Virus record (IMG/VR): IMGVR_UViG_3300009540_000001
Location: 108,375 to 172,374 of that record
DNA from: a virus
Taxonomy: Duplodnaviria > Caudoviricetes
Length of the DNA stretch: 64,000 bases
Strand: one strand, 5' to 3'
A program made the position numbers and the translations under genes. Below the pieces are notes generated by a model. That model worked only from the letters and a program-made list of their open reading frames with translations, searched no databases and was not told the origin of the DNA. Within the stretch, counting starts at the first letter, position 1. Every line of letters starts with the position of its first letter. Of this stretch, positions 1 to 64,000 are shown one piece after another.

Positions 1-780
1 CTCAGCCGCCCGCTGCACGTCGAATCCGATGTACCCCGTCGTCGCCGCGCTGATCGTCACGCGCATCGCCTGTCGCGGGTGCACCAGCTGCTTGATGTCG
101 GTGTACGAGATCTTCCCGTCCGTCGGCGTGAGGCACGGGTACTTGAAGAACGAGTACTCCTCCCCCGCCGGCGTGAAGTCCTCGTTCAGCCGGATCCTCG
201 AGACCTCGACGGTCAGGGGGCCGGCGAGTAGGACGTTGAAGTTCGCCGAGAACCCGAGCACCCACACGGGGTAGTCCTGCTCGAAGTGGAAGAACCCGCC
301 GTTGCCGTTGACGGGGATATCCCAGAAGTACTGGGTGACGTCGACCGCCGGGTCCGCGCCGCCGGTGAACGCGAGCGCCGCTGTCGCCGCCACGATCGTG
401 GCCCCGGTGCCCGGGACGTACGCGCGGATGGCGAAGGAGGGGGAGTTGCGCGACGCGAAGGCGTTGATCGCCGCTGCGACCTCGGTCGCGGTCGCCTGCA
501 ACGCGTTGGTCGTTCGGCGCAGGATCACGGTGATCGCCGGGCCGATCTGCGTGACGGTCGTCGCGGGGATCGTGAGCCCCGCGCCCGCGTCGACGTACTG
601 AATCGTCAGCGAATTCGCAGACGCGCCGTAGATGCGCGCGGCGTAGCGGACGATCCCGTCAACTCCGACCCCGGAGTCTACGGTGCGCCGCGCGCGACCG
701 TACTCGGTGCCGTCAAAGGTCCCGGTGCCGGTGACCTTTTGCTGGACGAAGTACTTCTGGCCTACCGGTGTCGGGTACAT
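1..780 (-). CDS. Virion structural protein, runs off left edge (MYPTPVGQKY...); sheath-like motifs; paralogue of 23053-23751
   Basis: Open frame read manually from ATG 780 to the window edge (missing from ORF track); motifs EVAAAINA and LAFTGGADP; TATACT box 7 nt upstream. Confidence 0.7.
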   Translation of the reverse strand, partial: MYPTPVGQKYFVQQKVTGTGTFDGTEYGRARRTVDSGVGVDGIVRYAARIYGASANSLTIQYVDAGAGLTIPATTVTQIGPAITVILRRTTNALQATATEVAAAINAFASRNSPSFAIRAYVPGTGATIVAATAALAFTGGADPAVDVTQYFWDIPVNGNGGFFHFEQDYPVWVLGFSANFNVLLAGPLTVEVSRIRLNEDFTPAGEEYSFFKYPCLTPTDGKISYTDIKQLVHPRQAMRVTISAATTGYIGFDVQRAAE

Positions 781-856
781 CGAGAGAAGTATACGCGCGC
801 GAGCGTCTGCGCGTAGCTCGGACGCTCAGGCACGCATCTCTCACGCCGACCAGCCG

Positions 857-1384
857 TCAGTGCCCCTTCGTCTCCGGGCCCATGTGCGCCAGTAGCACTT
901 CGATGCCGCCCTCGATCTTGTTGATCTTCTCGAGGTTCGAGGCTTGCGCGACGCGGTTCTCTGCCCCCTGGTCCGCTACGCTCTTCTGTACCTTGCGGAT
1001 CTCGTCGCTGATCTTTTCGACCTGCTGCGCTACGGACGCGGACGCGACTTGAATCTTCGACGCCGTGTCCTTGTAGACGATGCCGTCCGTACGGACGACG
1101 GCGTCGTCCAGCACGCCCTCGATGAACTTACGGCGCGAGCCGATCTGCTCGGGCGCGTTGTGCCAGTTGTCGACGATCTTCTTGATCTCCTTCTCACGCT
1201 CGGCTGCCGCATCCGGCGCCGCGTTGATCGCGATGATCGTCTCCTTCACAGCGGGCTTGCCGGTCTTTTCCCAGAAGCCGCGCACGAGGAGCATGAGAAG
1301 GCCCCACAGGATGCCAGTTCCGATCAGGACGCTGGCGAGCCAGCCACCGACGGCTTCCACGGTAACGGCCATAAGGGTCTGCAT
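857..1384 (-). CDS. Membrane protein with N-terminal TM helix and C-terminal coiled coil (holin/lysis-accessory-like)
   Basis: Hydrophobic segment WLASVLIGTGILWGLLMLLV; heptad-like C-terminus. Confidence 0.55.
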   Translation of the reverse strand: MQTLMAVTVEAVGGWLASVLIGTGILWGLLMLLVRGFWEKTGKPAVKETIIAINAAPDAAAEREKEIKKIVDNWHNAPEQIGSRRKFIEGVLDDAVVRTDGIVYKDTASKIQVASASVAQQVEKISDEIRKVQKSVADQGAENRVAQASNLEKINKIEGGIEVLLAHMGPETKGH

Positions 1385-1409
1385 GGACGAAAGTTTACGG
1401 CGTAAGGAC

Positions 1410-1595
1410 TCAGCCCAGGAAGTACGCCGGCAGCGTCCCCGTCGGGGGCTCGCCCTGGCGGTACTCCTGCGTCCCGCCGTTGTTGGCGGTCCATAGGACG
1501 CCGAGCTCGACCTCGGAGCGCTGCCCGCCGTTGTCGATCTGCTCTTGCGCGGTCTGCACGAGGGCCGCGCGGGTGTCGATGCTGAAGGTTGCCAT
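1410..1595 (-). CDS. Small hypothetical virion-module protein
   Basis: 61 aa ORF with AGGAG SD, collinear with tail genes. Confidence 0.6.
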   Translation of the reverse strand: MATFSIDTRAALVQTAQEQIDNGGQRSEVELGVLWTANNGGTQEYRQGEPPTGTLPAYFLG

Positions 1596-1604
1596 GGGTT
1601 ACTC

Positions 1605-2714
1605 CTACCGAGAGATCTTCACGCCGCCCGTCCCCGTCACGTCATCGAGGTTGACGCGCACGAGGATGTTGTCGAGCGCGACCCAGCTTACGCCGTCTCG
1701 GTCTACGCCCATGCGGCCGAGGTCCCAGTTCTCCGTGTTCCACCGCCACGCGTTCGAGCGCCCGTAGATGCCGCCGTCTGGCGCGGCCAAGACGTTGCGC
1801 CGCACGTACTCCCCAGCGATGCCGCGTATACGCCCGCCGAGAAGGTCGTGACCGAGGGCGCCAACGAGAGGGTACAGACCGTACCCTGCTTGGTTGTAAG
1901 TCGGCACCGTGGGAACCATTCGATGCGCTCCCGACGATCCCGGTTGCCCCGCGAATGTGTACCCCTCGGCCGGGGTGATGATCTTGTCCTCGTCCGCCAG
2001 TTCGGCCAGCGTAAACGAGGACCCTGCGAACACGACCCCGTTGTTCGGGGTGACGGCGACGCGGTTCCCGAGCATGGAGTCCCACATCAGGGACAAACCC
2101 CCTGCGGGCGGGGCGGCACCGGCTGTCCACAGCTTCATGTACAAGTACGGTGCAGTGGTGTCGCCGTTGACGCCGATGATCAACCGGGAGGACGTCGAGT
2201 ACAGCGTGGGGACGGCCCAACCGATAGGGCTCACGTTCGAGCCGCTCCCCAACAGGATGATCTCCGTACTCCCAGGGAGCGGAGCGGGTTGTCTGTTTGC
2301 GGTGGCGGTTGTCCCGTCGAAGCCCCCCGAAGAGTACTTGATACGCAATTCGGGAGAGACGTTCGAGATGATCTGAATCGCGAGCTCTCCCGACAGCCCG
2401 CCGGGACGCTTGAGCGTGAAGTGCGGGCGGGCGTTGTAAAAACTTCGAGGTCTTGCTGGGGTGTTGTTCTGCTGGGGGTCGCCGTACGTCCCGAGAAGCG
2501 CGTACAGGCCGTCGAGGGTGTCCAAGTTGAACACATCCCCGGACGCCAAAACCTGTGCGTCCCCATCGCCACTGCACCCCACGGTGTAACCGTTTGAACA
2601 TGCGATGCTCTTCAGCGCGAGGATCGCTTGCGCGACGTTGTACTTGGACCGCAGTACGTTGCCGACAAAGTTCGCCGGGGCTGTAAGCGTGGATCGGTGA
2701 CTTAGAGCTGCCAT
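1605..2714 (-). CDS. Putative tail-associated protein; paralogue of 2722-3906
   Basis: Shared motifs IKYSSGGFDGTTAT / VKFSKGGFANGTAT and MWDSML / MWDSLD. Confidence 0.65.
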   Translation of the reverse strand: MAALSHRSTLTAPANFVGNVLRSKYNVAQAILALKSIACSNGYTVGCSGDGDAQVLASGDVFNLDTLDGLYALLGTYGDPQQNNTPARPRSFYNARPHFTLKRPGGLSGELAIQIISNVSPELRIKYSSGGFDGTTATANRQPAPLPGSTEIILLGSGSNVSPIGWAVPTLYSTSSRLIIGVNGDTTAPYLYMKLWTAGAAPPAGGLSLMWDSMLGNRVAVTPNNGVVFAGSSFTLAELADEDKIITPAEGYTFAGQPGSSGAHRMVPTVPTYNQAGYGLYPLVGALGHDLLGGRIRGIAGEYVRRNVLAAPDGGIYGRSNAWRWNTENWDLGRMGVDRDGVSWVALDNILVRVNLDDVTGTGGVKISR

Positions 2715-2721
2715 GGTCTCC

Positions 2722-3906
2722 TCAGACGATCAGGGCGACGTTGTTGAGGCCAGGGCTTGCGCCGTTGTTTACGGGCACCCAGACGTTGTTGCACAGGGCG
2801 TAGGCGACGCCCCCGCCAGGGTCCCCCATGCTCAAGTGCGCGCGCATCGGCTCGCCCGTCGCCCAGAGGAAGTTCTTCGAACGACCGATGTACCCGGACT
2901 TGCGGTCCACCGACGAATTGCCCGGGACGCAGTAGTGGATCGGCAGCACGCTCTCCAAGCTGGAGTCGAGCGAGTCGTATCCGAGGCCTCCGACAGCGTT
3001 TGTGCGTTCGTAAATCAGAGGGACGTACTGGCCCGTCTTGTAGACGCTCGGGATGTACGCGCACACCGCTTGAGCGCCATCTCCACACGAGCCGCCCAGG
3101 CCGTGTCCCGTGAACGTGCCCGCATCAAGTTCGGCAATGTCGTACTTCCCCAGGAACGCGGCGCTGCCGCCATAAAAGGCGCCGTTCGACGTGAAGTGAC
3201 ACACGGCGCCGTTGTCGAGCGGGTTCCCTGCGGCATCGTAGCCGAGATCATCGAGGGAGTCCCACATGGCGAACATGTCGGGATCTGCAACTCCGTCCTT
3301 GTGCCCTTCGAGCCAAAAGAACGGGTTGTTGGGATCGTCGTTGACGCCCATGTTGAACCGAACCTCAGTCGCGGACGCCAGTTGGTTGACCCATGTGTAG
3401 TAGGCGACAGGAGCCGCGTCCGTAGACCCGGTATGAACCCCCGCGATCACGCGCTCATCCCCCGCAACCAGGGGTGCGGGGGCTGCCGTTGCGGTACCGT
3501 TCGCGAAGCCGCCCTTGCTGAACTTCACGCGAAGGAAGATCGAATAGTTGCCATTCGCGTAGGCTTCTACGTGCTGAATGCAGAACTGCCCTTTGAACTT
3601 CGCAGGTGTACCTACGGGCGTCTCGACGACGTAGTAGGCGTTGTAGTTGTTGATGCTGTTCACGATGTACGAGAGGTTCATCCCAAGTTGGTAAAAGTTG
3701 GGAGCGCCTGTGTTGTTGTTGTTCGAGGCGTTGAGCAGGATGTCGCTGGCGGACCAGAGCGACCCGTCCGCGCTCTGCTTCACGACCCACGAGGCGGTCT
3801 TGAGCAACGCCTTGAAACGCCAGATCACTTCGCCTGGAGGGATCAGGGAGTTGAAGCACGCGCCTACAAACGTCGAGACGTCGTTCGCTACGTGATAGAG
3901 GGTCAT
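2722..3906 (-). CDS. Putative tail-associated protein
   Basis: 394 aa, Gly/Asn/Tyr-rich, directly downstream of the tail fibre gene. Confidence 0.65.
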   Translation of the reverse strand: MTLYHVANDVSTFVGACFNSLIPPGEVIWRFKALLKTASWVVKQSADGSLWSASDILLNASNNNNTGAPNFYQLGMNLSYIVNSINNYNAYYVVETPVGTPAKFKGQFCIQHVEAYANGNYSIFLRVKFSKGGFANGTATAAPAPLVAGDERVIAGVHTGSTDAAPVAYYTWVNQLASATEVRFNMGVNDDPNNPFFWLEGHKDGVADPDMFAMWDSLDDLGYDAAGNPLDNGAVCHFTSNGAFYGGSAAFLGKYDIAELDAGTFTGHGLGGSCGDGAQAVCAYIPSVYKTGQYVPLIYERTNAVGGLGYDSLDSSLESVLPIHYCVPGNSSVDRKSGYIGRSKNFLWATGEPMRAHLSMGDPGGGVAYALCNNVWVPVNNGASPGLNNVALIV

Positions 3907-3915
3907 GGGGTCTCT

Positions 3916-6900
3916 TTACGCCGTAACGGCGAGGGTGCCACGGTACATGACGGCCTGGGTCGCTGCGTTCGTGGGGGTCACGCGGAGCTGGAGGACGTCG
4001 CCATCGGTGAGCTGTCCTGCGATGTCGTCTGAAGTCTTGTGCTCACCGTTCGCGTCGGTGATCGTCAAGAAGTTATTCACGCCGTTCAAGTTCGTGAACG
4101 CCGTCCATACGCCCGCGACGAGCTTGTAGAGGCGCACTTCCACGGCGTTCGCGCCGTCCGTGCTCGCGCCCGTCACACGGAGCTTGACGGTCGTACCCAC
4201 GTGGTCCGACGCGTTCCAAGCTCCGCCGCCGATGACAGCTTCAGAGGTGTCCGCGAGGGTGGTGACCTTGAGACCGTGCAGGAGGGGTGCGTACGTCGGG
4301 GCGCCCGCAGTCACCGAGAAGCCGAAGCCTCCGACGACGAGGTTGTCTTGCACACCGCCGAAGTCGAACGCCTTGAACACGAAGGCATTGTCGGCTTGGA
4401 GCGTGAGTCCCGTGAGGGAACCCCTGATCCGCTCGCCCGCAAACGGGGCAATGGTGATCGTCTGCTTGAACGAGGGCCCCGCGTGAACGACGGTGACTTT
4501 CCGCCCCGTCGTCTCGCTCACCACGCTCGCGAGCGTGACGGTGAACGAGGCTCCCGAGAGCGGAAGAACGACCGCGAGCGTCGTCTGACGGCTGAGCGTA
4601 GCCGCGCCGGTCACGATCTGAATGACGTCGTCGTCGCTGACGCCGTAGCCTCCGTAGGCGATCAAGCCGAGGTTCGTACGGTGCCCGTTCGTCAAACCGT
4701 CGAGGATCGCCGGGCCAAACAGCATGATGCCGCCGCCCGTCGTGGAGTCGAACCCGTACGTGGGCGAGGCGGTCTCAACGGTGTAGCGGCAACCGGGCTT
4801 GCGAAGGAACACGCCCAAGTTGGCCGCGTTCACGAACGCAACGCCGTTGACCGTTTGCTGGTGCCCCATGCTGTGCTCGATGGTCGAGCCCGCACCGTTT
4901 ACAGTTTGCTTACCGTAGGAGTACCCGCCTTCAATAACGAGAATGCCCGCATTCTCGACCAGCACTACGTCGCGGTTCTTTGTCGTCGTGGCGCTCCCGA
5001 GAACGCAGTCACGCGCAAAGACGATGCCACTGCCAGCGCTCAACCCCACATACGTCGCCTGCGTGGGTACGAGCACGCACTGTTCCAGGGTCACACCGGC
5101 CGCCCCTGTGCCGCTGATCCGCAGGCAGTCACCCGCCGTCGCGTTGCCCGTGAACTTCACTCGGCGAAGCTGTGCGTTGCGGATGGTGTTCGAGGTGGCG
5201 ATCGTGAGCCCGCGCGTGTTCGTCACGCTCTGGTTGTCGATCGTCAGGTCTTGCCAGACGCACGCGAGGGTTGCATCGGCCGCGTCCATGGCGAGCCCGG
5301 TGACGGTCGTGATGATCGTCTCCTCCGCACGCCCCGCGTACCCCATCACCGTGAGACCCTGCTTGAGCAGGATGTTGTCCCAGGTGTACGCGCCCGGCGC
5401 GACCAACATGGCCTTCGGGTTCGAGATCGAGATCCCGTCCGTGACCATCTGCGCGTACGCCGCAGCCGGGGTCGCGTACTGCGGGCTCGAGCCCGCAGGG
5501 CCCGAAGCTGCGGGGCCTACGAGGTACACCGGCAGCGTGTACGAGGCCGGGGCCGCTGCTGTGGTCTTCGACGCGAGAATGATCCACTTGTCGTCGTGAG
5601 CTGCGAACTCGTACGCGTCGTTCCACTTGAAGACCGTGGAGTTGAGCGTGGCGTCGTAGTCGATACCTGCGCTCGCGTGCGCCGCGAGCGTCAGGTTCTG
5701 CGTGTAGGTGCCCCCCGTGTACTTCACCCGCAGGCGGCGCTCCTCGCGCCAGCTCGCCGGGTTCGGCATCGTCACCGTGAAGGTGGTGGGCGAAGACGGG
5801 ACCACCAGCGCCAACGTCGTCGCGTCTGCGATCGTCGCCGTGCCGGTGATGGTCTGCACGCGCTCGGGGTGCGTGAGGTAGTACCCGTCGTAGGTGATGC
5901 CGGCAGCGGTCTGGTACCGGGTCGTAGCGTCTGCATCGAGGGCGTACGCGCCATGCGTGTACACCGAGCCCGAAGTTCCCGTGCTGAACAGGAAGTTCGA
6001 GTTGGCGTCCATTCGGAACTTGTGCCCGCCTTGCAAGGCGACGGTCGAGCCGTTCTCGATCTCGAACAAGCTCGTCTCGATGAAGACGGGCCCTACGAGG
6101 AAGTCGGAATAGCCGAAGACGTTGACCCCAACCCCCAAGCTCAGGTTGGACGTGTTGGTCAACGTCATGGAGCCGATGATGTGGTCGGGCGGACCCGACT
6201 CAGCGTTTACCTCCGCAGGTACCGTGACGACGACATCCACGCTGTCGTCCAGACGCATCGCACGGCCTGTCGAACCGGCGATGTTGCCCCCGGCGCGAAC
6301 CAGCCCGCTCCACAGAATCTCGACGGGGCCGGTGGCATTCAGCCCGTCGCCGCTCACGCCGCCCGTTGTCGTGCAGTTTACCGCGTAGATAAAGCTGTCG
6401 TTCTGGAGCAGCGAGCCATCCACCGCGAAGCCGTGCGAGCCTGCGACGTTGCCGCCGTAGAAGTTGCAGTTTGTGAACCGCAGCGAGAAGCCGTCGATCG
6501 ACTGGTTGTTGAACCCCCCTACGGTCGCTCCCGGAGGGTACACGCCGCAGTTCGACAAGCCCGCTGTCGTGGAAGTCGTGAGCGTTGTGACCGAACCGAT
6601 GATCGACTGCGCGCTCGCGCTCGGGTTCACACCGACCAGAAAACAGCCGTCCAACAGAGTAACGTCTTCGACGAACTCACCGACGAAGAAGCCCACGCGC
6701 GGTGCGCCCGAATTCGCGCCGTCCGCGATCATCGCCGCCTGCATCGCCGTAAGCGTCGCGTACTGCGGGTTGGTGCCTCCCGGACCCATCCCGGCTGCGC
6801 CCGCGACGTACAGCGACATTCCGCCGTCGGTGATCGGCTTCCACGCCGAACCCGTGTAGTACTCGAAACGGGCCGTGGTGGTGTTGTAGATAAGCAGCGA

Positions 6901-7728
6901 CGTCGCAGGGGCGGCAATCGCGTCGCGCTGCACCGTGGTCAGGCGGTTGACGAGCACGCCCGTCGTCGTCCCTTGCAGGTCGATCGACGCGCTCGCCGCG
7001 CGCGCTGTCGTGCCCTGCGCGAAGCCGGTGGCCGCGCCGACCTCTCCGTTCGAGCGCGAGACGACCGTCGTGCCGACGTGCAGGCCGCTGGCGAGCGTCA
7101 TCTTCAGCCCGGTCGGCACGTACCACGAGTGCGTCGACGTGGACTGCACATACCGGACGACGGTCCCGGTACGCATCTCCGAGGACGTTGTACCGACGAT
7201 CATCATCGGAGCGGTGCCGTCGCCGAATTCGTGTCCGCTCGAGTACTGGTAGACGTTGATGATCCCGCCGCCCGTGTCGACTTGCAGCGGAATCCCGACG
7301 TCCAGGACCGGCGCAGCGCCGAACGTCTTGATCCCGGTGATCGTCTCAGGACCGGCGATGTGGACGTAGTTCCCGTCCTGCGAGCCCTCGAGCGCCGTGC
7401 CCGCGACAATCCCGTAGTCGACGTTGAAGGTGTCGCCACCCGTGAGCGTGAGGCCCGTGCCAGCGAAGTACGGCGTGCCGCCTGTGGGGGCCGCCCAAGT
7501 CGGAATGCCCGCGACCACCGTGAGGACGTCGCCGGGGGCCCCAATCGCCCTACGCACCCACCCCGACACGCCTCGGTACGCGAGGTCGCCCAGGGCCTCG
7601 CCTACGAACCCCCACGACAACGTGAACGTCGTGTTGGTGTCCCCGCCTTGCAGGGGCGCAGTCGTGTTGATGGTGATGTTCGCGCCGCTGCTGCTGCCGG
7701 CGCACTTCAGGCGGCTGATCATGCTCAC
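3916..7728 (-). CDS. Tail fibre/tailspike-like protein with two duplicated beta-helix-like modules
   Basis: 1270 aa Thr/Gly/Ala-rich; fibre motifs ETITGIKTF and RLTTVQRDAIAAPATSLLIYNTTT; repeated PQYAT modules. Confidence 0.75.
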   Translation of the reverse strand: MSMISRLKCAGSSSGANITINTTAPLQGGDTNTTFTLSWGFVGEALGDLAYRGVSGWVRRAIGAPGDVLTVVAGIPTWAAPTGGTPYFAGTGLTLTGGDTFNVDYGIVAGTALEGSQDGNYVHIAGPETITGIKTFGAAPVLDVGIPLQVDTGGGIINVYQYSSGHEFGDGTAPMMIVGTTSSEMRTGTVVRYVQSTSTHSWYVPTGLKMTLASGLHVGTTVVSRSNGEVGAATGFAQGTTARAASASIDLQGTTTGVLVNRLTTVQRDAIAAPATSLLIYNTTTARFEYYTGSAWKPITDGGMSLYVAGAAGMGPGGTNPQYATLTAMQAAMIADGANSGAPRVGFFVGEFVEDVTLLDGCFLVGVNPSASAQSIIGSVTTLTTSTTAGLSNCGVYPPGATVGGFNNQSIDGFSLRFTNCNFYGGNVAGSHGFAVDGSLLQNDSFIYAVNCTTTGGVSGDGLNATGPVEILWSGLVRAGGNIAGSTGRAMRLDDSVDVVVTVPAEVNAESGPPDHIIGSMTLTNTSNLSLGVGVNVFGYSDFLVGPVFIETSLFEIENGSTVALQGGHKFRMDANSNFLFSTGTSGSVYTHGAYALDADATTRYQTAAGITYDGYYLTHPERVQTITGTATIADATTLALVVPSSPTTFTVTMPNPASWREERRLRVKYTGGTYTQNLTLAAHASAGIDYDATLNSTVFKWNDAYEFAAHDDKWIILASKTTAAAPASYTLPVYLVGPAASGPAGSSPQYATPAAAYAQMVTDGISISNPKAMLVAPGAYTWDNILLKQGLTVMGYAGRAEETIITTVTGLAMDAADATLACVWQDLTIDNQSVTNTRGLTIATSNTIRNAQLRRVKFTGNATAGDCLRISGTGAAGVTLEQCVLVPTQATYVGLSAGSGIVFARDCVLGSATTTKNRDVVLVENAGILVIEGGYSYGKQTVNGAGSTIEHSMGHQQTVNGVAFVNAANLGVFLRKPGCRYTVETASPTYGFDSTTGGGIMLFGPAILDGLTNGHRTNLGLIAYGGYGVSDDDVIQIVTGAATLSRQTTLAVVLPLSGASFTVTLASVVSETTGRKVTVVHAGPSFKQTITIAPFAGERIRGSLTGLTLQADNAFVFKAFDFGGVQDNLVVGGFGFSVTAGAPTYAPLLHGLKVTTLADTSEAVIGGGAWNASDHVGTTVKLRVTGASTDGANAVEVRLYKLVAGVWTAFTNLNGVNNFLTITDANGEHKTSDDIAGQLTDGDVLQLRVTPTNAATQAVMYRGTLAVTA

Positions 7729-7749
7729 GGGGGCAAGGGTAGGGGTCGG

Positions 7750-8061
7750 CTACCGGCGTCGGGTCCGCCTACGCTCCTGGCTCTCGAGCGGGGAACACAC
7801 TCGGGCATGCTCCAGTTCGAGGTGGCAGTTCGCGCACACGACCTGGCACTTCGCGGCCTCGCGCAGCACGACCGACAAGGGTACGCGCCCGTTGCGGGCG
7901 TGGCTGACGTTGAAGTGCTTGCGCTTGCCGGGCAGGTGATCGAACTGCATCACGTACGGCGGGTACTCGACGCGGCAGCGCGCACAGGGGACGGCCTTCA
8001 GGCGATCGAGCGTCTGCCGAATGTGAAGGCGAACGTGCAGGGGGACGAAGGCGTGGGGCAC
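7750..8061 (-). CDS. HNH endonuclease
   Basis: CARC...FDH...CQVVCANCH. Confidence 0.85.
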   Translation of the reverse strand: MPHAFVPLHVRLHIRQTLDRLKAVPCARCRVEYPPYVMQFDHLPGKRKHFNVSHARNGRVPLSVVLREAAKCQVVCANCHLELEHARVCSPLESQERRRTRRR

Positions 8062-8087
8062 CGAGGCAAGATTACGGGGTAAAGAAA

Positions 8088-8117
8088 ACGGGACGGAGCC
8101 TCGCAGCCCGTCCCGTT
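8088..8117 (-). terminator. Intrinsic terminator after the DUF6948-like pair
   Basis: Stem AACGGGACGG/CCGTCCCGTT followed by TTCTTT on the minus strand. Confidence 0.6.
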
Positions 8118-8128
8118 CCCTTTACGAC

Positions 8129-8557
8129 TCAGGTGTCGTCGTCGTCCTGCTCGGTCTGCGCGTCGTCGTCCTCGTCGCGCTCCCCAGTCGGAGCCTCGAC
8201 GAGGATGTTCGTCTGGCCACGCGCCGCCTGGAGCTCCTTGAGCTGCTCCGACAGGTCGGCGTCGATCGAGGATGGCCACGTGATCGACTTCCACTTGTCG
8301 GCGCTCATTGGGAAGCGGAACAGTATCTGCTTCTCCTCGAACGCGACGCGCCCGGGGATCAGATCGAGAACGGTGGCCTCGGCAGGCCCTTCCTGGAGCG
8401 GACCGATGCCGCGCTCCGTGCCCCAGCGCTTCGCGACGCAGGGGTTCTCCATCACGCAGACAGTCGGGTCGGGGTCGTGCATCACGGCTCCCATGATGAT
8501 CCACCCGTGCGTGAGCACGAGCAGGCGATAGTCGAAGTCCCGTGGGGCCTGGTTCAT
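8129..8557 (-). CDS. DUF6948-like small beta-barrel protein, copy 2, with acidic tail
   Basis: LVLTHGWIIMG...KRWGTERGIG...GP...LDLIPG; clear paralogue of 8560-8862; family name from memory. Confidence 0.65.
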   Translation of the reverse strand: MNQAPRDFDYRLLVLTHGWIIMGAVMHDPDPTVCVMENPCVAKRWGTERGIGPLQEGPAEATVLDLIPGRVAFEEKQILFRFPMSADKWKSITWPSSIDADLSEQLKELQAARGQTNILVEAPTGERDEDDDAQTEQDDDDT

Positions 8558-8559
8558 GG

Positions 8560-8862
8560 CTAGCTAGAACCCTTCTCGATCGGGCCGACGAGGGCCTTGT
8601 CGAGCATGGGGTTCCAGACAGCGGCGTCCCCCTCGAAGGTGAAGAGGATCCCCGCGCGCTCGAAGCGCGCCTCGCCGGGGATGGGGTCGAGAATCGTTTC
8701 CGGGTTCGGACCCTTCACGATTTCTCCGATCCCCCTCTTGGTGCCCCAGCGGCGCACGACGCACGCATCCGCAAGGATCACGGCCTCTTCGGTCTCGTCG
8801 ACCAACCGGCCGACCATCACCCAGCCGTGTGCGAGAATCGCGAACTTGATCTTCTGCGCCAT
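8560..8862 (-). CDS. DUF6948-like small beta-barrel protein, copy 1
   Basis: AILAHGWVMVG...VRRWGTKRGIGEI..GP...LDPIPG. Confidence 0.65.
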   Translation of the reverse strand: MAQKIKFAILAHGWVMVGRLVDETEEAVILADACVVRRWGTKRGIGEIVKGPNPETILDPIPGEARFERAGILFTFEGDAAVWNPMLDKALVGPIEKGSS

Positions 8863-8989
8863 CTGAACTCTCCGTTTTCAAGGCGTGGTGAGAAACCATC
8901 AGGTCGCACGCAACATGCGGGCGCCAGACGTAGGTGCGCCCCGTCCCTGCGTTGCACAGGCTGACGGGGCGCGAGTCGCTGCGAGCGAC

Positions 8990-9319
8990 TGGTGGAGACG
9001 TCGGGAGTCGAACCCGAGTCCAACAGATGTTTTCGAGAGAGATACTACGGGGCCTAGTCGTCGTACTTGGGGAACTTCCGAAGCGCCCGACGACGGGCTT
9101 CTCGGAAGCGGGTGACAGGTTGCCGGTCGTTGCGGACTCGGTTTACACCCTCAGCGCCAGTGTCCGCTGGCTAGTGCTGAAGATGGTCACGCAGCTGCGA
9201 GCAGCGGCGCGGCGAAGGCGTTGTAGTTCGCGATTCAGTTCGCCTGAGTTGGAAGGTTCAGGCAACCCTTGCCCCGCACTCTTTCGAGCGCGATCCATTG
9301 TCGAAACCGTGTCGTCCCC
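8990..9319 (-). ncRNA. ssrA: tmRNA; tag (A)ANYNAFAAPLLAAA* at 9231-9187
   Basis: 5' GGGGACG...GGTTTCGAC; 3' T-arm GGGTTCGACTCCC and CGTCTCC-ACCA; acceptor stem with G3-U wobble; tag frame ends LAAA-stop. Confidence 0.95.
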
Positions 9320-9378
9320 ATAAATTCGGATGCGCAAGCATCCTACATGTCCTCATACCCGAAGTCACGTCAGATTTC

Positions 9379-9612
9379 TCACGCGCTGTACGGCGTCACT
9401 TCCAGCGGCAACGCCTTGATCTTCTCGAGGTAAGACGTGCGCGCGGCCTCGGGCGTCGCCGACAACAGAGACGCCGCAATGCGGCGAGCGCTCGATGTTG
9501 CAGCTTGTCCGAGAACGATCAGAGACCCGTCGGCGTAGAGCACGCCGTCGAGCTCAACCACCTCGAGCGCGCCGTTGCGCGTCACGCCATCACAGATGTA
9601 CCGCTTCGTCAT
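9379..9612 (-). CDS. Hypothetical protein; paralogue of 18103-18402
   Basis: MTKRYICDGVTRNGALEVVEL vs MKKYITDGRTTHDGKLIVQEL; SD AGGAGG. Confidence 0.6.
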   Translation of the reverse strand: MTKRYICDGVTRNGALEVVELDGVLYADGSLIVLGQAATSSARRIAASLLSATPEAARTSYLEKIKALPLEVTPYSA

Positions 9613-9717
9613 CGCCGCCTCCTGGAACACACACGGCCTCTGACATCGCACCGTGCGAGGTTAGAGGCCGTGTGCTCTCGGAACCTTGTACCGCGTAAAG
9701 GCGGCGGTTTCGCGAAG

Positions 9718-9918
9718 TCAGCTCGCGACGGCGGCGGTCATCTTCGCGTAGACCTTCTCGAGCTTCTTCAGCGTCGGGGCGTCTTGCACCTTCGACGCGA
9801 TGAAGCGGCCGAGCTTCTTGCTCGGGGTGAGCGCCCAGTAGGTGGGCGTGCCGTTGACGAGAGAGATGGAGAAGTTGGACTTCTCCACCTTGAACTGGAC
9901 CTTGAGGGAGGTGATCAT
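9718..9918 (-). CDS. Small basic hypothetical protein
   Basis: 66 aa; starts directly after the HNH stop. Confidence 0.6.
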   Translation of the reverse strand: MITSLKVQFKVEKSNFSISLVNGTPTYWALTPSKKLGRFIASKVQDAPTLKKLEKVYAKMTAAVAS

Positions 9919-10230
9919 CTAGCAAGACTCCCCCTCGACACAGGGGATGTCAAGCAGGACATCCTCAAGGAGGGCGGCATCTACGTGATGATCGAGGAGC
10001 CTGGCTTGCGTGCGTAGCCTATGGCAGTTCGCACACACGAGCTCGGTCAGCTCGAGCTCGGCCTCAACCGTCTCCCACGCCTCCCCCACGAGGTCAGAGA
10101 TGTTCGCGGTCTTTACGCCGCGAACGTGGTCAAAGTCCATGGCGGCGGGAGGGAAGCACAGGCCGCAGTCCATACAGGGCGCGGACTTCAGCTGCGCGAG
10201 GCGCAGACGATGTCGCTCGCGGCGCGTCAC
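9919..10230 (-). CDS. HNH endonuclease; paralogue of 7750-8061
   Basis: PCMDC...MDFDH...VCANCHRLRT; GTG start overlaps upstream stop. Confidence 0.85.
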   Translation of the reverse strand: MTRRERHRLRLAQLKSAPCMDCGLCFPPAAMDFDHVRGVKTANISDLVGEAWETVEAELELTELVCANCHRLRTQARLLDHHVDAALLEDVLLDIPCVEGESC

Positions 10231-10529
10231 TTGACCCTTTCGAATCCTACTCCCGCGAGCGCGTCGGGGCCCTTCGCAGGGTGCGCCTGGAACACGACGA
10301 CGTCGCACACGCCGAACGTCTCGGTGAACCACTCAGAGGTGGGGGATTCGCTCACGTAGAGCACATGCCATCTACCATGCTCGTAGAACGAACGCGTCGG
10401 GCTCGCGCCGTACAGCTCGAAGGCGAGCTCCTCGATCAGCTCTCGGCGCTCTTCGCTCTCAACGTCCGGTGTGAAGGGGAGAGGTGTGAAGTGCGCAGCG
10501 CCGTGGTGCCCGGGGCGGGAAGCAGACAT
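10227..10529 (-). CDS. Hypothetical protein
   Basis: 100 aa; TAACCT box 6 nt before ATG. Confidence 0.55.
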   Translation of the reverse strand: MSASRPGHHGAAHFTPLPFTPDVESEERRELIEELAFELYGASPTRSFYEHGRWHVLYVSESPTSEWFTETFGVCDVVVFQAHPAKGPDALAGVGFERVK

Positions 10530-10729
10530 GCACCAAGGTTAGCGGTGACCTCAGCGTGAACACGCAGAGAGGAGCGCATGCCCCAGCAGGAACGAGAAAT
10601 ACAGCAAGGCCATGGGCGCTGTCACTTGCAGCGTGGCGCGTGTGGTGAACGACATACTTCGTTATCGCACAAAGAGCCTCGGCGAGATACGAGCGGTGCG
10701 CGCAAGCCAGAGGTGTCCGGATTCTTCCG

Positions 10730-11287
10730 TTACACCGTGACAGTGATGGGATCGCTCGAATACGTGCTCGGCTTCACGAAGAGCATCACGTACACAAGGC
10801 CGGGCTCGAGAAGTAGGGGGCGATCCCACCTCCCGTCCGCTCTCGTCTTTACGACGTACAGAGGCGTCTCGCGCGCGCCCTTCTCGTACTCCGACTGGAA
10901 GTACACGCGGATCTCAGCGTCCGGGATGCCGATGCCCGCCTGGGTCACGAAGCGCAGCGCGTCGGGCTCCCCGAAGTCGTGGTCGACCTTCACGCGCGCG
11001 GCAGTGCCCGAGCCGAGGGGGCCGTCGGGTTTGAAGACGCCGGAGTCAGACAAGCAGACGCCGGAGGCGGCCACCGAGAGCACCTGGTACCAGGTGTCGG
11101 AGGTGCCGGTGACGTCGTCGAAGAAGAACCGCAGCGCCTTGGGCTGGTAGTTCGGCCCCGGGATCGCGTGCGGCACGGTCGCGAGCAGGAGCGGCGGGCC
11201 GTCCTTGTTCGTCGCCACGTAGATCTCGTAGTAGGCGACGTCGTCATCGACGGGGGCTTGCCAGTACAGACGGATGCCGACGCTCAT
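10730..11287 (-). CDS. Virion protein with FN3/Ig-like N-terminus
   Basis: LYWQAP..DVAYYEIY...WYQVLSV pattern. Confidence 0.6.
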   Translation of the reverse strand: MSVGIRLYWQAPVDDDVAYYEIYVATNKDGPPLLLATVPHAIPGPNYQPKALRFFFDDVTGTSDTWYQVLSVAASGVCLSDSGVFKPDGPLGSGTAARVKVDHDFGEPDALRFVTQAGIGIPDAEIRVYFQSEYEKGARETPLYVVKTRADGRWDRPLLLEPGLVYVMLFVKPSTYSSDPITVTV

Positions 11288-12108
11288 AGCTTTTCTTTCC
11301 GTCCTACGGCGTTCAAGCGCCCGCCTGCGCCCGTGGCGAGTGGGCCCTTCGTGACCGCGCGCAGCGCTTCACGAAGCTGAATGAGGTCCTCCTCGAGGAA
11401 GACGTCCATGGACTGAAGCGCGGCGAGGAGTTCCTCGAGGTCCACGGTCTCGTTGAGATTTACCCCAAAGAAGAGATCGCTGTCCAAGCTCTCGACGAGG
11501 CTTTGACCCTCGGAGAGCGCGACGATGACGCGGCGAATCCCGGTGACGCTCTCGGCGAGGGAGACCGTCTCGTCGTTCGCGACGGTGGTCTCTGCGTAGC
11601 TCGCGAGCGCCTCGAGCAGCGGCAACAAGACCGAGAGGCCGACGATCGAGACCCGCGCGGAGTCCAAGGACTCCGAGAGCGCGGACGACTCGGAGAGGAA
11701 CACGCTCGGGGCCCGGCGATACGCCTCCACGGCCTCGAGCAGCGGCAGCAGCTCGTTCAGCGCCGCCGCCATCTCGGCGTACGTGCCGAGGCTGTCGAAG
11801 ACCAGGATGAGGCCCTCTGCGACGGCGGCGAAGGCGCGCGCCTGGGCGCTCAAGCTCTCCGCGTACCCCACGCTCTCGTTGAGCGCGGAGGTGAAGCGCA
11901 GGAAGCGCGCGACGCTCTCGGTGATCGAGAGCGACTCCGCGACGAAGGGGCGCGCGCGGTACAACGACACCAAGACGGCGGCCAGCGCCACCGTCTCGGA
12001 TACGTTCGGTCTCGCATGGTACTGCGCTGCCGACGCTTCAGAGAGCGCGGTACCGTCCATCACCGCGACGTTGAATCGTCGCGGCTGTACCGCGAGCAGG
12101 AGGCTCAC
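11284..12108 (-). CDS. Repeat-containing virion structural protein
   Basis: Recurrent ESxxxxES(L/V) periodicity. Confidence 0.6.
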   Translation of the reverse strand: MSLLLAVQPRRFNVAVMDGTALSEASAAQYHARPNVSETVALAAVLVSLYRARPFVAESLSITESVARFLRFTSALNESVGYAESLSAQARAFAAVAEGLILVFDSLGTYAEMAAALNELLPLLEAVEAYRRAPSVFLSESSALSESLDSARVSIVGLSVLLPLLEALASYAETTVANDETVSLAESVTGIRRVIVALSEGQSLVESLDSDLFFGVNLNETVDLEELLAALQSMDVFLEEDLIQLREALRAVTKGPLATGAGGRLNAVGRKEKL

Positions 12109-13541
12109 TCGTAGATGCCCTCGATCGTGATCAGGTGGCGCACGACGCCCGCGCTCGGGGCCGTTCCGACCTTGCGCTTCACCACCTGAATGAACTCACC
12201 CGGGCACACGGCGATGGGGACGTCGAAGCGCTCGATGATGTCCGACAACACCGTGCCGGCCGCCGCGTTCGCGGCCACCGCCTGGAAGCCCAGGGGCACA
12301 CGGCGCGACGCCTTCGTCGTGGCGGACTCCGCCGTCAAGAGGCTGACCGCCGTGTGGCCGAACGCGCAGCAGAGCTGCGCGACGTAGCCGCCGCCCGTGA
12401 GCGTCGTGCTGATCATCGACTTGACGCGGATCGACCGGACGAGGAGCGTACGCCCTGCGGCAGTACCGCTCCCGGCCGGTACCTGGAAGCTCATCAAGAT
12501 GCCGTCGGTCTCGGCGACCAGCGTGTCCGTCTCCGCGAACTGTCCGCCCAGGGAGCTCGCGATGAGCGCGCTGGTCGTGTTCGTCGGGACCGCCGCGACC
12601 GGGGCCGTGTTGTTCACGTAGGAGAGCGCGGTGCCGACCGTCGCCGAGCCGGACTGGAGCAAGAGCGCCGTCCGGCCCATGGCCGCCATCGCGTTTTCGT
12701 GCGAGCGCGCGGTCGCGTACTCGCCGAGGTCGATGCTGGCGCGGGAGATCACGAGCTGCTGCGCCTGCGGCATGTTCGAGCCCGTGACGTACTGGCGGAA
12801 CGTGATCGGAAGAGCGCCAGACGGGACCAGCGTCGGAATCGACACGGGGCAGTCGAAGGCCGCCACCAGGATGTTGTTGATCCAGAACGTGACGCGGTCC
12901 TGGTGGATCCCTACGAGAAAGTCGCGCGCTTCGTTCGTCGGCCAGAGCCCCGGGTCGATGACCGCCGAGCACACGTCGTTGCTGCCGATCGCGACGATGG
13001 CCTGGAACGTGCCCGAGGAGGTCACGCGGAAGAACGCGCCGTCCGTGACGTCCGCCGTCCCAGTCGCGTACATCAACCCGAAGTCCATCACGCAGTTGGA
13101 CACGAAGTCGGTGCGATGGATCGCCGCGAAAGAAAACCAGGTCGTGTACGAGCCCCAGATCGGAAAGGCGCGTTGGGACGTGACGCGCGACACACCTGCG
13201 GCGGCGACCGAGCCCGCGCTGTTGAGCGTGAGGAGGTTACCCGCGACGGCCACGGCCTGCGTCGTCACAGGCGCCGTCCACACGGATGAGTTCAACACCG
13301 TGCCGAGGAAGGGCTCCTCAAACATGATGCTGTCCGTACCCACGCGCGAGCGGTAGTCGTTCGAAACTTCGGGCGACAGGAGGAGGGGCGCCCCCGTCAC
13401 CTCGCCTGCGTCGAGCTCCGAGAGCGCGCGAACGTACCCCGACTGGTCCTCGACCTTCGGCAGGTTGACCTTGAGGTTCTTGTCGCTATCGACCTCGGCG
13501 ACGTTGGCGCTGAGTTCCCCTTGGATACGAATGCCGCTCAT
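12105..13541 (-). CDS. Virion/tail accessory protein, beta-rich
   Basis: 478 aa in a coupled structural operon. Confidence 0.6.
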   Translation of the reverse strand: MSGIRIQGELSANVAEVDSDKNLKVNLPKVEDQSGYVRALSELDAGEVTGAPLLLSPEVSNDYRSRVGTDSIMFEEPFLGTVLNSSVWTAPVTTQAVAVAGNLLTLNSAGSVAAAGVSRVTSQRAFPIWGSYTTWFSFAAIHRTDFVSNCVMDFGLMYATGTADVTDGAFFRVTSSGTFQAIVAIGSNDVCSAVIDPGLWPTNEARDFLVGIHQDRVTFWINNILVAAFDCPVSIPTLVPSGALPITFRQYVTGSNMPQAQQLVISRASIDLGEYATARSHENAMAAMGRTALLLQSGSATVGTALSYVNNTAPVAAVPTNTTSALIASSLGGQFAETDTLVAETDGILMSFQVPAGSGTAAGRTLLVRSIRVKSMISTTLTGGGYVAQLCCAFGHTAVSLLTAESATTKASRRVPLGFQAVAANAAAGTVLSDIIERFDVPIAVCPGEFIQVVKRKVGTAPSAGVVRHLITIEGIYE

Positions 13542-13553
13542 GGTTGCTCCCTA

Positions 13554-13832
13554 TCAGGCCCAGACCCAACGCACTTTGAAGGTGCCGTTGAGGCTCAATT
13601 CACTAAGCGCGTGGATCGTGAAGCCGACGCCGGGGACGATGTCGCCGCAGGCGAGGCGGATCAAGGACACGAGATGCTCCGCAGCCGTGTGATCCGCCGA
13701 GTCTTCGTACATCAGGAACGCTTCGGCGTTAGACCCCGCGACGATGTCGATCTGGCCCGTGATGACCGTCTCGGTCATCATCGAGCCCGTCGAAGAGGCC
13801 CCGAAGTCGAGTGTGTCGAACCCGACAGGCAT
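13554..13832 (-). CDS. Small virion structural protein
   Basis: C-terminal GFTIHA...GTFKVRWVWA. Confidence 0.6.
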   Translation of the reverse strand: MPVGFDTLDFGASSTGSMMTETVITGQIDIVAGSNAEAFLMYEDSADHTAAEHLVSLIRLACGDIVPGVGFTIHALSELSLNGTFKVRWVWA

Positions 13833-13835
13833 CGC

Positions 13836-14372
13836 TCAGCCCAGCGTGATCGTGTACGTGAGCGTCAGCTTGTCGCCGTTGGCCAACGTGCGCTGCGTGA
13901 AGCCCAGCACGTGGTTCATGGTGCCGCTCGAGATGGCGGTGAAGAGCGCCGCCTTCTGCGCGGACTGCCCGCCGGTCGCGGTGAACTCGTTCAGCACCGT
14001 GGTGGTGTTCGTGCCGATGGTGTGTGCCACCGCGCCCTGAACGCGCCCGAGGCCGTTCGTCGTGATCTCGTTCGAGAGCACGGTCGACGCGCTGGTCTCC
14101 GTCACCGTGTCGTTCGACAGGGCGATGAAGTTCAGGCCGCAAGCCGACGGTACGCTCGTCCCGTATCCCTGGTAGTGCAGGAAGTCCCGCCCGGCCAGGG
14201 TGATCAGGTTCCACACGCGCTCGACGGGCGCCACGTCTTCGTAGACGTAGAGCTCGCCTTTACGGCGTAGACGACGGTGGACGACGTCCAAAGAGGCCCG
14301 CCCGATCGGCACGTGGACCGCCAGGGCCTTGGACTTCAGGAGTAGGTTGACGAGGGACGCCGCGACGCTCAT
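13836..14372 (-). CDS. Tail fibre-associated structural protein
   Basis: NLITLAGRD...FIALS...GDKLTLTYTIT; start reassigned to ATG 14372 (TATGCT box 7 nt upstream). Confidence 0.7.
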   Translation of the reverse strand: MSVAASLVNLLLKSKALAVHVPIGRASLDVVHRRLRRKGELYVYEDVAPVERVWNLITLAGRDFLHYQGYGTSVPSACGLNFIALSNDTVTETSASTVLSNEITTNGLGRVQGAVAHTIGTNTTTVLNEFTATGGQSAQKAALFTAISSGTMNHVLGFTQRTLANGDKLTLTYTITLG

Positions 14373-14422
14373 GGCCACAAGCATAAGCGAGGGCCAAAAG
14401 AAAAGAGCGTATCGTTGGAGGG

Positions 14423-14617
14423 GTGAGCGCCTCGCAACAACTGCGCGCGAAGGGAGGCCCAATCGGCGTCCTGAACGACGCGATGCAGGGCGTGGAGAAG
14501 GTTCTTGCGGAGCACGTCGCGGCCGACGGGCAACACGAGGCGCGCGTCGCGCTCCGCAAGATCCTGGTGGACGCCGTGATCGCCGCGTACACCCATGGGC
14601 AGGCGAAGGGGGCGTAG
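14423..14617 (+). CDS. Small hypothetical protein
   Basis: GGAGG SD; fills the gap between minus-strand operons. Confidence 0.45.
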   Translation: MSASQQLRAKGGPIGVLNDAMQGVEKVLAEHVAADGQHEARVALRKILVDAVIAAYTHGQAKGA

Positions 14618-14872
14618 TCAGTCGAAGACGTCGCGGGCGTAGTTGTACCCGTCGATGAAAGCCTCGTTCTCCTCCTCGTAAATCTCCGCGTCGAGATCCC
14701 AAGGAACGCCCGGGCCGTCGCCCTTCCAGTGGCCGTAGCCCCAGCCGTCGGTCAGCAGCTGTGTTCCTCCGCCCCCGCTCGGGCCCTGGCCCTCGTACAC
14801 GGTCTTCGGGTCGGTGGCATACCCCCAGGCCCCGGCCCCCGTTCCCCCGCCGCGCTCATCCCACGCGGGCAT
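14618..14872 (-). CDS. GDG/YEE family peptide (cluster A)
   Basis: DGWGYG..KGDGPG...IYEEE. Confidence 0.7.
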   Translation of the reverse strand: MPAWDERGGGTGAGAWGYATDPKTVYEGQGPSGGGGTQLLTDGWGYGHWKGDGPGVPWDLDAEIYEEENEAFIDGYNYARDVFD

Positions 14873-15653
14873 ACTTCTCGCGCAACTTCTTTTCCACAGC
14901 CTCCTTCTGTACCATCAGCTCGCTCTTCGCCTCCTCTGCCTGCTCCTTCATCGTCTCGTAGAAGTACGTGTCGTCCCCGTCCGAGTCGATGCCCCAGACG
15001 CTCGACTCCCCGCGCACCGTCACGCCCTCGACGAGCTCGAGCGTCGCGACGACCTCAACCCCGTAGTACCACCAGGACTCCCCGTAGCTCTCGATGCGCG
15101 CGACGTCGCGGGCGATGTACTCCCGGGCCTTCAGGTCAGCGGCGGACTTCGAGTAGCCGCGCTCCCAGAGGCCTCCGAAGTAGTCGGAGAAGTTCTGCTG
15201 AAGCTTGACGTACTTGTACTCGTTCCTCCCAGGGTTGACCCGCTTGATGCACGTGTCCTCTCGGTTCCTCTCGCCCTCCCTACGCTCACGCTCTTGCGTC
15301 GCCTTGTCCGCCCAAGGCCGTACCCGGTACTTCCCGACGTGCATGACGTCCGAGTCGTCGGTCATCACGCCCGGGTAATCCCGGTCCGTGTCGTTGTCGG
15401 GCGTCACCCGGATGATGTACTGGATCTTCGGCTGCTCCCCCGTGTCTCCGAGGTCGGGGGCATCGCCGAGCGGCTCCTCCCACGTCTGGCGCTCATTCTT
15501 TGGCTCGAGCCTCCGCGCCTCCGCCCACTCCACGGCGGGGCTCTTCTTCAGGACGCTGAAAGCGGCGCGCGCGCCGTACGTCTCGCGCGCGGCCTGGACC
15601 TTGCGCAGTCGGCGAATGTCGATCGTCGGCGCCTTGTAGATGTTTCCTTGCAT
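14856..15653 (-). CDS. Hypothetical protein (MQGNIYK...)
   Basis: AAGGAG SD; start reassigned; 265 aa. Confidence 0.7.
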   Translation of the reverse strand: MQGNIYKAPTIDIRRLRKVQAARETYGARAAFSVLKKSPAVEWAEARRLEPKNERQTWEEPLGDAPDLGDTGEQPKIQYIIRVTPDNDTDRDYPGVMTDDSDVMHVGKYRVRPWADKATQERERREGERNREDTCIKRVNPGRNEYKYVKLQQNFSDYFGGLWERGYSKSAADLKAREYIARDVARIESYGESWWYYGVEVVATLELVEGVTVRGESSVWGIDSDGDDTYFYETMKEQAEEAKSELMVQKEAVEKKLREKYARVG

Positions 15654-15663
15654 TGCGGTCTCC

Positions 15664-15876
15664 TTAGTACATGTCGTTTCGTAGCCACTTCTCTTCGTAC
15701 GCGTGGCGCACGGGCGTCCAGCGGTCGTTGGGACTTCCGCCCCACGCCTCGCCGTACCCTCGGCCATTGCCGTTGCCGTCCCACCCCCGGACGAGAGGCG
15801 GCACACCGTCGCCCGAGCCGTTGGGAAATACGGGGCTTTGCCCAAGGAGGTAGGAGCCTTGGTCGTACTCCGGCAT
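15664..15876 (-). CDS. GDG/YEE family peptide (cluster A)
   Basis: MPEY...GSGDG...DGNGNG...AYEEK; TGATG overlap. Confidence 0.7.
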   Translation of the reverse strand: MPEYDQGSYLLGQSPVFPNGSGDGVPPLVRGWDGNGNGRGYGEAWGGSPNDRWTPVRHAYEEKWLRNDMY

Positions 15877-16124
15877 CAGTACCTCTCCCAGTCGTACCCC
15901 GCCCGATACGCGTACGGCGGCGCCGGCAGCACGCGCGAACGATCCCAGCCTGCGGAGAAGTCCACGACGCACGCGCCGCCGTCGCCGCGACGGAGCTCGT
16001 TGTCGTATGCGAATGGGAGGCCAAGGCCGTCCCCATCCCCTTTCAAATACCACCCTAGCTGTACATCCCCGTTGCCGTCGGAGTCGTACCCCGGCGGCAA
16101 CTGGGGTTTATTCTCTCGAGACAT
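15876..16124 (-). CDS. GDG family peptide (cluster A)
   Basis: DSDGNGD...KGDGDG...RGDGG; GGAGGT SD. Confidence 0.7.
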   Translation of the reverse strand: MSRENKPQLPPGYDSDGNGDVQLGWYLKGDGDGLGLPFAYDNELRRGDGGACVVDFSAGWDRSRVLPAPPYAYRAGYDWERY

Positions 16125-16200
16125 GTGCACCTCCGAGGGCTTGTACCCGGAAGTGCGCGGCGTTTACGGAGTAAAGAGAGCCCCCCGGCTCTCTCGTCTC

Positions 16201-17829
16201 TTACAGCTTGTAGCTCGGCACGTTCACCCGCACCGGGCCGCCCTCGATCTCCGTGCTGTGCGCTCCGTAGCGCACGTCGATCTGTGCAACCTGCATGGGC
16301 TGCACGTACTTGTACGACTCCGGAAGCGCGTTGAAGTCATCCTGCACGAAGCGCAAGAGGACGGCCTCGAGCTCCTTCATGCTCTTGCCCTTCGTGCCCT
16401 CGAGCCGCACGTTGACCTCCGCGCGATAGGCCTTGGTCACGATGAGCAAGAGCTCGTGCGTGTCCTCTTCCTCGAACGGGCGCGGCATCGGGAAGGCCAG
16501 GCCCAGGCACGTCAGCGCGCTCTCGAACGCCTCCCCATACCAGAGGGCGTCGAGATGCGCGGCGATCTGCTCGGCGACCTTTGCCGGCAGGGCCGGCGCG
16601 CGGACGCGCAGGTCGAAGATCACGCCCTTGAGGTTGCACAGGGTGTGATCGACCCCGGAGTACCACACGCGGCGTGTGGGCTCCGGCGGGACGGGGACGC
16701 CGGCGATGCGCGCGACCGCCGTTTGAAAGGTCTCGCCGCCCGGGGCGAACGAGACGCCGTCGCCGACGATCGCGTCGCCGCCGGCCTTGAGCGCTGCGGT
16801 ACGGTGTAGCCCCTGCTTGACGCCCCCCTCGTCGACGAAGTCCCCCTCCGTCGTCGGGGGCTGCCTCGGCGTGTGGTGGTAGCGCGTCATGGTGTCATCC
16901 TCTGCGGCTTTCGCCGCAGCCGTGTCGGCGTCATTGAATAGGGTGTACCCAGGCTCTGCCTCCTCCACGAGCTCGACGCCTGCTCCCGCCTTCAACTGCT
17001 CCGCCCGCGTAGCGCGCTTGAACTTCACGGTGTACCCGAGCGCCGCAGCGTGCGCGGCCCACGCGCGCTGGTCGTCGAGCGGAGTCGCAGAGAAACGCGG
17101 CAGCGCGTCGAAGCGGTGCGCGATGTTCTCGCCGGTCGTCTGATTGAACACCTTGCCGTTGGGCGCTCCGTTCTTCTCGAGCTCGATCACGGCCACGCGC
17201 GGCTCCTTGGTCGGCAGCGTCGTGTACTTCGACCGCTCGATCATGGCCTGGTGCTCGCGCTGCTCCTCGTCCGTGAGCGGCGTCACCGGCACGAGGAAGC
17301 GCTCGACGGGGGACGTGGCCGGCATGCCCACCTCTTGGTTCGCGTTGCCGAGCACGAGGCTGACGGCGCCCTGCGACGTCGGGCTGAACGTCGTCACGCC
17401 CGGGCGGTGTACGGCGTTCAGCAGCTGGTGGTTCGCCCGGACCCAGGTGCGCGTCATGTGCCACTGCGCGTGAGCGAGCTGCGTCAGGTCGTAGAGGACG
17501 TTCCGGTGCTGGTCGACGATGCGCCCGGTCCAGGTGTCCGTAGCTTCGTGGGCGATGCGGTCGGAGCCGCATTCGAAGAACAGCTCGCGCGGCGGGGGCG
17601 GCGCGACACCCCCGCCCACGGCGATCGGCTGCTCGAGGTCGTACTTCGTCGCGTTCACGACGCTCACCTGGTACCCGTCGTTCTGGTACTTCGTCCACCA
17701 GTACGCGGTTCCTTTCGACGTGTCGCAGCGGTCGTACTTGGCGCCGAGGGCTTCGTGGCGCCGTACGACGCCCGTCCAGTCGCCGCTATCGGGGCCATAG
17801 AGGAAGTGCGCGGAAGGCTTGATGCTCAT
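16201..17829 (-). CDS. Large multi-domain hypothetical protein
   Basis: 542 aa from MSIKPSA; no motif recognised. Confidence 0.7.
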   Translation of the reverse strand: MSIKPSAHFLYGPDSGDWTGVVRRHEALGAKYDRCDTSKGTAYWWTKYQNDGYQVSVVNATKYDLEQPIAVGGGVAPPPPRELFFECGSDRIAHEATDTWTGRIVDQHRNVLYDLTQLAHAQWHMTRTWVRANHQLLNAVHRPGVTTFSPTSQGAVSLVLGNANQEVGMPATSPVERFLVPVTPLTDEEQREHQAMIERSKYTTLPTKEPRVAVIELEKNGAPNGKVFNQTTGENIAHRFDALPRFSATPLDDQRAWAAHAAALGYTVKFKRATRAEQLKAGAGVELVEEAEPGYTLFNDADTAAAKAAEDDTMTRYHHTPRQPPTTEGDFVDEGGVKQGLHRTAALKAGGDAIVGDGVSFAPGGETFQTAVARIAGVPVPPEPTRRVWYSGVDHTLCNLKGVIFDLRVRAPALPAKVAEQIAAHLDALWYGEAFESALTCLGLAFPMPRPFEEEDTHELLLIVTKAYRAEVNVRLEGTKGKSMKELEAVLLRFVQDDFNALPESYKYVQPMQVAQIDVRYGAHSTEIEGGPVRVNVPSYKL

Positions 17830-17930
17830 GTGTTTGTCTCTTTCTTTACGGCGTACGCTTGTGTGTGCCGTGGTATGAATGGGCTGCGTCCGCACCAGGC
17901 TATCTTGCCTCTGGTAAGGACGTCGAACCT

Positions 17931-18119
17931 GTGGATGTTCTCCACCGCACGGGATGTGCAGTCCTCAAGGGCGGGGAGAAGGCACAGGGCGTGATCCTGC
18001 GAGATGGCAGGGCGTGGCGGACGTTGAAGTACCTGGATGCGACGCGGGTGACGGTCGTGAAGCTTGACGGGACGGAGGTCGAAATGACGCCTTACGAGGC
18101 GATCAGCACCTCTCCTTGA
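17931..18119 (+). CDS. Small hypothetical protein
   Basis: TATCTT box, AAGGA SD, GTG start. Confidence 0.4.
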   Translation: MDVLHRTGCAVLKGGEKAQGVILRDGRAWRTLKYLDATRVTVVKLDGTEVEMTPYEAISTSP

Positions 18120-18402
18120 CCCACACCCGCTCGAGCTCCACCAGCGGCGCCTGCGTCTTCGCCGCCTCGTACTTTTCTCGGGCGGTCTTCGCCTTCTGCT
18201 CGAGCTCTTGAAGGTTCAGGAGCTCCTTCTTCAGGAACACGTCTCTGGCGTCCTCTGCGCTGTCCGACAGCGTGCACTCATGGAAGATGCGCCCGTGACT
18301 GCTCACGACGAGACGCTCGTCGAGCGTGTCTCCGGTGTTGAGCTCTTGCACGATGAGCTTGCCGTCATGTGTTGTGCGGCCATCTGTGATGTACTTCTTC
18401 AT
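18103..18402 (-). CDS. Hypothetical protein with coiled coil; paralogue of 9379-9612
   Basis: ATGA overlap with upstream peptide gene. Confidence 0.65.
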   Translation of the reverse strand: MKKYITDGRTTHDGKLIVQELNTGDTLDERLVVSSHGRIFHECTLSDSAEDARDVFLKKELLNLQELEQKAKTAREKYEAAKTQAPLVELERVWVKERC

Positions 18403-18653
18403 TCGTCTATCTCCCAGTCGCTTGCCCAGCTCTCGTACTGCGCGCGGAGCTTGCTGATCTCGTAGTCGTCTTCGTCGAGGGCGAAACGTATCCCGCCGCC
18501 CCCGGTCGTGTTCCCGCACTGGATCTGCGTGTGCGTCGCGGAGCTCGTTCCATCCCCCCAGCCACCCCCATCGGCCGTGTCGTACTGCGCCCCGAAACGC
18601 CATATGTACTCGTCGTAGGCGTAGACGCTGCGAGGGTTTTCTTCGTAGCTCAC
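18399..18653 (-). CDS. GDG/YEE family peptide (cluster B)
   Basis: QYDTADGGGWGDG...QYES. Confidence 0.75.
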   Translation of the reverse strand: MSYEENPRSVYAYDEYIWRFGAQYDTADGGGWGDGTSSATHTQIQCGNTTGGGGIRFALDEDDYEISKLRAQYESWASDWEIDE

Positions 18654-18853
18654 GGATCTACGCCTTCCTCGTAGCGTTTCTGGACGCGGTATCCGAACGT
18701 GAAGTCGCTGCTGCTCCCTCCCTGCGTGTCACCGTTCTGAACCATGCCCCACCCGTCGCCCCAGCCATCGCCTCCCGACGTGTTGTACTGCGGGCCGACG
18801 CATCCCAGCTGGTCAGGGTCTACGCGGTAAAGGTCGCGCGCGTTGTGCCTCAT
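18650..18853 (-). CDS. GDG/YEE family peptide (cluster B)
   Basis: QYNTSGGDGWGDGWG...RYEEG. Confidence 0.75.
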   Translation of the reverse strand: MRHNARDLYRVDPDQLGCVGPQYNTSGGDGWGDGWGMVQNGDTQGGSSSDFTFGYRVQKRYEEGVDP

Positions 18854-19074
18854 CCTCTCCTCGGCCCTTCTCGGTATTCGGGATACGGGTCACGAACCTG
18901 GCGTCGGTACGCTTCGCCGTTGGCGCCCATTCCGTCCCCCATGCCGTAGATGTGCCACCCGTCTCCGTACCCGTCTCCGGGAGCTTGGTACGGCGTCGCG
19001 TGAACGCCCCCTAGAGCCCCCGCGCTCCCGCCCCCAAGGGGGTACTCCCGGCCGGCGTCGTGCTCGTAGCTCAT
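18850..19074 (-). CDS. GDG/YEE family peptide (cluster B)
   Basis: MSYEHD...APGDGYGDGW...EYRE. Confidence 0.75.
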   Translation of the reverse strand: MSYEHDAGREYPLGGGSAGALGGVHATPYQAPGDGYGDGWHIYGMGDGMGANGEAYRRQVRDPYPEYREGPRRG

Positions 19075-19250
19075 GCGTTGTACTCCCTTGGTTCGTCGTA
19101 CTCGAACGCGCTCGCGTCGAAGTACCCGTTGCCGCTCGGAAGGGCGCACCACGGCTGAGCCATGCGACCCTCGTAGAAGTCGTAGCCTTCGTAGGGGCAG
19201 ACCCCGTGGCCATCGCCGTCGCGTTCGACCGCGTCGGAGACGCGCTTCAC
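19071..19250 (-). CDS. GDG/YEE family peptide (cluster B)
   Basis: GTG start; RDGDGHG...EYDE. Confidence 0.7.
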   Translation of the reverse strand: MKRVSDAVERDGDGHGVCPYEGYDFYEGRMAQPWCALPSGNGYFDASAFEYDEPREYNA

Positions 19251-19543
19251 GCCGTCAGCTTCTTGCGGATCTGCACGAGCCCTTGCTCCCCCGGCTCCTC
19301 CGGGTGCGGATGCGGGTGCGAGTGCCCAGGGCTCTTGAGCTTCACGACGACGCCCATCGCCTCGATCTCCGCCATGGGCACGCCCAGCAGCTCCTCGGCC
19401 TGCTCGCGCAAGCTCAGGCGATGCTCGTGCGGCATGTCGTCCTCGGGGACCTCGACGTCGATGGTGATGACGGTGCGCTGCGTCGCCGCGTCGTGCAGGT
19501 ACGTCAGGGTGGTTTTCTTTAGGTCTTCTCGTCCTTGTTTCAT
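19247..19543 (-). CDS. FtsH ternary-system X3-like protein
   Basis: TLTYLHDAATQRTVITIDVE..EDDMPHEH; recognised from memory of the fvmX3 family. Confidence 0.5.
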   Translation of the reverse strand: MKQGREDLKKTTLTYLHDAATQRTVITIDVEVPEDDMPHEHRLSLREQAEELLGVPMAEIEAMGVVVKLKSPGHSHPHPHPEEPGEQGLVQIRKKLTA

Positions 19544-19791
19544 CGCGTGATCTCCTCGTAGGCGTTTTGAATCGCGGCGCCTTGATACGGCTGTCCAACC
19601 GCGTAGGCGTCATCGTCGTATCCGGCGGGCGGCCACTCGACGTCCCCGTCCATCCCGCCCTGCTGCGCGGTGCCGTACCCGTCGCCGTGGCCGTTGCCGC
19701 TTTCGGTGTTGAACTGCGTCTCGAGGCGTGCGGCGTCGTAGAAGGCCTCGTTCACGCCGTAAAGGTTGCCTGGGTGGCGCTTGAAGCTCAC
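19540..19791 (-). CDS. GDG/YEE family peptide (cluster B)
   Basis: QFNTESGNGHGDGYG...AYEEI. Confidence 0.75.
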   Translation of the reverse strand: MSFKRHPGNLYGVNEAFYDAARLETQFNTESGNGHGDGYGTAQQGGMDGDVEWPPAGYDDDAYAVGQPYQGAAIQNAYEEITR

Positions 19792-20360
19792 GCCTTCACC
19801 ACCACCCGCACCTCATACGTCCCGCCCACGTCGCCCCGCTCGTTCAACGACTCGAGCGTCCCCATCTCTCGCGCGCGCTGCTCGATGGCCTCGCGGTACG
19901 TTCGGTTCAGCAGGACTTGCAGCTCCTGCCTCGCTTGCGGCTCGAGCGCTGTCAGACGCGCCAGGTTCTCGCGCTCGGTCTTCTCTTTGGCCTTCACCTT
20001 CTCGGCCTCGTAGATGCGGTCGCGGGCCTGCTCCTCCGTCTCGTCCTGCCGTACGACGCCCTTCACCTCGATCGCGGTGACCGTGGTCGTCCGCGTCACC
20101 GTGATCTCCTTGCCGTCGGGCGAGAGGCGCATCTCGGCCTCCTCGAGCGCGCGCGTCAACGAGCCGTCCGGGTGCTCCGTCCAGCCCGCCTCGCGCATGC
20201 GGGCCTTGAGCGCTTCGACCATCCCCGAGTTCGGCAGGATCGGAAGCATCTTCACGTGCAGTGTCACGACGTCTTTGCTGTTGACGTCTTCTCCGTCTTT
20301 CTTGGTGAGGATGATGCTGATGGGCTCGAGTTCCAGTTCCAAGTTCATTCCGCAGGGCAT
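19788..20360 (-). CDS. FtsH ternary-system X5-like protein
   Basis: LPILP...GW...LNRTYREAIEQRAREMG...YEVRVVVK; recognised from memory of the fvmX5 family. Confidence 0.55.
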   Translation of the reverse strand: MPCGMNLELELEPISIILTKKDGEDVNSKDVVTLHVKMLPILPNSGMVEALKARMREAGWTEHPDGSLTRALEEAEMRLSPDGKEITVTRTTTVTAIEVKGVVRQDETEEQARDRIYEAEKVKAKEKTERENLARLTALEPQARQELQVLLNRTYREAIEQRAREMGTLESLNERGDVGGTYEVRVVVKA

Positions 20361-20363
20361 GGG

Positions 20364-20600
20364 TCAGTCCTCCAGGTCCAAGGCTGCCAAGTTGATCATG
20401 TAGGTCGCCGGGTTCGAGTCCTCTGACTCGTCCGAGTCGTACTCGTTGTGGATGTCTTCGTACGCCGCCTGGCCGACGCCGCCGTCGCCCTCGGAGGTGC
20501 AGTTGTCTGCGAGGGTCTCGAGGACCGACCACACGTCGCCGTTCGTGAGAAGCGTGTCGGAGCCGTAGCCGTTGCCGTCTTCGCACATGACGTAGGACAT
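20364..20600 (-). CDS. GDG/YEE family peptide (cluster B)
   Basis: EDGNGYG...EGDGG...AYED. Confidence 0.65.
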   Translation of the reverse strand: MSYVMCEDGNGYGSDTLLTNGDVWSVLETLADNCTSEGDGGVGQAAYEDIHNEYDSDESEDSNPATYMINLAALDLED

Positions 20601-20605
20601 CCGAA

Positions 20606-21079
20606 TCACGGCGCCCACCACGCAGGCGGCTTCCGATGATGCGCCCACCGCGCGAACGCACTCTTGTCCTTCAGATAGAAGGTTCGATACGCCGCGACGG
20701 CGTCAGGTCCGCGATAGGCCTCGGGCATCGTCTGCACGAACGGCGTGCGCCGTACTTGTGTAAACACGAGTTCGGGCGCCCGGACCTTTACGGCGTGAAG
20801 AACCTGGCGCGCCGCATGAACACCCAAGAAGCGCAGGGTGTACTCGTCACACAGCGCGAAGCCGTGGGCGAGCGCCCACTCGAAGTTGCCTCGCGACGCG
20901 CCTACCCACTTGGTAGCGGGATGGCCGGTGTGCGAAGGCTTGTAGCCGACGTCGAGCCCCTGGGAGCGTACGACCGTCGAGAGCATCTGCGCCGTCTCCG
21001 TGGGCATCTTTACGACGTGTTGGTCGCAGGCCATGCGGGCGGCGGTGACGGGATGTACGTGAAGTACGAAGAGGTTCAT
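20606..21079 (-). CDS. Pyrimidine dimer DNA glycosylase (endonuclease V)-like protein
   Basis: MNLFVL...CDQHVVKMPTETAQMLST...HP..KW...QTMP...AYRTFY...K..FARW. Confidence 0.8.
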   Translation of the reverse strand: MNLFVLHVHPVTAARMACDQHVVKMPTETAQMLSTVVRSQGLDVGYKPSHTGHPATKWVGASRGNFEWALAHGFALCDEYTLRFLGVHAARQVLHAVKVRAPELVFTQVRRTPFVQTMPEAYRGPDAVAAYRTFYLKDKSAFARWAHHRKPPAWWAP

Positions 21080-21294
21080 CGCCCGACGTTCCCCGCGTTC
21101 TGCTCGTACTGAAAGCTCGCGTGGCACTTCACCTGCCGATCGAGCGCGACGTCCCCGCCGTCCCCACCGGAGAAACCCCAGACGCCGTCTGCGTAGCCCG
21201 CGCCCCAGCCGTCGCCGGTGATGCCGGCTTGATCAAAGCCGTACACGCCGGACAGGGCGCCATCGCCGTCCGGGCTTCGTCCCTGTTCGTTCAT
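21076..21294 (-). CDS. GDG/YEE family peptide (cluster B)
   Basis: PDGDG...TGDGWG...GGDGG...QYEQ. Confidence 0.75.
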   Translation of the reverse strand: MNEQGRSPDGDGALSGVYGFDQAGITGDGWGAGYADGVWGFSGGDGGDVALDRQVKCHASFQYEQNAGNVGR

Positions 21295-21476
21295 CGCGGT
21301 CTCTCCCTCTCGTACTCCTGCTGCACGTTGCTGCACTCGTGCTCCGCAAACCCGTCCCCGTCCGACATCCCCCAAGCGTCGTCCGTGAAGCCCGAACCCC
21401 AGCCGTCGCCGGACTTTTCGAGGTGGCCGTAGGTGCTGGAGAGGAAGCCGTCGCCGGTCCAGTGCGGGGCGCTCAT
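21291..21476 (-). CDS. GDG/YEE family peptide (cluster B)
   Basis: TGDG...SGDGWG...DGDG...EYER. Confidence 0.75.
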   Translation of the reverse strand: MSAPHWTGDGFLSSTYGHLEKSGDGWGSGFTDDAWGMSDGDGFAEHECSNVQQEYERERPR

Positions 21477-21715
21477 GCCTCGTCCACATACGTGAGCCCG
21501 TACCAGTAGTACGGAAGCCACTCGTTCTGCCCGCAGCCGTCGCCAGGGCCGTAGTTGAAGCACCCGTCGCCGAAGCAATCGCCGGCTTCGTTCTCGCGCT
21601 CCACGAACTCGCCTGTGATGTCGTTGAAGCCGAGCCATGTCTCGCCTTCCGAGCCTGTGCTGTCGCCGTCGCCGCTCGCGTGCGCGCGGCCACACTTGAC
21701 GTTGTCTCGGTCCAT
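21473..21715 (-). CDS. GDG family peptide (cluster B)
   Basis: SGDGD...FGDGC...PGDGCG...YVDE. Confidence 0.7.
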   Translation of the reverse strand: MDRDNVKCGRAHASGDGDSTGSEGETWLGFNDITGEFVERENEAGDCFGDGCFNYGPGDGCGQNEWLPYYWYGLTYVDEA

Positions 21716-21737
21716 CAGTAGTCGTCCTCCTCGTAGC

Positions 21738-21920
21738 TCATCGCCGCTCACGCCCCGCGCGTTGGTAGATGCGGTACACGGTTCCCATCACGACGAAGAG
21801 CCACTCGGGCAGGCGACTGCCGCCGTCTTCGTTGTATGGCGGGCTCGCCGATCCGCTCATCGGGTACCCGTCCCCGTCTCCGAACGCCCCCGCGTTCGGT
21901 GCGTAGTAACTCGTCGTCAA
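21738..21920 (-). CDS. GDG family peptide (cluster B); YEE tail lies in another frame
   Basis: FGDGDGY; followed by mini-ORF MSYEEDDY. Confidence 0.6.
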   Translation of the reverse strand: MTTSYYAPNAGAFGDGDGYPMSGSASPPYNEDGGSRLPEWLFVVMGTVYRIYQRAGRERR

Positions 21921-22126
21921 TCCGGCCATACGCTCTCCTCGTGGGGCCCGTACGCCCACATCCCGTACTCGTCTCGGTGCTCGTAGGTGTCGCGGTAGAA
22001 CGCGCCGTCCGCGCGCGTCTCGATGACGCCAATCGGCGTACCGAATCCGTCGTCGTCGCTCGTCAGGCACGGCGCGCCGCGCCCGTCGCCGGAGAAGTGC
22101 ACGCGTTCGCCACGCTCTTGCGTCAC
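21917..22126 (-). CDS. GDG/YEE family peptide (cluster B)
   Basis: SGDGRG...DDGFG...HEE. Confidence 0.7.
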   Translation of the reverse strand: MTQERGERVHFSGDGRGAPCLTSDDDGFGTPIGVIETRADGAFYRDTYEHRDEYGMWAYGPHEESVWPD

Positions 22127-22326
22127 AGCTCCAACCTCCTCCGCGTCGCTTCCATCGCCTTCACGTCGTCCCCTGCGTCTTGGTAGTCACTTCGTATGAA
22201 CGAGCCTCGGTAGTACGTGTTCGGCGCGCGATAGGGGTTCTCGCCCCAGTTGATGTAGATGAGGTACGCGCCGCCGTCGCCGTCTTGGCCGAAGGCGGCG
22301 GAGTCTTCCCGGGGTGTGCGTCTCAT
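22123..22326 (-). CDS. GDG family peptide (cluster B)
   Basis: MRRTP...QDGDGG...YQD. Confidence 0.7.
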   Translation of the reverse strand: MRRTPREDSAAFGQDGDGGAYLIYINWGENPYRAPNTYYRGSFIRSDYQDAGDDVKAMEATRRRLEL

Positions 22327-22592
22327 GTGTCTCCCTTGACGGAGTTACTCGCGAGGATCGTGCGGATGTCGTTCTGGTACGTCATCAGCGTGAACTTCGT
22401 CTTGAGTATCCTCGGCGCTGCGAAGTTCACCTCGGGTGCGTTGTCTTCGTATGACGGGCGCGGGGAGCCGCCGTCGTCGTAGACGTACGCGTCGAGCGCG
22501 AAAGCGCCCCCGTACTTTCGGTACGCGTACTGGGCGCTCCCGTCGCCGTCATCGAAGCGCGAGGTGTGATACGGCGTCGGTGTTCTTCTCAT
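22323..22592 (-). CDS. GDG/YEE family peptide with C-terminal extension (cluster B)
   Basis: MRRTP...DDGDGS...SYED. Confidence 0.7.
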   Translation of the reverse strand: MRRTPTPYHTSRFDDGDGSAQYAYRKYGGAFALDAYVYDDGGSPRPSYEDNAPEVNFAAPRILKTKFTLMTYQNDIRTILASNSVKGDT

Positions 22593-22795
22593 CGTGTCTC
22601 CTCGTATCGCCATCGAATCCACGTAGGCCGAATCTCGTAGTTGATGAGCACGTCCTTCCCGTCGTTCCCCTCGAACCACCCGATATTCAGGGCTCGAGCG
22701 CCGTTGCCGATGCCGTCGCCGTCGGCCCAGGGGAACGCGCTCTTTGCGCCCCGCCCGTCGCCGTCCTGCTCACACGCCATGGGTCGGTATTTCAT
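22589..22795 (-). CDS. GDG/YEE family peptide (cluster B)
   Basis: QDGDGRG...ADGDGIGNG...RWRYEET. Confidence 0.75.
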   Translation of the reverse strand: MKYRPMACEQDGDGRGAKSAFPWADGDGIGNGARALNIGWFEGNDGKDVLINYEIRPTWIRWRYEETR

Positions 22796-22980
22796 CGACC
22801 CTCCTCATACCGTCGCTGCGTCCACCCGCCCTGCGTCTCGTGGTCCGCCTCGTCGTCGGCGTCGTCCCACAAGATGCTCTTGCCCCACGTCCCTACGCCG
22901 CGTCCGCTCCCCTGAACGTCAGCAGGAAAAGGGACGAGCCCTTCGCCCCCGTTCGAGGCCACGGTTGGTCGTTGTTTCAT
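22792..22980 (-). CDS. GDG/YEE family peptide, divergent; first gene of cluster B
   Basis: GGEG..GSGRG...QRRYEEG. Confidence 0.7.
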   Translation of the reverse strand: MKQRPTVASNGGEGLVPFPADVQGSGRGVGTWGKSILWDDADDEADHETQGGWTQRRYEEGR

Positions 22981-22985
22981 ACGGT

Positions 22986-23012
22986 CTTATACCAAGTACG
23001 AACGGCGTTTAC
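22986..23012 (-). promoter_or_regulatory. Putative phage promoter GTAAA-N14-GGTATAAG driving cluster B
   Basis: Same bipartite motif at 28252-28278, 39492-39519, 16140-16167. Confidence 0.6.
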
Positions 23013-23052
23013 GCCTCTCGTGCCCTCGCGTCGGATGGCTTAGCCTTCCTGC

Positions 23053-23751
23053 ATGAGAGTCGACTACGTCCCCGGCGCCTTGCTCACCGTCCTGCACGAG
23101 TCCGCCGTTGCCTTCGACGGCACCGACCCGGAGCGCGCCGTCGCGACGCTCGGCGGCCTGGCGCTGAAAGCAGCGCAGCCCGGCGTCGACCTGAACGCCT
23201 TCGTCGTCGAGACCCTGGCGACCGGGCAGGCCTACCTGCGCAACGCCGCAGGGAAGCAGATCGCGTCGCTCACGGCGCTCGCGCTCACCTGGGACGCGAT
23301 GGCGTCGCGCATCAACTCGGACCGAACCTTCTCGCAGTACGTGCGAGCATCGGTGACGACGCCGGGAGCGCTGACGGCGCAGACAGCGCTCTTCGCGGGT
23401 GGCGTCGACCCGACGCTCACGGCGGGGGCGGCCCGGTTCAAGTACGTGGCGGCGGGCAACGCGGGGCTGTTCTTCTTCGACCAGAAGACCGCCATCGACG
23501 TCTTCGCCATTCAGGGCAAGTTCCCCGGCGGCGCAGCCCTCACCTGCACCATCGAGCTCGTGAACCTCGACGACGGCGCCCAGCCGATCGACAGCGAGGC
23601 GGCGACGCTGGTGTCGGTGACGCTGCCCGCCTCCGAGGACTTCAGCGTCCTCGACGCGATCCGGCTTCAGAAGTCGCAAGCGATCCGCGTGACGTGCGCC
23701 AACGCGGGCAAGGCGTGGGTTTCGTTCCGACAAGCGCCGGCGAGCCCGTAA
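23053..23751 (+). CDS. Virion structural protein; paralogue of 1-780
   Basis: FAGGVDP...GNAGLFFFDQ...QAIRVT vs FTGGADP...GNGGFFHFEQ...QAMRVT. Confidence 0.7.
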   Translation: MRVDYVPGALLTVLHESAVAFDGTDPERAVATLGGLALKAAQPGVDLNAFVVETLATGQAYLRNAAGKQIASLTALALTWDAMASRINSDRTFSQYVRASVTTPGALTAQTALFAGGVDPTLTAGAARFKYVAAGNAGLFFFDQKTAIDVFAIQGKFPGGAALTCTIELVNLDDGAQPIDSEAATLVSVTLPASEDFSVLDAIRLQKSQAIRVTCANAGKAWVSFRQAPASP

Positions 23752-23787
23752 GCTTGCGGGGCGTACGCCGTAAAGAAGAGGGGCCCC

Positions 23788-24375
23788 ATGGGCGTGGTAA
23801 TCCGTCTGCTCGCCGTCCTTCTCGTCCTGCTGCTCAGCGCCTGCGAACCGCCCCCTTCGCTCCCCTCGACGGGGCGCACCATCCGCGTCGCCCTCGGCCC
23901 TGACCCCTCCGGTCTCACCGGGTGGCGTCCCGAGCATCGCGCCGCGTTCCTTCGTGCCCTCGCGTCGCTGCGCGCCACGGGCGACACCTGGCTCGAGAGC
24001 GCTGTCGGCGACGCCGACGTCGTGGTCGAACCCTTCGACGCGGGGGCCCGCTGCTCGCACGCAGGGGAGTACTCGCCGGGCGAGCGCCGCGTGCGCATCG
24101 ACTACGCATGCGTCCCGGGCGACGAGAGGCTCGCGTACGCCATGGTGCACGAGCTGCTGCACTACCTGACGTGGATCAACGCGCGCTGGGTGGGGCACAT
24201 CTGCGTGCAGCCCGGCGACGCGACGGACTGCACAGCGCTCGTACGTGGCGAGGCGGTGCTCAACCCTGTGATGCCGGGGCAGTTCGACGCGAACGGGGAG
24301 CCGCTCGGGCCGCCCGACGCGACGCTGCGCCGCGCAGACGTCGAGTTGGTGCGGGCACTAGGGCGTACGCCGTAA
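23788..24375 (+). CDS. Lipoprotein zinc metallopeptidase
   Basis: Lipobox LLSAC; HELLH motif. Confidence 0.7.
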   Translation: MGVVIRLLAVLLVLLLSACEPPPSLPSTGRTIRVALGPDPSGLTGWRPEHRAAFLRALASLRATGDTWLESAVGDADVVVEPFDAGARCSHAGEYSPGERRVRIDYACVPGDERLAYAMVHELLHYLTWINARWVGHICVQPGDATDCTALVRGEAVLNPVMPGQFDANGEPLGPPDATLRRADVELVRALGRTP

Positions 24376-24384
24376 ACTTCTCGC

Positions 24385-25617
24385 ATGATCATTTTCCCGG
24401 CTACAGGCGGCGGTGGCGGTCCTGGGCCGCCTGGACCGGCCGGTGTTGGTGCCCGACTCACGTTCGATCCTGCGCAGGCGACGGACGCGGCGATCGGGCG
24501 CTACCAGACGTTCCCGGCGCTGTACACCAAGTACCTGACCAACCCCCTCGTCGACATCTGCATGGCGAACGGGGGGCAGATCCCCGCGAAACCTGGGGGC
24601 GGGAACTACCTCATCAACAAGGTGACGAGGCTGCTCTCGGACGCCGAGGGGCAGATCACCATCGACATGCTCGAAGGCGCGGCGTTCGAGGGGGAGTGTC
24701 TCTACTGGGAGAACTTCCGACTCTGCAACCGCTCGTCCACCGTGTGCCTCGTGCCAACGGGCGACTACCCGTACATCGGGCTCGGGCCGAAGGCGTGGAT
24801 GGCGCGCGGATACACCACCGACGTCGTGCCGGTGATCGCGGCGCCGTGCTTCATCTGGACGACGGAGGACGGCGGCGTAGGGAAAGGCGTCTCCCTGAAG
24901 TTGGGGGAGCAAGCGAAGTTGAACAACAACATGTTCAACCCCGAGCCGAACGCAGGGCCGGTGTTCGAGGCAAACGGCACGGGCCCGAGCCCGAACGCCG
25001 CCCAGGTGTATCTGGAGGCAGGCAAGCGCTCGGTCATCCCCGTAGACTCCTACGCAGGCAACGCCAACAGCAACATCAGCATCAACACGATCGACGGCAC
25101 CGCCTCCGTCTCGTTCGATCAGCCGAACTACCTGGGGCAGAACTCTCCGCTCGACGCAACCGCGCACCCGGACTTGCAGTTCAACACCGGTCTCATCGTG
25201 CCCGGGTTCACGATCGCCAACGCAAGCGGCGGAGGCGCCCCGCAGTGGCTCCAACTCGTGCAGTCGGTGAATACCACCGACGCTACGCCCACCACGGTGT
25301 TCCCGGTCCAGGCTCCGCCCCCGGTGATCTCCGCAGGCATCGACTTGCGCATGACCGCGCGTGACGCCGCGACGGGCGACACCGCGACGTGGATCATCAA
25401 GGGGTTCGTCCACTTCGGCTTTGTGGGCGCGGCCTTCGGCCCGCTCGGGCTCGTCAAAGACTTCTACGACGCAGACCCGGGCGCAGCCGCGTGGACGTGG
25501 AACTTCCTGCTCAACTCCCCCGACCCGAACAACGTGCAGTTGCTCGTGATCGGCGAAGCGGGGAAGAACATCAAGTGGAGCATCTCCCTGGTCGAGATGC
25601 TGGTACTGGCGTTCTGA
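24385..25617 (+). CDS. Virion fibre/spike-like protein
   Basis: N-terminal GPGPPGPAG; C-terminal domain shared with 26267-26755. Confidence 0.65.
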   Translation: MIIFPATGGGGGPGPPGPAGVGARLTFDPAQATDAAIGRYQTFPALYTKYLTNPLVDICMANGGQIPAKPGGGNYLINKVTRLLSDAEGQITIDMLEGAAFEGECLYWENFRLCNRSSTVCLVPTGDYPYIGLGPKAWMARGYTTDVVPVIAAPCFIWTTEDGGVGKGVSLKLGEQAKLNNNMFNPEPNAGPVFEANGTGPSPNAAQVYLEAGKRSVIPVDSYAGNANSNISINTIDGTASVSFDQPNYLGQNSPLDATAHPDLQFNTGLIVPGFTIANASGGGAPQWLQLVQSVNTTDATPTTVFPVQAPPPVISAGIDLRMTARDAATGDTATWIIKGFVHFGFVGAAFGPLGLVKDFYDADPGAAAWTWNFLLNSPDPNNVQLLVIGEAGKNIKWSISLVEMLVLAF

Positions 25618-25618
25618 A

Positions 25619-26026
25619 ATGCCAGACACACTCATCCGACTTCCGGTACCGCTCAAGGGATCGGGGGTTCACTACCTCGAAACCGCACAGAGCTACCTGA
25701 TCGCACCCTCCGGGTCGGGGATGATTCTCATCCCTTGCCCGGAGAACGCGTCGCTCATCGTGAGCGGGAGCGTCACGTTTCGTTCGGCGGCGCCCGAGCG
25801 GGGCGGGTCTATTCGGCTCCACACGTACGCAGCGCACGGGCGCTTCAACGGACCCCCCGTAGAGGACATCCTGAAGTTCGACGCCTACGGGGATGCCGAC
25901 ATCCTGCTCACGTCGCTCCTCTACGATGACGTCCCCGCGCTGCTGTTCGACAACCCGACCAGCGACAACGTGCAAGTCAGCGTCGCACTCGTCGTCCTTC
26001 TCTCGTACGCCGTTCTAGGAGTCTGA
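25619..26026 (+). CDS. Hypothetical structural-module protein
   Basis: 135 aa; adjacent to upstream stop. Confidence 0.6.
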   Translation: MPDTLIRLPVPLKGSGVHYLETAQSYLIAPSGSGMILIPCPENASLIVSGSVTFRSAAPERGGSIRLHTYAAHGRFNGPPVEDILKFDAYGDADILLTSLLYDDVPALLFDNPTSDNVQVSVALVVLLSYAVLGV

Positions 26027-26027
26027 C

Positions 26028-26249
26028 GTGGAACACCCGAGACGCATTCGTCTGCTCGAAGCCGCCTCCTGCGCGCCTAACGGCGTCGACCTGATGACCA
26101 AGGCGGGCCAGGAGTACGACGTCCTCCCAGATCCCGAACCGAACTTGTTCCCCCTCAAGGGCTGGGTGCGTATCGAAGTGCCCGTCGAGTGGGAGCCCGC
26201 GCCCGTGCTCGTGTGGCTCAAGCCCGGGTCGTTCGCGGTGATCGGCTAG
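26028..26249 (+). CDS. Small hypothetical protein
   Basis: AGGAG SD, GTG start. Confidence 0.5.
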   Translation: MEHPRRIRLLEAASCAPNGVDLMTKAGQEYDVLPDPEPNLFPLKGWVRIEVPVEWEPAPVLVWLKPGSFAVIG

Positions 26250-26266
26250 CCGACTATCCTGTCGGC

Positions 26267-26755
26267 ATGTTCAAAGTAGACAACGACAACGTCGAGTGCG
26301 AATCCGCCAAGATCAACCAGGGCCTCGAAGTGGGCCAGCAGGTCACCGTCGGGGGCTGCTCGCTCTCGCTCGGGTTCAAGGGCACGAGCGTCGACGCCGA
26401 GTGGGCCGACGTCCTCTCGCAAGAAGTCCCCGCTGGGCTCGCCGAGAACCTGCTCCTTCAGGTCGTCGCGTACGAGCCCGCCACGGGCGACGCCGCCGCC
26501 ATGACCTTCAACGGCCTCGTCATCAGCCACCCGAGCGGGCTCTCGATCATGCCCTCGGACATGATGAACTCGCTCGACAAGCGCATCAACACCCCGGGCG
26601 CCGCTGACTGGGCGTTCCGCGCGGTGATCGCGCCGGACGTGACGCCGGACACCACGCCCCCGACCCGGAACATCAAGCTCCAGGTCAAGGGCGAGCTGAA
26701 CAAGACCATCAAGTGGGCGATCTCGGTCCGCGCGTCGCTGGCGCTGAACGAGTAA
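26267..26755 (+). CDS. Stand-alone paralogue of the 24385 C-terminal domain
   Basis: ATGDAA...PGAADW...LQVKGELNKTIKWAIS vs ATGDTA...PGAAAW...LLVIGEAGKNIKWSIS. Confidence 0.7.
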   Translation: MFKVDNDNVECESAKINQGLEVGQQVTVGGCSLSLGFKGTSVDAEWADVLSQEVPAGLAENLLLQVVAYEPATGDAAAMTFNGLVISHPSGLSIMPSDMMNSLDKRINTPGAADWAFRAVIAPDVTPDTTPPTRNIKLQVKGELNKTIKWAISVRASLALNE

Positions 26756-26797
26756 CTTACGGCGTAAAGAAAGCGGGGCGGTTCGCCGCCCCTGCTC

Positions 26798-27088
26798 TCA
26801 TCGCGGCGCCTGGCGCCGCAGGATGCGCAAGATGGCGCGGTCCTCTGCCTCCTGGATGGCGCGAACGGAAGCGGCACGGAGGATGGAGCTCACATCCGGC
26901 GACTGAACCAAGAACCGCTTGATGTCGAACGCGTACCTCAATTTATCAGCCTCCTCGTACTGCGATTGAAGCGTCCACGCGGGGGCATACGTGAGCGGGT
27001 CGCCGCCGCCGTCGCCAGAGATGCGTATGCTCCTGGATTCGAGGGGCTCTGAAAGACCGTCGCCGTTGACGTAGTAGTTGCGGCTCAT
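26798..27088 (-). CDS. GDG/YEE family peptide with C-terminal extension (cluster C)
   Basis: NGDGL...SGDGGG...QYEE. Confidence 0.7.
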   Translation of the reverse strand: MSRNYYVNGDGLSEPLESRSIRISGDGGGDPLTYAPAWTLQSQYEEADKLRYAFDIKRFLVQSPDVSSILRAASVRAIQEAEDRAILRILRRQAPR

Positions 27089-27348
27089 TCTTTTACCTCC
27101 GCGCGACGCATCACATCCATGAAGTCCTCGAGCGCCGCGCGGCTGATGATCGAGATGCCCGGCAGCGCCTGGACCGTCCAGATCACCGGTTCTTCGTACG
27201 TGTACTGAACCTTGCTCTCGAAGACGGCTATGCCGCCCTCGCGCCAGCTGGTGTGTGAGTCGTACCCGTCGCCGCCAGAGGCGTGAGGGTTCACATGCGC
27301 GCTCAGTCCGTCCCCGTCATCTCGGGCGCAGTCAGGCTTCGTTTTCAT
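27085..27348 (-). CDS. GDG/YEE family peptide with C-terminal extension (cluster C)
   Basis: DDGDGL...GGDGY...TYEE. Confidence 0.7.
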   Translation of the reverse strand: MKTKPDCARDDGDGLSAHVNPHASGGDGYDSHTSWREGGIAVFESKVQYTYEEPVIWTVQALPGISIISRAALEDFMDVMRRAEVKE

Positions 27349-27355
27349 GCGCGCC

Positions 27356-27580
27356 TCACTCCTGCACCAGCTTCCGAATCCGCTTCGAGAGCAGCTCGTT
27401 CCCGATCTCGCGATTGAACCGGCTGAGGATCTCGTTCACGTCCTCGTACGCCTCTTCGTGCTGCCATCGCACCCAGTAGCTCACCTCCGCTTTATCGTCT
27501 TCAAGGTCGCACGCGGCCTCGTACCCCAAGGCGCTGTACCCGTCCCCGGAGTAGCGCGCGTTGTCGGCGCGGCGCCTCAC
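27356..27580 (-). CDS. GDG/YEE family peptide (cluster C)
   Basis: GTG start; SGDGY...RWQHEEAYED. Confidence 0.65.
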   Translation of the reverse strand: MRRRADNARYSGDGYSALGYEAACDLEDDKAEVSYWVRWQHEEAYEDVNEILSRFNREIGNELLSKRIRKLVQE

Positions 27581-27744
27581 GTCCAGCCCTCCCAGCTCTT
27601 GCACCAGCCCTCGGGGTCCGTGTAGCTGCTCTCGACGTAGTACGACATCGAGTCCCCCTCCCAATTCCCGATGGTGCCGTCGCCGTTCTCGTACGCAACG
27701 CCGCCGTCGCCGCTCAACTCACACGACTCGCTTCGGTTTCTCAT
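27577..27744 (-). CDS. GDG family peptide (cluster C)
   Basis: SGDGG..NGDG..EGD. Confidence 0.65.
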   Translation of the reverse strand: MRNRSESCELSGDGGVAYENGDGTIGNWEGDSMSYYVESSYTDPEGWCKSWEGWT

Positions 27745-27926
27745 GCGTACGCAGACTCCTCGTAGTGCATATCGAGCTGCCATGTGCGGTTCTCCCCCTC
27801 GCGCCACAACACGTGCGCGTCGCCCGACGCCAAGACCTCGAACGGCACGCCGTAAACGCTCGCACAGCTGTCGTCGCCGTCGCCTTGGCCGTCGCCTTCG
27901 TAGCTGTACAGCACGTTATGACGCAC
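27741..27926 (-). CDS. GDG/YEE family peptide (cluster C)
   Basis: EGDGQGDGD...HYEE. Confidence 0.7.
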   Translation of the reverse strand: MRHNVLYSYEGDGQGDGDDSCASVYGVPFEVLASGDAHVLWREGENRTWQLDMHYEESAYA

Positions 27927-27956
27927 GTTCTTCGAGCTCCTCGTACGAGGTTCGCC

Positions 27957-28235
27957 TCATCCCTCCCTCCCCTTCGCTCTTTCTTTCGCCCTCGCCTTCC
28001 ACGCCCTCTGCGCCACTCGCTGCATCTCGAGGTGCGCCTCGCAGCGCGTCTTACCCGGTAAAGGCGGCGCAGCGCAGTCCAGGCAGCTGTTCGCTAACCT
28101 CCTGTTATCTCTGTACTTTTTACAGTTCGCCGCGTGGATCGGCTTGCATGCCGTGCAGTACGCAGCGGCGTCGGCGTGCGGCGTCGCGCAACGCACGCAG
28201 GGTTTCATGTCTTCGGCTCGAGACGCAGGTTGCAT
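27957..28235 (-). CDS. Small Cys-rich zinc-binding protein
   Basis: CVRC, CTAC, CLDC, CEAH; basic tail; GGAGG SD. Confidence 0.65.
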   Translation of the reverse strand: MQPASRAEDMKPCVRCATPHADAAAYCTACKPIHAANCKKYRDNRRLANSCLDCAAPPLPGKTRCEAHLEMQRVAQRAWKARAKERAKGREG

Positions 28236-28251
28236 AAGGAACCTCCACGAT

Positions 28252-28278
28252 CTTATACCAAGATCGAGGGTTCTTTAC
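28252..28278 (-). promoter_or_regulatory. Putative phage promoter GTAAA-N14-GGTATAAG
   Basis: Bipartite motif; upstream half is a copy of the dispersed palindrome. Confidence 0.6.
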
Positions 28279-28454
28279 GGCGTGTACTCCTCCTCGTAGG
28301 CCCACTGCACGGTGTACGTGTACACCTCGGCTTCGTCCGAGTGCCCGCCGTCGCCGTTGTACCAGCCGACGTGGCCGGGACCGATCCCAACGTGGTGCTC
28401 GGCCACACCGCCATCGCCGTTGCGCGTCGTCACCGACGCATCGCGTCGCTCCAT
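28275..28454 (-). CDS. GDG/YEE family peptide (cluster C)
   Basis: RNGDGG...YNGDGG...WAYEEE. Confidence 0.7.
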   Translation of the reverse strand: MERRDASVTTRNGDGGVAEHHVGIGPGHVGWYNGDGGHSDEAEVYTYTVQWAYEEEYTP

Positions 28455-28559
28455 AACGCACGCCGTCTTTCTGACGCGCTGCGGCGTCTTTGCTGTCGGG
28501 AAATGTAGGCAACGCGCACGGACCAAAGGGCGAGCCCGAGAGCCCGCCCTATCGGCGAA

Positions 28560-28865
28560 TCAGGCCGAGACGGACGTCGCCCCGCGCCGCCTTCGGGCCG
28601 CTTCCTTCTCGGCCCGGGTGCCGTGCTTCGGGCGCGGCCCCTGGACGGCGAAGTACGCCTTGTGGTCGCGGTTGGCGACCCGGGCAGCCTGCCGGTTCGG
28701 AACGCGCTCCTGGCGGAAGCCTTGCGCGAGCAACCGGGTCTTCTCCTCGGGGGTGATGCGGACCATCGCCGCCCGCCCATGGACGTCGCGGAAGTGCAGG
28801 ACGTTGGCGACGATGTAGGACGAGGTGGGATTGAGGGTTGGAAGCGTGGAATCGTTGGGGTTCAT
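28560..28865 (-). CDS. Small basic hypothetical protein (MNPNDS...)
   Basis: Arg-rich; diverges from the inverted-repeat region. Confidence 0.55.
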   Translation of the reverse strand: MNPNDSTLPTLNPTSSYIVANVLHFRDVHGRAAMVRITPEEKTRLLAQGFRQERVPNRQAARVANRDHKAYFAVQGPRPKHGTRAEKEAARRRRGATSVSA

Positions 28866-28931
28866 GGCCGGGGACGGTAGCGAGGTTGGGGGATGTTTGT
28901 CAAGGCTGAGGAACCGCCACAAGAACGACGA

Positions 28932-29457
28932 GAGAATTATAATTCGTCGGCTACCTCTAGGACACATTGCAAGACCCCATCCCCTCCTGCGTGTGTATGG
29001 GGAAACCGAGGGTTCGCCCCGGCAGTTTCAAGAAGGCACATCCACCTACATCCCTGAAAGACCCTCGAAGCAGACCGGACGTAAGTAGCCCTACCGAAGG
29101 AGGGAGGGCGAAGGTTCAGCGAGGAGAAGACGATAACCTACCGAAACCATTGATGAATATAGGTGGTATGTATATTGCAACGCACGCGCAATAGATAGAC
29201 ATATACATGTACGTGTACGTGTATGTATATGAAGGGCTTCGTCGCGCGCGGTCACTTTATCCTACATCTACTCCAAGGTAGGAGCATGTAGGCAAGTGTC
29301 GGTCTCGCCGCCGGCCGACGGGCCTTCGCGCGAGACCGTGTAGGGAAAGGTGCTTTTTTGAAACCGCTCCGCCGAACCCCTGGTTTCCCCGTACACACGC
29401 AGGAGGGGATGGGGTCTTGCAATGTGTCCTAGAGGCAACAGAGGGATTATAATTCTC
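28932..29457. repeat. Long inverted repeat (arms about 28932-29050 and 29338-29457) around an AT-rich spacer; candidate origin or processing site
   Basis: 44-bp perfect IR (28954-28997 / 29392-29435), then 1 mismatch and 9 more bp; GAGAATTATAAT at both outer ends. Confidence 0.85.
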
Positions 29458-29496
29458 CCCTTGCCTTTAGAACCTCGCGGCCCTAGTCTCCCGGGC

Positions 29497-30363
29497 ATGG
29501 CCCTCCCCCTGCAAGACAGTGCGATCCCCATGTCCGTCTCGATCCGCCAGAGCATTCACGCACGGCTCACCGCCGTCGTGAACCGCGAGATCGAAGCCGG
29601 AAACATCCGCGCGACGAAACTCACGCGAGCCGTCGTCGAGATCCTCGAGAACTACGTGTACGAACGCGAAGCGTCGTACAAAACCGGCACGCAAGCGCAG
29701 CTGGCCGCCGCGCAGGCTGAGTTCTTTGCGGCGAATCCGCACCTCGTGACGCTGCCTCCGGCGCCCCCGCCCCCGCCGTCCGCGTACGCCCCGCCAGGGG
29801 CGCCGCACCCGGCGTACGCCCCCGTCCCCCCGGTCTACCCCCAAACGCGCCCTGGCGTGGCGCCTGCGCAGCCCACGGCCCCTCCCGCCCGTGCCGACCA
29901 GACCAACCCCGCGAACTTGACCGATCGCCCGGAGCTGATCCTCGGCTACACCTCACGAAATGGCGGACAGTGGCCGACAATGGCGGAGATGTGGGCGCCG
30001 CTCGGGACGCCGGGGGCCGAGATGCACCAGTGGGAGCGAACGCAAGAGAATCTCGCCCGAAACTCCAGACTCGCGGCAGCGGAGGTCCAAGCGCGGAAAA
30101 TGATGTTTTCAGCGAACGTCGTGCCCCCGCAGATCAAGGACGAAGACATCGACCGCGCGATGCGCGTCGGCGCCGCCAAGCAACACCTGGGGCAGCACCT
30201 GGGGTCGCAAGGCGCGGCGCGCCCCGCCGCCGAGGAGGACGACGCCACCGAGAACGCGCGGCGCGCCGCCGCCCTCCAAGCCGAGTTCGACGCGGACCCC
30301 GCGCTCGACGCCCTCTTCCCCAAGGACGGCGTGTTCGACGGGTTCGGCAACCGGGTCGGCTGA
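29497..30363 (+). CDS. Pro-rich hypothetical protein, possible N-terminal DNA-binding domain
   Basis: Start MALPLQD after TAGTCT box; central Pro-rich linker. Confidence 0.65.
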   Translation: MALPLQDSAIPMSVSIRQSIHARLTAVVNREIEAGNIRATKLTRAVVEILENYVYEREASYKTGTQAQLAAAQAEFFAANPHLVTLPPAPPPPPSAYAPPGAPHPAYAPVPPVYPQTRPGVAPAQPTAPPARADQTNPANLTDRPELILGYTSRNGGQWPTMAEMWAPLGTPGAEMHQWERTQENLARNSRLAAAEVQARKMMFSANVVPPQIKDEDIDRAMRVGAAKQHLGQHLGSQGAARPAAEEDDATENARRAAALQAEFDADPALDALFPKDGVFDGFGNRVG

Positions 30364-30506
30364 CGAGGCCCGCGTCGCTCGCTCAAAAGGGGTTGCGGGG
30401 CTTCGCCCCGCGCACCCCGGAGCGTCGTCCGCCTTAGTGTCACGCACCGGGGGTGCGGGGGCGACGCTCGCGGCGCTCAGCGAACTCGCCTACGCTTGGC
30501 AGCATC

Positions 30507-31622
30507 ATGCCGCTCTCTTCGTTCAGCTTGCCCTTCGGCCAAGGGCTCGGCCATGCCGCGACCGAGCTCGCGCACCTCGGGCCTGCGGCGAAGACAGCGC
30601 CGGCGTTCGCCCACATGGCAGGGGGACACAACATCGCACGCGACGCGGCGACGGGGGCAGGGCACTTGAAGGCGAGGCCGCAGGCAGCAGCGCCTGCGGC
30701 TCCCCAGCGAATTCCCACGCAGATCACGCCGGCCTGGCCGCGCCCCGCGATCGACCGCAACCAGCTCGCGGCGCATCCCGACGCTGGCGAGGTCAACAGC
30801 CTCATCCCCAACTACCTCGAGACGCAGCGCCGGTTGGGGGGTGTTGAGCGCGGGTACGAGAAGCGCCTCTCGCTCACCCCGGATCAAGCCAACCGACTTG
30901 ACGCCGTAAAGCAACATAGCAAGTCCCTCGAGAACGAGCTGATGCAGCGCTCCCCCGATCCGGAGGGAACCCTGAACCAGATCGCGGTGCGGGACAAGGT
31001 CCACGTCGGACGCGACGGGCTCAGCCCCAAGGCCCGGCAAACGCTGCTGGCGCAAGCCGCAGCGCCCCGCCGCACCCCGAGCATCAACGCGCCGCCGACG
31101 TCGTTCAGCCTCGATGCGTACAAACGCCGCGCAGCGATTCACGGGGAGCACGAAGCGACGCGCAGCATCGCTGAGCTGATCGGGACGGAGACCGCGAGGA
31201 ATCTGAACATCCCCCCACCCATTATGCCCCACGTTCCTGCGGGAGCTAAAAAAGTCGGAGCCTATATGCCCACCTTCCGTAAGTACGCCAACCCCCAACC
31301 TCTGTCCGGCGTCCTTCGGCACCTGGCCGAATCCGCCCACAGCAACCCCGGCCGCGCCGACGCCATGATCGCCGGTGGCAACAAGGCCATCATTCACGGC
31401 ATCATCGGCGCGCTTCTCGGCACCGCCGGCGGCGCCATCGCCGCGCGCCCCGGGGACGAAGACCACGGCGCTTTACGCGGTGCACTCTACGGCGGCGCGA
31501 CCGGCGCCGCGCTCGGCGGGTTGACGGGGTACAACCAGGCGATGAAGACCCCGGTGAACCCGTACCGCTACAACGCTCTTCGGGCCTCGGGCGACGCCCT
31601 GCGCGGGGCGCTTGCAGCGTGA
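30507..31622 (+). CDS. Ala-rich protein with C-terminal glycine zipper (putative internal virion protein)
   Basis: GIIGALLGTAGGAI...GALYGGATGAALGG. Confidence 0.6.
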   Translation: MPLSSFSLPFGQGLGHAATELAHLGPAAKTAPAFAHMAGGHNIARDAATGAGHLKARPQAAAPAAPQRIPTQITPAWPRPAIDRNQLAAHPDAGEVNSLIPNYLETQRRLGGVERGYEKRLSLTPDQANRLDAVKQHSKSLENELMQRSPDPEGTLNQIAVRDKVHVGRDGLSPKARQTLLAQAAAPRRTPSINAPPTSFSLDAYKRRAAIHGEHEATRSIAELIGTETARNLNIPPPIMPHVPAGAKKVGAYMPTFRKYANPQPLSGVLRHLAESAHSNPGRADAMIAGGNKAIIHGIIGALLGTAGGAIAARPGDEDHGALRGALYGGATGAALGGLTGYNQAMKTPVNPYRYNALRASGDALRGALAA

Positions 31623-32950
31623 ACCGCCCACATCTTCGTGACTGCGCTCCGCGCGAGAAGCGTGCCGTTCTCGGCCTGCTTGCGCACGGGGGCATTGCTG
31701 CGGCCATGACCGCCGGCGGGCACCTGGGGACGAACCGGGCGGGGCTCGTCGCGCATCACGCGAGCAACATCGCGGAGGTCCTGGCCCACAAGGGATGGAA
31801 CACCGGGTTGCTCGAGCAGGGGCTGAACCCCGACCGCGCGCAGGCGTTGAAGGCGATGTTCGGTCCGGAGGCGCTGATCCCGTACGAGTTGGCGAACACG
31901 GCGGCCAAAAAATTGGTCGCGAAGTTTCCGAACCCCGTCGAGCGGGCCACGGCAATCCGCGAGGCGCTGCGCCAGTACCAGGAGACGGGGCTGACGAATC
32001 ACGCCCCCGGCGTCGGCCACCTCATGTCCGCCATGGAGCACGATCTCAAGGGCACGGCCCCGAAGCTCTCGGCCAAGGGACGCCTCGCGAACTGGTACTC
32101 CAAGGCCGTCGACAAGCTGACGAACCACGTACGGACCGGTTTCGAGACCCCCAGTCAGAGCGTGGGAAACGCTTTCCTCGGTGCGGCCCCCCTCGCGCCG
32201 ATGCTCGCCGCTGACGCTGCGGTGACCGGTTCTCCGCTCGGAGCGCTGGGGCACTTCGGGTGGAACGCGACGCGCAACGTCGTGGGCAACACCTCGATGG
32301 GGGAGAAGTTCGTCGCCGACCAGCTCGCGAAGGGTTTGCGCGGCGACGTGCCCGGAAAGTTTCAGACGGCGCTATTCAACTACGGCTTCTCCCCGGCCGT
32401 GCTCGAGCCGCGCATGCTCGGCAAGGCCATTCATGATCTTCCCAAGGGTCAAGAGTACATCGCGCGTGCGCGGGCGGCCCCCGGGGCGCTCGCGCAGTCC
32501 CTCCCCGCGCAATCGGCGCGCATACGCGACGCCGAGCAGCACGCAGCCTTCGAGCTCGCAGGGAAGCAGCACCAGCTGGACGACGCGCACAACGCGGTGA
32601 AAGCGCAGTACGCCAACCTGCGCGGCAAGGCCCACGAGATCGGGGTTTTGCCGGGGTCGCCCGCGTCGCGGTTGGCGGATACGGAAGACTTGGCCAGGGC
32701 CCCACTGCTCGCCAGTCAGGTCGCCACGCGCGACGCACAAGAACGACTCCGCGCCTCGGCCGGTAAGGCTCAGCAAGGCCTCGCCACCGCCGCCAACGAA
32801 GTCACCGCCTTCGGCAACTCGATGCCCGGCCGCGTGTTGAAACACACCGAGCAGGCCCTGGCGAAGGCCGAGCAAGACCACGCGAACAAGTTCAAGGTTC
32901 GTGTGCTGACGGGCCAGCCCGCAGCACACGCCCCTGACGGTTCGTTCTAG
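31619..32950 (+). CDS. Ala-rich helical protein (putative internal virion protein)
   Basis: 443 aa; coupled start; N-terminal EKRA motif. Confidence 0.6.
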   Translation: MNRPHLRDCAPREKRAVLGLLAHGGIAAAMTAGGHLGTNRAGLVAHHASNIAEVLAHKGWNTGLLEQGLNPDRAQALKAMFGPEALIPYELANTAAKKLVAKFPNPVERATAIREALRQYQETGLTNHAPGVGHLMSAMEHDLKGTAPKLSAKGRLANWYSKAVDKLTNHVRTGFETPSQSVGNAFLGAAPLAPMLAADAAVTGSPLGALGHFGWNATRNVVGNTSMGEKFVADQLAKGLRGDVPGKFQTALFNYGFSPAVLEPRMLGKAIHDLPKGQEYIARARAAPGALAQSLPAQSARIRDAEQHAAFELAGKQHQLDDAHNAVKAQYANLRGKAHEIGVLPGSPASRLADTEDLARAPLLASQVATRDAQERLRASAGKAQQGLATAANEVTAFGNSMPGRVLKHTEQALAKAEQDHANKFKVRVLTGQPAAHAPDGSF

Positions 32951-33066
32951 TTCTTCGTCTCCCAGCGACCCCAGACCCACAGGATGGCTGCGATCACGCC
33001 TGAGAGCGCCGCCATCCCAAGGATGATGAGCCCGATCACGAGTGCTCCGTCGAGTAGCGTGTTCAT
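32947..33066 (-). CDS. Small single-TM membrane peptide (39 aa)
   Basis: MNTLLDGALVIGLIILGMAALSGVIAAILWVWGRWETKN; ATGA-coupled; read manually. Confidence 0.55.
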   Translation of the reverse strand: MNTLLDGALVIGLIILGMAALSGVIAAILWVWGRWETKN

Positions 33067-33263
33067 GGTGTCTCCTCATACCTCCAACGCACGTCCATCC
33101 GCCAGGTCTGCGATTCGAGCCCCCCGTCTCCCCCCCAGCTCCCGCCGCCCGCGCCATCGCCCTTCCCCTCCTCGAGTCCGTTCGACTTGCTGCCCTCGCC
33201 GCCGGAGCCGCGCCCGTCGCCCGGGGAGATGGCGTCGTACGCGTTGGTGGGCTTCTCTTTCAT
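33063..33263 (-). CDS. GDG/YEE family peptide (cluster D)
   Basis: PGDGRG..KGDGAG..GGDGG..RWRYEET. Confidence 0.75.
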   Translation of the reverse strand: MKEKPTNAYDAISPGDGRGSGGEGSKSNGLEEGKGDGAGGGSWGGDGGLESQTWRMDVRWRYEETP

Positions 33264-33463
33264 GTCCTCTCCTGGTACGTCCGCCTCACGGAAGGCAGCC
33301 CCTCCCACGACCCGTACCCGTCGCCCGCGTCTTCCCCGCCCCACGAGTTGTCGTAGTAGATGTTGCGGAAGCCGTTGCACTCCTCCACCGTGTAGCCGCT
33401 GTCGCCGCCGTCTTCGTAGTCTTCGCCAGGGTCGTCGGCACAGGCTTGCGACTTCTGCCTCAC
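33260..33463 (-). CDS. GDG/YEE family peptide (cluster D)
   Basis: AGDGYG...TYQE. Confidence 0.7.
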   Translation of the reverse strand: MRQKSQACADDPGEDYEDGGDSGYTVEECNGFRNIYYDNSWGGEDAGDGYGSWEGLPSVRRTYQERT

Positions 33464-33684
33464 CCCGTCGCGCTCCGGTTGAACTTCCCCATCGCCTCCA
33501 CGAGCTCGGGGTCCACGCCCAGGCGCTTCACGATCTCCCGCGCCTCTTCGCGCGAGACGGTGTCGTGCGCCACCCACGCCTCCCACGCCTCGGTGATCTG
33601 ACCCCGGTGCTTTACGCCGTGAAGAAGCTGAAGCTGCCCGATGCGCCGCTTCAAGTCGTTGAATTCCTTAACGTATTCGCTCAT
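33460..33684 (-). CDS. Small helical hypothetical protein
   Basis: 74 aa; coupled within array. Confidence 0.6.
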   Translation of the reverse strand: MSEYVKEFNDLKRRIGQLQLLHGVKHRGQITEAWEAWVAHDTVSREEAREIVKRLGVDPELVEAMGKFNRSATG

Positions 33685-33845
33685 GTCTCCTCGTACTCCT
33701 CTCGTAGCGCTCTGGCCGAGAGCGCGGGGAACCCCCAGCCATCGCCAGTCTGGTCGTCCCCGTCCGGCTCGTAGCCCCAGGCGTAGTACTCGTTGTTCTC
33801 GCCGCAGGCGAGCTCAACATCGTAGGGGTTGAAGTTACGTCGCAC
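33681..33845 (-). CDS. GDG/YEE family peptide (cluster D), 54 aa, absent from ORF track
   Basis: VRRNFNPY...DGDDQTGDGWG...EEYEET; read manually. Confidence 0.7.
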   Translation of the reverse strand: MRRNFNPYDVELACGENNEYYAWGYEPDGDDQTGDGWGFPALSARALREEYEET

Positions 33846-34014
33846 GCGTGTCCTCTGTGTACTCGTACTCGAGGTCCCGCTCGCCTACCGGCCCGCCCTT
33901 GTAGTTCTCGCCACCCCCGCACCCGTCGCCGGGCCCGTCTCCGAAGTGCCCATTCACAACGCCGACGCCGTCGCCGCCTCGGTAGTTGAAGAGGTTGTCG
34001 GAGGTGTGTCTCAT
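33835..34014 (-). CDS. GDG/YEE family peptide (cluster D)
   Basis: MRHT...GGDG..FGDGPGDGCG...YTED. Confidence 0.75.
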   Translation of the reverse strand: MRHTSDNLFNYRGGDGVGVVNGHFGDGPGDGCGGGENYKGGPVGERDLEYEYTEDTRAT

Positions 34015-34283
34015 TCGCTCTCTTTCTCCTCTGTGTACTCCCACGTCACGAGCGACACCTTCTCGTTCGGGCTGTACACGCCCGCGTCGCCGTCGGAAGT
34101 GTCGTACCCGCCGTATCCGATGCCGCCGCCGTCCCCGGAGATCTTGAAGGTGCGGTTGAGGCTGACGTTGAGGATGCCGCCCCCGCCTGTGTTGACCCGT
34201 GCGTTTTCGTACTCGTACGTCCAGGTATACGCCAGGTGAAAGCCGTTGCCGAAGCCGTCGGCGCCCCAAGGTCGGCGCCTCAT
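34011..34283 (-). CDS. GDG/YEE family peptide (cluster D)
   Basis: GADGFGNG...SGDGGG...YTEE. Confidence 0.7.
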   Translation of the reverse strand: MRRRPWGADGFGNGFHLAYTWTYEYENARVNTGGGGILNVSLNRTFKISGDGGGIGYGGYDTSDGDAGVYSPNEKVSLVTWEYTEEKESE

Positions 34284-34319
34284 CCCTCGTAGATCTCCTG
34301 CACCCGCTCGCACATCACC

Positions 34320-34790
34320 TCAAGCGCCCCTCCGCGTCCCCTTCGGCGGTCTCCGGAAGATCAAGAACCCTCCCGAAGACCCGACGAGCACCCAGTCGTA
34401 CTCCGACACGTAGTTGAGCAACTCGATGCGCACGTCGGCGTACTCCTCGTCGGGCAGCTGCGCGTAGAGCCAGCCGTGGGACTTCGCAGCGTCGTACTGC
34501 GACGCCAGCGCAGCCTGCGCCGCGCGCAGCCTGGGCTTGATCGACGTCGAGCGCGCGTCGACGGTCAGGTCGATGCGCAGATACGACCCGCAGCGATTGA
34601 GCGCTTGCACGTAGGATTCGAGCTCGAGGGCGCTCGCGTCTTGCGCAGTCGTACGGTCGATGCGGAACTCGTTCACGAGCTGCGAGAGCGCGTTCCGAAT
34701 CCGGTAGTTGTCTCCGTGCACCTCGAGCCGGTAGTCCGGATCGTCGGTGCTAGTGATGCGTGCAATGTACTGGATGCTGTTGTTGTTCAT
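34320..34790 (-). CDS. Hypothetical protein
   Basis: 156 aa; coupled. Confidence 0.6.
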   Translation of the reverse strand: MNNNSIQYIARITSTDDPDYRLEVHGDNYRIRNALSQLVNEFRIDRTTAQDASALELESYVQALNRCGSYLRIDLTVDARSTSIKPRLRAAQAALASQYDAAKSHGWLYAQLPDEEYADVRIELLNYVSEYDWVLVGSSGGFLIFRRPPKGTRRGA

Positions 34791-34981
34791 TTTACTTCTG
34801 ACTCCTCTTCCTCTTCCTCGTCGTACAGGATTCTCGCGTAGTCATCCGACCCGTCGCCGCCCTGGACCCCGGACCCCCCATCCCCCCACCCATCCCCGTA
34901 CGGATTCGCGTAAGAGATGACCGGCGACCACCCATCCCCGAACCGATCTACGCCTTCGCCGCGTTTGTACATGGCGCACAC
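34787..34981 (-). CDS. GDG/YEE family peptide (cluster D)
   Basis: FGDGW..YGDGWGDGG..GGDG..YDEEE. Confidence 0.75.
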   Translation of the reverse strand: MCAMYKRGEGVDRFGDGWSPVISYANPYGDGWGDGGSGVQGGDGSDDYARILYDEEEEEESEVK

Positions 34982-34985
34982 ACCT

Positions 34986-35207
34986 TCACCACGCCCAGCC
35001 CTCTTCGTACTGCATCTTCACGCGGTGGTAGGACACGCTGTCCCCGTTCTCCCCGAACGTCCGCGTCTGTCCCTCGCACGCGTAGTCCGAAGGATTCGCA
35101 CCGCCGTCGCCGGCATACCTGGTGCGCCACCCCGCTTCGGCGGCCTCCGGCATGCTGCCTCCATCCCCCCACTGGCGAACGCTGTTCTCGACTCTCGAGT
35201 GCCTCAT
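34986..35207 (-). CDS. GDG/YEE family peptide (cluster D)
   Basis: WGDGG..AGDGG...QYEEG. Confidence 0.75.
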   Translation of the reverse strand: MRHSRVENSVRQWGDGGSMPEAAEAGWRTRYAGDGGANPSDYACEGQTRTFGENGDSVSYHRVKMQYEEGWAW

Positions 35208-35374
35208 GTGTCCTCGTCATACTCGTACCTCGGCACGCGCTCGTAGTTGTCCCCGTAGCCATCCCCGACTTTCCCGTCCCCCGTGCCGCCCCCGAGGCCG
35301 TTTACGAAGTGCCACTGTCCGAGCTCGGTGGGCTCGAGATACTGGCGGCCCTCCCAGTACATCTTCGTCTTCAT
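35204..35374 (-). CDS. GDG/YEE family peptide (cluster D)
   Basis: TGDGKVGDGYGD...YDED. Confidence 0.75.
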   Translation of the reverse strand: MKTKMYWEGRQYLEPTELGQWHFVNGLGGGTGDGKVGDGYGDNYERVPRYEYDEDT

Positions 35375-35580
35375 GTCTGATACTCCTCGCGCACGTCCTC
35401 GTCGTCCCCGTCGCCGTCCCCGTACCCAGGGCCGTCTCCGAACGCGGGCCCGAGAATGCCGTCGCCGTACGCCGTAAAGCTCCACCAAGGGTCGAGGCCT
35501 GTGCCGTCGCCGGGGGCGACGTATGAGCCGTACTCGTTGAGATATTGGACTTCGTCGAGGATGAGGCGAACAACGCTCAC
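35371..35580 (-). CDS. GDG family peptide (cluster D)
   Basis: APGDGTG..YGDG..FGDGPGYGDGDGD..EEY. Confidence 0.75.
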   Translation of the reverse strand: MSVVRLILDEVQYLNEYGSYVAPGDGTGLDPWWSFTAYGDGILGPAFGDGPGYGDGDGDDEDVREEYQT

Positions 35581-35759
35581 GTCACACCTTCTGCTTCCTC
35601 ATACCCCCCAAGAAACGCCCCACCATCCCCGCTCCACTTCGCGAGGTGCATCTCTTCCCGCGCCCACCCATCCCCGCGAAGATCCCCCGTGTAGCTGTCG
35701 CCCCAGCCGTCGCCGGGGTCGGAGGGCCAGGTCCGGTAGACGTCCGGCGTATGTCTCAT
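35577..35759 (-). CDS. GDG/YEE family peptide (cluster D)
   Basis: PGDGWGD..RGDGW..SGDGG..YEEA. Confidence 0.75.
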   Translation of the reverse strand: MRHTPDVYRTWPSDPGDGWGDSYTGDLRGDGWAREEMHLAKWSGDGGAFLGGYEEAEGVT

Positions 35760-35956
35760 TCGACCTCCTCCTCGTACGCCCAAGGCTGCCCCATACCGTC
35801 CGCCCCGAACGCCTCGTCCCTGCGGACGAAGACGCCGCGCGGGTCGAGCATGAAGTAGTGGTCCCCGTCGCCGTACGTGTTCCCGTGCGGCGATTGCCCC
35901 CACCCGTCGCCGTAGCGTATCCGCCCGTCGAAGTAGTTCCGGGGCATGCGCTTCAC
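35756..35956 (-). CDS. GDG/YEE family peptide (cluster D)
   Basis: YGDGWG..YGDGD..GADG..WAYEEE. Confidence 0.75.
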   Translation of the reverse strand: MKRMPRNYFDGRIRYGDGWGQSPHGNTYGDGDHYFMLDPRGVFVRRDEAFGADGMGQPWAYEEEVE

Positions 35957-36156
35957 GCGTCTCTCCACTCCTGCGAGTACCGCAGCGTCATGACGCTGTA
36001 GTCGCTGCCACCGCGACAGCGCCCGAGCGTCTCCGGGTCATACCCGCTGCCGCCCATGAACGCGTACTGCGTATCCCCGTAGCCGTCCCCCGGGGCGCCG
36101 CCGAGGTCGAGCTCCAGGTCCTCCTGGTAGCTCTCTGCGCACTCTTGGTAGCTCAC
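35953..36156 (-). CDS. GDG family peptide (cluster D)
   Basis: APGDGYGD...RYSQE. Confidence 0.7.
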   Translation of the reverse strand: MSYQECAESYQEDLELDLGGAPGDGYGDTQYAFMGGSGYDPETLGRCRGGSDYSVMTLRYSQEWRDA

Positions 36157-36341
36157 TCCCCGACCTCCTCGTACCAAACCCTCACGTCTTCTTCCCAGGA
36201 CCTGCGCTGCCCTCGCCCATCACCCCCGGAGCCGAGCTTCGCGTTCCCGTACCCATCCCCGGGGGCGTACTGCGGGGAGTAGTACCCATGCGGCAGAAAG
36301 TTGTCTCCTGTGTACGAGACGTTCCCTTGTACCCGCTTCAC
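36153..36341 (-). CDS. GDG/YEE family peptide (cluster D)
   Basis: APGDGYG..GGDGRG..WYEE. Confidence 0.75.
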   Translation of the reverse strand: MKRVQGNVSYTGDNFLPHGYYSPQYAPGDGYGNAKLGSGGDGRGQRRSWEEDVRVWYEEVGE

Positions 36342-36514
36342 TCCTCCTCCTCATACCTGCGTTGCAGCGTCACGCACGCCTCCTGCTGCGGCTCCCACGG
36401 GAGGGAGTCCTGCGTCACGCCATACCCCTCTCCATCGCCGGCCCAGTGGCCCCAGCGCATCGGCGCGCCGAACCCGTACCCCCGGTACCCCATGTTGTTC
36501 GGGCGCTCTCTCAC
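36338..36514 (-). CDS. GDG/YEE family peptide (cluster D)
   Basis: AGDGEGYG...QRRYEEEE. Confidence 0.75.
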   Translation of the reverse strand: MRERPNNMGYRGYGFGAPMRWGHWAGDGEGYGVTQDSLPWEPQQEACVTLQRRYEEEE

Positions 36515-36711
36515 CGCCACTCCGTGTCGGCATACCGTTCGATCGCGTCGTTGAAGTTATCCCCCACCGGGAAGTTCCCCAGCACGCCTTCCCCGTCCCC
36601 GTCCATCCAGCCGTTAGGGCCGTCGCCGCCCCCGTCGCCGCTGCTGAATCCTTCGTGACCGAGGCCGTACCCGCCTCCGTCCGCGAGGGAGTTCCATGCG
36701 CGATGTCTCAC
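36511..36711 (-). CDS. GDG family peptide (cluster D)
   Basis: SGDGGGDG..DGDGEG..RYAD. Confidence 0.75.
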   Translation of the reverse strand: MRHRAWNSLADGGGYGLGHEGFSSGDGGGDGPNGWMDGDGEGVLGNFPVGDNFNDAIERYADTEWR

Positions 36712-36869
36712 GTGAAAGTCTCCCCGTACACCCACGCCAAGTCGACGTCTTCGTACTCCTCTTGAATGTCCAAGAACGCATCCAGCATCGCGCCGTCCCC
36801 CAGGTACCCTCGGCCCCCATCCCCCCACCCGTCGCCCCCGACCAAGGCGTTGCTCGCGCCGTCTTTCAT
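36708..36869 (-). CDS. GDG/YEE family peptide (cluster D)
   Basis: GGDGWGDGG..LGDG..EYED. Confidence 0.7.
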   Translation of the reverse strand: MKDGASNALVGGDGWGDGGRGYLGDGAMLDAFLDIQEEYEDVDLAWVYGETFT

Positions 36870-36883
36870 CTCTGTCTTCCCCT

Positions 36884-37087
36884 TCAGCGCCCGAGCCCGC
36901 TGTTGCCGCCGTACCTTCCATAGACGTCGATGAAGTAGCCCCCGCTGATCCACGCAGGCTCGCCGGGGCCGTTGCCGTCGGCGTAGCCGAGGGGGTTGAG
37001 CCCGTCACCACTCAGGCTCACGCGCCGCTCAGTACCCCGGCGCTCATCCCCGCGATCGAACGGAACGTCGTAGTTGCTGTCTGGCAT
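36884..37087 (-). CDS. GDG family peptide (cluster D)
   Basis: SGDGL..ADGNGPG. Confidence 0.65.
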   Translation of the reverse strand: MPDSNYDVPFDRGDERRGTERRVSLSGDGLNPLGYADGNGPGEPAWISGGYFIDVYGRYGGNSGLGR

Positions 37088-37106
37088 CTTTTACCTCGTA
37101 AAGGCC

Positions 37107-37316
37107 TCACGGCGCCGCTTGATAGTCCGTCCTCATCCAGTCGTAGACGAAGCTGTCCCCCGTCCCACTTCCGACCGGACCGTCTGCGAAGCCGTCTGCA
37201 CCCAGGCCTCCGCGCTGCCGCAGGGTGTCATTGAAGTACGTCCCGTAGGGCCCGCAGCCCGCGCCATCGCCCGAGGCCTGCAACGTCCCTGGAGCCTGCA
37301 CGCCTGTTTCTTTCAT
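37107..37316 (-). CDS. GDG family peptide (cluster D)
   Basis: SGDGAG..GADGFADG..TGD..DYQ. Confidence 0.7.
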   Translation of the reverse strand: MKETGVQAPGTLQASGDGAGCGPYGTYFNDTLRQRGGLGADGFADGPVGSGTGDSFVYDWMRTDYQAAP

Positions 37317-37483
37317 CCGCCAAACCTCTCCTGCCACCAGTACCCCCCGTAGCCGTCCCTCACGTCGTACGTGCTGTCTCCTCCGCGCTCGTAGTTCGAG
37401 TCGCCGACGTTGTCTCCTGCGTACCCGTCGCACGTGTCCCCGTAGCCGTCCCCGTCTTGAAGGAGGCCGGTGTCGTCGATCAT
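37313..37483 (-). CDS. GDG family peptide (cluster D), 56 aa, absent from ORF track
   Basis: MIDDTGLLQDGDGYGDTCDGYAGD...WWQERFGG; read manually. Confidence 0.7.
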   Translation of the reverse strand: MIDDTGLLQDGDGYGDTCDGYAGDNVGDSNYERGGDSTYDVRDGYGGYWWQERFGG

Positions 37484-37484
37484 G

Positions 37485-37679
37485 TCAGTCCGGATCCTCC
37501 TCGTACGTATCGCCCCAGTACGACCGCAGAAGGCTCGTGCCGTTGCCCGCGCCGACGTTGCCGTCCCCGTACCCGCCGCCGCCCAGGTCGTTGACGCGGT
37601 CAGCTACCACGCACTCGATGTTCCCGTCGCCGTCGACGCGGTCGGAGTAGTTGTAAGATCGAGGCTTCAGCGTTCCCAT
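37485..37679 (-). CDS. GDG/YEE family peptide; first gene of cluster D
   Basis: DGDGN..YGDG..GNG..TYEED; GGAGGAG SD. Confidence 0.75.
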   Translation of the reverse strand: MGTLKPRSYNYSDRVDGDGNIECVVADRVNDLGGGGYGDGNVGAGNGTSLLRSYWGDTYEEDPD

Positions 37680-37782
37680 GCAGGGCACTCCTCCGTACGC
37701 CGTAAAGAGAACACCCCCGAGGGCCACCACGGCCCTCGGAGGCGTTCTACGTTCTTGTACCTGTTTCAGTCCTGTCTTTCGG

Positions 37783-38670
37783 CTACTCGGCCCACTCCCG
37801 CACGAGCGACCCTTCCGGGTACGCCTTGAGGAAGTGCGGCACCGCCCCCGCGTGGTTCCCGATCTTCATGAGCTTGCGTCCCTCGACGTACGCGAACAAC
37901 GCCGACGTCGCTCGCTTCGCGATCTCGAGCCGACCCTCCGTGCTCTTCTCGCCCTGATGCGTGGCGACGTGATTGCGCAAGGCGAGCACCGGGTCGCCTG
38001 CGACGAGGCCTTCCCCGGTGCAGTACGCGTCGACGAAGGCCGCGACCTTCTCCGGCGAAGTCCGGTACGCGAACAAGGCCGGACCGGCGATGTACCCGAC
38101 CTTCATCATGGTCCGGTCGGCTTGCGCCTGGAACCACTCCAGGGCCGCAGGGTTCTCGGCCGCGAAGTGGAGCACCTGCTCCGCTTTCAGGCCAGGAGTG
38201 CGGTCGTTCATCACAACCGCCGCAAGCATGTTCACGGCAGCCGACGTGCGCGTCGGCTTCGCGAGACCCATGAGCCCCGCGTTCTGCGCAACGGTACGCG
38301 GGCGTCCGTCGTCGAAGAACATGAGCGCGTTCTCGGCGACGCCGAACGAGACGTTCATGATGATGGGCATGTCCAGCGCCGTGATGGCGAGCAGCCGGTG
38401 CTGCCCGTTGAGAAGGTGCCCGGAGACGGACGTGCAGATGGGCGTCCCGATGTCGGGCTGCCACTTGCTGTCGGCCATCAAGGCCCTGTACTTCTCGACG
38501 GTCTTCATCGAGATGGGCCGGTTCTTGGCATTGGTCTTCAAGAGCCCGTCCGCGATCTCCGGCGAGATCTCGAGGAGGCCCGACCACGAAGCCGTGATGG
38601 GGAGCGACTTGAAGTCGCCAGACGCCACCAGGAGTGTGCGGCCTTTGTGCAAGCGCGATTCGAGTTTCAT
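37783..38670 (-). CDS. ParB/Srx-like N-terminal domain protein
   Basis: ISPEIA..LL..N.KNRPIS...W....PI......LLNGQHRLLAI. Confidence 0.75.
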   Translation of the reverse strand: MKLESRLHKGRTLLVASGDFKSLPITASWSGLLEISPEIADGLLKTNAKNRPISMKTVEKYRALMADSKWQPDIGTPICTSVSGHLLNGQHRLLAITALDMPIIMNVSFGVAENALMFFDDGRPRTVAQNAGLMGLAKPTRTSAAVNMLAAVVMNDRTPGLKAEQVLHFAAENPAALEWFQAQADRTMMKVGYIAGPALFAYRTSPEKVAAFVDAYCTGEGLVAGDPVLALRNHVATHQGEKSTEGRLEIAKRATSALFAYVEGRKLMKIGNHAGAVPHFLKAYPEGSLVREWAE

Positions 38671-38693
38671 GTTCGTTGTCCTTTCCCAGTCAG

Positions 38694-38879
38694 TCAGTTG
38701 TCGTCTTCGTACTCTTGCGTGACGCCGTACAGCGCCACGTCGATCCACTCGTCGATCTCGTCGAGATCAGCGTCTCCGACATAGCCCGGGCCGAGGCCAT
38801 CCCCGTAGCCGTTGCCCGAGGAGTACAGCCCGTACCCGCCTCCGAATCCCCCGGTGTAGTTCCACGCCGTCCGCCTCAC
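38694..38879 (-). CDS. GDG/YEE family peptide (cluster E)
   Basis: VRRTAW..SGNGYGDG...EYED. Confidence 0.75.
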   Translation of the reverse strand: MRRTAWNYTGGFGGGYGLYSSGNGYGDGLGPGYVGDADLDEIDEWIDVALYGVTQEYEDDN

Positions 38880-38995
38880 GGCCCGCCGCACTCGGCGAGC
38901 GCGTTGCCCGCGACGCCCGCGACGAGGAACAGCGCGAGCAGCCAGAGGCCCCAGTAGGACGGGGCGTGCGGATCTCCCTCTATCTCAGGGCGCAT
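38876..38995 (-). CDS. Small membrane peptide (39 aa)
   Basis: ...YWGLWLLALFLVAGVAG...; coupled; read manually. Confidence 0.45.
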   Translation of the reverse strand: MRPEIEGDPHAPSYWGLWLLALFLVAGVAGNALAECGGP

Positions 38996-39070
38996 GCGTT
39001 GAACCGCCCCTCGTGCGTGAGCGTGCACTGAACAAACCCCGGCTCCGAGGAGCTGACCCGCCGGGATCGC

Positions 39071-39427
39071 TCACGCCACCCTCCTCGACCCGCCGTCCCC
39101 CAGCACGCCGCGCTCGGCGTCGTCCACGGCCGGGAGCTTGAGCCGCTCCGGCACGCGCCGACGGACGAAGGTGTCGGCCACCGAGAGCTTCACGGTGACC
39201 TCCTTCGAGAAGAACGCGCGCGCCATGCGCGTCGCGAGCAGCTCGTCGTCGCCCTCCTCGAGCAGGGCGCGCAGCTCGACCCGTAACGGGGGCGGGATCG
39301 ACGGCCAGCACGCGACGACCTCGTTGCGGAGGTAGACGAGGGCGATCTCCCTGCTCAGGCAGGGAACGACGTACGAGTGGCTGTACGCCGACTTCGAGAA
39401 GTAGTGCGCGCCATTGGGATCTCTCAT
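39071..39427 (-). CDS. Hypothetical protein
   Basis: 118 aa behind a hairpin leader. Confidence 0.55.
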   Translation of the reverse strand: MRDPNGAHYFSKSAYSHSYVVPCLSREIALVYLRNEVVACWPSIPPPLRVELRALLEEGDDELLATRMARAFFSKEVTVKLSVADTFVRRRVPERLKLPAVDDAERGVLGDGGSRRVA

Positions 39428-39456
39428 GACTGTACCTTTGTCCTTTCAAGAAACGA

Positions 39457-39489
39457 CACGAGCCGCAGAGAGACTCTCTGCGGCTCGTG
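39457..39489 (-). terminator. 15-bp hairpin; terminator or 5' leader structure
   Basis: CACGAGCCGCAGAGA / TCTCTGCGGCTCGTG, then TCGTTTCTT on minus strand. Confidence 0.6.
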
Positions 39490-39515
39490 ATCTTATACCT
39501 TGTTTCTAGGGCTGT

Positions 39516-39710
39516 TTACTCACCGTAGTCCGTGCGATCCCTCTCCCTCCTTTGCCGCGCGCCCCACCGCCATGCGTACATCCACATGTCTCCTCTGACG
39601 CCTTGCAGGCCGTCCGGACAGAAGTAGCCGTTGCCGTCCCGCCCACCGTTGTAGAACCCTGCGCTGTCACCGTTGCCGTCGTCGCCGACGCCCTCGCCGA
39701 CGTGCCTCAT
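39516..39710 (-). CDS. GDG family peptide (cluster E)
   Basis: GDDGNGD..DGNG...DYGE. Confidence 0.7.
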   Translation of the reverse strand: MRHVGEGVGDDGNGDSAGFYNGGRDGNGYFCPDGLQGVRGDMWMYAWRWGARQRRERDRTDYGE

Positions 39711-39892
39711 GTCCCGCTGTCCTCGTACGCCAGCTGCTGCGAAGGCACCAGCCACAACAGCTCCCCGGGACGCTGCCGATTCTGGTCCCCATTCGGGGCG
39801 CAGGCGACGTAGCCGTCGCCCTGCCAGTTCGCCCAGAAGCCGGTGCCCCGGCCGTCGCCGTTGCTGTCGGCTCCTTCGCCCTGTGTGTTCAT
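39707..39892 (-). CDS. GDG/YEE family peptide (cluster E)
   Basis: NGDGRG..QGDGY...AYED. Confidence 0.75.
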   Translation of the reverse strand: MNTQGEGADSNGDGRGTGFWANWQGDGYVACAPNGDQNRQRPGELLWLVPSQQLAYEDSGT

Positions 39893-40083
39893 GCCCCGCT
39901 CCACTCGTAGGACCACCGCAGGATCGGCAGCGGGTAGTTCCCTAGAACGGCCGCGTTCAGCGCATGGCCGGAGTCGGAACGAAACCCACCGTCGCCGTCT
40001 TCATCCCCAAGACGAAGGGCCCCGAGAATGCACGAGCCGTCGCCGTCGCCTTCGGGATCTACGCAGTCTGCACGTTGCTTCAC
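39889..40083 (-). CDS. GDG/YEE family peptide (cluster E)
   Basis: EGDGDG..DGDGG...RWSYE. Confidence 0.75.
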   Translation of the reverse strand: MKQRADCVDPEGDGDGSCILGALRLGDEDGDGGFRSDSGHALNAAVLGNYPLPILRWSYEWSGA

Positions 40084-40262
40084 ACATCACTCGCCGCTTC
40101 GATCTTCTCGTGGATCAGCGCCTTCTGCGTCACCGACAAGATCTTCAGCTTCTCCGTGAAGCTCTTCTCGAGCTTCTTCTTCTCCTTCGCATCGTTCTCT
40201 TTCGCGAACGCCTCCCACACTCCGAACACGTGATCGACCATCAAGGCGTCGTTGTCAGGCAT
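40080..40262 (-). CDS. Small hypothetical protein
   Basis: 60 aa; GGAGG SD. Confidence 0.55.
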   Translation of the reverse strand: MPDNDALMVDHVFGVWEAFAKENDAKEKKKLEKSFTEKLKILSVTQKALIHEKIEAASDV

Positions 40263-40279
40263 GGCTCATCCCTCCGTTG

Positions 40280-40954
40280 TTACAGACTCTCGAGTCTCTC
40301 CGCCGTGTTGTACCGAGTCTGGTACCGATCCTCGACGCGGTCGCCCCCGTCGCCCCATCCGCCGCCCGTGTCCGCGCACGTCGGCGGCGTGCCGTACCCA
40401 TCGCCCGCAGGTGCGCTGGTCCAGCGCACGACCTTGAGGCGTTCCTTCGTGCTGTCCACGAGCTCTTTCCACGCTTCCTCCATCGCGGCGTTGTGCTCGG
40501 CGTACGCCACCTCGATCGCGACGCAGAGCGCCTCGAACGTCTCCCCCGACACAAGCTTCTCGGACGTGTACCCGGGTTCGCCATTGTCGGTGAGCGAGAG
40601 AACCGACTCGATCTCCTCCACGGCGTCGTCTTCGCTGTCGTCGTCGACGCGTACGTTGAGCGAGCTGAGCAGATCGCGCGGCTCGTCCCATGCGTCTGTG
40701 AAGCTCGCGTCGGCTTGGTACTCCCCGGTGTCGATGCGCTCGAGTCTGAAGTACCCGTACGAGCACTCCTTGCGCGGCGCGGACGAGATCGTGACGCGCA
40801 CGCCTTGCTCGACCTGGGCCTTGATGGCGTCGTACATGCCAGGTTCTCGATCCTCCCAGCCCTCGCGCTCCGATTCCCAGACGGCGTACTTGAGGTCGAG
40901 TTCGTAGTGTGTGCGCTCCTCGGCGTCGGCGTCCACGCCCCTCATGCCGCTCAC
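40280..40954 (-). CDS. Acidic protein with a C-terminally fused GDG module
   Basis: Ends VRWTSAPAGDGYG...GGGWGDGG...RYQTRY. Confidence 0.65.
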   Translation of the reverse strand: MSGMRGVDADAEERTHYELDLKYAVWESEREGWEDREPGMYDAIKAQVEQGVRVTISSAPRKECSYGYFRLERIDTGEYQADASFTDAWDEPRDLLSSLNVRVDDDSEDDAVEEIESVLSLTDNGEPGYTSEKLVSGETFEALCVAIEVAYAEHNAAMEEAWKELVDSTKERLKVVRWTSAPAGDGYGTPPTCADTGGGWGDGGDRVEDRYQTRYNTAERLESL

Positions 40955-41571
40955 GTCCTCGCCTGGTATCGCACCAGCTCCACACTCGCAGCCGAGAACG
41001 CCCCCGACACCCTCGGGTCGTTGAAGTAGTCGGCGTCGTAGACGACGCGCTTGACCCGCGCGGCGAGGAGCACCTTCGCGCAGTTCCAGCAGGGGTAGGT
41101 GTTCGTGTAGCAGACGGAGTCTTTCGAGCTCACGCCGTAAAGCCCCGCCTGAAGCACCGAGTTCTGCTCGGCGTGAATGGTGCGCAGGCACGTCTCCCGC
41201 CCGTCGAGTACGCCGATGTCGTGCCCGACGTCGTCGCAGTGCGGCGCCCCCGGCGCCGAACCGTTGTAGCCGGTGGCGATGATGCGGGAGTCGTGCACGA
41301 GGATGGCTCCGACGTGCTTGCGGTCGCACGTAGAGCGACTTGAAGTCTCTCGGACGATCGCCATGAAGTAGTCGACCCAGGCCTTGCGGGTGGGAGGGGC
41401 GAGGTGCGTGGCGCTATGCCGAAACTCCGCCATCGACATGCCCTGGATACCCGGGGCGTCATCGTACTTGAGCAAGACGATGACGGCGGCGTTGTAGGTC
41501 GCGTAGTCGACGGCCACAGCCCGTCGACCGTCGTTGAATGCGTACGTGTGATTGAGCAGCGGTTCGGTCAC
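40951..41571 (-). CDS. dCMP deaminase (ComEB family) with N-terminal extension
   Basis: RSTC...VGA...TGYNG...HAEQN...PCWNC. Confidence 0.9.
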   Translation of the reverse strand: MTEPLLNHTYAFNDGRRAVAVDYATYNAAVIVLLKYDDAPGIQGMSMAEFRHSATHLAPPTRKAWVDYFMAIVRETSSRSTCDRKHVGAILVHDSRIIATGYNGSAPGAPHCDDVGHDIGVLDGRETCLRTIHAEQNSVLQAGLYGVSSKDSVCYTNTYPCWNCAKVLLAARVKRVVYDADYFNDPRVSGAFSAASVELVRYQART

Positions 41572-41804
41572 TGGGGGTCTCCAAGGAAGCGGATGTGTTC
41601 AACCGAGAGCCCCGCAGTTTTCGGCAGATCGTAGGTCTCGATCTTCTCGAGGACTTTGTACAACCCGTTCTTGTCCGGGGCTGCGTGAACCTGGGGGTCG
41701 TAGCCCTTGGGGGCGGTCGACGTCCACACGTAGCGGCAGCGCGTGCCGAGGCCGTCGTCGACGGTCAGGGTCATGCCGTCGTAGGGCTTGATATTCATCT
41801 CCAC
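41568..41804 (-). CDS. Small hypothetical protein
   Basis: Coupled ORF. Confidence 0.5.
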   Translation of the reverse strand: MEMNIKPYDGMTLTVDDGLGTRCRYVWTSTAPKGYDPQVHAAPDKNGLYKVLEKIETYDLPKTAGLSVEHIRFLGDPQ

Positions 41805-42325
41805 TCTCCCACCTTCTTGTTCAGCTGCTCAAGCGCCGCCGCCAACTCCACGACAACGCCCTTCTTGTTCAACCAGCCCTTGCGACGAAAGCGCTGCACG
41901 ACGTTCTCGGAGTCCCACTTCTCGTCCCCGTACCGAGCGGCGTAGCGCTCCGCGATCTCCGACCCGAAGACGTTGTGCACGAGGTGGTTCGTCATGCGCG
42001 TCGCGTGTACTTCTGTGCGCCGCGCGCCCTTGCCATACAGCTTGGGCGTCGGGGAGTCTTCGAACCGCCGGGCGAACCGGAGGCCATGATCTACGAAGCC
42101 GAAGTCCGGCAACCGCCGCTGCGCCTGCGTCGCGACGAGGTAGTGCCCCAGGTCGTGAAGCCCCGCGAGCGGCGCTTCGTAGTTCTGCTTCAGGCACACG
42201 TAGCCCGGGACGTAGAGCCACTGGAAGGCTCCGAGGGAGTCCATCCCCCAGTCGGCGCAGATGCCGAAGGCGTCGTAGAGGCCCGTGATCGTGCGACGGA
42301 TCGACCGGTCACTCGGCATTTTCAT
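41795..42325 (-). CDS. Hypothetical protein with HDxxH (metallopeptidase-like) motif
   Basis: LHDLGHY...EVHA. Confidence 0.5.
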   Translation of the reverse strand: MKMPSDRSIRRTITGLYDAFGICADWGMDSLGAFQWLYVPGYVCLKQNYEAPLAGLHDLGHYLVATQAQRRLPDFGFVDHGLRFARRFEDSPTPKLYGKGARRTEVHATRMTNHLVHNVFGSEIAERYAARYGDEKWDSENVVQRFRRKGWLNKKGVVVELAAALEQLNKKVGEWR

Positions 42326-42845
42326 ACGCCGAGGTATCCGCCCCATCCCGCAGCTGCCACACCGTCACCGTACGCTCGTGAATGCCTCGGCTGCTGTCCG
42401 AGTACTTGAAGGTGTGCCCCGACTTCTCGAGCACCTTCGCGTGCGCGAGCTGGGCGAACACCGCGCCGAGCCAGTGCTCTGACCCCGTGCTCGTGTCGAG
42501 CAGGCCCTTGTCCTCCATCTCCTTGCGCACCGATCGGGAGTGGGTGGTGAGATTCTTCTTCGCCTGCGCGACGGCAATCGCGGCGGCCTGCTTCACCCGC
42601 TCCGGGTGCGCCGCCTCGAGGTGCTTCATCGCGCCCTTGGTCCCCTCGCGAGGGTCGCTGTCCGAGGGGTAGGACGGCTGCTTCGCCATCTTCACGAACC
42701 CCGTGGGGATCAGATTGGCGTTCGCGACGAACGCCTCGTACTCGAGCCCCTCCGCCGTCGCCCGGTGGTACATGGCGACCTTGAATCTCTTGATGTCAGA
42801 CTTCGACCACTGCCGCCATGCGGCTGCGTGACTTGCGAAAGGCAT
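42309..42845 (-). CDS. Hypothetical protein, possible winged-helix C-terminus
   Basis: AGGAGG SD; WLGAVF...H..TVTVW. Confidence 0.6.
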   Translation of the reverse strand: MPFASHAAAWRQWSKSDIKRFKVAMYHRATAEGLEYEAFVANANLIPTGFVKMAKQPSYPSDSDPREGTKGAMKHLEAAHPERVKQAAAIAVAQAKKNLTTHSRSVRKEMEDKGLLDTSTGSEHWLGAVFAQLAHAKVLEKSGHTFKYSDSSRGIHERTVTVWQLRDGADTSAYENAE

Positions 42846-42895
42846 GGGATCCTCCTGTTTGTTACGCCCTCGACGCCGTACGGCGTAAAGGAATT

Positions 42896-42926
42896 GGGGG
42901 ATGCTCAGCCTACCTGAGCATCCCCC
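42896..42926 (-). terminator. Intrinsic terminator after cluster F
   Basis: 13-bp stem GGGGGATGCTCAG/CTGAGCATCCCCC, then AATTCCTTT. Confidence 0.65.
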
Positions 42927-42964
42927 TTGTGTCGTGTTCGAACTTCTACTACGGACGTAGTCTG

Positions 42965-43165
42965 TCAGCCCCGAGGGTCCTCCTCGTATTGCAGGCGCAG
43001 CAACGCCAGGACGTACGGGGAGTAGGTCAACTCCCCGCCGCCTGAGCCGTCTCCGTTCGTGAAGGGTGGCTTGAGGTAGCCAGGGTCGTCTCGGTGCAAG
43101 CGCTCCTTGAGTGGGTACCCCTCGCCCTCGCCTCGAGCCCAGACGCCGGACGCGCGGGTTCTCAC
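42965..43165 (-). CDS. GDG/YEE family peptide (cluster F)
   Basis: GEGEGY..NGDGSG...QYEED. Confidence 0.75.
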   Translation of the reverse strand: MRTRASGVWARGEGEGYPLKERLHRDDPGYLKPPFTNGDGSGGGELTYSPYVLALLRLQYEEDPRG

Positions 43166-43470
43166 GGCTCCGCGCGCGCCTCCTTCGGAATCCGCCTCGC
43201 GATCGAGGCCAGCAGCGCCGTGAACTGCGTGTGGATCTGCGCGAGCACGCCGAGCGCGTGCACGAGCTCGTGGCCGCCCTCTTCGCCACGGACGATCGGC
43301 CCCGTGGCCTCGTGGAACATGCGGGAGACCTCGGTCTCGGGCATGCCTTGCAAGTGCCGCAAGACGCTCGTAGGCGCGACATCTCGCAGCCGGCAGTCGT
43401 ACGCGCCCACGACGCGCAGGTACGCGAGGCGCTCGGACTTAGTCCTCGGCGCGTAGCTCATGATTCGCAT
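43162..43470 (-). CDS. Hypothetical protein
   Basis: Coupled within cluster F. Confidence 0.5.
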   Translation of the reverse strand: MRIMSYAPRTKSERLAYLRVVGAYDCRLRDVAPTSVLRHLQGMPETEVSRMFHEATGPIVRGEEGGHELVHALGVLAQIHTQFTALLASIARRIPKEARAEP

Positions 43471-43471
43471 G

Positions 43472-43654
43472 TCAGTTCTCCTCATCTTCGTAGAACATGA
43501 AGTCTTCGTACTCGCTTTGAGGTGCCCACCACTTATCCCCCAGGGGGAGGTAGGGCGTCGTGTATCCATCCCCCGTTCCGTTGCCGTCCCTGTAGGCCCG
43601 TAGGGGGCTCTGGCCGTCGCCCAGCCTCCGACTCTCCGGGACTTTCCGTCTCAT
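43472..43654 (-). CDS. GDG/YEE family peptide (cluster F)
   Basis: LGDG..DGNGTGDGY...YEDEE. Confidence 0.75.
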   Translation of the reverse strand: MRRKVPESRRLGDGQSPLRAYRDGNGTGDGYTTPYLPLGDKWWAPQSEYEDFMFYEDEEN

Positions 43655-43851
43655 CTCTCCCCCGCCCCACTCTCTTCGTAGCGTTCTTGCTGCACCCCCT
43701 CGAGCGTGTACGACCCATCCCCATCCCTGCGAAACGGCGTACACGCTCCGTTCCCGTCGGCGAAGCCCATGAATGGGGAGCCACAACCGCAGCCGTCTCC
43801 GGTGTAGCTGCGGTCGCGGTAGGTGATGTACTCCCAGGCGACGGGGGTCAC
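43651..43851 (-). CDS. GDG/YEE family peptide (cluster F)
   Basis: TGDGCG..ADGNG..DGDG..RYEES. Confidence 0.75.
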   Translation of the reverse strand: MTPVAWEYITYRDRSYTGDGCGCGSPFMGFADGNGACTPFRRDGDGSYTLEGVQQERYEESGAGER

Positions 43852-44039
43852 TCGGGCAGCTCCTCGTAGAGCACGTTCGTCATGTTCCCGCCGTCTCCTT
43901 CCCCGTCCCCGGCCTTGGCGTCCCCGTACCCGGCGCCGCCTCCGTTCATCGCCCCACCATCGCCGAAGCCCGTGCCGACGGTGTTCCACATGCCCCCCGC
44001 TCCCTCCCCGCTCCGGGCCTCCCACGCCGTGCGCCTCAC
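43848..44039 (-). CDS. GDG/YEE family peptide (cluster F)
   Basis: VRRTAW..FGDGG..AGDGEGDGG..LYEEL. Confidence 0.75.
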   Translation of the reverse strand: MRRTAWEARSGEGAGGMWNTVGTGFGDGGAMNGGGAGYGDAKAGDGEGDGGNMTNVLYEELPE

Positions 44040-44653
44040 GGCCCGGGAATGGCGCCGTCCACCGCCAGCGCCATCTCGTCGACGTCGGCGCAGATGACCC
44101 GAACCTCCGTCGGGCGCCCCCACATCACCGCCTCCTCCCCCTCGCGCTCCGCGTCGTCGTTCACGACCTTCTTGACCGCCGCGTCGATCGCTTTGTTGGA
44201 CGGCACCCCCCCGTAGGCGCGCAGGTACACCGTGCGCTCGAACGTCACCGGGCGTTGCACGCGCACCTTTACGGCGTAGACAACGCCGGGCGACTTCACG
44301 AGGCCCGCGAGGGCCTTCACCTCTTCGAGCGTTTCGAGCGGCACGTCGTCGTAGTCGCCGTCCGCGTGGCACGGGTAGACCCGCAACCAGTACGTAGGCT
44401 CTTCGCCGTCATCCCCGTGCCAGCAGACCAGCTTGGCCTCCTCGATGGGGATCTCTTCTGCCTCCTCCCCGGGCTCGTCTGGCGCCGTGTACGGCGCCGT
44501 TCGCCCCGCTTCGATCGGGTAGAACCCGAACTCGGCGGGGATCTCCTGACCGTCGCGCAGCTTCGCCAGACGCCTCAGAAGCGTCGGGGTGAGGGGGAAG
44601 GCGACGGAGACCTCGTGCATGAGGAAGGGAACGATGATCCAGGGGGACTTCAC
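44036..44653 (-). CDS. Hypothetical protein
   Basis: GTGA-coupled start (VKSPWII...). Confidence 0.6.
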   Translation of the reverse strand: MKSPWIIVPFLMHEVSVAFPLTPTLLRRLAKLRDGQEIPAEFGFYPIEAGRTAPYTAPDEPGEEAEEIPIEEAKLVCWHGDDGEEPTYWLRVYPCHADGDYDDVPLETLEEVKALAGLVKSPGVVYAVKVRVQRPVTFERTVYLRAYGGVPSNKAIDAAVKKVVNDDAEREGEEAVMWGRPTEVRVICADVDEMALAVDGAIPGP

Positions 44654-45288
44654 GTCGTCACCTCCCAAAGCAGCGTCACCGACGCCTGGTAGTTCCCCGT
44701 TCCATCCGCCGTTCGCGAGACAGCACCGCTCATCCGGAGCATCCGCTCCGGCGTCTCGTACGTCGCGACCCACGCTCGAACCTCGTCCCAGACGCAGCTG
44801 CGGCAGGGGCCTTCGAACGACTTCGCGGCGGAACCGCCTCTGGCCCGCAAGGCCTCGAGTCTCGCGGCCTCCCGCGTCATTTCTTCGAGCTTCGCGACCT
44901 CCTTCTCCGCTTCCTCGTGCTTCTCGAGCGCGGAGAAGAGGTCGTCCAAGCCCATGACAGACACCGAGAACTCCTCGCGCGTGATGTGCGGTTTGTAGGT
45001 CATGCAGAGGTCGCCCTCCCCGAGCAACTGCCACCCCACGTCGTAGATCTTTGCTTCTGCGTGCGCCGGGAGCAGCGCGTGACCGTAGGGCCAGATGATC
45101 GCCCCCTCCTGCAAAGAAGGCAGCATCTCGTGCGTCTCGTAGATGAGCCCCGTGTCTACGCGAATCTGGAGCGCGTCGGGGTCCTCCCTTATGACGTTGT
45201 CCAGGCGTTGCAGCTGCTTCAGCTTCGCTCGGTCCATTTTCAGTCTGATCCCGAACAACTGACGATACCCAGGCAGTTCGATGTACAT
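44650..45288 (-). CDS. Hypothetical protein
   Basis: GGAGG SD before MYIELPG. Confidence 0.6.
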   Translation of the reverse strand: MYIELPGYRQLFGIRLKMDRAKLKQLQRLDNVIREDPDALQIRVDTGLIYETHEMLPSLQEGAIIWPYGHALLPAHAEAKIYDVGWQLLGEGDLCMTYKPHITREEFSVSVMGLDDLFSALEKHEEAEKEVAKLEEMTREAARLEALRARGGSAAKSFEGPCRSCVWDEVRAWVATYETPERMLRMSGAVSRTADGTGNYQASVTLLWEVTT

Positions 45289-45376
45289 GGATGTTTCCTC
45301 CACGCCCTTGTACCGCGCGCGCCCCACACATTTCGAATTCTTGCGGAACCTTCCCAACGTCGCTTACACTCCCGCC

Positions 45377-45697
45377 ATGCGCGCTACATGGTCCTTCTAC
45401 GCAGCAGAAGTGGATCGGGCGGACGTCGAACCCTCCGGCTCCCGCGACTTCTCGCGTCTCCTGCGCGCCCGCCTGCGCCTCGCGATGTACGAGCGCGCCG
45501 TGCACGCGCAGCTGAAGATCCACCCGAACAAGCATCCGGAGCAGACGCCGCTCGCGACGGCCTTGGTCGTCTTGAAGATCGCGCGGCGCACGCACATGCG
45601 GACGATCCACCCGCAGTGGTACAAGCAGCTACTTCAGACGGTGAGAGAGATGAAGAAGGTCCCCGTCGACCTCGACGCCCCTTCGTTTACGGAGTAA
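45377..45697 (+). CDS. Hypothetical protein
   Basis: TACACT box 6 nt before ATG. Confidence 0.55.
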   Translation: MRATWSFYAAEVDRADVEPSGSRDFSRLLRARLRLAMYERAVHAQLKIHPNKHPEQTPLATALVVLKIARRTHMRTIHPQWYKQLLQTVREMKKVPVDLDAPSFTE

Positions 45698-45705
45698 ACC
45701 CCTCG

Positions 45706-46347
45706 ATGTTCACCCCCGCCTACATCATCTACCCCGTCCTCATGACGCTCGCCGTGTACCTCGTGGCGCGCGCCATGCGGACGAAAGCCCACCCGAAGAC
45801 ACTCGAGCAGCCCATGTCCGGAGACCCCGCTTCGTACGCCCCGAGCACTGAGCCCTCAGAGACGGCGAAGACCGCGAAGACCGCGAACTTGTCGCCACGT
45901 GAGGAACGCGAAGTCCAGAATCTCGAGCGCATCAAGACCGGCAAGTGCCGCTACTGCGAAGAGACAGCGACCGAGCAGTTCCCGGCGCGCGTGCAGATCA
46001 AGCCGATCTTGGACCCGGTGTACCGCCGCTTCGGGCTTCACCCCGTCGCGCAGTACAAGATCGTGCTTCAGCGCGACCCGTCGATCCACAAGGACTGCCT
46101 CTGCGGCATGCACGCGGACATGGCCCGGGCGCACCTCGAGCAGCATACGAGTGAGCATCAGACGGACTACGCGCAGTTCGAAGTGAAGCGACGCGGGGAG
46201 ATGTTCGAGTACGAGCGCTACGCCCTCGACGAGCGGATGCGCGACGACGCGGAGCAGCTGAAGAAGGGTAAGAAGAAGAAGACCGGGCCGGAGCAGCAAG
46301 GGCAGCTGTTGCAGTTCAACGGGAAGAAGAAAGCAGCGGGAGAGTAG
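45706..46347 (+). CDS. Membrane-anchored zinc-finger protein
   Basis: N-terminal TM; CRYC...LCGMH. Confidence 0.6.
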   Translation: MFTPAYIIYPVLMTLAVYLVARAMRTKAHPKTLEQPMSGDPASYAPSTEPSETAKTAKTANLSPREEREVQNLERIKTGKCRYCEETATEQFPARVQIKPILDPVYRRFGLHPVAQYKIVLQRDPSIHKDCLCGMHADMARAHLEQHTSEHQTDYAQFEVKRRGEMFEYERYALDERMRDDAEQLKKGKKKKTGPEQQGQLLQFNGKKKAAGE

Positions 46348-46349
46348 CG

Positions 46350-46730
46350 ATGTTGATCAAGATGACCGGGGCCGAGCTGCGCAAGACCCTCGACGGAACG
46401 ATCGAGCGCCTGCTGACGCACGAAGGCCGCGTCCAGGAGTTCCTCGAGAAGCACCGCGCCGCGCACGCCAAGGCGTCCCCCGGGGCGCGCGGAGAGTGCG
46501 CGACGATCGTGACCGTGCGCGCCGCGCTCGCGCAGATGACGGCCGACGGCTTTCGTCTACGTGCGATGCGCGAGGCCCTGCGGGTCTCGGAGACGTACAC
46601 GCTGTCGATGCGCAACTACGTCGTGCACTACGCGACGCTGTCGTACGACTCGATGAGCTTGCCGGACCCGGAGGAGAGCGTCTCGAACGAGACGCTCGGC
46701 GGGCGGAGCTCGCTGTTCTCGTCGAACTGA
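46350..46730 (+). CDS. Hypothetical protein
   Basis: 126 aa; GGAG SD. Confidence 0.6.
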   Translation: MLIKMTGAELRKTLDGTIERLLTHEGRVQEFLEKHRAAHAKASPGARGECATIVTVRAALAQMTADGFRLRAMREALRVSETYTLSMRNYVVHYATLSYDSMSLPDPEESVSNETLGGRSSLFSSN

Positions 46731-46748
46731 TCGGGCTACCCTTGCGCC

Positions 46749-47039
46749 ATGCGCGCCCTTCTCTTCTCCCTCGCCCTCCACACGGCGTTCGGGCTGTCCT
46801 CCGCGACGTGCCGCGACGCTCTCCGCAACGACCTCGACCCCCCTGTTAGCCAGTGCGAACCGTACGCCACGCGCTGCGTGGCGCAGTCGGCGCAGCTGTG
46901 CACGGAGTCGCGGCGCTGGCGCGAGCACACGAACTGCGCCCTGGTGACGCCCGGGGCGTGGGTGTGCGCGCGCAACGCCGCTGAGGAGTCCGTCTGCATG
47001 CAAGACCTCGACGCAGGAGTCTCCGATGTCGGTCGCTGA
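46749..47039 (+). CDS. Secreted Cys-rich small protein
   Basis: Signal-peptide-like N-terminus; multiple Cys. Confidence 0.55.
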   Translation: MRALLFSLALHTAFGLSSATCRDALRNDLDPPVSQCEPYATRCVAQSAQLCTESRRWREHTNCALVTPGAWVCARNAAEESVCMQDLDAGVSDVGR

Positions 47040-47634
47040 CCTGATCCAGCCCATTCACATCCGCGCGTTCTCCGAGCAGACCTCGGCGAAGTACAAGTCG
47101 GTCGTCCTCAGCCCGACGGTCAAAGAGGACGTACAACGGGCGGCTGACTTCTTGAACGCCATGGGCATCGTGAACACGACAGCCCACCTGAAGTCCTACG
47201 CGTTCACCCTCGGCACTGTGATCTGGTACCCCTTCGACGTCGTGAACCCGGCGCCGCTCGGGGGCTGGACGCTGGCGTGGCAGATCATCACGATCGCCCA
47301 CGAGCACGTGCACGTGGAGGACGCGCTCGAAGTCGGCGTCGACAAGTTCGCGAAGGACTACGTCCTCTCGAGCGAAGCGCGCGCCACGCGTTGGGAGGCG
47401 AAGGCCTACTGCGTGACCGCAGAGCTCGCCCCCGTCCTGTGGGACGGTTGGCACCCGGACCCCTCCGAGATCGTCGCCCCGCTGCGCGCCTACGGCTGCA
47501 CCGACGCGGACATCCGAGGGGCCGCCGAGGTCGTTCGACTGCGTCAGGCCGCGATCAAGGCGGGCGGCGTGCTCTCGGGGCAGGCGCGCTTCGCCATCGA
47601 GTTCCTCCGCAAGGCCCGCCTCTACACGCCGTAA
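47026..47634 (+). CDS. HExxH metallopeptidase-like protein
   Basis: AHEHVH...WEAKAY. Confidence 0.65.
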   Translation: MSVADLIQPIHIRAFSEQTSAKYKSVVLSPTVKEDVQRAADFLNAMGIVNTTAHLKSYAFTLGTVIWYPFDVVNPAPLGGWTLAWQIITIAHEHVHVEDALEVGVDKFAKDYVLSSEARATRWEAKAYCVTAELAPVLWDGWHPDPSEIVAPLRAYGCTDADIRGAAEVVRLRQAAIKAGGVLSGQARFAIEFLRKARLYTP

Positions 47635-47683
47635 AGACCCCGCGTAGTTGACGACTTGGGGTAACTTCTCTTACGATCCTCGC

Positions 47684-47983
47684 ATGATGAATCTGGAGAA
47701 GCTCCTCAAGCGCCTTCCCAAGGGCTTCCTCGACGAGTGCGAGACCTGGGACGAGGCCCAACTCAAAGCCGACATCATCCAGTCCGAGAAGAACATCGAG
47801 GTCGTTGAGACCGCGAAGGCGGACGACGAGAAGCTCACCCAGGCCAAGGAGATGGTCAAGGAGATGACGGCCCCGTACACCGACGCGGTCAAGGCGCAGC
47901 GCGCCAAGATCGCGTACGTGATGTACCGGTTGGCCGAGCTCGGGAAGGCGCCGCTGGGGGACGTCGAGGGGTTCGATGAGTGA
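47684..47983 (+). CDS. Coiled-coil hypothetical protein
   Basis: Preceded by TTGACG-N18-TACGAT, with ATG 6 nt after. Confidence 0.65.
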   Translation: MMNLEKLLKRLPKGFLDECETWDEAQLKADIIQSEKNIEVVETAKADDEKLTQAKEMVKEMTAPYTDAVKAQRAKIAYVMYRLAELGKAPLGDVEGFDE

Positions 47984-48191
47984 CCGACGCACGAAGGTCG
48001 CCAAGCTCAGCGCCCGCGTCGAAGAGCTCGAGGCAGAGAACGCCAAGCTGCGGCTCGAGCTCGCGGGGCACATCGGCGCCGACGCGATTCGTGCGGCGCT
48101 GAACGCGCCGTCGGAGACATCGAAGGTCGTGACCATCAATGATGGACGCCAGGACGGCCTCTCGGGCCTCGCACGGCGAACATCTCAGTGA
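47976..48191 (+). CDS. Small coiled-coil protein
   Basis: VEELEAENAKLR; coupled. Confidence 0.55.
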   Translation: MSDRRTKVAKLSARVEELEAENAKLRLELAGHIGADAIRAALNAPSETSKVVTINDGRQDGLSGLARRTSQ

Positions 48192-48739
48192 GCACGATCC
48201 TTCTGGACATGGACGGCGTCCTCGCCAACTTCGACCAAGGCCACGTCGACGCTTGCATCCGTGCGGGCATCCCACGTGCTCTGCACGGCGAAGACCGCGC
48301 GGAGTGGGACCTGCTCTCCACGGTTCCACGGGAAGACCGCGCGCGGCTCCTGCGCCTCTGGCACGCTCCGGGTTTCTTTCGCGCACTCTACCCGATGGAC
48401 GGCGCAGTCGACGGGGCCCGGACTTTACGCCGTCAAGGTCATGAGGTCTTCATCTGCACCGCGCCGCTGCTCAACCACGCGACCTGCGCGGCCGAGAAGA
48501 TCGAGTGGGTTCGCGCGCACCTCGGCGACGACTTCGCCGCCAGGGTGATCATCACCCGTGACAAGACGCTCATTCACGGCGACTACCTCGTCGACGACCG
48601 CCCTAACATCCACGGAGTTCACACGCCCACATGGAAACACCTCCTGTTCGAGGCACCCTGCAACCGCAACGACCCGCGCGGAACCTGGAACTGGAGGAGG
48701 CTCCGGCAGGAGTTCACGACTCCTCGAGCGCCGCGATAG
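48188..48739 (+). CDS. 5'(3')-deoxyribonucleotidase (HAD, NT5C family)
   Basis: DMDGVLANF...EKIEW...DKTLIHGDYLVDD. Confidence 0.9.
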   Translation: MSTILLDMDGVLANFDQGHVDACIRAGIPRALHGEDRAEWDLLSTVPREDRARLLRLWHAPGFFRALYPMDGAVDGARTLRRQGHEVFICTAPLLNHATCAAEKIEWVRAHLGDDFAARVIITRDKTLIHGDYLVDDRPNIHGVHTPTWKHLLFEAPCNRNDPRGTWNWRRLRQEFTTPRAPR

Positions 48740-49053
48740 CGAAGTCTGACGGCGCAGGGGACGCCCCTCCGTATGCTCGCGACCTCGCGCCCCGCCGATT
48801 CGTCCTCCTCGACGAGCTCTGGGAACTGATCCAGGGCGAGACGGAGTTCGACGACATCCTTCGCGCCATCGACCGCGCCAAGGCGCTATCGAAGACCCGC
48901 AAGGTTATCATCGCCAAGATCGAGGGCGTCAAGTACCTCGACATGAGCTACTGGGGCCCGGAGGGCTGGAGCCCGACGACGCGGCAGCGTGTGACGCACA
49001 CGGCGCGCAGAGTGAAGCGGACGATGCCCAGGCATCGCCCAATGTCCCCGTGA
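48631..49053 (+). CDS. Hypothetical protein (start uncertain)
   Basis: 3' half protein-like; 5' part overlaps the upstream gene. Confidence 0.35.
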   Translation: METPPVRGTLQPQRPARNLELEEAPAGVHDSSSAAIAKSDGAGDAPPYARDLAPRRFVLLDELWELIQGETEFDDILRAIDRAKALSKTRKVIIAKIEGVKYLDMSYWGPEGWSPTTRQRVTHTARRVKRTMPRHRPMSP

Positions 49054-49073
49054 TTCTACCTCGGAGGCCTCGT

Positions 49074-49796
49074 ATGGACGTCATCGGCTTCGCCGGCCCC
49101 ATGGGCTCGGGCAAAGACACCGCTGCCTCGAGCATCGCACGCCGTAAAGCGACGGTCATCGTCGCCCTCGCCGACCCGCTGAAGCGCATGGCGACGGAGT
49201 GGTTCGGGATTCCCCACGACAACGTCTGGGGCACGCTCGAGCAGAAGAACGCGCCTCTCGCGACGCCCATCGACGCCCAGGCCCTCGCCCACGCGAAGAC
49301 CTTCGCGGACAAGCTGGTGGCGCTCACGCGGGGCGAGAAGAGTGAGGCCGAAGTGCTCGCGGCGATGGACGCGGCGTTCCTCCCGCACCTGCCCATCCGC
49401 ACCGCGCGTAAACTCATGCAGGAAATCGGAACAGGCCTGGGGAGGTCTCTCTCCCCTGACCTGTGGCTGATGTCCCTGCACGACGTCCTCCGCGCCCTGC
49501 GGCACGGCGCGGCGTACACGCGGCAGGGCGGCATAGACCTCCAGCGCGGCGCGCTGCACACGTACGACGTGACGGCCGTGCCGGACGTCCGCTTTCCGAA
49601 CGAGGCGAAATACATCAAGGAGGTGCTCGGAGGGAGTGTCGTCTGGATCGAGAGCGGCGCGCGCGTCGCTCGGCCCGAGGGCTTCGCGCATGCGTCGGAG
49701 CCGACGTACGAAGCGCTCGCGCCGTGGGTGACGCACGTAGTGAAGAACGAGACCACCGTCGAGGACTTCGAAGAAGCCCTCCGGGTCGCCGTCTGA
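49074..49796 (+). CDS. Deoxynucleoside monophosphate kinase
   Basis: GPMGSGKDT, ADPLK, RKLMQEIGT, DVRFPNE, HASE. Confidence 0.9.
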   Translation: MDVIGFAGPMGSGKDTAASSIARRKATVIVALADPLKRMATEWFGIPHDNVWGTLEQKNAPLATPIDAQALAHAKTFADKLVALTRGEKSEAEVLAAMDAAFLPHLPIRTARKLMQEIGTGLGRSLSPDLWLMSLHDVLRALRHGAAYTRQGGIDLQRGALHTYDVTAVPDVRFPNEAKYIKEVLGGSVVWIESGARVARPEGFAHASEPTYEALAPWVTHVVKNETTVEDFEEALRVAV

Positions 49797-49799
49797 CGC

Positions 49800-50387
49800 T
49801 TACACCCCCTCCGTCTCCCGCTTCTTCCCCAGGGCCTTCGCACCGAGCATCCCACCGACCAGCCCGAGGCCCACGCCGCCCGCGACGCCAGCGGCGAGGT
49901 GCCCTGCGCCGTAGCCCTTGGGGGCGGGGGCGGGCGCCGGGAGCGGCGCGGGCGTCGGCACCGGGTCCTTGGCGACTTGCTGCATGATGCCGTCTGCTTC
50001 GCCCTTCGCCGCGCGGATCTTCTGCTTCAGCCCCGCCTGCTCTTGGATCACTTGCGCGAGGGCTTTGCGGTCGATGTCGGCGACGTTCTCGCGCAGCTTC
50101 GCTTTGCGGAGGGCGTCGAGGTGTTGCGGGGTGATCTCGCTGAAGACTTGAGAGTCGCGAATATCGCTCGCGGCATTCGCAGCTGTTCGGCGACGGATCG
50201 AGGAGCGGTCTTGGAGAAAGGACCTACTGCCTTGCCCGTCTGCCAGGAAGTTTCGGGCGCGCGACTCCGCTAGTTCAGCTTTCATGCGCATCCGCGCCGC
50301 GAACTGCGCCAACCTCTCCGGCGACGCATGCGACGCGGCGACGCGCCTTTCGATGTCTGCGGGGGTCAGTGCTACTTTGATGCTCAT
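49800..50387 (-). CDS. Ala-rich protein with C-terminal glycine zipper
   Basis: LAAGVAGGVGLGLVGGMLG. Confidence 0.6.
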   Translation of the reverse strand: MSIKVALTPADIERRVAASHASPERLAQFAARMRMKAELAESRARNFLADGQGSRSFLQDRSSIRRRTAANAASDIRDSQVFSEITPQHLDALRKAKLRENVADIDRKALAQVIQEQAGLKQKIRAAKGEADGIMQQVAKDPVPTPAPLPAPAPAPKGYGAGHLAAGVAGGVGLGLVGGMLGAKALGKKRETEGV

Positions 50388-51838
50388 CGCTCGTCTTTCT
50401 TCCTCAACGGCCCTCGATCACTCGCCTCCTGCATCGCCCCCATCAACTCCTCTCCGAGCCGACCCTTCTCCCGGGCCGTCTGCGCCATGTAGCGCTCGAT
50501 GCCCAGGTTCGAGTCGCCCAAGAGTCGCCCCAGCAGCGACGTCGGCGGCTTCGAATAGTACTTCATCACGCGCACGTTTCTCTGGTCTTCCGGGAGGTGC
50601 GCGTGGCTGAGGTAGCGAATTCCTCGCCCCTCAACCTGCCCCGTCCGCCCTTCGTTCCAGTGCGGTTCGACCTCATGGATGGCGCGCGTGCCCTTCAGGT
50701 CGAGGCCTTCCGCGCCCGACGCCGAGATCAGCAAGTTCGGGATCTTCCCCTCGTTGTACGCCGCAACCATGCGGGCCTTCTCGGCCTTCGACACCCCACC
50801 GTGAAACACGGAGTGGGGGATGCCGCGTTCCGTGAGGCCGCGCGCGATCGGCTCGAGCCCGCCTTCGAGGTAGTTCGAATAGATGACGGCCCGGTGTGCG
50901 GCGTTGGCCTCGCGCGCCTTCACCAGATCCTCGACGACACGCTTCAGCTTCGGCGAGTGCTCGAGCTCGGTCGACAGCGCCACTCGGTGGTCGTACGGCC
51001 TCGGCGTGTTCGACACCTGGCGCAGCCCGGCCTCGAAGGAGTTCAGGCTTTTCGACTCCGCCTTCGACAGCGGTAGCCCTGCCTGGACTTTACGCTGTAA
51101 AAGCCACGGCATCTTCCCTTCGAGGAACCGGTACGTGTCCCACTGCTTGGGGGACATCTCGACGTCGATCTCCTCGTCGATGCGGCTGGGGAAGTCAGGG
51201 CCCCCGCTCTTGTGGACGTCGACGTAGCCTGCCGCAGCGTTGACCAGCTCCCCGCGATTGATAACCTTTGCCCGCTCCGTCGCCTTCGCGCCGAGGAGCC
51301 GGTTCAGAAGCCCCGGCTGAATCTTCTCCTTGCCGATGTACCGGTGGATGAACGCATCGGGGTTGCCCGGCACGATCTCCTTCCCGGCCGCGTAGTTCAG
51401 CAGCGCCCCGAGGTCTCGAGGGTGGTTGTACACGGGCGTCCCGGTGAGCAGCAGCCGCGCCTTCGCCTGCGAGGCAGGGAGCGCGACGTTCGAGGCGATG
51501 CCCGTCCCGGCGTTGCGCGCGCGCTGCGCCTCGTCGAGAACGACGAGCCCGTCCTTGCGCACGTCGTTGTCCCGCACCGCCCTTTCGTACGACCGAATCC
51601 GGATGCCCTTGGGCCGCTTGTCGAGGTGCTTGTCGAGCTCCTTGTCGTAGTTCGACACGAGCGGAGCAGGGACGATGACCTCCGCCGGCAGCCCGAGCGC
51701 ATCCGCCGCCTCGATGCTCGTGAGGCTCTTTTCGCTGCCCACCCCGTGCGCGACGAGCACGCCGCCCGAGGCCTTCAGCTTGTCGATGACGCGCTGCTGG
51801 TGGGGGAGCAAGGGGGTGACGAGATCGGCGAGCTTCAC
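50384..51838 (-). CDS. SNF2-like SF2 helicase with non-canonical Walker A
   Basis: LLPHQ, HGVGSEKS, DEAQ, LTGTP, EGLDL, QVEGRGIR. Confidence 0.85.
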   Translation of the reverse strand: MKLADLVTPLLPHQQRVIDKLKASGGVLVAHGVGSEKSLTSIEAADALGLPAEVIVPAPLVSNYDKELDKHLDKRPKGIRIRSYERAVRDNDVRKDGLVVLDEAQRARNAGTGIASNVALPASQAKARLLLTGTPVYNHPRDLGALLNYAAGKEIVPGNPDAFIHRYIGKEKIQPGLLNRLLGAKATERAKVINRGELVNAAAGYVDVHKSGGPDFPSRIDEEIDVEMSPKQWDTYRFLEGKMPWLLQRKVQAGLPLSKAESKSLNSFEAGLRQVSNTPRPYDHRVALSTELEHSPKLKRVVEDLVKAREANAAHRAVIYSNYLEGGLEPIARGLTERGIPHSVFHGGVSKAEKARMVAAYNEGKIPNLLISASGAEGLDLKGTRAIHEVEPHWNEGRTGQVEGRGIRYLSHAHLPEDQRNVRVMKYYSKPPTSLLGRLLGDSNLGIERYMAQTAREKGRLGEELMGAMQEASDRGPLRKKDER

Positions 51839-51868
51839 GACGTAAGACTAGCTCGCTATCCTTGCGGA

Positions 51869-52048
51869 ATGGATCTCATGTCCGCGACGAAGATGAACAA
51901 AAGCCTGGCCGCGACGACCAAGGCGACAGGCTCGCTGGCGTCGAAGCTGCCGCCGCCGATGAAGTCGGCGCCGATGGACGCGGTGATGAAGACGGCTGCG
52001 TTGTACGGCCTCGACGCAGACGTCGTCCGCGTCCTTCTGCGGCGCTGA
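51869..52048 (+). CDS. Small basic protein (59 aa)
   Basis: TATCCT box 6 nt before ATG; MDLMSATK... Confidence 0.55.
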   Translation: MDLMSATKMNKSLAATTKATGSLASKLPPPMKSAPMDAVMKTAALYGLDADVVRVLLRR

Positions 52049-52117
52049 CGGCGCGGGCGGCGCTGACGTCGTACGGCCCCTTGTCAGAAGGGCCGCCCTA
52101 CGGGCTACCCTTACGCC

Positions 52118-52900
52118 ATGGAAAAGTGGACCGGCGAACTGGCAGCTCCTCCCTTCTGGCTCGACCCCGCGAACGAGGTCACCGTCAACCCTCCGAAGAT
52201 GCCCAAGGGCGCCTTCGTCATCGCGTGCATTCAGGCGCTGATGAAGCGCGGCCTGCCCTTGCAGACCGCGATCGAGGTGGCGGCGAACACGATGAACGAG
52301 ACCGGGTGGGGTCAGTTCTACCGCGCGTGGAACCTCGGGGGATGGAAGATCACGAAGGGCACGGCGCGCGACGATCGCGGCATCATGCGCAAGTGGTGGC
52401 GCGCGCTCGGCAACAAGAGCTCCGGGGACAGCCAGACGTGCTTCTACCGGGCGTTCGACTCGCTCGAGCACTTCTTCAACGCGTGGATCAAGACGTTCTT
52501 CTCGACGGACCCGAAGTCCCGCTACTTCAAGACCGGCGAGCAAGCGCGCGCCGGTGAGGAGTGGTTCGACGACCTGATCGCTGCCGGGTACAAGGGCGCC
52601 GTTACCCAGAGGAATCCTCTCCCTTCCATGCGCGAGCACGCGTCGATCATCAAGAGCATCATGGTGTTCTACGCGCAGTTCGTCTTCGGCCTCGAAGTCG
52701 ACGGCAAGTGGGGACCCAAGTCGCGCGCGGCGTGCGAGAAGTTCCAGGCGGCGCACGGCCTGCCCCTCACCGGGCGGCTCGACGAAGCGACGCTCGAGGC
52801 GCTCACCGACGGGCGCGCGACGAAGGCCGTGGCGACGGTGACCCCGCTGCTCGCGGCGAACGACGACGCAGAGGATGACGACGTAGCCGTCGCGGCCTGA
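52118..52900 (+). CDS. Endolysin: GH73/FlgJ-like glycosidase plus peptidoglycan-binding domain
   Basis: ETGWG...NLGGWK...YRAFDS; DGKWGPKS...FQAAHGL..TG. Confidence 0.8.
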   Translation: MEKWTGELAAPPFWLDPANEVTVNPPKMPKGAFVIACIQALMKRGLPLQTAIEVAANTMNETGWGQFYRAWNLGGWKITKGTARDDRGIMRKWWRALGNKSSGDSQTCFYRAFDSLEHFFNAWIKTFFSTDPKSRYFKTGEQARAGEEWFDDLIAAGYKGAVTQRNPLPSMREHASIIKSIMVFYAQFVFGLEVDGKWGPKSRAACEKFQAAHGLPLTGRLDEATLEALTDGRATKAVATVTPLLAANDDAEDDDVAVAA

Positions 52901-52931
52901 GAGTCGAGCGCGCCGCTCAGAGCTAAAGAGA

Positions 52932-52963
52932 ACGCCCGAGGCCCCTTGCGGAGCCTCGGGCGT
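52932..52963. terminator. Hairpin between convergent genes
   Basis: ACGCCCGAGGC / GCCTCGGGCGT. Confidence 0.55.
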
Positions 52964-53181
52964 CTCGCGTGTCTCCTTCAGTCCCGGGCGGCTCTGGTCA
53001 GCGACAGAGACCTGATCGACACCCGCGTTTCTTACCGCGCGCGCAACGCCGGGCCAGCGCCCGCCGTAGCTCCCGATGGCACGTCTTGCAGTCCATCTCG
53101 GTCCACGCCGTAAAGGGGCTCACGGCGCCAGCATGCGTGAACCGACGGCACGCGGTCGTGCCGTCGATCACGTAGTGATAC

Positions 53182-53976
53182 CTACCCGTCGGCCGGGCGC
53201 TCTTCCACGACCGGAGGAACGCCCAGCCGTTTCGAATAGGAGGTGCGGAGAGCGGAGAGGGCGGCTTCCCGGTCGTTGCCGCGTCCTTCGTACTCGACGT
53301 CGTCGAAGGTGAGGGTGGCGACGCTGACTGTTTCATCCTCTTCTCCGTCGATCTCTTTCCACTCGCAGAACTTCTCGAGCGGGTCGTCGGTCTCCAGGTC
53401 CTTGTCCGACTCTTCGAGTTGCCCCAGGGCCTCGTACACGTCTTGCCGCATCGCCCACGTCGCCAACGCCGACCAGTCGATGCCTTTCGAGCAGTCGACC
53501 AGCCCTTCGTCGATGCCGTAGCTGTCGTTCTTGCTGCACAGGACCACCGCCTGCGCTTGCACGGTGTAGGTGCAGTGTGACTCGCACGCGCTCTCGATGT
53601 GCTCGGTGAGCTCGTCGTCCGACGTGATGTCGCCGCTGAGCAGCTCCTGGAGCGCGTCGTCTGCGTTGCTGCGGACGTCTTGGTTGTAGTCGCGGTTCAG
53701 GAGTTCGAGCGCCTTCTTGAAGAGGGCGTCCGGGCCGTCGTTCTTACGAACGAAGTGGACGAACTCGGCGTTGTTACGATCGAGGACGACCTTCAGCGCC
53801 GCCTGGTACTCGTCGTTCGTAGGCTTCGCCCTCCATACCGAAGGCAAGAAGCCCCCCTTGGCGATCCACCCGTGCAGTGCCTCGAACTGCTCGTAGAAGC
53901 GCTCAGGCTTCTCGATGCCGCCCTCCGCCTCTTCCAGCTGTTCGAGGAGGTTCTTCAGCGCCGCATCAGGATCCAT
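53182..53976 (-). CDS. Acidic multi-domain protein with Ocr-like central region
   Basis: DITSDDELTEHIESAC...DEGLVDCSK; very acidic. Confidence 0.5.
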   Translation of the reverse strand: MDPDAALKNLLEQLEEAEGGIEKPERFYEQFEALHGWIAKGGFLPSVWRAKPTNDEYQAALKVVLDRNNAEFVHFVRKNDGPDALFKKALELLNRDYNQDVRSNADDALQELLSGDITSDDELTEHIESACESHCTYTVQAQAVVLCSKNDSYGIDEGLVDCSKGIDWSALATWAMRQDVYEALGQLEESDKDLETDDPLEKFCEWKEIDGEEDETVSVATLTFDDVEYEGRGNDREAALSALRTSYSKRLGVPPVVEERPADG

Positions 53977-54577
53977 CCCGCCCTCCCTTCTTTACGCCGT
54001 ACGACTCCGCGTCGCCGGTCTTGCTCAGCAGCGGCTTCACCAGCAACGCTCCCGGGTCCACCCCGGCAGGCGTGGTGACGATGAGGGTCCAGACGGTGCG
54101 CAACGGCCCCGCCACCGCGCGCAGATCAACCGCGCCCTGTTCGGGGAGAAGGTCGTACACGTCGCTGCCGCAGGCCGGGCAACGCCGAGGAGGCTTGTCT
54201 TCCGTGGTCGCCCACGAGACCTGGCAGCCCCGGCACGTGGCGAAGTACAGCTCCGAGCGGGTCCACTCGATCGGGTAAACCGACGCGAGCGCAACCGGCG
54301 CCGCTTGGGCCGCTTTCGCAGCCCTGGTCGTCTTGGAGTCCTTCGGAGACGCAGGCGCCTCGAGCGGCGCCCACGCCGCCGCGTCCTCGAGCCCGTGGGC
54401 CGAGCACGCGTAGTACGCGACCTCCCCGTCCCCACCGAGGACGGCTTGGCTGATCTTGCCGCGCTTGCACGAGTGGCAAGTGTTCGTGACCTCGCAAGGG
54501 CACGGGCGGCGGTAGCGGGTGTTGTCCGCGTCCTTGAAGACGCGGTACTCGACCTTGCAGGTGGGGCAGGTGCTCAC
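53966..54577 (-). CDS. Multi zinc-ribbon protein
   Basis: Several CxxC motifs. Confidence 0.6.
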   Translation of the reverse strand: MSTCPTCKVEYRVFKDADNTRYRRPCPCEVTNTCHSCKRGKISQAVLGGDGEVAYYACSAHGLEDAAAWAPLEAPASPKDSKTTRAAKAAQAAPVALASVYPIEWTRSELYFATCRGCQVSWATTEDKPPRRCPACGSDVYDLLPEQGAVDLRAVAGPLRTVWTLIVTTPAGVDPGALLVKPLLSKTGDAESYGVKKGGRDGS

Positions 54578-55083
54578 TACCGGTGTGCCTCGACCCAGGC
54601 GCACGCGTCGTCGTTCGGGTAGAACCACTTTTCTTCCGTGCGCGTGAACGCAACGCATCCGCCGGAGAACTCATCCAAGCGGGGTTTGCTGCACGTCTCG
54701 GCCCACCCCATCTGGCCCACCTCTTTGCCGTCAGGAGGCCCGAACTTCTTCCAGTACTCCTGGATGAGCGCGACGGCGCCGGCGACGCTTCCGTACTCCT
54801 CGGCGTAAAGCCAGAGCCCGTCTTCGTCTAGCTCCGCCTGGAAGCTCGGCATGTCCTCGTTGTCCGGGTCTCGCCAAGGCGCGAGCGGGGAGTTGGGCTG
54901 CCCGTTCCACGTGCCGAGGGAGGCCGCGTGCGTCTCCGTCTCGGCCTCTTCGGTCGCGGCCTCTTCCGGAGTGATGTCGACTGGCTCCCCCATGGCCCAC
55001 TGATGCCACTGTTCGACCTTCAGGGGGCCAGCGCCTTCAGGCAACGAGAACTGCGAACTGAACAGCAAGTAGTTGTTTGCCAT
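54577..55083 (-). CDS. Acidic hypothetical protein
   Basis: MANNY...WAETCSKPRLDEFSGG; AGGAG SD. Confidence 0.7.
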   Translation of the reverse strand: MANNYLLFSSQFSLPEGAGPLKVEQWHQWAMGEPVDITPEEAATEEAETETHAASLGTWNGQPNSPLAPWRDPDNEDMPSFQAELDEDGLWLYAEEYGSVAGAVALIQEYWKKFGPPDGKEVGQMGWAETCSKPRLDEFSGGCVAFTRTEEKWFYPNDDACAWVEAHR

Positions 55084-55092
55084 GATCTTCTC

Positions 55093-55953
55093 CTACACCT
55101 TGACGTATGTCGGCCGCGCTTCGGTCGACCCATCGGATAGAACTTCAGTCGTCCAGTCGAGGAACGCCTCGGGACACGCGATGCGCATCTGCTGGTACAC
55201 CGGGTAACACGCACGCCGAATCGCGACGTCGGCGTGACGCGAGCAGCGCATCGTGAGGATGTGCCGCCACGAGCGCAGGTTGCCCGTGAACACGATCGGA
55301 GCTTCGACCCAGTTAGGGAGACATCTCCTGGCGGTGCTCTGAATCCGCTTGCGATGCTCGGTCTTCGACTCCCCCTCCCGCTGCGGGTACTTCTCCATGT
55401 ACGCCTTGATCCAACGCGAGTAGCGGTGGAAGTCGTACTCGAAGTCGATCAGCGCCATACCTACGAGCGTGGACGAGCCCTGCGCCTCGTACGGCATGCA
55501 GAAGCGCAGCGCGTCGACGCCGACGTAGCGCTGGCTCACCTGGCTGACCGCGATGCCCTGGCGATGCCGCACGAGCTCGTGCGTCACGGCGCGATCTACG
55601 CCGTAAAGCAGGAACGTGTAGCTCGAGTGCTCGAGGATCGAGCCATGACTCTGCTTCATGATGTTGTCGAAGTACTTGTCGGCCTCCTTCGGCTTGGTGC
55701 GCTTCTCGCCCAGGGCCAGGTAGCAGACCTGACCGGCGAACATCGTCAACGCCCCGCCCTCGGAGATCAGGCCCTCCTCGAGCGTGTCGACCATGTCTTG
55801 GCCGTACTGCGTAGGCGACGTCACTTCGTCGTTGCCCATGCCCTTGAGAAAGGGGCGGAGGGCCGACGGGTCGAACGTGGTCTGCGCGATGAGCAAGGCC
55901 CCGGGCTCGGTGAGGTAGCGGACGGGGCCGGAGACGTGGATCACAGGCTTCAT
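55093..55953 (-). CDS. thyX: FAD-dependent thymidylate synthase
   Basis: HGSILEH; ELVRHR...SQVSQRY; NLRSWRH. Confidence 0.92.
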   Translation of the reverse strand: MKPVIHVSGPVRYLTEPGALLIAQTTFDPSALRPFLKGMGNDEVTSPTQYGQDMVDTLEEGLISEGGALTMFAGQVCYLALGEKRTKPKEADKYFDNIMKQSHGSILEHSSYTFLLYGVDRAVTHELVRHRQGIAVSQVSQRYVGVDALRFCMPYEAQGSSTLVGMALIDFEYDFHRYSRWIKAYMEKYPQREGESKTEHRKRIQSTARRCLPNWVEAPIVFTGNLRSWRHILTMRCSRHADVAIRRACYPVYQQMRIACPEAFLDWTTEVLSDGSTEARPTYVKV

Positions 55954-56141
55954 TTCACGACCTCTCCGTCGTTGGTGACGACGCTGACGCAGTCTTTCAG
56001 GTTGAACCGGTCGCCGGTCTCGTCGTTGAAGCCGTCTTGCGCGTTGATGAGCGCAGTCGCGTCGCTCCAGGATTCTGGTGTGGTGAGCCACATCTCGCGC
56101 GTGCGGGTCTGTGTGAAGCGGACTTTGACTCGTCTATGCAC
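55950..56141 (-). CDS. Small hypothetical protein
   Basis: Coupled ORF. Confidence 0.45.
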   Translation of the reverse strand: MHRRVKVRFTQTRTREMWLTTPESWSDATALINAQDGFNDETGDRFNLKDCVSVVTNDGEVVK

Positions 56142-56349
56142 TGTCTTTCTCCTTCTCGACCTTGATCACTTCCACGTCGCGGACGTCCCCTGCCCCCAGC
56201 GCCGGGAAGTCCGTCACCGCCAACGCCACGGCGTGTTCGATCGCCGACACGATCCGGTCTTCGACCGGCTCTTCGTGCGTGATGCACGCGGAGTACGTCC
56301 GCTCGATCACCACACGCACTCGAATCTTGTAGTTGCTCTCGTCGCTCAT
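56134..56349 (-). CDS. Small hypothetical protein
   Basis: ATGA-coupled. Confidence 0.5.
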   Translation of the reverse strand: MSDESNYKIRVRVVIERTYSACITHEEPVEDRIVSAIEHAVALAVTDFPALGAGDVRDVEVIKVEKEKDSA

Positions 56350-56879
56350 ACAAACGGCCTCCCACACACCTGGCATCTCTGGTCATCCGTCGCCGTGTAC
56401 TTGACCCGCTTCGTGAACGGGTCTCCTTGCTTCCGGAAGCAGTCCCCCGGATGCACGAGGCTTCCCGCGAGCCGCGTGACGTACGCCACGGGCGTCGGGT
56501 AAGGAACCCCCAACAGCGCAGAGCGAATCAGCCCGAGCTTCACGAGGAGGTCGTTCGTGAGCGACTGCTTCACCGTGTGCTTCGTGATCACTCCGACTTG
56601 CGTCATGAGCTGGGGGTGAAGGCACACGTACTGCTCGTCTCCGCAGGGGCGCACCACGAACTGCGCGCCGCCCGGGAGCGTCACGAGGTCTCCGGCGATC
56701 GTGACGATCGCCTTGGGCCCCTGGAACCACCTGTTGAAGCGGTGCGGAATCTCGACCTCGACGACGCGCGCGGCGCACGCCGTCTCTCGCGGCGCGGGCG
56801 TCGCGCGCGCCTCTCGTACTTCGTGGTTCTTGCGCCGGATGCCCTTCCGCCCTTGGGGCGGGGGTTGCCGCGCAGTCAT
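56346..56879 (-). CDS. Hypothetical protein
   Basis: 177 aa; C-terminal CQVC. Confidence 0.5.
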   Translation of the reverse strand: MTARQPPPQGRKGIRRKNHEVREARATPAPRETACAARVVEVEIPHRFNRWFQGPKAIVTIAGDLVTLPGGAQFVVRPCGDEQYVCLHPQLMTQVGVITKHTVKQSLTNDLLVKLGLIRSALLGVPYPTPVAYVTRLAGSLVHPGDCFRKQGDPFTKRVKYTATDDQRCQVCGRPFV

Positions 56880-56939
56880 CCGCGCCTCGCTCCAGCGCGA
56901 GTCAGCCTGTCTTGTGTCATGGCTTATCCCATCCTTCCA

Positions 56940-57215
56940 TCACCACCTCATCGGACTCCTGAGCACCGCCGCCTCCACGTGCGGAGGCAGCCGGCCCAAC
57001 ATCTGAAACGCCCGGACGTACGCCGTGGCTTTACGCGGTACACCCAAGGCCTTGAGCACGCCCTCGAGCCGTTGAGGCGTGAGCGTTCGCTCACCGCGCT
57101 CGACGTCGCTGAGGAAAGGGATCGAGACGCCCACGGCCGAAGCCACGGCGTTCAGCGTCAGGCCCTTGTCGTTCCGTACGGTGCGCAGGTGTTGCCCGAG
57201 CTTGCTCGCGCTCAT
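56940..57215 (-). CDS. XRE-family helix-turn-helix regulator
   Basis: LRTVRNDKGLTLNAVASAVGVSIPFLSDVERG. Confidence 0.85.
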   Translation of the reverse strand: MSASKLGQHLRTVRNDKGLTLNAVASAVGVSIPFLSDVERGERTLTPQRLEGVLKALGVPRKATAYVRAFQMLGRLPPHVEAAVLRSPMRW

Positions 57216-57550
57216 TCCCCCGCCTCCCACTCCTCGAACGTCTTGAACTCCGGTTCGGGGTCGGTGTCCCAAAAGCCCCCCGCCATCTGGGACAGCTGGG
57301 ACAGTTCTCCGACCTCGTCTTCCGAGAGTTGCTTGGGACCTTCTTGGAGCGCTTTGTAGAGAGCCCGCCCCAGCGCGGGTGAATTCGGATCTTTCAGGTA
57401 GGTGCCGCCGAGGACGCCCATGCGAATGAGCAGAGCGTCCCGGGCGACTTCCCTGAGTTGGACGACGAGCTTGCGAACGCAAGCGTTGTCGGATTTAGCG
57501 AGAGCGGTGAGCTCTTGGTGGTTGTAGTAGTCGTTTAGCACGCGAAGCAT
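57212..57550 (-). CDS. Hypothetical protein
   Basis: 112 aa; coupled to the HTH gene. Confidence 0.6.
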   Translation of the reverse strand: MLRVLNDYYNHQELTALAKSDNACVRKLVVQLREVARDALLIRMGVLGGTYLKDPNSPALGRALYKALQEGPKQLSEDEVGELSQLSQMAGGFWDTDPEPEFKTFEEWEAGE

Positions 57551-57580
57551 GCTACCCGACTTTAACCGCCAGGGGAATGG

Positions 57581-57916
57581 CTAGGGCCCGACTGGATAGA
57601 TCGCCGTGTACCAGGTCGTACACGGCTGCGCGTACAACCCGACGTCGGCCAAGGCGGCGTCCATCGACGCCATCCTCCCAGGCATCTGGTAGTCGTGGTT
57701 GAAGAACCGGGCTACGTCGCCGCCGTCATGCACGACGAGGAGCACGGACTCGCATCCGTACTCTTCCCCACGGTCTGTCCACTCTTGCGGCGAGTAGAAG
57801 GCTCGGCAGCCTCCGGTGTGTAGTGCGTCGTACTTACGCAAGATGCTCAGGATCGCCTGCGCCGCCTTCTCCCCGAGAGGGCTCAGGAGCGCAGGAATCG
57901 CGAGGTCGTCCCTCAC
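57581..57916 (-). CDS. Hypothetical protein
   Basis: TGGCRAFYSP.EW..RGEEYG...VHDGGD. Confidence 0.65.
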   Translation of the reverse strand: MRDDLAIPALLSPLGEKAAQAILSILRKYDALHTGGCRAFYSPQEWTDRGEEYGCESVLLVVHDGGDVARFFNHDYQMPGRMASMDAALADVGLYAQPCTTWYTAIYPVGP

Positions 57917-58290
57917 AGCTCGAGCTGATCCAGTACGCGCTTGCCGCCCTCGCCCCAGAGATCCTTCTTGAGCATCTCCGCGTCGGGTGGCAGCAAGTAG
58001 ACCTCCACGGCGTCGATGACGTAGATCGTCCCTTCGTGCAAGACGACCCGGAACTTGCGGGGGTCGACGGTGTTCATCTCGTTGTCTTCGAGGTAGAGGT
58101 CGAGAGCGCTGAGGCCCTCGGGGCTCGTGCCGTGGAGCGCGTTGAGCGCGCGTTCGACGTCTTCGTCGCCAGACTCGAGGTAGTGGTGATCGGGCTCCGG
58201 GAGATCCATGAGAATGAACCCCAGATCCCTCCGGAACACCCTGACCGCCGCAGGGGTGCCACGGATCGTCCCGCCGCCGTAGAGCTCCAT
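57913..58290 (-). CDS. Hypothetical protein; tandem paralogue of 58291-58671
   Basis: FRVVLHEGTIYVIDAVEVYLLP vs WRLVKDEGVVYQIDIVKVALLP. Confidence 0.65.
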   Translation of the reverse strand: MELYGGGTIRGTPAAVRVFRRDLGFILMDLPEPDHHYLESGDEDVERALNALHGTSPEGLSALDLYLEDNEMNTVDPRKFRVVLHEGTIYVIDAVEVYLLPPDAEMLKKDLWGEGGKRVLDQLEL

Positions 58291-58671
58291 CTATCCGTCC
58301 TCCGGTTCGAAGAGCTCAAGCTCCCGCCTGATCTCCCAGCCGTCTTTCTCCGGGAGACCTTCGAGCAGCCCGATGAGCAGCTTCTTGTGTCGAGGCAGCA
58401 GGGCTACCTTGACGATGTCGATCTGGTAGACGACGCCCTCGTCCTTCACGAGGCGCCACGCGTCGCCGTGATTCTCGAACCGGCAGTCGACCTCCTCGAT
58501 CTCCGCCGCGCGCGTGTCGGCCATGGACTCCACGAGCTCGAGGTTGAGCCGCCCTCCGTCGTCGATCGAGAAGCTGTGGTTCTCGTCGCACTCGAAGCCT
58601 GCTTCGGAGAGCTCTGCGATCAGCGCGGGAGACGCCTTGAGCTTCCCGCGTCCGTCGAGGGAGGTGCTCAT
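58291..58671 (-). CDS. Hypothetical protein; tandem paralogue of 57913-58290
   Basis: TGATG-coupled start MSTSLDG. Confidence 0.65.
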   Translation of the reverse strand: MSTSLDGRGKLKASPALIAELSEAGFECDENHSFSIDDGGRLNLELVESMADTRAAEIEEVDCRFENHGDAWRLVKDEGVVYQIDIVKVALLPRHKKLLIGLLEGLPEKDGWEIRRELELFEPEDG

Positions 58672-59684
58672 CAGTCCACGCTCCCATGCGACGACCAGCT
58701 CCCCTTGGACCGGTTCCGGGTGACCTTGTACCAGGTCTTCCCGTCCCCGAGCTTCAGAGGGCCGTGCTCCGTGTCGCGCAGCATGCCCGAGACGTACACC
58801 GCGCCGTTGATGAACATGCGGGTCGCAACGTGGCGTCCCTGGCGTCGCGTCGCGACCACGGGGGTCTCGACGCCGTCGTCCGTGATCACGCGCCCCGTGA
58901 TCTTCACCTTCTCCACTCTGTTCAGGGCCTCCTTCGCTTTGTCCGACTCGATCGGGACGCCAGACAGCACGCGCACGCTCCCCCACGGGGCGCGGTTCAG
59001 CTTGACGATCTTCCCCTTCTTCTTGTCGATCTTCTCGACAGGCGTCAGGAACCACTCCCCCTGCCGCAGCGCGTTCTCGGGGATGCCCTTCGGCCGGAGC
59101 ATCTCGAGCGCCTCGTCGACCGTCTTCGGTCGCCCCCACGGAAGCTTCGCGAGGAAGAAGTTGCGCCGACGCGGGTCGTCGTTGCGGTCGAGCCCGGTGA
59201 CGAAGTAGTTCCCACCGACGCGGAACAGCGTCTCTCCCAGGAAGTGCTGCTCCGTCTCGATTTCCCACTCCCCGTCTTCTCGCTGTCGCTTCGGCCAGTA
59301 GGTGTTCTGCGCCCGCTTCTCCGTGACCTTCACCCACTTCTTGACCGTCTTGTCGGACGTCATGTGCACGACCTCGACGTACTCGGGGTGGATGCTCGCG
59401 CCCCTGAGCGCCGAGAACGGCACCAGGGCGTGCCGGTACTTCGCCGCCGCCGATCGCGCCGCCGACATCTGCTTCGCCGTCGTAGGCGACGGCGCGCGGT
59501 CACCGTTGAGCAGGATCGTCCCGTCCTTCAGGCGCTTGGCGATGGCCCAGTGCTCGTAGGACAGAAGCGTCGTGTGGTCCTTGTAGCTCATGCGGTCGCG
59601 CCCGTTGGACTGCGAGACGAACGTGCGCTTCAGCTTCTCTTGCGCACACCACATGCGTGCGACCTGACCGTAGTCTTGGCTCAT
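58671..59684 (-). CDS. Basic hypothetical protein
   Basis: 337 aa; RQGEWFL motif. Confidence 0.7.
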   Translation of the reverse strand: MSQDYGQVARMWCAQEKLKRTFVSQSNGRDRMSYKDHTTLLSYEHWAIAKRLKDGTILLNGDRAPSPTTAKQMSAARSAAAKYRHALVPFSALRGASIHPEYVEVVHMTSDKTVKKWVKVTEKRAQNTYWPKRQREDGEWEIETEQHFLGETLFRVGGNYFVTGLDRNDDPRRRNFFLAKLPWGRPKTVDEALEMLRPKGIPENALRQGEWFLTPVEKIDKKKGKIVKLNRAPWGSVRVLSGVPIESDKAKEALNRVEKVKITGRVITDDGVETPVVATRRQGRHVATRMFINGAVYVSGMLRDTEHGPLKLGDGKTWYKVTRNRSKGSWSSHGSVD

Positions 59685-60172
59685 CTGTCTTCTCCTTCTT
59701 CTTCCGCGTCGCTGATGTCTCGAGACTCCATCACGTACACATCACACCCGTCCCCCTCACCTCCCGTCAGGTACGCCCCGATACGCGCTAACGCGCGGCT
59801 CGCAGCTTCCGCGAACCGCTCGTCGTCCGCCGCCTCGTGCGACCCGCCCCCGTCGCACCGCCCGCAGCGCACCCAGCGCGCCATGCAGTACATGCCGTGC
59901 CGCCCCTGGATGGGGGTCTTTACGGCGTCAAGTCGCATCCCCCGACCCTTACACCTCGGGCAAGGGTGAAGGTTGCCGCAGGCGAAGGGTTGGTAGTACT
60001 TGCCGCTCGGATAGACGTTGAAGACGCTCCCGAGGTAGATCGAGCGCTCCTCGGAGATGCCGTCGACGTCGATCCACTCCTCGGCGTCGAGCCTTCGTCG
60101 AAGGTCCGCCACGTCGTATGGAAAGCGTACGTTACGAGCTTGCGCCACCACGCCGCGTAGCTCCTGCGTCAC
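59681..60172 (-). CDS. Protein with DnaJ-like CxxCxGxG zinc fingers
   Basis: CPRCKGRG, CGRCDGGG. Confidence 0.6.
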   Translation of the reverse strand: MTQELRGVVAQARNVRFPYDVADLRRRLDAEEWIDVDGISEERSIYLGSVFNVYPSGKYYQPFACGNLHPCPRCKGRGMRLDAVKTPIQGRHGMYCMARWVRCGRCDGGGSHEAADDERFAEAASRALARIGAYLTGGEGDGCDVYVMESRDISDAEEEGEDR

Positions 60173-60822
60173 AGCTTCTTCTCCAACTCCGTCATCGCCT
60201 GACGGAACATGCCCACGCCGCCACGGTCGATGGCGACGCTGTACGCGCCGCCGGCCTTCGCGGCCTGCGTGACGGGCGTCCACTGGTGGTGGGACACGAA
60301 CCCGTTCAGGATCAGCACCGCGAAGTACTGACTGTTGCAAAGCTGCGCCACGGCGGTCTCGGTCGACGCGCCGCCGTGGTTCCCGTCGCTCTGCGTCGAG
60401 AGCCACACGATGTCGAGGCCGGTCTCCTCGATCCACGCGGCGAGCTTCTCGGGGATGACCATGCCGCCGAAGATCAGGAGCGGCTTGCGCTGCGCCCGAA
60501 TCTTCGGCCAGCCCAAGAGCACCGGAGCGTCCTCGGCGATCTCGGGTACGTCGAGCCCGGTGGTGAGCTCGGGCAGGGACTCGACAGCGGCGAGCAGCGC
60601 GAGCGCCGCGTCGCCCGACCGTGCCCCTGTGTTGCCGGCCCGAAGGCCGTTACGTTCGTAGAGGGCGTCCGTGATGCCTTGCTTGGCGGACGTCTCGTAC
60701 GCGTGCGTAGCGTCGCGGATCTTCTGCACACGTCGGACGACGTTGCGCGTCTGGTCTGCGAGCGCGTTCTTGATCTTCGTGAACAGGTCTTCGAGGGAGA
60801 TGGCGGATGGGTCTGAGCTCAT
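60169..60822 (-). CDS. Hypothetical protein
   Basis: 217 aa; alpha/beta C-terminal domain. Confidence 0.65.
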   Translation of the reverse strand: MSSDPSAISLEDLFTKIKNALADQTRNVVRRVQKIRDATHAYETSAKQGITDALYERNGLRAGNTGARSGDAALALLAAVESLPELTTGLDVPEIAEDAPVLLGWPKIRAQRKPLLIFGGMVIPEKLAAWIEETGLDIVWLSTQSDGNHGGASTETAVAQLCNSQYFAVLILNGFVSHHQWTPVTQAAKAGGAYSVAIDRGGVGMFRQAMTELEKKL

Positions 60823-60835
60823 GCTCTCTCCTGGA

Positions 60836-61213
60836 TCATTGCTCGCATGCGTGCAGCCTCCAGCCCCAGGCGGACCGGGACTTCACCCCGAGCAGCGCGA
60901 GTGCTTCTTTCCTATCGAACATGCCTGGATCGAGGTTGAGATTCGGGATCAGCAGCCCACCACCCTTGTCGCCATCAACGCACGCGTGCGTTGTGTCGAG
61001 CACGTAGATCAGGAGGGAGCCGCTGTCCCATCCCGTATGTTCGACGCCCACACGGAAGGGCGCGAGGAGCACCGAAGTGTGCCTGTCGAAGTTGTCCTCG
61101 TCGTAGCTCGCGCCCGTGAGCTTCTTGATGCGGGCGCGCAAGGCTTCGTCCTTCTCCTCGGTCCACGGCACGTGAATGCCGTAGAAGAGGTAGGCGGTGG
61201 CGCGGTTACTCAT
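60836..61213 (-). CDS. Hypothetical protein
   Basis: 125 aa; coupled to the helicase gene. Confidence 0.6.
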   Translation of the reverse strand: MSNRATAYLFYGIHVPWTEEKDEALRARIKKLTGASYDEDNFDRHTSVLLAPFRVGVEHTGWDSGSLLIYVLDTTHACVDGDKGGGLLIPNLNLDPGMFDRKEALALLGVKSRSAWGWRLHACEQ

Positions 61214-62705
61214 CCTCTCCCTCCTTCGCCTTGAAGAACCCCACCGACGCCGCCCACGACTTCCCCGCCGACCCGTCCGACTTGGGGAGCTGCACGAGGT
61301 ACAGCTCCGCCTTGGCCCGCGTCGCCGCGACGTAGTAGCAGTTGGCGCCGTCTGACCCCTTCGGGTTGAACGTCGTCTCGAGCTGCCACACGCGGTCGAA
61401 CTCGAGCCCCTTCGACTTGTGCGTGCTCATGCACGGGATCGTGCCGCGCGTGACGTCGTCGTCGTTGAAGAGGTTGATGATCTTCTGCTGGACCTTTCCA
61501 AGGTCCGAGCAGTTCGAGCTCAACGCCCGCAACGCATCGAGGTTGTCCCTCAGTTCTTCGGCCTTGTCTTCCTTGCGCGCGGCCTCGAGCTTCTCGCCCT
61601 CTTCCGACACGTAGTCCGTCAGCGCGGTGAGCATCGACGGGATGGAGTCCCCGAACTGCGAGCCGATCGTCACCAGCTTCGTGAGCTGCGCGCCGATGTC
61701 CTTGCCGACGATGCGCGCTCGCTTGCCGCTCGCGATGAGCTCGAGGGCGACCTTCGTGAGCGCGGCGTTCGTACGGGAGATCACGACGTCTCCCTCGTCC
61801 ACGCGCTTGTAGAACTCCTTGCCGCCGACGCTGTCGACGACGCCGCGCGGCGCACCAGGCCCTGACTCGAAGTCAGGAACGAGAGGGTTCACGAGCCGCA
61901 CGACCTCGGTAGGGCAGCGGTACGTGATGGACAGAGGCAAGGTCTTCGCCCCCGTCTCGATGATGATCTTGTCGATCGAGTCGGCCGACGCACCATTGAA
62001 GTGGTAGATCGCCTGCGCGGGATCGCCGACCGCGATGACCCGGCCCCCGGGTCGGATCGCGTTCATCACGAGCCGAAGCTGCGCAGGCGAGAGGTCCTGC
62101 GCCTCGTCGACGATGACGACGTCGAAGTTCCCCGTCGAGAGGTTGAGCACCGCAGGGATGTACACCTGCTCGGTGAACGAGATGGACGTGTGGTCCGTAC
62201 GCAGCGACCACTCGAGCGTCTGCTGCACCCACCGAATCCACAGAGGCTTCTCTGCGCTCGCGGCCGGGCGCAGGTCGTACTCGTACATGCAGTTGTCGAT
62301 CGCCTCCTCGGACGTCGACAGCGTCACCATGCACATGGTGACGAGCTTCGCGACCTCGCCCCGGGCGTCCTTGTAGACGTCCGGAATGAGCTTGCGCACG
62401 TAGTCCTGGACGCGCCATCGGTCGACCTCGAGCGTGCGGTTGACGCGCTTGATGGCCGTGCCGAAGCCCATCTGGTTGAGACCCTTGACCGTGACGTGCG
62501 GGCTCGTGCGGAGCCGCTCCGCGAGGTCGTCTCGGATCTTGTTGTTGAACGCGCAGACGAGGACTCGGCGAGGCTTGAGCCGCGCGCACAACTCACGAAT
62601 CGTCGTCGACTTGCCGGTGCCGGCGCGCGCGATGACGACGAGGTTGTCAGGCTTCGTCTTCGCGAACTCGAAGATGTCGTTCTGTAGATGCGACCACTCG
62701 GTCAT
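61206..62705 (-). CDS. UvrD/Rep-family SF1 DNA helicase
   Basis: ARAGTGKST, DEAQD, VGDPAQAIY, YRCP, HKSKGLEF, YVAATRAK. Confidence 0.92.
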   Translation of the reverse strand: MTEWSHLQNDIFEFAKTKPDNLVVIARAGTGKSTTIRELCARLKPRRVLVCAFNNKIRDDLAERLRTSPHVTVKGLNQMGFGTAIKRVNRTLEVDRWRVQDYVRKLIPDVYKDARGEVAKLVTMCMVTLSTSEEAIDNCMYEYDLRPAASAEKPLWIRWVQQTLEWSLRTDHTSISFTEQVYIPAVLNLSTGNFDVVIVDEAQDLSPAQLRLVMNAIRPGGRVIAVGDPAQAIYHFNGASADSIDKIIIETGAKTLPLSITYRCPTEVVRLVNPLVPDFESGPGAPRGVVDSVGGKEFYKRVDEGDVVISRTNAALTKVALELIASGKRARIVGKDIGAQLTKLVTIGSQFGDSIPSMLTALTDYVSEEGEKLEAARKEDKAEELRDNLDALRALSSNCSDLGKVQQKIINLFNDDDVTRGTIPCMSTHKSKGLEFDRVWQLETTFNPKGSDGANCYYVAATRAKAELYLVQLPKSDGSAGKSWAASVGFFKAKEGEDE

Positions 62706-63247
62706 CGACCGTCCTCCGGGGCAGGCGTCGCCGCCCGCTTCAACTCGGCCAGCAGCTCGACCCGTGCAACCGGGTCCAGGTGCAGCACCATGTGTCTGTA
62801 CTCCGTAAAGAACTCGCCCTCCTTCGAGAGGAGCGTGATGCCCGCCGAGATCACGGAGAGCTGCTCGCCGTTGGCGAACTTCGCCAGCGTCTCGATCTCC
62901 TTCGACAAGACCGACGTGAGCGCCGGGTCCTGCGCTCGCGCGCCGCGCAGCACTGCGTACAGCTCCGCGAAGACGCCGTTGTGCAGGTTGAAGAACTTGG
63001 TCCCGACGAACACGAAGTGCTCGACGAGGACCTCGCGCGAAGGCTTGAGCGCCTTGATCTCGTCGATGCCCTCATCGAGCGAGTGCAAGCAGTACGCGGT
63101 GTACGATCGGTTCAGCGTCGTGATGGCGGCCTGCATGCGAGAGAGGCGCGCAACGCGCTCCGCCTCGGTCAGCAGCGGGGCCCCGAGCGCGGTGAGAATG
63201 TCGTTGGCTGCGCGGCGGATGTTGTCTTTGTCTTCGTGGCTCTTCAT
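62702..63247 (-). CDS. Hypothetical protein
   Basis: 181 aa; coupled to the helicase gene. Confidence 0.6.
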   Translation of the reverse strand: MKSHEDKDNIRRAANDILTALGAPLLTEAERVARLSRMQAAITTLNRSYTAYCLHSLDEGIDEIKALKPSREVLVEHFVFVGTKFFNLHNGVFAELYAVLRGARAQDPALTSVLSKEIETLAKFANGEQLSVISAGITLLSKEGEFFTEYRHMVLHLDPVARVELLAELKRAATPAPEDGR

Positions 63248-63269
63248 GTACCCGTCCCTTAGAAACGCG

Positions 63270-63301
63270 AAGAGCCGCCGAGGTTTCCCCCGGCGGCTCT
63301 T
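63270..63301 (-). terminator. Hairpin; terminator or leader structure
   Basis: AAGAGCCGCCG / CGGCGGCTCTT, then CGCGTTTCT. Confidence 0.55.
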
Positions 63302-63319
63302 ATCTCTTGCCCGTGTCGA

Positions 63320-63577
63320 TCAGCTCTTCTTCGCGTCGCCCTTCGCCTTGTCGGCGGCGGGCGCTGCGGGCGCGGCAGGGGCGGCGGGCGCCGCCGGCTC
63401 GTCGATGACGATGCCCATGTCCTTGGCGAGCTGCGGGAAGCGCTCGACCCACACGTCGAGTTTCTTCATGACGTGGCGGTAGTCGATGCGCGCCTCGTCC
63501 ATCACGGCCTTGTGCGTCTTGGCCTCGTCGATCAGCTTGGTCATCTTCGCGCGGGCGTCATCGTTCAGGTCCGACAT
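63320..63577 (-). CDS. Small protein with PAA-repeat tail
   Basis: GGAG SD; PAAPAAPAAPAAPAA. Confidence 0.65.
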   Translation of the reverse strand: MSDLNDDARAKMTKLIDEAKTHKAVMDEARIDYRHVMKKLDVWVERFPQLAKDMGIVIDEPAAPAAPAAPAAPAADKAKGDAKKS

Positions 63578-64000
63578 CTGTCTCTCCAGTCAGGGGTTGT
63601 CAGTCGTTACCCAGTTGGGGTATCACATAGAGGTCGCAATGGTCAACCAACTCGCACTCATCAATCACTCAAAACAGCTGTCGCCAGAGGCCCTCGCGGC
63701 GTTCGTCGGCGCCCTCGACGTGCAGCTCCGTGTACACCTCCCCAAGGCTTGGGGCAAGGACGTGATGCCGTGGGTTGCGGGCAGCAACTTCAGGCTCTCT
63801 CCTTCCTTGTGGCAGCTTCACATTTGGGATGAAGTCCAGGAAGCGCGACACGCGGGCGCCATGGGGCGACACGAGACCGTCGGCGCTACCTATACCCCGC
63901 AAGGGCACGTATTTCTGAACCCTGTCGCGCGTGCCAAAGAGGACTGGACCGTCATCGCGTCGCACGAGGCGCTCGAGCTCGCGATGAACCCGGAGCTCAA

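Follow-up and report, generated by a model that had tools for sequence, protein, structure and literature searches.

The genome of an uncultured, lytic-type phage (a virus record of 172,374 bp, or 172 kb) carries a short word at regular intervals along its whole chromosome. With a probability of roughly 55%, these words are read here as a lattice of about 100 sites for the phage's own dimeric protein of the ParB/Noc/KorB family, at which this protein is predicted to load as a clamp. No published description of such an arrangement in a lytic-type phage was found. Unless the genome is named, positions refer to the window, the 64,000-nt stretch of this record that was analysed.

All 25 exact copies of the core ACGSCGTAAA listed for the window in the initial annotation were present at the places given, whereas dinucleotide shuffles averaged 0.12 copies and never exceeded 2. 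Over the 172,374-bp record the core occurred 61 times and its reversed-pattern control 0 times. A weight matrix was built from the sites, with a cut-off of 13 bits for variants; 12 of the 13 variants listed earlier reached at least this score, while the one at 6377 fell short. The matrix returned 108 distinct sites genome-wide, 38 of them in the window, or about one per 1.7 kb of window. What is conserved is (T)AC-N3-GTAAAG, its spacer rich in G/C; the site is broader than first described. AC-N3-GTAAAG has 101 copies in the 172,374-bp genome (one per ~1.6 kb along the whole chromosome), and 101 of the 115 GTAAAG hexamers of the genome fall within it. The sites of the window are given below with their weight-matrix scores in bits, "exact core" denoting a match to ACGSCGTAAA; the last line gives the gene of a rival candidate binder.

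1393..1407, +, site GTTTACGGCGTAAGG, intergenic; 18.3 bits, exact core
3914..3928, -, site overlapping the 3' end of gene 3916-7722(-); 21.8 bits, exact core
8070..8084, +, site with spacer GGG, intergenic; 22.0 bits
9686..9700, +, site with spacer CGC, intergenic; 20.3 bits
10111..10125, -, weak site in a gene; 15.6 bits
10847..10861, -, site in gene 10730-11287(-); 24.1 bits
14258..14272, -, site in a gene; 22.4 bits, exact core
16162..16176, +, site GTTTACGGAGTAAAG, near-palindrome, intergenic; 22.4 bits
17844..17858, -, intergenic site 14 nt ahead of a start codon; 24.4 bits, exact core
18818..18832, +, site in a small gene; 20.4 bits
19750..19764, +, site in an opposite-strand gene; 21.8 bits, exact core
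20786..20800, -, site CTTTACGGCGTGAAG in a gene; 22.1 bits, exact core
21008..21022, -, weaker site in the same gene as 20786..20800; 17.3 bits
23761..23775, +, site between two + genes, 12 nt ahead of a start codon; 24.4 bits, exact core
24363..24377, +, site supplying the TAA stop codon of gene 23788-24375; 15.0 bits, exact core
26755..26769, +, intergenic site; 23.1 bits, exact core
28049..28063, +, site with spacer CCG, intergenic; 17.7 bits
28273..28287, -, site at a gene edge; 21.1 bits, exact core
30897..30911, +, site in gene 30507-31622(+), read LDAVK; 21.2 bits, exact core
31471..31485, -, second site in gene 30507-31622(+); 19.1 bits
33610..33624, -, site in a small gene; 22.1 bits, exact core
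35465..35479, +, site in a small opposite-strand gene; 23.4 bits, exact core
37089..37103, +, site TTTTACCTCGTAAAG, intergenic; 19.1 bits
37693..37707, +, intergenic site; 24.7 bits, exact core
41128..41142, +, site in the dCMP deaminase gene 40951-41571(-); 20.8 bits, exact core
42876..42890, +, intergenic site; 22.2 bits, exact core
44267..44281, -, site in a gene, read VYAVK; 22.4 bits, exact core
45685..45699, -, near-palindrome GTTTACGGAGTAAAC at a gene end; 14.6 bits
47622..47636, +, site supplying the TAA stop codon of gene 47026-47634; 21.3 bits, exact core
48423..48437, -, site in an opposite-strand gene; 19.3 bits, exact core
49135..49149, +, site in the dNMP-kinase-like gene 49074-49796(+); 19.5 bits, exact core
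51088..51102, -, site in the helicase gene 50384-51838(-); 17.5 bits
53101..53115, +, intergenic site; 19.7 bits, exact core
53990..54004, -, site in a gene; 23.0 bits, exact core
55594..55608, +, site in the ThyX gene 55093-55953(-); 21.7 bits, exact core
57029..57043, -, site in the XRE-type HTH gene 56940..57215(-); 21.8 bits
59918..59932, -, site in a gene, read LDAVK; 22.6 bits, exact core
62796..62810, +, site with spacer TCC, in a gene; 23.0 bits
56940..57215, -, XRE-family HTH gene, rival candidate binder; Pfam HTH_31 2e-12

The site of this genome is asymmetric rather than the full palindrome originally proposed, with one near-perfect 6-bp half and another half consisting of an AC core and a T-rich tendency. 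The full TTTAC-N3-GTAAA was found at only 8 sites in this genome, none of which equals the 15-mer CTTTACG(G/C)CGTAAAG under which the feature had been described, and no site in the exact-core set had both 3-base arms perfect.

The site is a selected DNA-level feature. Its excess persisted under a third-order Markov null (~140 strand hits, or 108 distinct centres, against 4-5 expected at 13-14 bits) and when synonymous codons were permuted gene by gene (101 sites, where the permutations averaged 34.7, 29 of the latter being untouched intergenic or gene-edge sites). Inside genes, 72 of the 101 sites were observed against ~6 expected under this permutation; the other 29 were intergenic or at gene edges, compared with ~7% non-coding DNA. 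As first noted for the copies inside genes, sites were read in several frames and on both strands, and they also stood in intergenic DNA.

The evenness of the word is far beyond chance. Across the whole genome the coefficient of variation (CV) of spacing was 0.54 versus 0.99 under random placement, the largest gap was 4.2 kb versus 8.8 kb, and 0 of 5000 simulations matched the observed CV or the observed largest gap. Strand labels were random given the site positions, and orientation to genes was close to random (56 co-oriented versus 45 opposite). Because of this random orientation to transcription, the stoperator-like repression suggested earlier is a poor fit; the suggested role in genome organisation fits the regular spacing, and a self-marking role fits it likewise. 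Packaging and protection, also proposed initially, count as guesses.

A large uncultured clade of relatives retains the lattice and its even spacing. Several sites were letter-perfect in relatives at ~75% DNA identity. In the RNA-polymerase region, 5 of 16 sites were letter-perfect, synonymous positions included, and in the same place in every relative aligning there (72-82% local DNA identity), and the site at genome position 73885 was retained in 8 of 8 relatives. Site forms in the clade were TTTAC-N3-GTAAA, TTCAC-N3-GTGAA or RTACGSCGTAY; lattices were named types A, B and C, the type B half-site being TTCAC. TTAC-N3-GTAA had 28-36 copies in G003, G004 and G023 (CV 0.39-0.45), TACGNCGTA had 101 copies in G006 (CV 0.54) and 90 in G008 (CV 0.53), and TCAC-N3-GTGA had 46 copies in G007 (CV 0.60). 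Unlike those of this genome, the relatives' sites are perfect palindromes. Directly past the beta'C stop codon a site keeps its position while its type switches among relatives. Type A is common to relatives of 42% to 70% G+C, suggesting very different hosts, and close relatives switch type. Since both half-sites change together in the clade, the comparison points to a lattice binder that is dimeric and phage-encoded, and the dimeric DNA-binding protein of the initial annotation is the best reading.

By its sequence, a canonical ParB-family gene is present in the phage. It lies outside the window (genome 60002-61081, minus strand, 359 aa; L004:2-1081:-), 47 kb upstream, and adjoins a sigma-70-like gene; the genome has no other ParB_N ORF. 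Both ParB_N and HTH_ParB were found by Pfam (25.4 bits for the latter, above its cut-off of 22.6); PHROG assigned it as a ParB-like partition protein (6.7e-18). Compared with solved structures, its profile matched Noc 7ol9 best (2.8e-27), then ParB 7bnr and 6t1f (~1e-26) and KorB 8qa8 (1.7e-12). The N-terminus is disordered and Lys/Ala/Thr-rich, and the predicted structure is of low confidence (pLDDT 61). Box III reads ENLQRENMSP. Box II is GRRRREAA in this phage and GERRWRAA in G004; with Glu in place of the final Arg of box II (GRRRREA), the phage protein may bind or hydrolyse CTP differently. The protein at 37783, initially called ParB-like, had no Pfam match and a sole PHROG match (phrog_5931) of unknown function. 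The earlier interpretation thus stands in part, with its DNA-level site, dimeric binder and organising role supported and its ParB-like candidate and stoperator mechanism not.

The ParB gene co-occurs with the lattice. When 222 genes were profiled, only ParB and one 343-aa protein (genome 91079-92110, no known function) occurred in five or more of the 6 lattice genomes and in 0 of 3 complete lattice-free genomes. Within a conserved gene order (primase, nuclease, sigma, ParB, nuclease), in which two PD-(D/E)XK nucleases flank parB, the slot lacked ParB in G021 and G030; in G017 a divergent ParB_N ORF occupied it. Against the ParB reading, weak ParB-like matches (1e-7 to 1e-18) occurred in G010, G026, G027 and G028, in none of which a type A, B or C lattice was seen. 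On the beta'C tree, lattice-free records with ParB lost, weak or highly diverged sit in at least three separate places. In the recognition helix (S-x-G-x-V/I-S-Q), Gly was found in 9 of 9 type-A ParBs and Ser/Ala at that position in 4 of 4 type-B ParBs; one type-A genome, G035, carries Ser rather than Gly there.

Reasoning from how ParB acts at parS and KorB acts at OB, we infer that ParB binds these sites and works as a CTP clamp. The dimer would recognise the 13-bp TTTAC-GSC-GTAAA through its helix-turn-helix, reading in this genome one strong GTAAAG half and the AC core of the other; once bound to CTP it would close as a clamp, move off the site and slide. With such loading repeated at sites ~1.6 kb apart, clamps would come to cover the entire phage chromosome. 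The role is not classical partition, because no ParA (IncC/ParA) was found in the phage. Our favoured guess for the lattice is that it serves to mark, coat or condense the phage DNA and thereby either organises transcription, replication or packaging or excludes host factors. TTCAC, the type B half-site, is the canonical parS half-site. The half-sites here are 3 bp apart and those of parS 0 bp apart, so the geometry is unlike that of solved ParB-parS complexes. The asymmetric site and the absence of a perfect 15-mer in this genome count against a simple homodimer model, which would not predict them.

A rather doubtful alternative is that the sites are targets of another phage protein of unknown family, such as a DNA-binding protein or a site-specific enzyme, nicking or base-modifying, by which the chromosome would be marked regularly, with ParB linked by ancestry only. 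Most phage genes have no family assignment, and the 343-aa protein shares most of the lattice profile; it is, however, missing in lattice genome G004, and no DNA-binding signature was found in it. The dCMP deaminase, ThyX and dNMP-kinase-like protein hint at unusual nucleotide chemistry, but a search for a Tet_JBP dioxygenase found none and no methyltransferase was present among ~80 proteins scanned. The two nucleases beside parB also fit this reading, yet their genes remain in lattice-free genomes, and nicking systems such as that of T5 act on one strand, unlike the sites here, which are random on both.

It is unlikely that the sites are operators of the conserved XRE-family HTH protein, a small dimeric repressor that would tune or silence transcription from a stoperator-like but unoriented distribution. 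XRE dimers typically bind 13-17-bp palindromes, one site lies inside the protein's own gene, and full-length orthologues occur in four lattice genomes (G004, G006, G007 and G008). In lattice genomes G003 and G023-G025, however, the query gave only weak partial matches to the generic HTH part (1e-6 to 1e-10), and lattice-free G030, G028 and G010 gave matches of the same weak kind. The gene failed the presence/absence profile, and most sites lie within genes, well away from promoters.

A promoter or terminator element for the phage RNA polymerase and a sigma-like factor is very improbable. The phage encodes a two-gene multisubunit RNA polymerase and a sigma-70-like protein, the half-site TTTAC resembles a -35 hexamer, and ~11 intergenic sites stand 8-15 nt ahead of a co-oriented start codon. 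Against this, orientation is close to random and most sites are genic as above, the flanking 20 bp on each side contain no second conserved element, relatives have the site as a perfect palindrome, and polymerase and sigma remain in lattice-free relatives. Least probable of all is a word read by a host system, as a Chi-like site (RecBCD/AddAB) or DNA uptake sequence with which the phage mimics host "self": such sequences are also evenly spaced and strongly over-represented, but type A spans the G+C range given above while close relatives switch type, lattice loss tracks loss of a phage gene, and the sites are dyad-symmetric, unlike Chi, which is orientation-dependent and 5-8 nt long.

Among known systems, matS/MatP of E. 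coli, the parallel drawn initially, shares a 13-bp palindrome, a 5-3-5-like layout and many copies. matS has a DNA-organising role and a ribbon-helix-helix binder and is confined to the Ter macrodomain, whereas the phage lattice spans the whole genome. About 70 Noc sites are spread over 4.2 Mb, and Noc carries a membrane-binding helix at its N-terminus; the phage sites are ~35 times denser, and the phage N-terminus is the disordered one described above. Noc, the best match among solved structures, is an orphan ParB paralogue without ParA that uses dozens of dispersed palindromes (NBS) on the Bacillus subtilis chromosome (7ol9, 7nfu).

KorB has a 13-bp operator, TTTAGC(G/C)GCTAAA, of which the 60-kb plasmid RK2 carries 12 copies (PMC13768133). 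The 13-bp phage site resembles this IncP RK2 operator, TTTAGCSGCTAAA (OB; PMC13768133, PMC11790492), in its central G/C and TTTA...TAAA arms (TTTAGC-S-GCTAAA in KorB, TTTAC-GSC-GTAAA in the phage). Both proteins belong to the ParB-CTPase family, with an N-terminal CTPase fold and HTH, and in both systems copies are dispersed over the whole replicon, some far from promoters, at positions conserved between distant relatives. The phage differs in having ~100 regularly spaced sites (1 per 1.6 kb, mostly in genes) on a large replicon with its own RNA polymerase, without detected IncC/ParA or an identified KorA/TrbA-like partner, and KorB is a distant sequence match, weaker than Noc or ParB.

Cluster O mycobacteriophages carry more than 30 copies per genome of a 17-bp dyad repeat, TGTTCGG-N3-CCGAACA, for which a dimeric binder was predicted; a ParB-like gene is present and parA absent, and the authors left the repeat's function open and made no link to the ParB-like protein (PMC4351075, PMC6439249). 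That repeat is likewise an inverted repeat with a 3-bp spacer, spread over the genome, one third in genes and unoriented to transcription, but its layout is 7-3-7, its copies crowd towards one end of the genome instead of being evenly spread, and it belongs to an unrelated group of phages with an unrelated host. Stoperators of Cluster A mycobacteriophages (PMC4351075) also supply dozens of 13-bp-class words per phage genome with one phage protein as binder (putative here); they are asymmetric, transcription-oriented and serve a prophage repressor, whereas the phage lattice is randomly oriented and made of perfect palindromes in relatives.

The exact cores listed in the initial annotation (ACGSCGTAAA) were recovered in full, with 25 copies in the window compared with 0.12 expected. 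Genome-wide, 61 copies are present, and the reversed pattern used as a control gave none. The more general word AC-N3-GTAAAG occurs 101 times in the genome and never with any other spacer length, and it accounts for 101 of the 115 GTAAAG hexamers; the spacer is mainly GCC, GGC, GCG or CGC. Using a weight matrix with a threshold of ≥ 13 bits, 108 distinct genome sites were identified, 35 of them scoring on both strands, compared with approximately 5 matches at this threshold in third-order Markov genomes. The 38 weight-matrix sites within the window include 12 of the 13 variants that had been listed, the remaining one not being among them.

The site is asymmetric in this genome. Its right half (GTAAAG) is essentially fixed, while the left half retains AC, followed outwards by T in 70% of sites and then by weaker preferences. 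The 15-mer palindrome that headed the annotation (CTTTAC-N3-GTAAAG in its general form) is absent from the whole genome, compared with about 5 copies expected if the halves varied independently; the full TTTAC-N3-GTAAA is found at eight sites only, and both arms are perfect in 0 of the 61 exact-core sites. In the related IMG/VR record G004, most sites are perfect TTTAC-N3-GTAAA. The design with one strong half is common to close relatives, and perfect palindromes are found in distant ones. A hairpin or cruciform signal, as in N4-type promoters or single-strand initiation sites, was rejected since most sites pair just AC/GT plus about one T.

Of 72 genic sites, 44 follow the coding strand and mostly encode [YHDN]-x-V-K, and the other 28 are on the opposite strand in all three phases. 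The remaining 29 fall between genes or at gene edges; some of them provide a TAA stop, and others precede a start codon by 8-15 nt. When synonymous codons were permuted per gene, which is the codon-aware check that the annotation had called for, approximately 6 genic sites were left compared with the 72 observed. Conservation was compared for 16 sites in the region of the two-gene multisubunit RNA polymerase, using eight relatives at 72-82% local DNA identity.

RNA polymerase genes, both outside the window
genome 67297-72183 (L004:7297-12183:+), + strand: fusion of beta and beta'-N, 1628 aa
genome 73236-75035 (L004:13236-15035:+), + strand: beta'-C, 599 aa

Five of the 16 sites keep both their position and their exact letters in all relatives that align there, and most of the others belong to this lineage alone. 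The site at genome 73885 is unchanged in 8/8 relatives, its rare GTA codon included, and one lineage-specific site arose through a single synonymous GTC-to-GTA change. The annotation had taken conservation at synonymous positions in relatives as a test of its own proposal, and the letter-perfect sites, synonymous positions included, pass it. The lattice illustrates the strength of the constraint that a signal in the DNA can place on synonymous positions in viral genes.

Spacing statistics, also suggested in the annotation, were calculated for 101 sites and gave a mean gap of 1.71 kb with a coefficient of variation (CV) of 0.54 and a maximum gap of 4.16 kb. Under random placement, the CV was 0.99 and the largest gap 8.8 kb, and the observed values were reached in 0 of 5000 simulations. 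With positions held fixed, the strong half falls on either strand at random (49 runs, 49.3 expected), and the sites of either strand alone resemble random thinning. With even spacing and random orientation, this lattice behaves as a feature that acts on double-stranded DNA irrespective of direction, with density being what is kept. Relative to the local gene, 56 sites are co-oriented and 45 opposite. The stoperator-like function raised in the annotation was discarded on the basis of these counts, the random strand labels and the palindromes in relatives; Cluster A stoperators are asymmetric and oriented with transcription, whereas the phage sites are unoriented. A phage promoter or terminator was dismissed because of how the sites are oriented, their position within genes and the absence of a conserved second element.

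Uncultured relatives of the beta'C protein number in the hundreds, with many of them found on contigs of 100-196 kb, and the two-gene RNA polymerase is kept across this large uncultured clade. In order to follow the lattice, 80 IMG/VR loci were fetched and nine whole records were read, using a palindrome scan without an assumed word.

Palindromic words in the nine whole related IMG/VR records
G003, G004, G023: TTAC-N3-GTAA, 28-36 copies, gap CV 0.39-0.45
G006: TACGNCGTA (RTACGSCGTAY), 101 copies, gap CV 0.54
G008: TACGNCGTA (RTACGSCGTAY), 90 copies, gap CV 0.53
G007: TCAC-N3-GTGA, 46 copies, gap CV 0.60
G017, G021, G030: codon-periodic palindromes only, gap CV 0.86-1.28

The half-sites change in pairs among relatives, left T to C with right A to G, and such joint variation is the signature of a dimeric protein. 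The annotation's suggestion of sites for a dimeric, genome-organising protein is thus supported in outline, the half-sites changing together and the density being kept. Just past the beta'C stop codon, a site is kept in position with its type switched in relatives, and type A (TTTAC-N3-GTAAA) spans relatives of 42% to 70% G+C, which together argue that the reader of the word is encoded by the phage and not by the host. Even spacing is thus retained across changes of the word itself. An apparent TCGA-N5-TCGA motif of lattice-free relatives was rejected as codon periodicity in conserved proteins (CV ~1). No matches to cultured phages were obtained with blastn. By beta'C, the nearest cultured relatives are Vibrio phages D181, D148 and D69 and Salmonella phage Arash (29-31% identity), and no lattice was found in 50 kb of Arash. 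The RNA polymerase homologues of Arash are its most abundant virion proteins (PMC10585845).

Approximately 37 genes are common to four diverse lattice genomes, and two of these encode DNA-binding domains, a small helix-turn-helix (HTH) protein of XRE type and a homologue of the ParB/Noc/KorB family.

Candidate binders and the neighbour of parB
window 56940-57215, - strand: XRE protein
genome 60002-61081, - strand, outside the window: ParB homologue, 359 aa
genome 59191-59976 (L003:19191-19976:+), + strand, outside the window: sigma-70-like gene (region 2; PHROG sigma factor, 1.3e-20)

Pattern retrieval from IMG/VR had given nine XRE and seven ParB loci; a ParB profile search was run over 39 related records, each in its entirety. 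ParB was found in every record with a clear lattice and a long enough contig. The profile search did not find it in the complete G017, G021 and G030 or in G029, G031 and G032 (77-85% complete), and all six are without a lattice. The XRE protein follows the lattice less closely than ParB. When the 222 genes of this phage were profiled against six lattice and three lattice-free complete genomes, two were left: ParB, and a 343-aa protein that belongs to no known family. The latter, encoded in a structural module just after a probable capsid gene (genome 91079-92110, L005:11079-12110:+, outside the window), is present in five of the six lattice genomes, being missing from G004, and in none of the three lattice-free ones. 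In G021 and G030, the conserved parB neighbourhood is kept with ParB missing. The parB slot of G017 holds a divergent 449-aa ORF with a faint ParB_N signal of 3e-5 (L159, G017:166241-169393), which may be a diverged or re-purposed ParB. Some lattice-free relatives encode weak ParB-like proteins. On the beta'C tree, the lattice-free records whose ParB is lost or weak occupy at least three separate positions, so the link between ParB and lattice does not reflect one shared loss.

Family membership was determined from profiles and conserved boxes. The phage ParB matches ParB_N at 1.7e-4 to 2.8e-6, just under the Pfam cut-off, and HTH_ParB at 25.4 bits (cut-off 22.6), and it has ParB-like PHROG matches. 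Its profile matches the N-domains of solved ParB, Noc and KorB at 1e-27, with an alignment to all three that covers the CTPase fold and the HTH; the alignment with Noc and ParB runs through the HTH and the ...VQ... helix. A ParB-type HTH occupies the centre of the protein. Box II (GxxRxxA) reads GRRRREAA in this phage, where the last Arg is Glu, GERRWRAA in G004 and GRQRVRAA in G007. Box III (ENxxR(E/D)xL(S/N)P) is represented by ENLQRENMSPWD, also given as ENLQRENMSP, and ENxxR is present in 23 of 31 relatives' ParBs. The structure model has a pLDDT of 61. This is the sole ParB_N ORF of the genome: the protein at window 37783 that the annotation called ParB-like has no Pfam match, no ParB_N match and a single PHROG match of unknown function, and the protein at 29497, also named there, was set aside as a binder as no family was found for it.

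The sigma-70-like gene is convergent with parB and directly adjoins it, an adjacency kept in all lattice genomes examined, and parB is flanked by two PD-(D/E)XK nuclease genes in a conserved gene order. One site lies 1-2 nt past the parB stop codon and another ~375 bp upstream; sites are similarly near parB in relatives, which could be chance in dense lattices. No ParA was found in the genome by AAA_31, a search that matched 14/14 control genomes, and the ParA-binding motif LG[KR]GL is present in 0 of 31 ParBs. The phage protein is therefore an orphan ParB and not part of a ParABS partition system, and classical partition was ruled out.

ParB-family clamps serve in chromosome and plasmid partition, nucleoid occlusion (Noc) and plasmid gene silencing (KorB). 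Like the phage ParB, Noc is an orphan without ParA, and its dispersed sites number in the dozens. KorB of plasmid RK2 binds the 13-bp TTTAGC(G/C)GCTAAA at 12 sites over 60 kb (PMC13768133); it loads at this operator (OB), closes on CTP and slides (PMC13768133; PMC11790492). The phage word TTTAC-G(G/C)C-GTAAA shares its length, centre and outer arms with OB, and like the many-copy 13-bp KorB operator it is a dyad with a central S, with 108 sites in this genome and 28-101 in relatives. As a stand-in for the clamp-locking co-repressor of KorB (KorA/TrbA), the XRE protein is no more than conceivable. More than 30 copies of a 7-3-7 dyad of unexplained function are found in Cluster O mycobacteriophages, which also have a ParB-like gene; the authors drew no connection between the two (PMC4351075). 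A 2025 survey notes orphan ParBs to be common, phages included, with roles unexplored (PMC12704722). The literature searched contained no account of an evenly spaced ParB-type lattice across a phage genome.

The best-supported reading is that the orphan ParB is the predicted binder of the lattice, to which we give a probability of roughly 55% based upon family membership, site likeness and co-occurrence. It is proposed that ParB would bind the palindrome specifically, close as a clamp with CTP and slide, as suggested by co-occurrence, half-site covariation and the likeness to OB and parS. At one position of the recognition helix, Gly is found in 9/9 type-A ParBs and Ser or Ala in 4/4 type-B ParBs (TTCAC-N3-GTGAA sites). 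One further type-A genome breaks this rule, and vertical descent fits the ParB tree; the match is therefore suggestive only.

A broader proposal, which we advance tentatively and at less than even odds, is that lytic-type phages of a large clade, which have virion-style RNA polymerases, combine an orphan ParB CTP-clamp with an even lattice of loading sites embedded in their genes. The clamp would coat or condense the whole viral chromosome as a "self" chromatin that organises the DNA or shields it from host factors, with site word and recognition helix co-evolving and the system being lost together. If true, the clamp would here have a new use, covering an entire viral genome from ~100 even loading sites mostly in coding sequence, with spacing kept as the word changes; the proposal would also explain the Cluster O dyad repeats and provide a testable role for orphan phage ParBs. 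The three site types and their cognate ParBs offer a natural series for the evolution of DNA specificity in this family.

The virus record (172,374 bp, 66% G+C), of which the window covers bases 108375-172374, was rated 100% complete by CheckV; its terminal repeat of 123 bp is short enough that it may be an assembly overlap. The 222 genes, predicted with our own codon-score gene caller, cover 92.7% of the genome, and known families are scarce among them. Other assigned genes encode a family A DNA polymerase, a primase-like protein, helicases and the terminase large subunit. Further features lie within the window.

Nucleotide metabolism and RNA features within the window
8990-9319, - strand: tmRNA (Rfam RF00023, 108.8 bits, full-length model; ARAGORN tag peptide ANYNAFAAPLLAAA)
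30178-30270, - strand: tRNA-Glu(CTC) call, 93 nt (ARAGORN), inside or beside gene 29497-30363
40951-41571, - strand: dCMP deaminase
49074-49796, + strand: dNMP-kinase-like protein (T4 gp1 type)
55093-55953, - strand: ThyX

The joint presence of dCMP deaminase, the dNMP-kinase-like protein and ThyX gives a hint that the pyrimidine pool is non-standard or that a base is modified. A ParB-activated thymine dioxygenase (PMC13229309) was rejected, since no Tet_JBP gene was found in the genome and that ParB class is without an HTH. The tRNA-Glu(CTC), which is absent from the Rfam gathering-threshold scan, could be either spurious or atypical. Weak Hint/intein and LAGLIDADG signals in a 992-aa core protein (genome 84827-87805, L005:4827-7805:+, outside the window) suggest an intein within a conserved phage gene. 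The pattern AG-N3-GAGCAG occurs in 26 copies in 21.8 kb around the RNA polymerase genes (L019/L020, stretches of fetched DNA) and is probably a tandem peptide repeat within a gene.

Follow-up and report, generated by a model that had tools for sequence, protein, structure and literature searches.

The 64,000-nucleotide stretch analyzed here (the window) is the right third of the complete 172-kb genome (GC 66%) of an uncultured phage from activated sludge. It carries arrays of very small genes that almost certainly form a genuine family of micro-protein genes, specific to one clade and greatly expanded. The window encodes 51 of these genes (47-96 aa) on the minus strand plus one startless remnant, grouped in six clusters. 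Together they make up 52 of the ~234 genes of the genome (22%) and occupy 10.7 kb, close to the 11 kb estimated in the first-pass annotation. We know of no described phage that devotes a fifth of its genes to one family of 50-90-aa proteins. Our best explanation joins this family to a function in host interaction; as a whole, we consider it to have somewhat less than an even chance of being right.

The ORF lists place 3, 15, 6, 20, 4 and 4 members in the clusters, in order along the window, reproducing the positions and counts first given for about 52 minus-strand ORFs; all family genes listed here lie on the minus strand. The three genes of cluster 1 (14618-14872, 84 aa; 15664-15876, 70 aa; 15876-16124, 82 aa) were recognized from ORF lists, GC3 and profile matches, and a non-family gene of 265 aa (14856-15653) lies among them. 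Cluster 2, delineated from ORFs, ATGA/GTGA junctions and profile matches, comprises fifteen genes: 18399-18653, 18650-18853, 18850-19074, 19071-19250, 19540-19791 and 20364-20621, followed by 21076-21294, 21291-21476, 21473-21715, 21738-21929, 21917-22126, 22123-22326, 22323-22592, 22589-22795 and 22792-22962. Interleaved with them are the non-family genes 19247-19543, 19788-20360 (with an fvmX5 domain) and 20606-21079 (Pyr_excise). Cluster 3 has six genes (26798-27088, 27085-27348, 27356-27604, 27577-27744, 27741-27926 and 28275-28433), the first three of which encode a helix-like C-terminal extension past a YEE/HEE motif. An ARAGORN call of a tRNA-Glu at 30178-30270 was not confirmed by Rfam.

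Cluster 4 is the largest, and its twenty genes are backed by ORFs, junctions, profile matches and orthologues. The first ten are 33063-33263, 33260-33463, 33681-33845, 33835-34014, 34011-34283, 34787-34972, 34986-35153, 35204-35374, 35371-35580 and 35577-35759, and the remaining ten are 35756-35956, 35953-36156, 36153-36341, 36338-36514, 36511-36711, 36708-36869, 36884-37087, 37107-37316, 37313-37483 and 37485-37730. One of these genes (34011-34283, 90 aa) looks like two fused units, and the cluster is interrupted by two non-family genes (33460-33684 and 34320-34790). In cluster 5, three genes (38694-38879, 39516-39710 and 39707-39892) are supported by ORFs and profile matches. They are joined by a family-like ORF (39892-40086) that lacks an ATG, GTG or TTG start and may be a remnant; related strains do not carry it, as their contigs skip 39891-40089. 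Cluster 6 has four genes (42965-43165, 43472-43654, 43651-43851 and 43848-43991; ORFs, junctions and profile) and one non-family gene (43162-43470).

Scanned in all six frames across the genome, the profile matched only the minus-strand family ORFs, one further member outside the window (genome positions 2901-3092) and the C-terminus of a 221-aa protein (40280-40945, minus strand). The latter is the fused copy mentioned in the first-pass annotation: a single family module (40283-40414, GDGYG...GGGWGDGG...VEDRYQ) that matches the profile over residues 178-212 with 19.3 bits. No homologues of this protein were found, and AlphaFold2 gave no confident model from the single sequence (pLDDT 44). The same-strand tandem arrays lie within a non-structural region, far from the head genes, and adjoin genes for nucleotide metabolism and helicases; most neighboring genes have no assigned function.

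The members share a common layout that consists of an N-terminal M-x-R-x-[P/A], one to four alternating-glycine cores (G-D-G-[W/Y/G]-G) and a C-terminal [V/I/L]-[R/Q]-x-x-Y-E-[E/D] that leads into a short acidic tail. At either end, conservation spans only 3-7 residues. We defined the family as proteins of 47-96 aa with at least one G[DN]G or GxGxG core and a C-terminal Y-[EQ]-[ED], encoded in tandem same-strand arrays; these features characterize the arrays of the window and are also present in a second lineage. The 52 members contain 111 G[DN]G motifs (3.16 per 100 aa), compared with 0.058 per 100 aa in the other 182 genes. This is a 55-fold enrichment over the phage's other proteins, and within-protein shuffles give 15.9 +/- 3.8 (z ~25). 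Likewise, GxGxG occurs 119 times as opposed to 18.7 +/- 4.6 in shuffles, and Y[ED][ED] is found in 34/52 members but in only 3/42 other small proteins. Tryptophan, tyrosine, glycine and aspartate are enriched, lysine is nearly absent, aliphatic residues are scarce, 25 of the 52 members have no cysteine, and the median pI is 4.4. GC3 in the called frame is 0.72-0.90, and JGI and Logan gene calls on near-identical contigs predict identical small ORFs. The sequencing runs listed as containing this DNA included no RNA run.

Outside the motifs the members barely align, as was apparent at first inspection: an all-against-all BLASTP within the family yielded just four significant pairs. A shared profile is nonetheless detectable, since in cross-validation held-out members score a median of 7.5-9.3 bits versus ~0 for shuffles, and 50%-65% of them exceed the 99th percentile of shuffles. 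This supports the proposal of constant Gly/Asp/aromatic positions with variable segments between them.

No characterized family matched these proteins in Pfam, PHROGs, the PDB or two large protein searches. Ten members scanned against Pfam had no match at E <= 1, PHROGs returned no family at E <= 1 except one chance-level match of unknown function, and the PDB gave no significant match. A word search of 5.8 billion proteins and a profile search of 1.84 billion proteins each returned only the window's own proteins and nothing outside the clade. The structure prediction suggested earlier was run on single members and produced no confident fold: AlphaFold2 modeled 18650-18853 from a 51-row paralogue alignment with a pLDDT of 56 and no secondary structure, and the ESM Atlas model (ESMFold) has a pLDDT of 0.30, no feature matches and meaningless structure neighbors, although poor alignments instead of true disorder may be the cause. 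Literature motif searches found no phage match; the sole match (PMC11546935) reportedly deals with designed acidic/aromatic activation domains of eukaryotes. In IMG/VR, a search for DNA encoding GDGWGDGWG recovered only unrelated low-complexity ORFs. The (Gly-X)n ORFs of 80-95 aa in the unrelated viral contigs L084, L085 and L088 do contain similar stretches such as GDGWGDGWGDGYG, but they consist purely of dipeptide repeats, lack the motifs at both termini, have no family-profile score and are not seen in arrays.

Most genes within an array are chained to one another. A 4-nt overlap (ATGA/GTGA) starts 30 of the 52 members, compared with 37/180 other genes, and a Shine-Dalgarno sequence is present at 30/33 junctions after a family gene. 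Because most members combine such overlaps with an upstream Shine-Dalgarno sequence, each array as a whole is probably co-translated from a polycistronic mRNA. This linkage also bears on the single grammar proposed in the first-pass annotation. All 67 genes of the genome that begin with a 4-nt overlap start with M-[SRKTNMI], and residue 2 (R/K/S/N/T) is imposed by the overlap. In the window's lineage, YEE (TAY GAG GAG) doubles as the Shine-Dalgarno sequence of the next gene. The second lineage speaks against the idea that the MR/MK start and the YEE end are mere by-products of overlap and ribosome binding: there, CGN as well as AGR codons specify Arg3, and the distance from YED to the stop is 2-9 codons (mostly 4-7), in most cases too great for a Shine-Dalgarno role. 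In three window members of cluster 3, YEE is 27-50 residues from the C-terminus. Judging by codon usage and spacing, Arg3 and Y-E-[ED] are conserved as protein, beyond coupling; together with the GDG core they are the part of the grammar that holds, whereas residue 2 follows from the overlap.

Related strains and the second lineage carry the same arrays in the same syntenic places. Synteny extends to the ParB-like gene, a dCMP deaminase and homologues of 33460-33684 and 39071-39427, and the flanking ParB-like gene is only 43% identical between the lineages. The families of the two lineages match in a profile-profile comparison (E = 1.3e-5), and the 172 distinct family sequences obtained in total form 129 clusters. 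Purifying selection acts on orthologues: pooled dN/dS is 0.40 in the window's lineage (18 pairs) and 0.50 in the second (31 pairs; binomial p = 6e-11), and the family must therefore matter to the phage. Conservation is highest at Gly, Asp, Trp and Tyr (94.4% versus 85.3% for other residues between orthologues, p = 7e-7). This, along with the 23 different 9-mers that encode the G[DN]G motif, bears out the early suggestion that conservation acts at the protein level.

Strains differ through whole-gene gains and losses and chimeric genes. Related sludge contigs show gene-sized skips, no fewer than 15 members of related strains are missing from the window's genome, and L078:2733-2942 is a chimera. 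Cluster 4 has orthologues and gene-sized indels in related strains, and the orthologues of cluster 6 in contig L077 are 61-91% identical. In the second lineage, 14/45 members of contig L089 are without an orthologue of >=60% identity in L092. The members were called hypervariable in the first-pass annotation; they are indeed very divergent, but with orthologues under purifying selection the term amounts to old divergence plus gene turnover. Five large viral contigs of distant relatives (terminase 27-30% identical) contain no family member, with the window's phage as positive control, and the family is thus dispensable for this virion type. IMG/VR scans with the ParB-like neighbor of either lineage and a JGI metagenome scan found no relatives.

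The family has diversified as members duplicated in tandem, diverged long ago, recombined with one another and were gained or lost as whole units, and individual orthologues remain under purifying selection. High GC yields many spurious ORFs, and pairwise similarity is weak, so chance ORFs in purine-rich DNA or non-coding repeats had to be considered. We regard such an artefact as next to impossible given dN/dS well below 1 in two lineages, ORFs that stay intact where the flanking gene is only 43% identical, motifs confined to one frame and strand, variable motif codons and indels of whole-gene size. Dozens of short, diverse ORFs with common conserved ends could also be precursor peptides for one modifying enzyme, as in RiPP systems such as the prochlorosins, with the ends as recognition sequences. 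This idea of enzyme substrates, raised in the first-pass annotation, is very improbable: no maturase-type domain (radical SAM, YcaO, LanM, ATP-grasp or peptidase) was recognized by Pfam among 40 larger proteins of the window and genome, ends of 3-7 residues fall short of the required leader of tens of residues, and almost half of the members have no Cys. Many neighbors are of unknown function, and an unrecognized partner enzyme may be among them.

Several readings start from composition and layout. Metal-dependent mini-scaffolds, disordered alone and folded upon Ca2+ binding like RTX beta-rolls, could display aromatic loops for binding. Abundant Gly and Asp residues, 23 occurrences of D-G-[DN]-G across 19 members, the regular glycine spacing, the lack of a confident fold and a probable disorder in the absence of ligand resemble RTX and DxDxDG repeats. 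However, the family register is G-x-G-x-G with x = D, Y, W or N, and the canonical motifs behind the initial proposal of Ca-binding DxDG loops are absent: in the 52 members, DxDxDG occurs 0 times (a relaxed form 3 times) and the full RTX nonapeptide (GGxGxDx[hydrophobic]x) only twice. Neither Pfam HemolysinCabind (PF00353) nor EF-hand matched, the members have no signal peptide or hydrophobic stretch, and free cytoplasmic Ca2+ is low in bacteria, which leaves this reading improbable. We give equally little credence to disordered sticker-spacer proteins (Tyr/Trp stickers, Gly/Asp spacers) that would make up a condensate or matrix supporting phage replication or assembly. The composition and the low pLDDT values (56 and 0.30) fit, and coupling would co-express many similar species, but bulk material would need neither ~130 distinct sequence clusters nor conserved termini. 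Marginally better, though still unlikely, is that the proteins are packaged and ejected, with M-x-R-x-P/A as a capsid-targeting or processing signal as in T4 IPI-III and variable bodies that accompany the DNA into the cell and are the first to meet host defenses. A short conserved N-terminus ahead of a variable body, in tandem genes that vary between strains, is the layout known from T-even internal-protein loci. Against it, the arrays are located among nucleotide-metabolism and helicase genes, the members are acidic and almost Lys-free, no PHROG internal-protein family matched, and fifty kinds of cargo would be unusual.

The reading we favor is that the micro-proteins are expressed together as effectors that interact with the host and serve its takeover or counter-defense. 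On a frame of constant Gly/Asp positions, each protein would present a flexible surface of acidic and aromatic residues and thereby bind a different host protein, with nucleic-acid-binding proteins such as defense nucleases as the most plausible targets. Based on composition, genomic context and analogy, we put this forward tentatively, as a possibility clearly below an even chance; the pointers (pI 4.4 with aromatic enrichment, the place among non-structural genes, no confident fold) are all weak.

The analogies are partial. The T-even internal proteins (IPI, IPII, IPIII and polymorphic alternatives) are likewise small, with a short conserved N-terminal motif, unrelated variable bodies and tandem genes that differ between related phages, and at least one of them, IPI*, is an anti-restriction protein. 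However, they number a handful per genome compared to ~50 here, are basic, carry a cleavable capsid-targeting sequence, are encoded near head genes and have no sequence similarity to this acidic family (PHROG, Pfam). The genomic accordions of poxvirus host-range genes and ASFV MGF families share tandem paralogue arrays, a large genome share and copy gain and loss between close strains. Those multigene families have host-interaction roles and expand for immune evasion; they encode folded domains of 100-500 aa in eukaryotic viruses, whereas the present proteins are translationally coupled phage products of 50-90 aa with no predicted fold. The acidic DNA-mimic anti-restriction proteins Ocr, ArdA and Arn are also small, strongly acidic phage proteins, usually made early, but they are single-copy, folded and helical and have no sequence similarity to the family.

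A bolder and more doubtful extension is that the arrays are a new kind of counter-defense or host-range system, in which dozens of micro-proteins, translated together and built on a minimal Gly/Asp/aromatic frame whose conserved ends serve as clasps, would form a library that is inherited and recombines. Its members would each neutralize a different host factor, and reshuffling cassette by cassette between strains would create a repertoire comparable to an antibody or toxin library. The huge copy number has persisted in both lineages, between which a flanking gene retains only 43% identity. The arrays are also a clean example of protein termini shaped by translational coupling. With at least 129 natural variants on one minimal frame with constant ends, the family is a ready set for finding binding partners in host defense or elsewhere. 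Should the members indeed act in counter-defense, the arrays would be a new, very rich place to look for inhibitors.

The phage encodes a family of small 'GDG...YEE' proteins that is real, and larger and older than the first-pass annotation could see from the sequence. Gene calling with a codon-usage model trained on long ORFs yielded ~234 genes, with 51 small minus-strand genes of 47-96 aa that follow the described grammar and lie in clusters of 3, 15, 6, 20, 3 and 4. A startless family-like ORF (39892-40086, minus strand) is additional to these. The same small ORFs appear in public gene calls on sister contigs. A six-frame scan of the genome with a family profile matched family ORFs alone, with one extra member (genome 2901-3092) and no matches in other frames, on the opposite strand or in other regions. 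The 'fused copy' is a family module made up of the last ~45 residues of a 221-aa protein (40280-40945, minus strand), which match the profile.

The motif G[DN]G is 55 times as frequent in the members (111 in 3,516 residues) as in the phage's remaining 182 proteins (29 in all); within-protein shuffles of the members contain 15.9 ± 3.8. Alternating glycines (GxGxG, x being D, then Y, G, N and W) number 119 versus 18.7 ± 4.6 in shuffles. These statistics are far beyond chance. W, Y, G and D are over-represented in the members and K, I, L, A and V under-represented; the median pI is 4.4. As the first-pass annotation had it, they barely align (all-against-all BLASTP gives only four significant family pairs) and their GDG codons vary, with 23 different 9-mers writing G[DN]G. 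Profiles built from a subset of members score those left out well above shuffles of matched composition. Gene calls, motif statistics, held-out profile scores and the six-frame scan together confirm the proposed library.

The window is bases 108375-172374 of one 172,374-bp contig (GC 66%), which IMG/VR classes as complete with terminal repeats; the repeat is so short (~124 bp) that it may be no more than an overlap left by assembling a circular or permuted genome. Its gene content and terminase show that the contig is a phage genome. The gene set also includes a family-A DNA polymerase, a primase-like protein, UvrD and SNF2 helicases, dCMP deaminase, ThyX, dNMP kinase, 5'-nucleotidase and a DenV-like glycosylase. 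No cultured phage has a terminase more than ~30% identical to this one, and the terminases of 150-205-kb IMG/VR contigs are 26-35% identical to it. A complete tmRNA gene (8990-9319, minus strand; Rfam RF00023, 108.8 bits) has the ARAGORN tag peptide ANYNAFAAPLLAAA. DNA of the contig is found in activated-sludge runs, and sister contigs with 3 differences in 20 kb occur in one JGI and one ENA metagenome.

In four other sludge runs, parts of the region are covered by contigs of 80-99% identity, which skip or replace whole gene units such as 36710-36896, 39891-40089, 43875-44026 and a 2-kb block at 34112-36152. Such contigs of related strains (L077-L082), obtained through 90%-identity clusters, carry the same arrays, with orthologues at 70-98% identity and at least 15 members without a window counterpart. 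In one chimeric gene (L078:2733-2942), a novel N-terminal half is followed by the C-terminal half of 34011-34283. A second lineage (L089, L090 and L092; GC 63.5%) was reached via a 43%-identical homologue of the ParB-like neighbour 37783-38670. It retains the order of dCMP deaminase, the ParB-like gene and homologues of 33460-33684 and 39071-39427, and carries ~45-50 small genes of the family kind across 19 kb. Profile-profile comparison links the two lineages over the core and C-terminal motif (E = 1.3e-5), and their 172 distinct sequences form 129 clusters at 60% identity. For 14 of the 45 L089 members, L092 has no orthologue. The look at related phages that had been advised thus finds the arrays in strains and second lineage alike, with whole-gene turnover. 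In one second-lineage strain an IS605 OrfB/TnpB-like (Cas12f-like) gene (L092:741-1988, minus strand) is inserted beside the dCMP deaminase; L089 lacks it at that position.

The arrays are tandem and translationally coupled, and their diverse acidic micro-proteins have conserved ends. In 30 of 52 members, versus 37 of 180 other genes, the start codon overlaps the stop of the gene before it by 4 nt (ATGA/GTGA). Because the overlap makes codon 2 begin with A, residue 2 is S, R, K, T, N, M or I in all 67 genes of the genome that start this way, so the overlap accounts in part for the 'MR/MK/MS' start. What stands of the shared start grammar is Arg at residue 3, kept in 35 of 45 second-lineage members through five codons (CGC, CGA, CGT, AGA and AGG); 28 of these 45 members have Pro or Ala at residue 5. 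The C-terminal Y-E-[E/D], part of a longer [V/I/L]-[R/Q]-x-x-Y-E-[E/D] motif in the alignment, doubles as a Shine-Dalgarno (SD) sequence in the window lineage, where Y-E-E is written TAY GAG GAG 2-13 nt upstream of the next start. Of the 33 junctions after a family gene, 30 have an SD of at least 4 nt, versus 28 of 41 after other overlapping genes. Three members have YEE or HEE 27-50 residues upstream of the C-terminus. The motif is also kept as protein: 39 of 45 second-lineage members have Y-E/Q-D 2-9 codons (mostly 4-7) from the stop, usually too distant for an SD, which the acidic/Gly tail provides there. The second lineage settles the point: the conserved ends are more than mRNA signals.

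Pooled dN/dS is 0.40 for family orthologues versus 0.29 for neighbouring genes in the window lineage, and 0.50 versus 0.35 in the second, where non-synonymous changes in the family fall below neutral expectation (p = 6e-11). G/D/W/Y residues are conserved between orthologues at 94.4% versus 85.3% for others (p = 7e-7). The dN/dS values and this preferential conservation therefore show that the genes encode proteins under purifying selection. In this family 'hypervariable' describes ancient divergence together with recombination and the turnover of cassettes; fast change within orthologues is not the source of the great diversity.

The second array contains a 190-aa protein (19788-20360, minus strand) with the Pfam domain fvmX5 ('FtsH ternary system domain X5', E = 7e-20). 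Over 24 aa, the C-terminal extension of family member 22323-22592 (minus strand) shares 79% identity (94% over 47 nt) with an interior stretch of a 306-aa protein encoded in the structural region (genome 89850-90770, plus strand), as if a gene fragment had recently been copied and attached to a family gene. The sequence TTTAC-N3-GTA[A/C]A has 12 strand-matches across 8 sites (9687, 10848, 16163, 37090, 45686, 51089, 57030 and 62797), where shuffles predict 0. Two full palindromes occupy short intergenic gaps immediately upstream of family genes, at 16163 before 15876-16124 and at 37090 before 36884-37087; the sequence is a possible phage promoter or operator. Two minus-strand intergenic gaps (27927-28274 and 39428-39515) contain the 11-mer GGTATAAGATC, upstream of the zinc-ribbon ORF 27957-28235 in the first and of 39071-39427 in the second, where a strong hairpin and then a T-run follow it.

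As far as the searches reach, the family is undescribed. Ten members matched nothing in Pfam and PHROG, profiles of both lineages nothing in the PDB, and one query member nothing in 50,697 phage records. A word search of 5.8 billion proteins returned the window's own proteins only, as did an exhaustive search of 1.84 billion representatives with a weak profile that gives true members just 20-45 bits and may miss distant relatives. Five distant large phages lack the family. AlphaFold2 with a paralogue alignment and an ESM Atlas model gave no confident fold. Three unrelated viral contigs (L084:12436, L085:123-232 and L088:3631) encode 80-95-aa ORFs that are nearly all (Gly-X)n, X being D, W, Y or N (e.g. 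GDGWGDGWGDGYG...). The profile rules these out as members, and they may form a class of small phage proteins of their own, as yet undescribed.

Among the rival readings of the family, an artefact is the one excluded. Packaged internal proteins and condensate formers each have some support. So do metal-dependent scaffolds; canonical calcium motifs are absent from the members. RiPP-like substrates have some support too; no peptide-modifying enzyme was recognised among 40 larger proteins, and most interleaved genes have no assigned function. Nothing found links the family to its suggested partner, the adjacent minus-strand paralogues 8129-8557 and 8560-8862 (40% identical over 79 aa, E = 2e-19; no Pfam match).

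We infer co-translation of whole arrays from a polycistronic mRNA within the non-structural programme. The Gly/Asp frame would hold variable aromatic and acidic segments, each member probably binding a different partner. Members could be inhibitors or decoys of nucleic-acid-binding host proteins, which would fit their strong negative charge and aromatics. This functional reading is tentative, and we give it rather less than an even chance. Over long evolutionary time the arrays have retained a high copy number while being reshuffled gene by gene, and their copy-number dynamics resemble those of immune-evasion gene families in large eukaryotic viruses.
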